This document shows positions 1-20,000 of a DNA stretch of 20,000 nt, in pieces. The notes under the pieces are model-generated. The model was not told where the DNA came from and searched no databases. It saw only the letters and a program-made list of their open reading frames with translations. Each line of letters begins with the position of its first letter. Position 1 is the first letter of the stretch. The stretch lies in the IMG/VR virus record IMGVR_UViG_3300030376_004017. One strand, given 5' to 3'. The DNA comes from an uncultured virus (IMG/VR IMGVR_UViG_3300030376_004017). Taxonomy: Duplodnaviria > Heunggongvirae > Uroviricota > Caudoviricetes. The translations under genes and the position numbers were made by a program.

Positions 1-1
1 T

Positions 2-3000
2 GCAACAACAACAAGTTCAGATGATAACGTAGCTGTTGGACACGATGCGCTGTATACATTTTACGGATCAGACGCGGTAGCCGTTGGTTCTGGTGCAGCG
101 GATGCTGCAATTAGCCAAACAAATTTAACTGCTATTGGCGCAGGTGCTTTAGGTGCAGCGACATCTGGCAACAACTGCACAGCGGTTGGAAAGAATGCTT
201 TAGGAACAACAGTTGATGGTGCAGCTAACACAGCAGTTGGAGTTGGTGCGTTAGCCGCAGATTGTGGTGATGATAATACAGCAGTCGGTCAAGGTGCGCT
301 GGATGTTTTCACAGGATCAAACGCAACTGCCGTAGGTAGTGGTGCGGCAGATGCTTTAACAACGGGTGTATTTAACACTGCGGTAGGCAAAAACGCATTA
401 GGCGCAACTGATGACGGTGGTTACAACACGGCAATTGGAAATGCGGCGTTATCCGCAAATTGTGCTGACAATAACGTAGCAGTTGGACACGCAGCACTTA
501 ACTCTTTTACTGGGTCAGACGCAACTGCGGTTGGAGTGGGCGCAGCAGATGCTGCAACTACCGCAGGAAACTTAACTGCCATAGGTAATAACGCAGCAGG
601 ATCGGTAACAGATAGTGATGACCATACTGCCGTGGGTGACAACGCATTAGCGAGTTGCACAACTGGCGCGCAGAACACAGCACTTGGATCAAACGCAGCT
701 TTTGCTTTAACAGGTAGTAGCAATGTAATGCTGGGGATGAACTCAGGTTACTACGCTACCACTGCTGACGACTGTGTTGCTATTGGTCGTAACGCTTTGC
801 TTGGTGCTAGTGGAAACACTACTGGTAACAAAAACGTAGCTATCGGTTCATACGCTTTAGATGCAGCTACAACAGCACACGACACAGTTGCTGTTGGATA
901 TAATGCTGGGACATCAAACCTGACAGGTCAAGATAATGTCTTTATTGGAAGAGATGCTGGAGTTTTTATAACTGGTAGTGCAAATACAATAATTGGAAAA
1001 GATGCTGCTAGGTATGCCAGTAGCGTAGACGATTGTATAGCTATAGGCACAAACGCATTATACGGTGTTAGTGCTAATACAACAGGTAATCATAATGTTG
1101 CTATTGGAAACTATTCACTAGATGCAGTAACAACAGCAACTAACAACATTGCAATTGGCTACAATTCAGGTAGTGCAATAACTTCAGGTGCGTCTAATGT
1201 TTCAATTGGATTTCACTCATTAAGACTAGAAGACGCAGGATCGGGTAACGTAGCTATCGGTCACTACGCGTTAGAAGAGCAAAATGATGACGCTGGACAA
1301 AACACTGCTGTGGGTTATCAAGCAGGATTAAATCTAACGACCGGATCTGATAACGCTTTCTTTGGTTATAATGCTGCTGGTTTAGGGGTTGCCACAGGAG
1401 ATAACAATTGTGTTTTCGGTTACAGTGCAGGTTATGATCTAACAAGTGGACATTCTAATGTGTTGATGGGTTACAGAGCGGGTCAAAATTTTACCGATAA
1501 TGACTCCAATGTGGTGATCGGCAGTAGCGCAATGGAAACTGCTAATAGTGATGAGAATTACAATATAGCAATTGGTGATTCTGCGTTGCAATCTTTGGAC
1601 GGTAGTAGTTCAGATGGTAACGTAGCAATTGGTCACACAGCATTACAAACATTAGCGGTAGCTGGGCCAGCAATGACTGTAATTGGTTACGAAGCAGGTA
1701 AAAACGCACCGACACCAAACAACTCTGTTTATATTGGTTATCAAGCTGTTGGAACTGGTGCTGCTACTGGAAATGATAACGTAGTAATTGGTTATGGTTC
1801 TGGTAGGGACTTAACTTCTGGATCTTCTAACATATTTTTAGGTAAAGACTCAGGAGAAAACGTTACCACAGGAAGTTACAACATCGCGGTTGGTGTTAAC
1901 GCAATGGAAGCAGCGCAAGCAGGGGTAACTGGTAACATAGCTATCGGACATCAAACGCTGATGACTGAAAACAGCAGTGCAGATCATTGTATTGCTATCG
2001 GGTTTGAAGCGTTAAAACTTCAAAACGCAGATGTCATTAATATGGCAATTGGCAGTTATGCCGGTGATGCAATTACTACTGGAACTCAGAATACATTTAT
2101 AGGACACGGTGCTGGCGGTGCAAACCAAACAGCCGACGACAATACGGCAGTTGGACATTTAGCATTAAATGATGTCACTGGAACCGACAACACTGCCGTT
2201 GGTTCACAAGCTTTAACTAATCTTGTTGGCGGCACTTACAACACAGCGTTAGGTCGTTACGCATTAGCAAGTGCTGACGGTAATGAAGCTTACAATACTG
2301 CACTTGGTAGAACTGCATTATATTCAATAAACAATAACTCAGCAGCACACAATATAGGTATTGGTTATGAAGCTGGTCGTTTTTACGAAACAACAGCATC
2401 AGCTACACCGGGTTCTGGAACACCTGACGGAGATAATACTTCTAGTATTAATTCTATTTTTATTGGCAGTGACACACGTTCTGCAAGTGCTGGTGATACC
2501 AACTCAATTGTAATTGGTTACACCGCAGTATCAAACGGTGACAACACAATAACACTTGGTAACGATGATACTGGTGCAATTCATTGTGCTGATACTTCTA
2601 TCGCAGCACTTTCAGATCGTCGCATTAAGCGAGATGTAAAAGATGCTGAGAATGTTGGTCTAGCATTTGTTGAGAAACTAAATGCAATTGAATACAAAAA
2701 ACTTAACCCAGCCGATTGGCCGGAAGAGATTCGCAGTCACCGTTATCGCGTAGAAGAACATCAAGAACTCGTAACACCTGCTGTTAAAGCTGAACCAGAA
2801 GTTTGGGAAGAAGCACAAGAAGAAGTTACTGAAGTTATAGAACATCCAGCGACTGAAGCAGTCACTAGAACTGTTGTTCATCCAGCACTTGAAGAGATTG
2901 TTGAAACTACAGTTATTCCAGCAGTCGAAGAACAAGTTGAAACAATTACTTATCCTGCGATTGAGGAAGTTACTGAGACAATCACACATCCTGCAATTGA

Positions 3001-4027
3001 AGCGGTTTATGAAGATGTAGTAATTCCAGCGGTTGCTGAAGAGACTGAAGAACGTGTAACGCAAGAAGCACAAGAAGAGATTATTGGTCAGCGTCAGAAG
3101 TATGATGAAGTTGACGTTACTGAAGATGTTACTCGCACAGAGATCGTTGAAGAAGACGGCAAGTGGATTCGCAAAGAAATCACTGAATCAGTAACTCGCA
3201 CAGAACGCACACCAGTTTATGAAGACTGCAACTTGTATCACGAAGATGGTTCACTTTGCACTGTATGTGTGACTCCAGCAGTTGAAGCAAAAGAAGCTGT
3301 TACGGAAGAACAGCAAGTGCTTGATGAAAATGGTGACGGTGTTCTAAACGAAGACGGCACTCCACAGATGGAGACAGTTGTTATTGAAGAAGCTGTTGAA
3401 GCTGTTGCTGAAGTTCGTGCGCCAGAGATTCACCGTGTTCCAGTAATGGAAGACTATGTTCAACAAGAAGCTAAAGAAGAAATTGTTGAAACATTTGTTA
3501 TTACTCCAGCAGAACCAGAACGCACTGAGCGCAGACTAATTACATCTGCACAAGAAGAGCGCACAGAAGTTCGTGTGGTAACACCAGCGCAAGCTGAACG
3601 AACTGAAACACGGGTAGTTGTTGAAGCTTCACCAGAGCGCACCGAAACAAGAGTTGTTCAAGAAGCACAAGCTGAACGCACTGAAATAGTTGTTCTTAAA
3701 AAAGCACAAGATGCTTGGACTGAAACTAAAGTGATAACTCCAGCGAGAGAACGCACATTAGTTAGTCCAGCGGTTGAAGCTAAAGAAGCAGTTTATGAAA
3801 CTGTAACTGTTCCAGCCGACGAACGTCCTGAAGACAATGACACCAACTATGTCGGACTGATCGCACAAGATGTGCAGACAGCTATGACAGAAGCTGGTGT
3901 TGACTTTGATCTGGTTACTGAAGGTGCGAACGGGAAGTTGGCGGTTAAGTATTCTAACCTTGTCATTCCACTGCTTAAAGCAGTACAAGAGCTAAGTGCG
4001 GAAGTAAAAGCTCTAAAGAATGGATAA
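2..4027 (+). CDS. Long tail fibre/adhesin, 5'-truncated, with YadA-like head repeats and a C-terminal peptidase S74 intramolecular chaperone
   Basis: Frame 2 is open from base 2 (ATTTSSDDNVAVGHDAL...), so the ORF-track start at 536 is internal. Dozens of (T)TGxxNxA(V/I)GxxAL repeats. S74 hallmarks: SDRRIKRDV at 2612, GLAFVEKLNAIEY, GLIAQDV at 3854, VKYSNLVIPLLKAVQELSAEV at the C-terminus. Confidence 0.9.
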   Translation, partial: ATTTSSDDNVAVGHDALYTFYGSDAVAVGSGAADAAISQTNLTAIGAGALGAATSGNNCTAVGKNALGTTVDGAANTAVGVGALAADCGDDNTAVGQGALDVFTGSNATAVGSGAADALTTGVFNTAVGKNALGATDDGGYNTAIGNAALSANCADNNVAVGHAALNSFTGSDATAVGVGAADAATTAGNLTAIGNNAAGSVTDSDDHTAVGDNALASCTTGAQNTALGSNAAFALTGSSNVMLGMNSGYYATTADDCVAIGRNALLGASGNTTGNKNVAIGSYALDAATTAHDTVAVGYNAGTSNLTGQDNVFIGRDAGVFITGSANTIIGKDAARYASSVDDCIAIGTNALYGVSANTTGNHNVAIGNYSLDAVTTATNNIAIGYNSGSAITSGASNVSIGFHSLRLEDAGSGNVAIGHYALEEQNDDAGQNTAVGYQAGLNLTTGSDNAFFGYNAAGLGVATGDNNCVFGYSAGYDLTSGHSNVLMGYRAGQNFTDNDSNVVIGSSAMETANSDENYNIAIGDSALQSLDGSSSDGNVAIGHTALQTLAVAGPAMTVIGYEAGKNAPTPNNSVYIGYQAVGTGAATGNDNVVIGYGSGRDLTSGSSNIFLGKDSGENVTTGSYNIAVGVNAMEAAQAGVTGNIAIGHQTLMTENSSADHCIAIGFEALKLQNADVINMAIGSYAGDAITTGTQNTFIGHGAGGANQTADDNTAVGHLALNDVTGTDNTAVGSQALTNLVGGTYNTALGRYALASADGNEAYNTALGRTALYSINNNSAAHNIGIGYEAGRFYETTASATPGSGTPDGDNTSSINSIFIGSDTRSASAGDTNSIVIGYTAVSNGDNTITLGNDDTGAIHCADTSIAALSDRRIKRDVKDAENVGLAFVEKLNAIEYKKLNPADWPEEIRSHRYRVEEHQELVTPAVKAEPEVWEEAQEEVTEVIEHPATEAVTRTVVHPALEEIVETTVIPAVEEQVETITYPAIEEVTETITHPAIEAVYEDVVIPAVAEETEERVTQEAQEEIIGQRQKYDEVDVTEDVTRTEIVEEDGKWIRKEITESVTRTERTPVYEDCNLYHEDGSLCTVCVTPAVEAKEAVTEEQQVLDENGDGVLNEDGTPQMETVVIEEAVEAVAEVRAPEIHRVPVMEDYVQQEAKEEIVETFVITPAEPERTERRLITSAQEERTEVRVVTPAQAERTETRVVVEASPERTETRVVQEAQAERTEIVVLKKAQDAWTETKVITPARERTLVSPAVEAKEAVYETVTVPADERPEDNDTNYVGLIAQDVQTAMTEAGVDFDLVTEGANGKLAVKYSNLVIPLLKAVQELSAEVKALKNG
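2843..3058 (+). repeat. Six 12-aa (36-nt) coding repeats, xPAxExVxETxx
   Basis: HPATEAVTRTVV / HPALEEIVETTV / IPAVEEQVETIT / YPAIEEVTETIT / HPAIEAVYEDVV / IPAVAEETEERV. Confidence 0.85.
3503..3736 (+). repeat. Six 13-aa (39-nt) coding repeats, xxAQxERTExRVV
   Basis: TPAEPERTERRLI / TSAQEERTEVRVV / TPAQAERTETRVV / VEASPERTETRVV / QEAQAERTEIVVL / KKAQDAWTETKVI. Confidence 0.85.
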
Positions 4028-4400
4028 GGTAACAGACGTATTTGATTCGCTATATTCAGCTGTAGTACAAGCTCAAAAAGAAGTTGAAGGAAAGTACATT
4101 GAGAATATTAACAAAAGTTATTTTGAAGATGGAAAGCCCAAGACCGTCACAGTTGAATTGGGGGGAAAGCCCATTGAAATTCCTCTCTTTTCACTTGTAC
4201 CGCACAACGCGCTCAAGATTGCAGAGTGCGAAATAGATTTTGAAATAGATTTGAATTTTAACAAAGAAGCTAAAGGGTGTCTCAGTAAATTACGCAGAAA
4301 CAAGATGGCTAATGTTAGAATAAAATTTGCTGGTTGTGATCAAGCTGAAGGGCTTGCGAGAATCGGTGATGGTTTAGTAAAACAAATACCTACAATATAA
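4020..4400 (+). CDS. DUF2589-like protein
   Basis: Pattern AVVQAQ...YF...IEIPLFSLVPHNALKI.E.EIDFE...EGLARI resembles DUF2589 (recalled, not searched). Overlaps the fibre gene stop. Confidence 0.7.
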   Translation: MDKVTDVFDSLYSAVVQAQKEVEGKYIENINKSYFEDGKPKTVTVELGGKPIEIPLFSLVPHNALKIAECEIDFEIDLNFNKEAKGCLSKLRRNKMANVRIKFAGCDQAEGLARIGDGLVKQIPTI

Positions 4401-4404
4401 TAAA

Positions 4405-4942
4405 ATGGCAGGAGCAGATGATGCACAATTAAAGGCTCGATTTCGTATCGTCAATCGGCTTCGAGCCGGATCCAGATGACCCGAAAAAAACGAGAACCCG
4501 CACCGTTGACGTAGAAGTTGAACGCCTTATTAAAGGACGTACTACACCGCAGAAGCAAATGGTCAAGATGCCATTACTTTCTATGGTCACGATACCCAAC
4601 CTATCTATATCAGATGTTAAAATACATTTTGATATGGAGGTTAAAAGCCATTCGGAACACAAAGATTCACACGACGACAAGCAGGAAAATCATTCAGAAA
4701 CTGAAGGTCACGCTGAAGTTAGCGGCCATTTTTGGGGGGTTGGGGTTACAGCTGGAGGCAGTCACTCATCATCTCACACTGGAACAGTTACATCACACTC
4801 TGAAAATACCCGCTCGACAGATTTTTCAGCTCGTTATTCAATAGATGTTGAAGCCACTCAAAACCCGCCAGCTGAAGGTTTGGCGCGATTTACACAGATG
4901 CTAGCATCTACGCTTGAGCCAGTTGACACCCAAGCAAAATAA
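4405..4942 (+). pseudogene. Second DUF2589-like gene with an apparent deletion/frameshift near 4435
   Basis: ATG 4405 (MAGADDAQLK) is in frame 1 and stops at 4477-4479. The DUF2589-like body (LDFVSSIGF...MPLLSMVTIPNLSISDVKIHFDMEVK...ARYSIDVEATQNPPAEGLARF) is in frame 2 from 4436, behind an in-frame TAA at 4430. Confidence 0.65.
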
Positions 4943-4945
4943 TTT

Positions 4946-5206
4946 ATGGCCTCAGAACAAGAGACAAAACAACAGGAAACCATTTTAATTAATGGGGAAG
5001 AACACAATATTAGCGATCTAACACCGCAACAGACCGCTTTTATTACACATATAACTGATCTTGATGCAAAAGCGCGTCAGGTTAATTATAACTTAGAGCA
5101 AACTTTAGCTGCTCGCGCTCATTTTATGTCGTTATTAAATGCGTCAATAGAAGAAAAGCCCGCAGCTGAAGCTGAAAAGCCAGCTGAAGAGGAGTCTTCC
5201 AGCTGA
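4946..5206 (+). CDS. Small coiled-coil phage protein (DUF6447-like)
   Basis: ILINGEEHNISDLTPQQ followed by a heptad-like helix. Similar proteins are common after fibre genes in aquatic phages. Confidence 0.6.
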   Translation: MASEQETKQQETILINGEEHNISDLTPQQTAFITHITDLDAKARQVNYNLEQTLAARAHFMSLLNASIEEKPAAEAEKPAEEESSS

Positions 5207-5216
5207 GAAAAATAAA

Positions 5217-5378
5217 ATGTTTAACTTAGACGATATAAAAGTGGGATTAGCTACAGCAGCTGGTATAACTAACTGGATGGCAAATATAGATTTGATCCTT
5301 CAGATAGCCATATCTGTAGCTAGTCTCGTTTATATTGTTCTTAAAGTAAAAGAACAGCTAAAAAAGAATGGCAGCTAA
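5217..5378 (+). CDS. Small membrane protein, holin-like (53 aa)
   Basis: Own translation: MFNLDDIKVGLATAAGITNWMANIDLILQIAISVASLVYIVLKVKEQLKKNGS. Hydrophobic segments and a basic C-tail. Confidence 0.6.
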   Translation: MFNLDDIKVGLATAAGITNWMANIDLILQIAISVASLVYIVLKVKEQLKKNGS

Positions 5379-5667
5379 AAAGAAAAGCCCAAAATCTTCA
5401 ATGAAATGCGGAGAAGTGCGTAAAAGCACTCGTTCTGATAAAAAGATAATGAAGCTTTACTGCATAGACGGTGGTAAAAAACTTGTTCACGCAGGTGCGA
5501 AAGGTTACGGAAACAATTATTCCGACGCTGCTCGTAAGTCTTTTAATGCTAGACATAAATGTTCTACAGCTAAAGCTGGTACAGCTAAACACTTAGCTTG
5601 CACTGAGCTTTGGAAAAAAGGCGGCAGGAAAACTAGCAATCCTAGTAGCCGGAAAGGTAAATACTAA
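5368..5667 (+). CDS. Lys-rich phage protein (DUF5754-like KLVHxGAKGY...RKSFxARH motif)
   Basis: ORF track. Motif is common in aquatic phage small basic proteins. Confidence 0.65.
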   Translation: MAAKKKSPKSSMKCGEVRKSTRSDKKIMKLYCIDGGKKLVHAGAKGYGNNYSDAARKSFNARHKCSTAKAGTAKHLACTELWKKGGRKTSNPSSRKGKY

Positions 5668-5831
5668 TGGCAGCTAAACAAAAACAATTAACGAATAGGC
5701 AAAAAGAAACTTTAAAAAAACACTCAGTTCATCATACAGCAAAACATATGTCAGAAATGCGTAAAATGATGAAAAACGGCAAAACTTTTACGGCAGCTCA
5801 TAAAGCAGCTATGAAAAAAGTAGGTAAATAA
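5667..5831 (+). CDS. Small basic His-rich phage protein (54 aa)
   Basis: MAAKQKQLTNRQKETLKKHSVHHTAKHMSEMRKMMKNGKTFTAAHKAAMKKVGK. TAATG stop/start overlaps at both ends. Confidence 0.75.
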   Translation: MAAKQKQLTNRQKETLKKHSVHHTAKHMSEMRKMMKNGKTFTAAHKAAMKKVGK

Positions 5832-5974
5832 TGGCAGCTAAAAAGAAAGATGCTTGTTATAATAAGGTTAAAAGCCGCTATAAAGTTTGGCCTTCTGCTT
5901 ATGCAAGTGGAGCTTTAGCTAAATGCAGGAAGGTTGGAGCTGCTAATTGGGGCAATAAATCTAAGAAAAAGTAA
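5831..5974 (+). CDS. Small basic phage protein with DACYxKVKxRYxVWPSAYASGAL motif (47 aa)
   Basis: MAAKKKDACYNKVKSRYKVWPSAYASGALAKCRKVGAANWGNKSKKK. Motif recalled from cyanophage and other marine phage proteins. TAATG coupling. Confidence 0.8.
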   Translation: MAAKKKDACYNKVKSRYKVWPSAYASGALAKCRKVGAANWGNKSKKK

Positions 5975-6216
5975 TGCCAAAAGTTCGCAAATCAAAAGAA
6001 GGTGCAGCTTTAAAGCGTTGGTTTAAGGAAGGTTGGGTAAATGTAAAAACTGGAAAAGCTTGTGGGGATGCTGATGGCGGTTATTGTAGACCTACTAAAC
6101 GAGTAAGTTCAAAAACACCTAAAACATTAGGAGAAATGTCTAAATCAGAAAGAAAAAGAAAAGTTTCTGAAAAAAAACGAACAGGCAGAGCAACTCCAGC
6201 TAGACGAAAAAAGTAA
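5974..6216 (+). CDS. Basic phage protein with LKRWFKExWV...CG...YCRPxKRVSSKTPKT motif (DUF5872-like)
   Basis: ORF track. As recalled, this motif usually accompanies the preceding one. Confidence 0.75.
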   Translation: MPKVRKSKEGAALKRWFKEGWVNVKTGKACGDADGGYCRPTKRVSSKTPKTLGEMSKSERKRKVSEKKRTGRATPARRKK

Positions 6217-6219
6217 TTT

Positions 6220-6336
6220 ATGCCATACGGAAAAAGTACAAGTGGAAGTAAAGCGGGTAAACCGCCGAAAAAAAATAAATTAAAATCTAGCAGTAAAAAA
6301 TCTTCTGCTAAGAAAATGAAACGAGGTAAGTATTAA
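6220..6336 (+). CDS. Very Lys-rich micro-protein (38 aa)
   Basis: MPYGKSTSGSKAGKPPKKNKLKSSSKKSSAKKMKRGKY. Fills the gap exactly. Confidence 0.6.
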   Translation: MPYGKSTSGSKAGKPPKKNKLKSSSKKSSAKKMKRGKY

Positions 6337-6337
6337 T

Positions 6338-6514
6338 ATGTTAAAATCAAAAACTGTTTGGACAGCTGTGACAGCTGTCGTAGGTGCAGCTTCCGGTTAT
6401 TTTACTGGCGAACTTGAAATGGCAGCTGCCTTGCAGCTGGTTGTTACAAGTGTTTTAGCTGTGTTTGTTAGACACGGTGTTAAAAAATCCGAAGACGCAG
6501 CTAGGGGAAATTAG
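6338..6514 (+). CDS. Putative holin (58 aa, 2 TM)
   Basis: MLKSKTVWTAVTAVVGAASGYFTGELEMAAALQLVVTSVLAVFVRHGVKKSEDAARGN. KSKTxW N-terminus, two hydrophobic helices, charged tail. Confidence 0.7.
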   Translation: MLKSKTVWTAVTAVVGAASGYFTGELEMAAALQLVVTSVLAVFVRHGVKKSEDAARGN

Positions 6515-6520
6515 TTAGTT

Positions 6521-6721
6521 ATGTGGATGCTTAAACTTCTGGGAATGCTAGGCGTTTTACGCGACCTAGTTTCCCAGTTGTTTAAAGTTTTCAAAAAAAC
6601 AACAGCTAATGTCAGAAGAAAAAGCAAAGATAAAGCAGTGGATGATGCCATTGCTGCTGCTCTTGGTCACGATGACCAGCTGTGCGACAGTCGATCTGAA
6701 GAACGCAGAAAGACTGATTGA
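6521..6721 (+). CDS. Putative i-spanin-like protein
   Basis: Weakly hydrophobic N-terminus then a charged helix. Overlaps an out-of-frame lipoprotein gene, as in Rz/Rz1. Confidence 0.45.
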   Translation: MWMLKLLGMLGVLRDLVSQLFKVFKKTTANVRRKSKDKAVDDAIAAALGHDDQLCDSRSEERRKTD

Positions 6722-6839
6722 AAGACATCCAGCTGGCTTTCAAGATGCTGTTCGTGCCTCCACTAATTCAGTGGAATTTGTTCGTGACGCTTTAAAAACA
6801 ATCAATCGCCTAGAGGCGGTGATTGAGCGAGAACTTTAA
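6609..6839 (+). CDS. Lipoprotein, putative o-spanin (start may be 6642)
   Basis: K-I-K-Q-W-MMPLLLLLVTMTS-C: signal peptide with lipobox Cys at 6681. Confidence 0.6.
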   Translation: MSEEKAKIKQWMMPLLLLLVTMTSCATVDLKNAERLIERHPAGFQDAVRASTNSVEFVRDALKTINRLEAVIEREL

Positions 6840-6845
6840 TTTCAA

Positions 6846-6958
6846 TAAGGGCCGACTCTAATATCGGCAAAGTTGGTTTACCATTACCCCGAAAGGGGCC
6901 ACGCCCTGCACCCTCTGCATAGTAAGCCTTTTTTGATTGGTGTAAGTGTCGGCCTTTA
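6846..6958 (+). ncRNA. Candidate structured RNA at the end of the late operon
   Basis: Stems 6846-6856/6948-6958 and 6875-6881/6922-6928 enclose the hairpins CCCC-GAAA-GGGG (6887-6898) and TGCA-ccctc-TGCA (6907-6919). G-U pairs favour the + strand. Confidence 0.45.
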
Positions 6959-6970
6959 CACTTGCTTACA

Positions 6971-7028
6971 TATATTATTATATTTATTTTTAATTTTTTA
7001 TTGACAATTAAAATAAAATATATATTCT
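6971..7028 (+). promoter_or_regulatory. Sigma70-type promoter with AT-rich UP element
   Basis: TTGACA at 7001-7006, 16-nt spacer, TATTCT at 7023-7028, preceded by 30 nt of pure A/T. Confidence 0.7.
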
Positions 7029-7037
7029 CCTTCTCTA

Positions 7038-7181
7038 GTGGGAGCAACATCAACAGGAAAACTTAAAGTAGTAGCGGTGAGCGAGAAGGTTCATAAGCTT
7101 TTAAAAGATCATTGCATTAAAAAAGGCTTAAAGATCGGCATTGCTACTGAAAACATAATAAGAAAATACTTTGAAAAATGA
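7038..7181 (+). CDS. Ribbon-helix-helix-like regulator (47 aa, GTG start, near-leaderless)
   Basis: MGATSTGKLKVVAVSEKVHKLLKDHCIKKGLKIGIATENIIRKYFEK: strand-helix-G-helix pattern. ATGA overlap with the next gene. Confidence 0.6.
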   Translation: MGATSTGKLKVVAVSEKVHKLLKDHCIKKGLKIGIATENIIRKYFEK

Positions 7182-7495
7182 CTGATCCAGAAATAAGGGA
7201 TATATCGTTGCAACAATTCACATCCTTTGCTCTGCCTAAATTTAATAAAGGTATAGAAGAGCATAACCCAAAAGGCGATAAGGGGTTGTGGAAAATGAAT
7301 GAACTTCAACTTGTTAAGGCTTTAAAGGAAGAGGCCGCAGACACTTGGTTTTACTTGAATGCTTTAGAGCAAAAGTTTTTAAAAAACAGATGCGACGAAA
7401 TTAATAAGGAATTTCAAATGAAATCCCGTAAGGATAAACAATTTCTCTCGGCGAGTGCCGAAACAGAAAACCCAGAAATCATAGAAGACGAATAA
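7178..7495 (+). CDS. Hypothetical helical phage protein (KFNKGIEEH...EEAADTWFY)
   Basis: ORF track. EExxD motif weakly recalls all-alpha NTP pyrophosphohydrolases. Confidence 0.55.
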   Translation: MTDPEIRDISLQQFTSFALPKFNKGIEEHNPKGDKGLWKMNELQLVKALKEEAADTWFYLNALEQKFLKNRCDEINKEFQMKSRKDKQFLSASAETENPEIIEDE

Positions 7496-7502
7496 AAATA
7501 AT

Positions 7503-8006
7503 ATGTTCTTAAATGCAACTGAAAGCTCTGTGAAAACAGACTTCGAGATTCACCCTAAAGGGGTGGCAAATGGTGTTTGTGTAGAAGTAGTTACACATAA
7601 CAAAAAAACAGGTGAGCCGTTTACTAAAAAGACGGCTGAAGGCGAGACTAAAAACCGGATTATTCTGGTTTTTCAAACTGATAAGACAGCAACCAAAGAG
7701 GATGGCTCTGAGGTAAACTGTGTTTATTGGGATTGGCACAATGTGCCTCAATCAATCGCTAACGAAAACGGATCGCTGCATAAGCGTCTTCGTGATTGGG
7801 AGGTTGAGATTAAAGACTTCAAAACAAAAGAAGACTTTGAAACTGCGGTTGTTGGCAGACCAGCAACTTTAGTGTTCACTCATAATGTGAGTGAGAAGAA
7901 CGGTAAAACCTACAGCAATATGACAAGCTGCACTCCTCTTGATGAAGGTGCAACTGCTTTTGTTGCTAAAGATTATCAAATCTATAACGAAGGCGCACCG
8001 TTCTAA
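7503..8006 (+). CDS. Putative ssDNA-binding protein (DUF669/NGO0469-like)
   Basis: FEIHPKG...C.EV, IILVFQ, VGRPATLVFTH...GKTYSN and a C-terminal EGAPF tail. Adjacent to an exonuclease. Confidence 0.6.
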   Translation: MFLNATESSVKTDFEIHPKGVANGVCVEVVTHNKKTGEPFTKKTAEGETKNRIILVFQTDKTATKEDGSEVNCVYWDWHNVPQSIANENGSLHKRLRDWEVEIKDFKTKEDFETAVVGRPATLVFTHNVSEKNGKTYSNMTSCTPLDEGATAFVAKDYQIYNEGAPF

Positions 8007-8878
8007 TGTTTCTGTCAGCTCAACCGAATAAGCGTGAGCTGAATGGGGATGGCGGTCATTGGTATTATCCCGATGGCCGCTCTCTTCATACAGTCCCAAA
8101 GAAAGATGGAACTGGTGAAAGAAACACCACTAAGGCTGACGCTAGAAAACTGGGTTTGTTTCCCAGTGTTACGGCAATAACAAAAATAGTTGCCAACCCA
8201 AGTCTTGATCGCTGGAAGCAAAACCAGATGCTTGAGGCTTGTGTAAATAATCCAATTGTAGGTGGAGAAGACACGGAAGAATACGGTGACAAGATGCGCC
8301 AGTTTGCTCAAAAGAAGATGGTGGATGCCAGAGCTTTTGGTTCTCTGTATCACAACGCAATTGACGAACTAAATAAAACTGGATTTCTCGACAGTAAGTA
8401 CGATGAGATAAAACCTTTTGTTAAACATTACATTCAATGGACTAGAGATCATTCTGTTTCCTTTGTTGACACCGAGTTTGTGTGTGTAAACAACAAACTT
8501 GGATACGCTGGCCAAGTAGACGGTTTAGCTGTCGTAGACGGTAAACTAACACTACTTGATTATAAGACTCAGGACGTTAAAGAAGACGCTAAAGGAAACC
8601 TTAAACCTAATTACTATGATAGTTGGGTTTGGCAGTTGGCAGCATATAAAAATGCAGATTGGGAAAACAAGCCGCCCCGAATCCAGCAAGTGATGAGTGT
8701 GGTTTTGTGTTCGCAATCACCTTGCTATCCGATTATGAAGGTTTGGACTTCACAAGAATTATCAAATGCTTGGAAGATATTCAAAGCCAGCTGCGCTATA
8801 TGGCAGCTTACAAACAAATTCAACCCCGCTGAAAATGCTAAGTTGATAAAAGAAAATGGGGAAGCAACAAAGAGATAA
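8006..8878 (+). CDS. PD-(D/E)XK (RecB/Cas4-like) phage exonuclease
   Basis: PSVT, GSLYH, YAGQVDG, LLDYKT and QLAAY motifs. Confidence 0.85.
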   Translation: MFLSAQPNKRELNGDGGHWYYPDGRSLHTVPKKDGTGERNTTKADARKLGLFPSVTAITKIVANPSLDRWKQNQMLEACVNNPIVGGEDTEEYGDKMRQFAQKKMVDARAFGSLYHNAIDELNKTGFLDSKYDEIKPFVKHYIQWTRDHSVSFVDTEFVCVNNKLGYAGQVDGLAVVDGKLTLLDYKTQDVKEDAKGNLKPNYYDSWVWQLAAYKNADWENKPPRIQQVMSVVLCSQSPCYPIMKVWTSQELSNAWKIFKASCAIWQLTNKFNPAENAKLIKENGEATKR

Positions 8879-9233
8879 AGGAAAACGTGGGGAAAGAGCT
8901 TGGCGGGACGAACTTCGTGCCGCTGGGTTCGATCCCGAAACGACCTACCGAACAAACCAATTTAGCGGCAAGTGTCCTGACGGTTCTCCTGACGTTCATT
9001 GCGGAGAGCTGCCAGACTTACACTTTGAAGTTAAAAACGTCGAGAAGCTTAACGTGTGGGCCGCTATGGACAGAGCTTTGGACGATACCCCCTTCGGGAA
9101 ACTGGCTGTGGTAGCCCATACAAAAAATAACCAAGGATTTTTAGTGACAATGACCAGCGAAGCTTTCTTTGACATCGTGAGAGAAAGCACCTTCGTAAAA
9201 CCTATGAAAAAAAATAAAGAAAATGACCATTGA
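8856..9233 (+). CDS. Holliday-junction-resolvase-like PD-(D/E)XK endonuclease
   Basis: QRDKGKRGER, PD, HFEVKNVEKLNVW motifs. Confidence 0.75.
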   Translation: MGKQQRDKGKRGERAWRDELRAAGFDPETTYRTNQFSGKCPDGSPDVHCGELPDLHFEVKNVEKLNVWAAMDRALDDTPFGKLAVVAHTKNNQGFLVTMTSEAFFDIVRESTFVKPMKKNKENDH

Positions 9234-9768
9234 AATGCCGGATGAAATATTAAAATCTAAATTATCACTGTCAGCCAAGCTGATCTGTTCAGTGATTTAC
9301 AGTTACCCTAGAGCGCAGCAAAAAGAGATCGCAAAGATTCTCGGAGTGACTAGACAAAGCATCTCTTCGGCCACTAGAGATGCCAAAAAACACAACCTCG
9401 ACAGCTTTACCTTATGTAAAGAATCCTTTACCTTATGTAAAGAATCCTTTACCCCAGACCCAGTAGTAAGTAAGTTAGTAGAAGAGGAGAAAGAAACCAA
9501 AACCCTAAAAGCAAAAACTCCGACGAAGGAGGAGGTTGAAGAGTACGGGGCCAAGCAGGGCGCGGCGGCAATCGTAGATGATTTTTTCCAGACCTATTCG
9601 GACAGAGGTTGGATGTCCAACGGTGAACCAATCAAAAACTGGAAGGCAATGTTTCGCTGGTGGAAAAACAACAAGCTTAACAATCAGCCAGCTGGAAATA
9701 CTAAACCAAAAAAGAAAATGTCCACAGAGGATGTCTTTTACGAGATGGACGCTGAAATCTACGGATGA
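9223..9768 (+). CDS. Replication initiator-like HTH protein
   Basis: LSLSAKLI...QKEIAKILGVTRQSIS HTH. C-terminal PTKEEV...FF.TY...GW...IKNWKA..RWW domain. Directly upstream of dnaB. Confidence 0.75.
   Translation: MTIEMPDEILKSKLSLSAKLICSVIYSYPRAQQKEIAKILGVTRQSISSATRDAKKHNLDSFTLCKESFTLCKESFTPDPVVSKLVEEEKETKTLKAKTPTKEEVEEYGAKQGAAAIVDDFFQTYSDRGWMSNGEPIKNWKAMFRWWKNNKLNNQPAGNTKPKKKMSTEDVFYEMDAEIYG
9405..9453. repeat. 21-nt tandem repeat (2.3 copies), putative iterons/origin
   Basis: CTTTACCTTATGTAAAGAATC at 9405-9425 and 9426-9446, plus partial CTTTACC. Each unit contains the dyad CTTTAC-N5-GTAAAG. Confidence 0.7.
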
Positions 9769-9797
9769 AAATAATCCTCACAATTTTAATCATTACT

Positions 9798-11159
9798 ATG
9801 AAACCAATACAAAAAATACCAAACGACCGTGATGCCGAGCTGGGCTTAATAGGCGCAGCAATCCAAGGCAAATTTGACGATATTCGCTCCGCTGGGGTGG
9901 ATGAAACTTTCTTCCACGACCTAAAGTGCCGTGGAATGTGGAAGAGAATAGAGGAACTGGAAAGTAACGGCGCGGTCATAACACTGGACACGCTGGCTCA
10001 CCAAGCCAAAGGTGAAGGGTCTTCTTTGACTTTGCCCGATGTACTGGAAGCAGAGTCAGCGTGTCCTTCTCCGCTCAACTGGAGTTATTGGGCTGAGATA
10101 TGTGACGAAAAACGAAAGGCAAGAATAGTCCAAGAAACTGGATTAAGATTAGCAGAAGAAGCTTCAGCTGTTGAAGACGTTGAACAATTGGTTAGCACAG
10201 CTGAGTCATTGGTCTTCTCCTTAACAGACCAAGTTACAACAAAAACAGACAACAGGAGTGATTCTTTTAAGCGTATTGTAGACACGCTTGAAGAAGCACA
10301 CAATGGTGGAAGGGTTGGTATAACCACTGGTTATAATTCCATCGACAAAATCCTCGGCGGGTTGCGTGGCGGTCAGCTGGTTACTATTGCTGCGCGACCC
10401 GCTGTAGGTAAATCTGCGCTGGCTGGTAACATCGCCGAAAAGCTGGTTATGAACGGGACTCCGGTTGCTTTCTTCAGCTATGAAATGACTCAGGATGAGT
10501 TGAACCTTAGAATGCTTTGCTCGTTATCTGATACAAACCTAATTGGAGACGTTATAAACGGAGGAGTTGAGGAGTCCGGTAATCGTATGCGGATAATGAA
10601 ACAAGCCGCAAGCTATGTTCCAAAATTAAACTCAGCACCAATTCACATTGTTGATAACGGAAACCTGACAGTATCACAAATTAGGAGTAATGCACGAAGG
10701 CTGGTTAAGGACGAAGGAGTAAAGCTGATAATTGTTGATTACATCCAGCTGATTAAACCAGCCGCCGAAGATCGACGCGCTCAAAGGCACGTTCAAGTTG
10801 GAAACATAACAGCTGAACTTAAACAGATGGCAATGGAGCTTAAAGTTCCTGTGATTGGGCTAGCTCAGTTAAACCGTGGAGTCGAGGGAGAAGCTAGGCG
10901 ACCTAGATTATCTGACCTCCGTGAATCGGGTTCAATTGAACAGGATTCAGATGTAGTTGCTTTCCTTTATATTGACGACCCAGCTATGAGAGATGGCCCC
11001 AATATGTTACTCAAGCTAGCTATCGGAAAGAACAGAGCGGGAAGACAAGGAGAGGTTGATCTTGTGTTTGTGAGAAACAAGATTCGGTTTGAAGACGCTT
11101 ACCAAAAGAAACACGAAACGTGGCTGAACGAGAAAAAGAAACAACTAGCAGACAGCTGA
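9798..11159 (+). CDS. dnaB: Replicative DNA helicase DnaB
   Basis: IPNDRDAE N-terminus, AARPAVGKS, FSYEM, IIVDYIQL, LAQLNR, RPRLSDLRESGSIEQDSD, KNRAG. Start is ATG 9798 or 9765. Confidence 0.96.
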   Translation: MKPIQKIPNDRDAELGLIGAAIQGKFDDIRSAGVDETFFHDLKCRGMWKRIEELESNGAVITLDTLAHQAKGEGSSLTLPDVLEAESACPSPLNWSYWAEICDEKRKARIVQETGLRLAEEASAVEDVEQLVSTAESLVFSLTDQVTTKTDNRSDSFKRIVDTLEEAHNGGRVGITTGYNSIDKILGGLRGGQLVTIAARPAVGKSALAGNIAEKLVMNGTPVAFFSYEMTQDELNLRMLCSLSDTNLIGDVINGGVEESGNRMRIMKQAASYVPKLNSAPIHIVDNGNLTVSQIRSNARRLVKDEGVKLIIVDYIQLIKPAAEDRRAQRHVQVGNITAELKQMAMELKVPVIGLAQLNRGVEGEARRPRLSDLRESGSIEQDSDVVAFLYIDDPAMRDGPNMLLKLAIGKNRAGRQGEVDLVFVRNKIRFEDAYQKKHETWLNEKKKQLADS

Positions 11160-11464
11160 CCGAAGACGAGCTTGTTGAGTATGCTCGCAAGCTTTTTGAC
11201 GGAAAGATTTTGTCCTATTGGCAAATGAAATCCCCGCCAAGCACGAAAGAAATGGAAATAGGATTTTCAATCAATACAGAAAACTTTTGCGAGCAAAGAA
11301 GAGAAGCCTATAAAAGGCGATCCTACTGGAAGGAGAGAGCGTTGAAACTTTTAAAAGATCCCAGATCAAAGCGGAACGATTTAGAAGCAGCTGAGATAGG
11401 AACGAGGTGGAACAATAAGCTAAACACCGAAGTGAAGGATCGAATAAAGCAGACGAAAAAATAG
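11120..11464 (+). CDS. Hypothetical protein (may be two short fused/overlapping units)
   Basis: ORF track. Overlaps the dnaB end on the same strand. Confidence 0.5.
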   Translation: MAEREKETTSRQLTEDELVEYARKLFDGKILSYWQMKSPPSTKEMEIGFSINTENFCEQRREAYKRRSYWKERALKLLKDPRSKRNDLEAAEIGTRWNNKLNTEVKDRIKQTKK

Positions 11465-11536
11465 TTTACACAGCTGGGCATAGAGTCGGCGGATGTCGCC
11501 GGACGGCGGTGGTTTTGTGGTTATTACCACCACATA

Positions 11537-11929
11537 GTGAACACCAGCTGCGTTTTTAGGAGGTGTGTGACAAATGACATTACAGCATTTAGTGAGCTGG
11601 TTAGCGCGGTCATTGTGCAAGCGTCAATTGACTTCGTGGACGCGCACAGATTTGGACTCATTAGCCAGAACTTATCCGTCAACTCGGAAAGAGTTAATGA
11701 GGTGCTGCGAGAATCGTATCCAACAAGATGCCCCCTTCCGAAATGGATGGAACCATCAGACGTTTACAGCTGTGTCAGTTTTTTATTCGAGTCAACAGCC
11801 CTTGAGGATGTCATCCCTACCAGCTGGGAAGTCAAGCCAGACGCAGTCAGGAGAGCCGTCGCCGAAGCAGCTTTTGAAGGTAAAGCTATGAATCACTTTT
11901 TCAACTTTGAAGGGATGCACAATGAATGA
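11537..11929 (+). CDS. Hypothetical phage protein (LVSAVIVQASID motif)
   Basis: ORF track. Overlaps the next gene. Start uncertain. Confidence 0.55.
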   Translation: MNTSCVFRRCVTNDITAFSELVSAVIVQASIDFVDAHRFGLISQNLSVNSERVNEVLRESYPTRCPLPKWMEPSDVYSCVSFLFESTALEDVIPTSWEVKPDAVRRAVAEAAFEGKAMNHFFNFEGMHNE

Positions 11930-12413
11930 AAGGAAAGAGAAGGCTAAAGCATATGAGGCTGACGTTGTTCAACTTGTAAAAAGAAAGCACCCTCATTGGG
12001 CCGTAGCAGAGCCTACAAACGATTACGCAACAGTTGACGGCATCGCATACCATAACACAAACCAACAGCTTATAGCGGTCTATGAGATCAAATGTCGCAA
12101 TCAATCATTTTCAGATTTAATATCCAAATATAATTCAGAGATGCTTGTTGACGCATCCAAGCTGGAATCAATGCGGATTATTAGCAGGATGTTACGCATC
12201 CCCAGCTACCTGTTCAGCTACCTGCTCAAAGATGGTGTCGTTCTTAAAACAAAAATAACGAACGACAACGGTCAATTTATTTGCGATAAAGTTGACGCAC
12301 AACAAATTGCTCCAGCTGGGCTGGACAAAGAAAACATCAGTAAGAAAATGTCGAAAGTAAAAATTGATGGCACAGAAATTCTCTCGACATCCGAAGCTAC
12401 CGGAGCAATCTAA
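11922..12413 (+). CDS. PD-(D/E)XK-like nuclease-fold protein
   Basis: YATVDG...AVYEIKCR motif. ATG at 11922. Confidence 0.65.
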   Translation: MNERKEKAKAYEADVVQLVKRKHPHWAVAEPTNDYATVDGIAYHNTNQQLIAVYEIKCRNQSFSDLISKYNSEMLVDASKLESMRIISRMLRIPSYLFSYLLKDGVVLKTKITNDNGQFICDKVDAQQIAPAGLDKENISKKMSKVKIDGTEILSTSEATGAI

Positions 12414-12876
12414 GCAAACCGAAAAACCTTTCCTCCTTGACTCCATAAAAGGATCAACTGCAAATTTAGGATCGCTAGGCGAGATGATGGCAGCCCTAGA
12501 GCTAATGCTTAACGGCTGGGAGGTTTACACTCAATCAATCTGCAACCCTTCAAATGCTTTCGATATGATCGCAGTGAAAGGCGAGGCAATTAAGCGTATA
12601 CAAGTTAAATCTACATCTAAAAAATACAACAATGGCAACAGGAAGAATAAAAAACACATTGTAAAAGTCTGTAAAAGAGATAAAGGAGAAAAGTCTCAAT
12701 ACAGCAAAAGCGACTGTGATTTTATTGTTATTGTGGTTATGGATGAAAGCTGGTTTTTTGTTATCCCAACGGAAAAGTTCAAATCTCAAACTGTTAGCAT
12801 TTACACTAACAACGAAAACCAAGTTTCTGGCTGGGTATCTGAGTATAAAGACGCTTGGGATTTGCTTGATGATTAA
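12367..12876 (+). CDS. PD-(D/E)XK endonuclease (I-Ssp6803I / group I intron-associated-like family)
   Basis: GSLGEMMAALELMLNGWEV, FDMIA, RIQVKST, YSKSDCDF, FFVIP, YKDAW motifs. Confidence 0.8.
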   Translation: MAQKFSRHPKLPEQSKQTEKPFLLDSIKGSTANLGSLGEMMAALELMLNGWEVYTQSICNPSNAFDMIAVKGEAIKRIQVKSTSKKYNNGNRKNKKHIVKVCKRDKGEKSQYSKSDCDFIVIVVMDESWFFVIPTEKFKSQTVSIYTNNENQVSGWVSEYKDAWDLLDD

Positions 12877-13079
12877 TTACAACTGGTGATAGTAATGTTG
12901 CTATTGGCAACAAGGCAACTACTGGCAACAATAATACAGCTATAGGCCAGCTACCAAAACCAAACTGTGTAATCATCTTCTGAAGCGTCTTCTGGTAAAA
13001 TATCGTAATTACTACTGGTGATCATAATACAGCTATTGGTAACACCATCACAGCAGGAAACAATAACATAGCTATAGGC
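12876..13079. repeat. Two 72-nt direct repeats, each made of two tail-fibre-repeat-like 33-nt units
   Basis: 12876-12947 reads ITTGDSNVAIG-NK-ATTGNNNTAIG and 13008-13079 reads ITTGDHNTAIG-NT-ITAGNNNIAIG. 54/72 nt identical. No ATG start, with in-frame stops at 12981 and 12996. Confidence 0.85.
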
Positions 13080-13122
13080 AAAAAAAATCCCCCGCCAGCT
13101 GTTAAGCTAACGGGGGTGTTTT
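13080..13122 (-). terminator. Intrinsic terminator between convergent blocks, probably bidirectional
   Basis: CCCCCG (13089-13094) / CGGGGG (13111-13116) stem, extended with G-U pairs on the - strand and followed there by T8. TGTTTT follows on the + strand. Confidence 0.8.
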
Positions 13123-13222
13123 AGTCTTCTTTATCACAACCAGAACATTCTTTAGGAGGTTTGCCACATTCCTCGCAATATTCTAGCTCCGAGTAATCAA
13201 ACTCTCTTTCGTAATCGTCCAT
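13121..13222 (-). CDS. Acidic CxxC-x5-CxxC micro-protein (33 aa)
   Basis: MDDYEREFDYSELEYCEECGKPPKECSGCDKED. Fits between the rlpA-like stop and the terminator. Confidence 0.55.
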   Translation of the reverse strand: MDDYEREFDYSELEYCEECGKPPKECSGCDKED

Positions 13223-13223
13223 T

Positions 13224-13586
13224 TCATTTTTTCAGTATTGTCATTTTAATTTTAAGCAATCCAGCTTCACAGCTGGCCAAGCGAGAGAAGGCTTCTTTGG
13301 AAAGATCCAACTCTCTGCCTTTTATAAATGGGCCTCTGTCGTTTATCGTCACAATAACGAAACGAGATTTTCCCAGCTGGCAACGAACCTTAGTACCGAA
13401 GGGCAACGTTCTATGCGCTGCCGTCAGCTTGTCGGGATTATAAATCTCTCCCGAAGCGGTCGGCCTACCTCTGAATCTCTCGCCATACCAGCTGACAATA
13501 ACTTCCTTCCCAGCTGGCTCTTGTTTTCCGGTTGCGAAAAGGGCGGCGGCTATTGCCGCCAACCCGATTGATAATTTAAGTTTCAT
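13224..13586 (-). CDS. rlpA: RlpA-like double-psi beta-barrel lytic transglycosylase with N-terminal signal/anchor
   Basis: SWYG..F.GRPTASGE.Y....LTAAHRTLPFGT.V...V.INDRGPF..GR.LDLS..AF. Confidence 0.9.
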   Translation of the reverse strand: MKLKLSIGLAAIAAALFATGKQEPAGKEVIVSWYGERFRGRPTASGEIYNPDKLTAAHRTLPFGTKVRCQLGKSRFVIVTINDRGPFIKGRELDLSKEAFSRLASCEAGLLKIKMTILKK

Positions 13587-13592
13587 AATTTA

Positions 13593-13784
13593 TTATTCAA
13601 AGCACCCTACTCTTTTAAGCTCTTCCCATTTGAGTGACCATTGCTCGAACTGTTTTAGCTGCTCTAGCACCTCGTTATGTTCGTACGGGGCTTGTTCTTT
13701 AGTGAGGCGGTGTCTCGCATTATCGCCAAAGGCGATTTCGTATACTTCGTCTATGAATTTTTGATCTGTCATTTTAAGCTTCAT
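13593..13784 (-). CDS. Hypothetical phage protein (FIDEVYEIAFGDNA)
   Basis: ORF track. Tightly packed on the - strand. Confidence 0.65.
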   Translation of the reverse strand: MKLKMTDQKFIDEVYEIAFGDNARHRLTKEQAPYEHNEVLEQLKQFEQWSLKWEELKRVGCFE

Positions 13785-13957
13785 AACTCAATATTCTTTC
13801 CGTCCTTTTTCAACAAGACAGGAGTCACTTCTATATTTGAACCCTCCCAAGGCCGTCGATGGCTAGGCTTATGATTGCGACTAATATTAGGAAACAATCT
13901 CTTTTTAGTTGCAGAGGTATGTTTCCGTTTTCTGTTTTTAGGTTTCTGTTTTTTCAT
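13781..13957 (-). CDS. Basic hypothetical protein (58 aa)
   Basis: MKKQKPKNRKRKHTSATKKRLFPNISRNHKPSHRRPWEGSNIEVTPVLLKKDGKNIEL. ATGA overlaps at both ends. Confidence 0.6.
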   Translation of the reverse strand: MKKQKPKNRKRKHTSATKKRLFPNISRNHKPSHRRPWEGSNIEVTPVLLKKDGKNIEL

Positions 13958-14163
13958 CGTCTCATATAGTCCTTTAATGTTTTAGCTGACCTGTGGGCTT
14001 TAATATTTTTGATGGCTTGGTTTTTCATATCGGCCTCAAGCATATCCATAAACTCAGCTGACACTCTGGTGAAGCCGGACTTTGGCCTGTGCATTTTGCA
14101 CATATCCAAAATCCAGAGCTTCAACAAAGATCGAACCAATAAACTTTTAATTATTCTACTCAT
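13954..14163 (-). CDS. Putative histone-fold protein
   Basis: LLVRSLLK ... RVSAEFMDMLEADMKNQAIKNIKAHRSAKTL resembles the alpha1 / RVS-alpha2 / KT(V/L) pattern of minimal prokaryotic histones. Confidence 0.5.
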   Translation of the reverse strand: MSRIIKSLLVRSLLKLWILDMCKMHRPKSGFTRVSAEFMDMLEADMKNQAIKNIKAHRSAKTLKDYMRR

Positions 14164-14570
14164 CAGTCGAATACTAAAAATTCAAAAGTAGGGTTCTTGT
14201 GGCTGTCGCTTACTTGATCGTCAGCTACCCAGCTGACAGCGTTTTCCAGCTCCTCAAAACTCAGCTTAACGTCAATTGACTCGCCGTTACTCCGATCAGT
14301 TCCTAATACTAAACACTTACCGCATAGAGGATTTGGATTAGATGTTTTAACCACTGAGTTCTTAAATTTGAACCAGTGTTTTTCGCCGTCGTTTAGTAGA
14401 CCTTCGTCATCAACGTAAGCGGTGTCTTCGTTTGACAAGTAGCTACCGACGCAAAAATATCTTGCTCCGATAAGCTCTGAAATAGCTTGCCATTCCTCTG
14501 CTACATCTACAGATGTGATGCGGCGTTGCTCTGGGTCAATTAAATAACCTTTCATAGTTTTGTCTTTCAT
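14163..14570 (-). CDS. DUF3846-like protein
   Basis: GYLIDP, ISELIGA, YVDDEGLL, PLCGKCLVLG motifs. Confidence 0.75.
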   Translation of the reverse strand: MKDKTMKGYLIDPEQRRITSVDVAEEWQAISELIGARYFCVGSYLSNEDTAYVDDEGLLNDGEKHWFKFKNSVVKTSNPNPLCGKCLVLGTDRSNGESIDVKLSFEELENAVSWVADDQVSDSHKNPTFEFLVFD

Positions 14571-14803
14571 AGTTCTGTTTCTTTTGTGAATAGTTTTGTA
14601 AAACACCTTACTAAGGGGTTTGATTTTGTTGTCTTTTTATTTTTCATAAATGCGCTTGGATCTCTGGCTTCTGTTAAGCATACGATTTGCGCTCCTTCAA
14701 CTGCTCCTATAGCTGAATATAACTTATTCAGCTGGCAATCTTTAACTGTTATCCCGATGAATTTTTTATTGCTTTCCATTTTATTAGTTCCTTGAAAAAG
14801 CAA
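14567..14803 (-). CDS. Hypothetical protein
   Basis: ORF track. ATGA overlap with the downstream gene. Start may be the internal ATG (MESNKK). Confidence 0.5.
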   Translation of the reverse strand: MLFQGTNKMESNKKFIGITVKDCQLNKLYSAIGAVEGAQIVCLTEARDPSAFMKNKKTTKSNPLVRCFTKLFTKETEL

Positions 14804-15161
14804 TTGGTGAAATTGCTTCGGGATTATCTTCTAATGTCTTCTTTGCAACTTCTTTGGCTATAAGATCCGTAAACCTGCAAAGGAAACAACTCGCTTTGAC
14901 AAGTAGACGAACATTTTCATTTTCGTCTAAAGCTTTATCCCAAGCTTCCTCGAACTCTTCCGGCCCTTCACTCTCCTGCATTACTTCAATAGTTTGCCTT
15001 AGTACCGAGTGAATAGCTTCAGCCAGCACGTCGCTCAAACCTTGTGAAACACACCCAGCTGACATTGCCAGCTCTGCCTTACTTGATTTGTCGAACAGCT
15101 CATCACTGTTTGTAATAGCAGTTTCAAGTGCTGCTCTTCTTAATTTATCTAAGTCTTTCAT
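14784..15161 (-). CDS. Hypothetical acidic helical protein
   Basis: ORF track. First gene after the repeated leader element. Confidence 0.65.
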   Translation of the reverse strand: MKDLDKLRRAALETAITNSDELFDKSSKAELAMSAGCVSQGLSDVLAEAIHSVLRQTIEVMQESEGPEEFEEAWDKALDENENVRLLVKASCFLCRFTDLIAKEVAKKTLEDNPEAISPIAFSRN

Positions 15162-15172
15162 TATTTTATTTT

Positions 15173-15265
15173 ATGAGGCACACGACCTCCATCAACCAAT
15201 CCAAATTGGATTGGCTGAAAGTGGGAGTGTATCTATTACTCGAAAACTAAAACAAAATGTTCAGC
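15173..15265 (-). promoter_or_regulatory. Repeated promoter-like motif plus structured leader, copy 1
   Basis: CTCCATCAACCAATCC..GGATTGGCTGAAAGTG (15187-15223) also at 18365-18400. TTACTC-N17-GTTCAGC (15236-15265) also at 18416-18445 and 19616-19645. Confidence 0.7.
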
Positions 15266-15341
15266 ACCTCCTCACCGAAGCAGTAAAATAAAACTGCTCC
15301 GGCTAAGAGTATTGCCGCCGAAAAGAAGTCAATGATAGTAT

Positions 15342-16862
15342 TCATCGTACAATCTGCCTCCCTTCGGTGAACACTTCGACCAAGTGCTTAGACAGCTGGG
15401 GAATCATTGTCTTAGGGTTCACGTTATCGATCCCTCCGTTAATTCCTACGCTTTGCGAAAATGATTTTTCAATACCCGCTTTAAAATCAGTTTCATCGCG
15501 ATAATGGTAAACAGTATCGCCAACCCCCACACAATTCCACCAATCGTGATTTGGTTGTTTAGGGTTACTTGATAATACGTTTCGCATTAAGCCGATAGCG
15601 TATACTTCAAAGCCTTGACGTTTGAGTTTATCCCATTCGTTCCCTTTGTCCCAAAAATCATCTCTTGAGGACATATCCCCGTCTGTTAACAGGATGGCAA
15701 TTTTTCGCTTCTCCCGCCTGTCCTTCATAAGGCGTAATCCCTTACCCAAAGCGCGAGGCACATCTGTACCGTCATCTGGGGCTAGGTCATTTAAGTGTGC
15801 GTTTTGCCACTTGCCACGCCATCCTTTAATTACTTTTATTTTTTCGCTGTATGCAATCAGTTGGTGCGGGATCTTCAGCTGATCCATTGATTTTGAAAGT
15901 ACAGCGGCGGCGGCGGCTGCGTAATTCATTAAGCAATGACCTCCGTGGCAATCGTGCATTGACCAGCTTTCATCGATGTAGATTTGAACGCAAGCGTCTA
16001 GTTTTTTACCTTTTCGGGTTCTTTGGTAAACGGTGTTTACGTCTGTCATTTGTGCGATGTCGTGCAATCGCGTAATGTCCAGCTGTCCACTGTCGCGGTG
16101 TCGGGTGATTCTATTACGAGCATCAGCCAATAAAGCTTTCCTTACTTTGCCAATCAGCTGGTTAGATTTCGGAAGCTCACGGTCAATTACATCCTTATTG
16201 TAATTGTCGATAAACGCTAAAGGTTTATTGTTGTGGCGTTTATTTATCCTAGCAAGCTCTCGGTCAAGTTCCTCCTCTTTTTCGCGGTCAATCTTTTCAT
16301 CGCTCCAATCAGATTGGATGCGTTCGTTTTCTTTTCCCGTTCGGTCGCCTTTCTTGCCTTCCGAGTTTGCTTCAGTATGCTCGAATTTTCCGTCATCACC
16401 TTCGACGGGATCGCCGCCTTCGCCTTCAGCTTCACTCTCGTTTTCGCCTTCGTTTTCGGTTTCGACGGGATCGCCGCCTTCGCCGTCTCCTTCTTCAGCA
16501 TCAGACAAATCTACCCAAACGTGCCAAGTAGGTTCCGGCAGATTGCGCTGTTTGCGTTTATCTTCTAGAAAGCTGTCCGGTTTGCTTGGGAGTGCTGTTC
16601 GGATGTCTAGCCATAATTTGCGGGTTAAGTCTAATGCTACGGGGCAAGAAGCAGACCCGCCGATGGTGTTTTTTTCAAAAGCGGCCAAACTGTTGGCTCC
16701 CCAAACTCTTTGAATCCAGCGATCCAGCAAAACATTAAATCGCCGACTACTAGTGTTTACAAATCTTAAAGCTTCAACTGGAGTTCTTCCTAAAACTTCC
16801 ATACGGAAACGTATCGACCAAATCATTTGGCGTTTGGCTGCTTTTGTTAGTGCAAATTTCAT
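15342..16862 (-). CDS. VWA-domain protein (CobT-like partner of a MoxR AAA)
   Basis: Acidic linker, SGQLD..RL, MIDAS DESWS, GTD, LLTDG. Confidence 0.85.
   Translation of the reverse strand: MKFALTKAAKRQMIWSIRFRMEVLGRTPVEALRFVNTSSRRFNVLLDRWIQRVWGANSLAAFEKNTIGGSASCPVALDLTRKLWLDIRTALPSKPDSFLEDKRKQRNLPEPTWHVWVDLSDAEEGDGEGGDPVETENEGENESEAEGEGGDPVEGDDGKFEHTEANSEGKKGDRTGKENERIQSDWSDEKIDREKEEELDRELARINKRHNNKPLAFIDNYNKDVIDRELPKSNQLIGKVRKALLADARNRITRHRDSGQLDITRLHDIAQMTDVNTVYQRTRKGKKLDACVQIYIDESWSMHDCHGGHCLMNYAAAAAAVLSKSMDQLKIPHQLIAYSEKIKVIKGWRGKWQNAHLNDLAPDDGTDVPRALGKGLRLMKDRREKRKIAILLTDGDMSSRDDFWDKGNEWDKLKRQGFEVYAIGLMRNVLSSNPKQPNHDWWNCVGVGDTVYHYRDETDFKAGIEKSFSQSVGINGGIDNVNPKTMIPQLSKHLVEVFTEGRQIVR
16401..16484. 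repeat. 24-nt exact duplication in the VWA acidic linker
   Basis: TTCGACGGGATCGCCGCCTTCGCC at 16401-16424 and 16461-16484 (GEGGDPVE twice). Confidence 0.85.
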
Positions 16863-16894
16863 AGTATTATTTTCCTTTCTTTTGGTTTTTGTTT

Positions 16895-18325
16895 TTAGAT
16901 TGAAAGAAGGCTTTTAACTTCTTTAGCTTCTGATGGTGTTAGTGCGTTAATTACAGTTACCTTCAAAGCTTCATCAATAGACATAGGGTCAAGTGCTTCA
17001 ATCTCCTGTCCGTATGAATCTTTAGCTTGTAAGGCTTTAGATATGTTAAGCATTGTTCTAGTGCTGGGCGGCATTGTGAGCGTTCCCGCTGTGTGTGCTT
17101 TGCGTAGGATTGAAAACTTATCAACTAAGTCTGAAGCTTGTTGGTCCGTTAATCCGTCAGCCTTCAAGATATTCAACTCTTCACGCTTGTTTAAATAATC
17201 GGCATAAACAAATCGGCAACGAGTTTTTAAAGCTCCACTTATCTGATGGCCAGAATACAAACCCGTTTCGTCAGTCAATCCGTTCATTGTGAAGATAACC
17301 AGAAAATCAGAGTGTGCGGTAATCCGTTCGCCTGTCTGCGGGATTGTTATCTTTGCGGGGTGTGCGTCTGTGTATGAGTTGACAGCTGATAGTAGCTCGC
17401 TTTGCAGCTGGTCGGCCTCGTCGAGGATTACAGCCAAACCTTCACGCGCGGCAATCGGCAAGAATTTCAGAATGGTTTTCATTACTGGGGCTCCGCTTTC
17501 GATCTCAATCGTTTTCTCAGCCACAAGCTCCGACATTGATATTCCATCACTACAGCTGATTTTTACCCAGCGACGGCCAAGCTTGTTTAAAGTTTGCTCC
17601 ACTGGGAAAGTTTTACCTGAACCACTCGGTCCACTAACAATTAGATGATTTTTGGACAAAATGCCCGTTTCAATCTGCTTAGTGGTGCGGTTCTCCCTAA
17701 AATATGGGGCAACTTTCAAGATGGGAGGCAAAACGCTTTTATCTCCGCTCGCAACCGCTCCACGAATAGAATCGCCAAGCTCGGTTTGCATCAGTGCGGA
17801 AACTGTTGCCTTCAACTCGTCATTGGCGAATTTGCCGACGGTGTTTGAAATTGCCTTTTCAATGGCATCAGGTGATTTAGTCAATTGATCTTCAAACAGT
17901 TTGCCGAAAGAATCTTTTTGAACTTCAAACGCTTCCTGTCTAACTCTGCCAACATCAAGCTGCGGGGTTTGCGGTTGAAAGATTTGTTTAAACGCTTCAA
18001 ACGCTTGCTGATCTGCTCCAGCTGGTGCGGGTGCGGGTGCTGGTGTTTTAACGGTGTTTGGAATTGCTCGCATTGCCGCGAGTTCCTGCGTTACCACTTC
18101 AGATTCTTTGAAATTATCGGCCTGAAACTCTCCAAGTTTCCCGATTGTCCTTAAATCGTCAGCTGTCAAACGCTTAAAGCCTTTGATTTTTTCGCCGTTA
18201 ATTAATTTTCTCATATCGGAAATATGATAGAATGTTTTAAGCTGCCCGAGTTCAAGTTGATTTCTCAACGCTGTTCGTGCTTCGCCTTGTGTTAAGCTGT
18301 CCCAATCTAATATGTTAGTTTTCAT
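16895..18325 (-). CDS. MoxR/CobS-like AAA+ ATPase
   Basis: Walker A GPSGSGKT, Walker B ILDEAD, AHSDFLVIFTMN, ALKTR, STR motif. Confidence 0.88.
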   Translation of the reverse strand: MKTNILDWDSLTQGEARTALRNQLELGQLKTFYHISDMRKLINGEKIKGFKRLTADDLRTIGKLGEFQADNFKESEVVTQELAAMRAIPNTVKTPAPAPAPAGADQQAFEAFKQIFQPQTPQLDVGRVRQEAFEVQKDSFGKLFEDQLTKSPDAIEKAISNTVGKFANDELKATVSALMQTELGDSIRGAVASGDKSVLPPILKVAPYFRENRTTKQIETGILSKNHLIVSGPSGSGKTFPVEQTLNKLGRRWVKISCSDGISMSELVAEKTIEIESGAPVMKTILKFLPIAAREGLAVILDEADQLQSELLSAVNSYTDAHPAKITIPQTGERITAHSDFLVIFTMNGLTDETGLYSGHQISGALKTRCRFVYADYLNKREELNILKADGLTDQQASDLVDKFSILRKAHTAGTLTMPPSTRTMLNISKALQAKDSYGQEIEALDPMSIDEALKVTVINALTPSEAKEVKSLLSI

Positions 18326-18349
18326 AGATACTTTTTATTTAATTATTAA

Positions 18350-18445
18350 ATGAGTCCAAAGAGACTCCATCAACCAATCCAAGCGGATTGGCTGAAAGTG
18401 TAGCTTTGTTATTTGTTACTCTAAAAACCAGCTGAAACGTTCAGC
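18350..18445 (-). promoter_or_regulatory. Repeated promoter-like motif plus structured leader, copy 2
   Basis: Same two elements as 15173-15265, upstream of the AAA gene. Confidence 0.7.
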
Positions 18446-18833
18446 TGGGTATCGGATCGTGTCCGTGGTCGGGGTGTCCAATTGCGCCGAATTGATAAAG
18501 AGCTTCCTCTTCTTCTCTTTCGGTCATTGCAATATCTTTTTTCAGATTATCAAAAAAGTTTAAGCCTTCTTGAATTGTGGCGGGTCTTTCCCCTAATCCG
18601 CCAAACTGCATTTGCTCGGTTTTGATTCGGAAACCTTCCCAAGTTGCTTTTGCAATGTTAATCGCTGTTGCGGCTTGGGATTTAGTCGCTTTTACGCTGA
18701 ATTCGTCAGCTGCAAACTCAATTGCTGAATCAAAGGCCTTTCTCCAACAACAAGAAAGCTCGTAATTATCAACGGCCCAATCTGCCATTAGCTTAATTTC
18801 CTCTTCTGTTAGGTGTCTTGTTTTCATTCTCAA
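18441..18833 (-). CDS. Hypothetical protein
   Basis: ORF track. Probable ATG start at MKTRHL. Confidence 0.6.
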   Translation of the reverse strand: MRMKTRHLTEEEIKLMADWAVDNYELSCCWRKAFDSAIEFAADEFSVKATKSQAATAINIAKATWEGFRIKTEQMQFGGLGERPATIQEGLNFFDNLKKDIAMTEREEEEALYQFGAIGHPDHGHDPIPS

Positions 18834-18975
18834 TCGGTGTTAGTGCGTTAATTACAGTTACAAGCCTTCTTTCATCCTTTATTTGCTGCCACAAAATGAA
18901 AACTCCCGCGCCTAAAAAGAAAATCAAAGCAGGAATTGCGAATACGATTAAAATGATAGTTTCAAAGGTTGTCAT
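18793..18975 (-). CDS. Small single-pass membrane protein
   Basis: IILIVFAIPALIFFLGAGVFILW hydrophobic stretch. GAAAGGA upstream. Confidence 0.6.
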   Translation of the reverse strand: MTTFETIILIVFAIPALIFFLGAGVFILWQQIKDERRLVTVINALTPIENENKTPNRRGN

Positions 18976-19332
18976 TTATTTGTTCCTTTCTTCTGTGTGG
19001 ATTCTTTCGTAGGTTTTAGCAATTGCTTCCTTTTTCGCTTCCTTCCTCTTTGCTTCTTCAAAGCCTAGAATAAAAGCGTTAATCCTGTCATAAGTTTCGC
19101 GCTTGGTTCCTCTAGATTGACCAAGTGGCAAGCGTTGCCCTCCTCCTTCATTGCAGATTCTCGCCAGCTGCCAACCTCCGTAGGCTCCATCCAAGACGTA
19201 CGTGCCGACGTTGGCGGTTAATCTTTGTCCAGCGGCGGCGGTTTCTGGGCGGCTGTATGGTTTCACGTTTTCGCCTGTGAGTTGGTTTAGTCTTACGACT
19301 AAGTCTCTGAGTTGTTTCATTGTGATTTGCAT
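18976..19332 (-). CDS. Hypothetical phage protein (LDGAYGGWQL...NEGGG...TKRE)
   Basis: ORF track. AAGAAAGGA RBS-like element upstream. Confidence 0.7.
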   Translation of the reverse strand: MQITMKQLRDLVVRLNQLTGENVKPYSRPETAAAGQRLTANVGTYVLDGAYGGWQLARICNEGGGQRLPLGQSRGTKRETYDRINAFILGFEEAKRKEAKKEAIAKTYERIHTEERNK

Positions 19333-19346
19333 TTTATTATCCTTTC

Positions 19347-19559
19347 TTAGTTTGTTGTTACTGCTTTATCTATAACCAATTCAAGGGCTTCAACTTCGTC
19401 TCTCAAGCCGTCAACGTGGCTTTCTGCGTATTCTTCGCCGTTTTGGTCAATTAGGTTGCTGTAGTTTTCATTAGCTCTGCGATAGTCTCGCCTTGCGTCT
19501 TGCAACTGCTCAAGCTTTGTAGTTATCCAATTGATTTTATGATCTAAGTTTTCTTTCAT
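19347..19559 (-). CDS. Hypothetical coiled-coil protein
   Basis: ORF track. First gene of the - strand block. Confidence 0.65.
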   Translation of the reverse strand: MKENLDHKINWITTKLEQLQDARRDYRRANENYSNLIDQNGEEYAESHVDGLRDEVEALELVIDKAVTTN

Positions 19560-19613
19560 AGTATTATTTATTTATTAATTAAGCGGGGCTTTTACTTTAT
19601 AGCTGCCGCTATA

Positions 19614-19663
19614 TATTACTCGAAAAATGCAATAAAATGTTCAGCTGTCCAGCTGTCCAGCTG
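19614..19663. promoter_or_regulatory. Promoter-like motif copy 3 plus tandem (CAGCTGTC)2CAGCTG in the divergent intergenic region
   Basis: TATTACTCGAAAAATGCAATAAAATGTTCAGC, then CAGCTG at 19642, 19650 and 19658. Confidence 0.65.
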
Positions 19664-19676
19664 CTAGGGTGTTGCA

Positions 19677-20000
19677 ATGTCTCAAATTGATTGGGAAAAG
19701 GGGCGGCGTTTATACCTTCAAGGGAAGTCTCCGCTGGAAATATCAAAGCAGCTGAAATGCAATAAAAGCAGCGTTTGCCGCAAGATTAAGTCACAAGATT
19801 GGGAACGTGCTGAAACGGTGCTTGCAAGTGTTGCAAGGGGTGTTGTCCCGTCGCAAGAATCGGGGGAATTGGTCAAAGTGGATAGAGAGAGGTCGGCTGA
19901 TAATGTTAAAGCAAGAATACAAGACGATGTTGCGGCGGTTCTGGATGCCCTTGAGGCGATTTGTCCAGCTGATCTGGGGTTGGGTCAACTAGCAACTAGG
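19677..20000 (+). CDS. HTH protein, probable terminase small subunit (3'-truncated)
   Basis: Not in the ORF track. ATG 19677 is open to the window end: MSQIDWEKGRRLYLQGKSPLEISKQLKCNKSSVCRKIKSQDWER...; the DW...Y..G....EI...L......V.......W pattern is typical of TerS N-termini. Confidence 0.65.
   Translation, partial: MSQIDWEKGRRLYLQGKSPLEISKQLKCNKSSVCRKIKSQDWERAETVLASVARGVVPSQESGELVKVDRERSADNVKARIQDDVAAVLDALEAICPADLGLGQLATR

What the first reader, a model, noticed from the sequence alone, without database searches (positions are those of the whole stretch)
4057..19971. CAGCTG is strongly over-represented, but absent from the tail-fibre gene
Seen: my manual count is about 54 CAGCTG sites between 4057 and 19971, against roughly 2-4 expected from composition. 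They occur in genes on both strands and in intergenic DNA (terminator 13096, 11471, promoter region). I found none in bases 1-4020, although that gene is very Ala-rich. Established: CAGCTG is the PvuII recognition palindrome, and phages usually avoid such palindromes. Inference: the motif is positively selected, for example as a methylation mark, a self-recognition or packaging signal, or a protein binding site. The fibre gene would then be a recent import or a module exchanged too often to accumulate sites.
Basis: partly seen in the sequence, partly recalled or inferred. Interest (0 to 1): 0.75.

Follow-up and report, generated by a model that had tools for sequence, protein, structure and literature searches.

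The report
Phage clade hoards CAGCTG, fibre excepted
A group of uncultured phages removes most short palindromes from its DNA but keeps one, CAGCTG, about every 300 bases, except in the tail-fibre gene, which it swaps with phages that lack the word; the pattern resembles the unexplained HIP1 repeat of cyanobacteria, here seen in a virus.

Summary
Confirmed. There are 54 CAGCTG at 4057-19971; dinucleotide shuffles give 5.9. In genes the count is 50 against 9.4 after synonymous-codon shuffling. The fibre gene has 0 against 5.4, so it is depleted.

The excess is clade-wide: CAGCTG is the top hexamer in 23 of 27 DnaB relatives at 42-58% GC. It fills all three frames and the spacers, and it skews dipeptides (QL 141 vs 62). 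Close relatives keep in-motif codons more often than the same codons elsewhere (0.90 vs 0.80), but over long distances positions turn over and only the density persists.

The fibre void recurs: 2 of 253 possible sites are used, against 403 of 955 in core genes. Fibre homologues sit in other phage backbones that lack CAGCTG (1 site in about 190 kb), and one shares 81.5% DNA identity with window 2189-4401. The module is exchanged and is blank for both CAGCTG and CATG.

No phage methyltransferase was found. The host is probably Verrucomicrobiota, but its genome could not be reached. Best reading: a host-imposed, HIP1-like force, probably methylation-linked (about 50%). A phage-encoded reader is the main rival.

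The parts
4057..19971 (.). 54 dispersed CAGCTG palindromes, about one per 295 bp, in genes of both strands (all frames) and in spacers
2..4027 (+). Tail fibre/spike gene (5' end outside the window; PHROG tail spike, Pfam Peptidase_S74); CAGCTG-free, CATG-free, GTAC 1 vs 15
2189..4401 (+). Segment 81.5% identical to the CAGCTG-free phage G006: fibre 3' half plus the first DUF2589 gene
4057..4062 (.). Site in the DUF2589 gene where G006 has the synonymous CAGCAG; the same holds at 4869
4020..4942 (+). Pair of DUF2589 genes that travels with the fibre (90% and 65% aa identity to G006 copies); 3 of 3 permitted positions used
19642..19663 (.). Three CAGCTG at 8-bp period just upstream of the terminase small subunit gene; G015 keeps one CAGCTA and two CAGCTG here while the DNA further upstream diverges
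19677..20000 (+). Probable terminase small subunit (3' end outside the window; weak PHROG hit, E 8e-4)
18428..18448 (-). Terminator-like hairpin whose stem is two CAGCTG copies, followed by a T run (z -3.9)
13089..13116 (-). Terminator-like hairpin between the converging gene blocks, one arm holding CAGCTG (z -6.2)
9765..11159 (+). DnaB-like helicase, used as clade marker; 6 sites
11922..12413 (+). PD-(D/E)XK-fold protein conserved across the enriched clade; closest folds are Hjc resolvases (Z 11.3, rmsd 2.5, 111 aligned); specificity unknown
12364..12876 (+). PDDEXK_5 nuclease, also present in the CAGCTG-free phages G006 and G007 (31-34% identity)

Best explanation
CAGCTG behaves as a HIP1-like iterated palindrome of this phage clade. 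SHOWN: some force raises the gain rate or lowers the loss rate of the word wherever the protein sequence allows it, holding about 42% of permitted positions filled while individual sites come and go; the tail-fibre module is exchanged with other phages that purge CAGCTG, and it lacks both CAGCTG and CATG. INFERRED: restriction-type purging is fast and CAGCTG build-up is slow, so a module that keeps moving between the two phage types stays blank. INFERRED, less securely: the force comes from the host, probably a Verrucomicrobiota lineage, in which CAGCTG is methylated or bound but not cut. The likeliest form is methyl-directed repair or recognition at the central G-C that favours the site-bearing strand, acting on a clade that is largely temperate and so spends time in the host chromosome. 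The descriptive part I put at about 0.9; the confidence given is for the host-imposed mechanism.
For: Excess after codon shuffle 50 vs 9.4 and after a shuffle that also forbids the purged motifs, 39 vs 11.2 +/- 2.9. Top hexamer in 23 of 27 DnaB loci; 20 of them at 6-14x with CATG and CCWGG at 0. All 23 terL loci at >=78% identity are enriched 2-11x and all 35 at 53-65% have 0-1 site; 58 of 62 loci examined, 4 under 5 kb dropped. Spacers of five genomes hold 27 sites vs 1.4 expected. QL 141 vs 62 and S[CW] 58 vs 37, against 152 vs 103 and 29 vs 38 in CAGCTG-free phages. Codon kept 661/735 in motif vs 4139/5203 outside, 9 of 10 pairs in that direction. Saturated pairs 430/874 vs 444/1068. Fibre 2/253 vs core 403/955 in 10 genomes or loci. 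13 of 13 fibre-homologue loci carry 1 site in total, and in 6 of them the fibre region also lacks CATG while the backbone has it. Synonymous CAGCAG or CAGCGG in G006 where the window or L058 has the site. G016 has its two fibre sites in the first 180 nt only. Outer one-off variants are raised (55 vs 36) and inner ones are not (42 vs 59), as Elhai describes for HIP1 (PMC4390886). No methyltransferase in the window, in G016 which covers the rest of a very close relative's genome, or in complete G002. Integrase beside an attP-like tRNA-Cys in relatives; its named homologues are Verrucomicrobiota at 40-41%. The enriched word differs between sublineages (TAGCTA, TCCGGA, TGGCCA), as expected if different hosts impose it.
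Against: No host genome was seen, so neither host enrichment nor a host methyltransferase is shown; the host call rests on one integrase family at about 40% identity. The window phage itself has no integrase at the usual position yet is as enriched. Density (one per 300 bp) is above the one per kb at which Elhai's ratchet should saturate, and spacing is random relative to permitted positions. The weakly enriched G004 has no fibre void (4 sites in 3.7 kb vs 45 in 32 kb). Some core genes are low too (RusA-like 2/18, the 7503 gene 2/10; the C-terminal 1500 aa of the G016 internal virion protein 2/15). A biased scan of 79 other viral loci found none with the same CAGCTG-rich, CATG-free, CCWGG-free signature. 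The pairs share lineages, so their p-values are optimistic.
Confidence: 0.5

Rival explanations
1. A phage-encoded protein reads CAGCTG (for example the clade-wide PD-(D/E)XK protein at 11922-12413, or the terminase), so that dispersed sites help replication, recombination or packaging of the phage's own DNA.
For: The 11922 protein is in every enriched locus that covers the region and was not found in 4 sister-group records. The triple site before terS is kept in G015, and G003 has an AGCT-rich patch at the same place. No unrelated virus with the same signature turned up.
Against: The fold is closest to structure-specific Hjc resolvases, with PvuII only at Z 6.2. The protein is also present where enrichment is weak or the word differs (G002, G004). 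A distant phage inside G011 (terL 31% identical) has CAGCTG at 4.1x with no hit to this protein. The sister-group search used one sequence, and two of those records are incomplete.
Confidence: 0.2
2. The fibre gene is actively kept free of sites so that it escapes site-directed repair and stays mutable or free to recombine, rather than being blank because of its travel history.
For: The void recurs in at least three non-homologous fibre types and in G018 and G002; the fibre is below chance.
Against: Fibre homologues are equally blank in phages whose whole genome lacks the word. New sites do appear in exchanged DNA (L058 fibre, DUF2589 genes). Fibres also show a GTAC deficit that several cores lack.
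Confidence: 0.1
3. Neutral, Vsr-like conversion of T:G mismatches back to a methylated CAGCTG inflates the count.
For: Slower loss and enrichment in spacers are also expected from biased repair.
Against: The transition neighbours that should be drained are not: CAACTG/CAGTTG 13 vs 13.4 and TAGCTG/CAGCTA 21 vs 11.8; the drained one is the transversion neighbour CAGCAG, 3 vs 14.7. Differences between close relatives fall on all positions.
Confidence: 0.08
4. CAGCTG is a Chi-like, oriented recombination signal or part of a longer uptake sequence.
For: C before and G after the word are raised about 1.6-fold.
Against: No polarity (CAGCTGG 226 vs CCAGCTG 224 in 10 co-oriented sequences) and no longer consensus.
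Confidence: 0.04
5. By-product of codon use, Ala/Gln-Leu content and the purge of other motifs.
For: Correction lowers the excess from 14x to about 4-5x; other 'allowed' palindromes rise 2-6x in relatives.
Against: 39 observed vs max 18 in constrained shuffles; about 19x in spacers; holds from 40% to 60% GC.
Confidence: 0.03

Closest known systems
HIP1 (GCGATCGC) and the alternate HIPs of cyanobacteria (Elhai 2015, PMC4390886; Xu et al. 2018, PMC5861425)
   Same: Short palindrome far above expectation in all frames and spacers; kept more than matched codons; one-off variants raised at the outer positions; central G-C; no settled function.
   Different: Different, shorter word; seen in a phage clade, not a chromosome; 6-14x rather than 15-300x; no cognate methyltransferase in the same genome; no regular spacing found; cleanly absent from one exchangeable module.
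DNA uptake sequences of Neisseria and Pasteurellaceae (recalled, no call)
   Same: Dispersed word in turnover equilibrium that bends protein sequence and forms terminator stems as inverted pairs.
   Different: Those are 9-10 bp, non-palindromic and tied to competence; this is a 6-bp palindrome with no longer consensus.
Restriction-site avoidance in phages (reviewed in PMC8410138; PMC4687349 for hosts), with CAGCTG as the PvuII site (recalled)
   Same: Explains the loss of CATG, CCWGG and about 30 palindromes here, and of CAGCTG in the fibre-sharing and sister phages.
   Different: The clade shows the opposite sign for CAGCTG.
Phage P1 pac site, a cluster of methylated GATC in the terminase region (recalled, no call)
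   Same: Cluster of a palindromic methylation-type word next to the terminase small subunit gene.
   Different: Accounts at most for 3 of 54 sites; methylation and cleavage here are untested.

Membership tests
HIP1 / alternate HIPs | The word is GCGATCGC or a described alternate | tested here: not met
   The word is CAGCTG with no longer consensus; no paper held both 'highly iterated palindrom' and CAGCTG
HIP1 / alternate HIPs | Observed/expected above about 16 (Xu 2018 cut-off) | tested here: inconclusive
   14x outside the fibre by order-1 and 5x after codon shuffle; about 19x in spacers; an 8-mer cut-off does not transfer directly to a 6-mer
HIP1 / alternate HIPs | Present in all reading frames and in non-coding DNA | tested here: met
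HIP1 / alternate HIPs | Sites conserved above matched-codon controls | tested here: met
   0.90 vs 0.80 over 10 non-independent pairs, one pair reversed; weak at saturation
HIP1 / alternate HIPs | One-off variants biased to the outer positions | tested here: met
   outer 55 vs 36, inner 42 vs 59 in window genes
HIP1 / alternate HIPs | Cognate DNA methyltransferase in the organism | not testable with these tools
HIP1 / alternate HIPs | Quasi-periodic spacing | tested here: inconclusive
   Gaps in 62 genes match permutation of permitted positions; phage genomes are too short for a chromosome-scale period
DUS/USS uptake sequences | Non-palindromic 9-10 bp core | tested here: not met
DUS/USS uptake sequences | Sequence-specific DNA uptake by the host | not testable with these tools
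   host uncultured and not identified below phylum
Chi sites | Oriented, non-palindromic word with strand bias | tested here: not met
   226 vs 224
PvuII-type restriction-modification system carried by the phage | N4/N6 or C5 methyltransferase gene | tested here: not met
   0 of 5 records for PF01555 and PF00145, controls rang; G015 negative for PF01555; window ORFs negative
PvuII-type restriction-modification system carried by the phage | PvuII-like endonuclease | tested here: inconclusive
   No Pfam hit in 35 window ORFs; 11922 protein vs PvuII Z 6.2, rmsd 4.8, 109 aligned, below Hjc; PF09225 rang in 0 of 5 fibre-sharing phages and in no control

The most novel reading that the evidence does not exclude
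The host chromosome is not enriched, and the clade itself has evolved a genome-wide 6-bp self tag read by its own protein (or uses a host methylation mark as a licence for replication or packaging), with each sublineage using a different palindrome and the shared fibre pool staying tag-free.
Probability: 0.25. Interest if true: 0.82.

Novelty: new variant of a known kind. Interest (0 to 1): 0.64.

Why it matters
Phages are expected to lose palindromes; this clade does so for dozens of them and accumulates one, enough to change protein sequence. If the force is host-imposed, the clade is a small, fast-evolving reporter of a HIP-like system in an uncultured host, and it offers a natural test of how such words are gained (sites can be watched appearing in newly acquired DNA). 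The contrast between core and fibre also gives a simple marker of module exchange: the fibre records the restriction landscape of every phage type it passes through, which links otherwise dissimilar phages to overlapping hosts.

Tried and rejected
Own genome: none held. Host search: the DnaB scan of species genomes gave 2 irrelevant weak hits; metagenome loci are not held as records; no sequencing run with library word WGA was listed (this is 'none listed', not 'none exists'); the tRNA-Cys pattern found 4 viral loci only; cultured phages match at about 31-36% (DnaB) or weaker; the gmd search gave no named hit; the capsid atlas search gave only viral clusters. G011 looked like a provirus with host flanks but is two phages joined. 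AAA-gene and L075-fibre scans found nothing. The 17-nt tandem pattern gave 16 loci, none related. The test of whether TGGCCA is missing from sister-group fibres failed because those loci barely reach the fibre. The terL tree supports the CAGCTG-free group (97/93) but has no reliable root, so gain versus loss is not settled. The window-only Fisher test used mistyped counts and is not used. Literature: searches found no description of CAGCTG excess in a phage; the library lacks most subscription papers and bioRxiv supplements are closed, so REBASE-type methylome tables for Verrucomicrobiota may exist unseen.
Full report
OBSERVATION. The window has 54 CAGCTG between 4057 and 19971 and none before; 200 dinucleotide shuffles give 5.9, max 13. 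It is the top hexamer of 4028-20000 under order-1, order-2 and maximal-order Markov models. Shuffling synonymous codons gives 9.4 +/- 2.8 for the non-fibre genes against 50 observed, and 5.4 +/- 2.0 for the fibre against 0. A swap chain that keeps codon use and also forbids the motifs the window lacks gives 11.2 +/- 2.9 (max 18 of 38 samples) against 39 in the same 30 ORFs. Spacers of five genomes hold 27 sites in 7.8 kb against 1.4 expected. The same window has no CATG, no CCWGG and about 30 six-base palindromes at zero outside the fibre, so CAGCTG is the exception in a heavily purged genome.

WHAT THE WINDOW IS. A podovirus-type phage segment: tail fibre with S74 chaperone, two DUF2589 genes, small lysis-region genes, exonuclease, RusA-like resolvase, DnaB, two PD-(D/E)XK proteins, RlpA-like protein, a VWA/AAA pair and the start of terS. 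G016 overlaps the right end at 99% over 96 nt and the fibre start at 92%, so it shows the rest of a very close relative's genome; it has 57 sites, no CATG, and all 16 ORFs of 80 aa or more match ORFs of the window, G001 or G002, none of which is a DNA methyltransferase in Pfam (89 of the relatives' ORFs scanned). PF01555 and PF00145 were absent from 5 of 5 relatives including complete G002; PF01555 was found in 1 of 5 further records, G013, which belongs to the CAGCTG-free sister group. Several relatives carry an integrase beside a tRNA-Cys or its 3' part; the window does not. The named homologues of that integrase are all Verrucomicrobiota, at about 40% identity. One exonuclease relative is labelled 'uncultured Limnobacter', which I take as a binning artefact without having tested it. 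Some near-identical contigs carry the TARA label in their public names, so a marine setting is likely.

THE CLADE. CAGCTG is the top hexamer in 23 of 27 DnaB loci; in 20 it is 6-14x with CATG and CCWGG at zero, across 42-58% GC. By terL, 23 of 23 loci at 78-100% identity are enriched 2-11x, and 35 of 35 at 53-65% have 0 or 1 site; 4 of 62 loci under 5 kb were dropped. Many of these loci are near-copies. The weakly enriched sublineages raise other words as well (TAGCTA about 4x in G002/G003, TCCGGA about 6x in G004), and the sister group raises TGGCCA and GATATC 3-5x. A distant phage inside chimeric G011 has CAGCTG at 4.1x and GCTAGC at 4.2x. The tree separates the CAGCTG-free group (97/93) but cannot be rooted.

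HOW THE SITES BEHAVE. Among 10 close pairs, a codon inside CAGCTG is kept in 661 of 735 cases against 4139 of 5203 for the same codons elsewhere; 9 pairs go this way and one goes the other. Among pairs saturated at fourfold sites, a permitted position is filled in 430 of 874 cases when the partner has the site and in 444 of 1068 when it does not. So loss is about halved, positions turn over, and the filled fraction stays near 42%. Proteins are affected: QL 141 against 62 and S[CW] 58 against 37, with 74 of 141 QL written CAGCTG; CAGCTG-free phages show 152 against 103 and 29 against 38. There is no strand polarity and no longer consensus, and no regular spacing. Outer one-off variants are raised and inner ones are not; the transition neighbours that a Vsr-like repair would drain are not drained. 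Two terminator-like hairpins use the word, and a triple copy before terS is kept in G015, the one strongly enriched relative that covered it.

THE FIBRE. In 10 genomes or loci, fibre-module genes fill 2 of 253 permitted positions against 403 of 955 in core ORFs; their own codon shuffles predict 24.6 (three fibre types, members 40-55% identical, so not independent). Thirteen viral loci encode homologues of the window's fibre; apart from the fibre and the DUF2589 pair their ORFs do not match this clade at E 1e-6, and four whole records show only scattered matches in small or accessory genes. These loci, about seven backbone types, hold 1 CAGCTG in about 190 kb, as part of a general purge of 21-27 palindromes. 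Their backbones contain CATG, but in 6 of 13 the fibre region does not. Window 2189-4401 is 81.5% identical to G006, and where the window has sites at 4057 and 4869 G006 has the synonymous CAGCAG; L058 has one site inside the fibre where G006 has CAGCGG. G016's two fibre sites lie in the first 180 nt, the likely capsid-anchoring part. The simplest reading is two-way exchange of the module, with fast removal of restricted words and slow gain of CAGCTG; direction and timing are not shown. Against a clean rule: G004 has no void, and a few core genes are low as well.

MECHANISM. Shown: excess, slower loss, turnover, protein-level effect, module exchange, no phage methylase. Inferred: the force is host-imposed and methylation-linked. 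Elhai's model has G-methyl-C-directed repair acting as a ratchet that builds palindromes and leaves outer one-offs (PMC4390886, section 3.4, first of two parts read); CAGCTG has a central G-C, and PvuII-type methylases modify that C (recalled). The lineage-specific change of word also fits different hosts. The model predicts saturation near one site per kb, which is exceeded here. The rival is a phage reader: the 11922-12413 protein is clade-wide and has a PD-(D/E)XK fold (pLDDT 92), but it is closest to Hjc resolvases and its distribution does not match the word exactly. No host genome could be reached.

KNOWN SYSTEMS AND PAPERS. Works like HIP1, but is not a member: different word, lower excess, no methylase in the same genome. 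Seen: PMC4390886 (passages, one section part), PMC5861425 (passages), PMC13756078 (abstract and outline), PMC8410138 and PMC4687349 (passages), PMC8919816 (supplement search only: five marine genome genes whose closest listed restriction enzyme recognises CAGCTG), PMC9516812 (supplement search, no hit). Uptake sequences, Chi, Vsr and P1 pac are recalled. Ten searches found no report of this excess in a phage.

VERDICT. Real, clade-wide and maintained; the fibre gap is explained by module exchange; the cause is open. New variant of a known kind, interest 0.64.

Noticed in passing
window 1-20000: CATG is wholly absent (0 vs about 36 by codon shuffle) and CCWGG too; CAGG/CCTG falls to 0.05-0.6x across the clade. 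Strong restriction pressure or a self-encoded nuclease; not resolved.
   Followed up: partly
window 4405-4560: The second DUF2589 gene lacks about 100 nt that L001 and L058 have near its start, so the 207-aa frame is broken and only a 127-aa ORF (4559-4942) remains.
   Followed up: partly
window 2700-3850: The fibre's S74 chaperone domain is split by a long Glu/Val/Thr/Pro-rich repeat insert; a related stretch occurs as a separate gene after the fibre in G001 and L076.
   Followed up: no
window 6840-8787: A 1.9-kb stretch without CAGCTG (promoter region, 7178 gene, 7503 gene); low in most relatives, but permitted positions are few.
   Followed up: partly
window 15165-15230 and 18365-18400: A near-identical ~35-nt element with an inverted repeat lies upstream of two leftward gene blocks; possible promoter or operator. 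Seen in the sequence, not tested.
   Followed up: no
L047:247-317, L066:5879-5952, L067:5569-5639, L075:6151-6221: A full tRNA-Cys beside the integrase; L076 and L078 keep only its 3' part. Likely attachment site and the best handle on the host.
   Followed up: partly
G001, G002, G004 (L047, L048, L053): Relatives carry GDP-mannose dehydratase, a second epimerase, several DXD glycosyltransferases, a WcbI-like gene and a dNMP kinase next to replication and head genes; the window lacks them. Virion or DNA glycosylation is possible.
   Followed up: no
L048:1664-2218: G002 encodes an Ogg-type HhH DNA glycosylase.
   Followed up: no
G011 28412-76471: The 92.5-kb record is two different phages, the inner one bounded by a 1162-bp inverted repeat; probably an assembly chimera.
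   Followed up: partly
L141-L177; L134-L137; G008: Other palindromes are raised in related or fibre-sharing phages: TGGCCA and GATATC; TCCGGA and TGATCA; AGCGCT, ATCGAT and TCCGGA.
   Followed up: partly
L247, L196, L215: Unrelated viral loci with a dispersed CAGCTG excess (19 vs 2.4, 14 vs 1.6, 20 vs 3.7) but without the CATG/CCWGG purge; picked by a motif scan, so biased.
   Followed up: no
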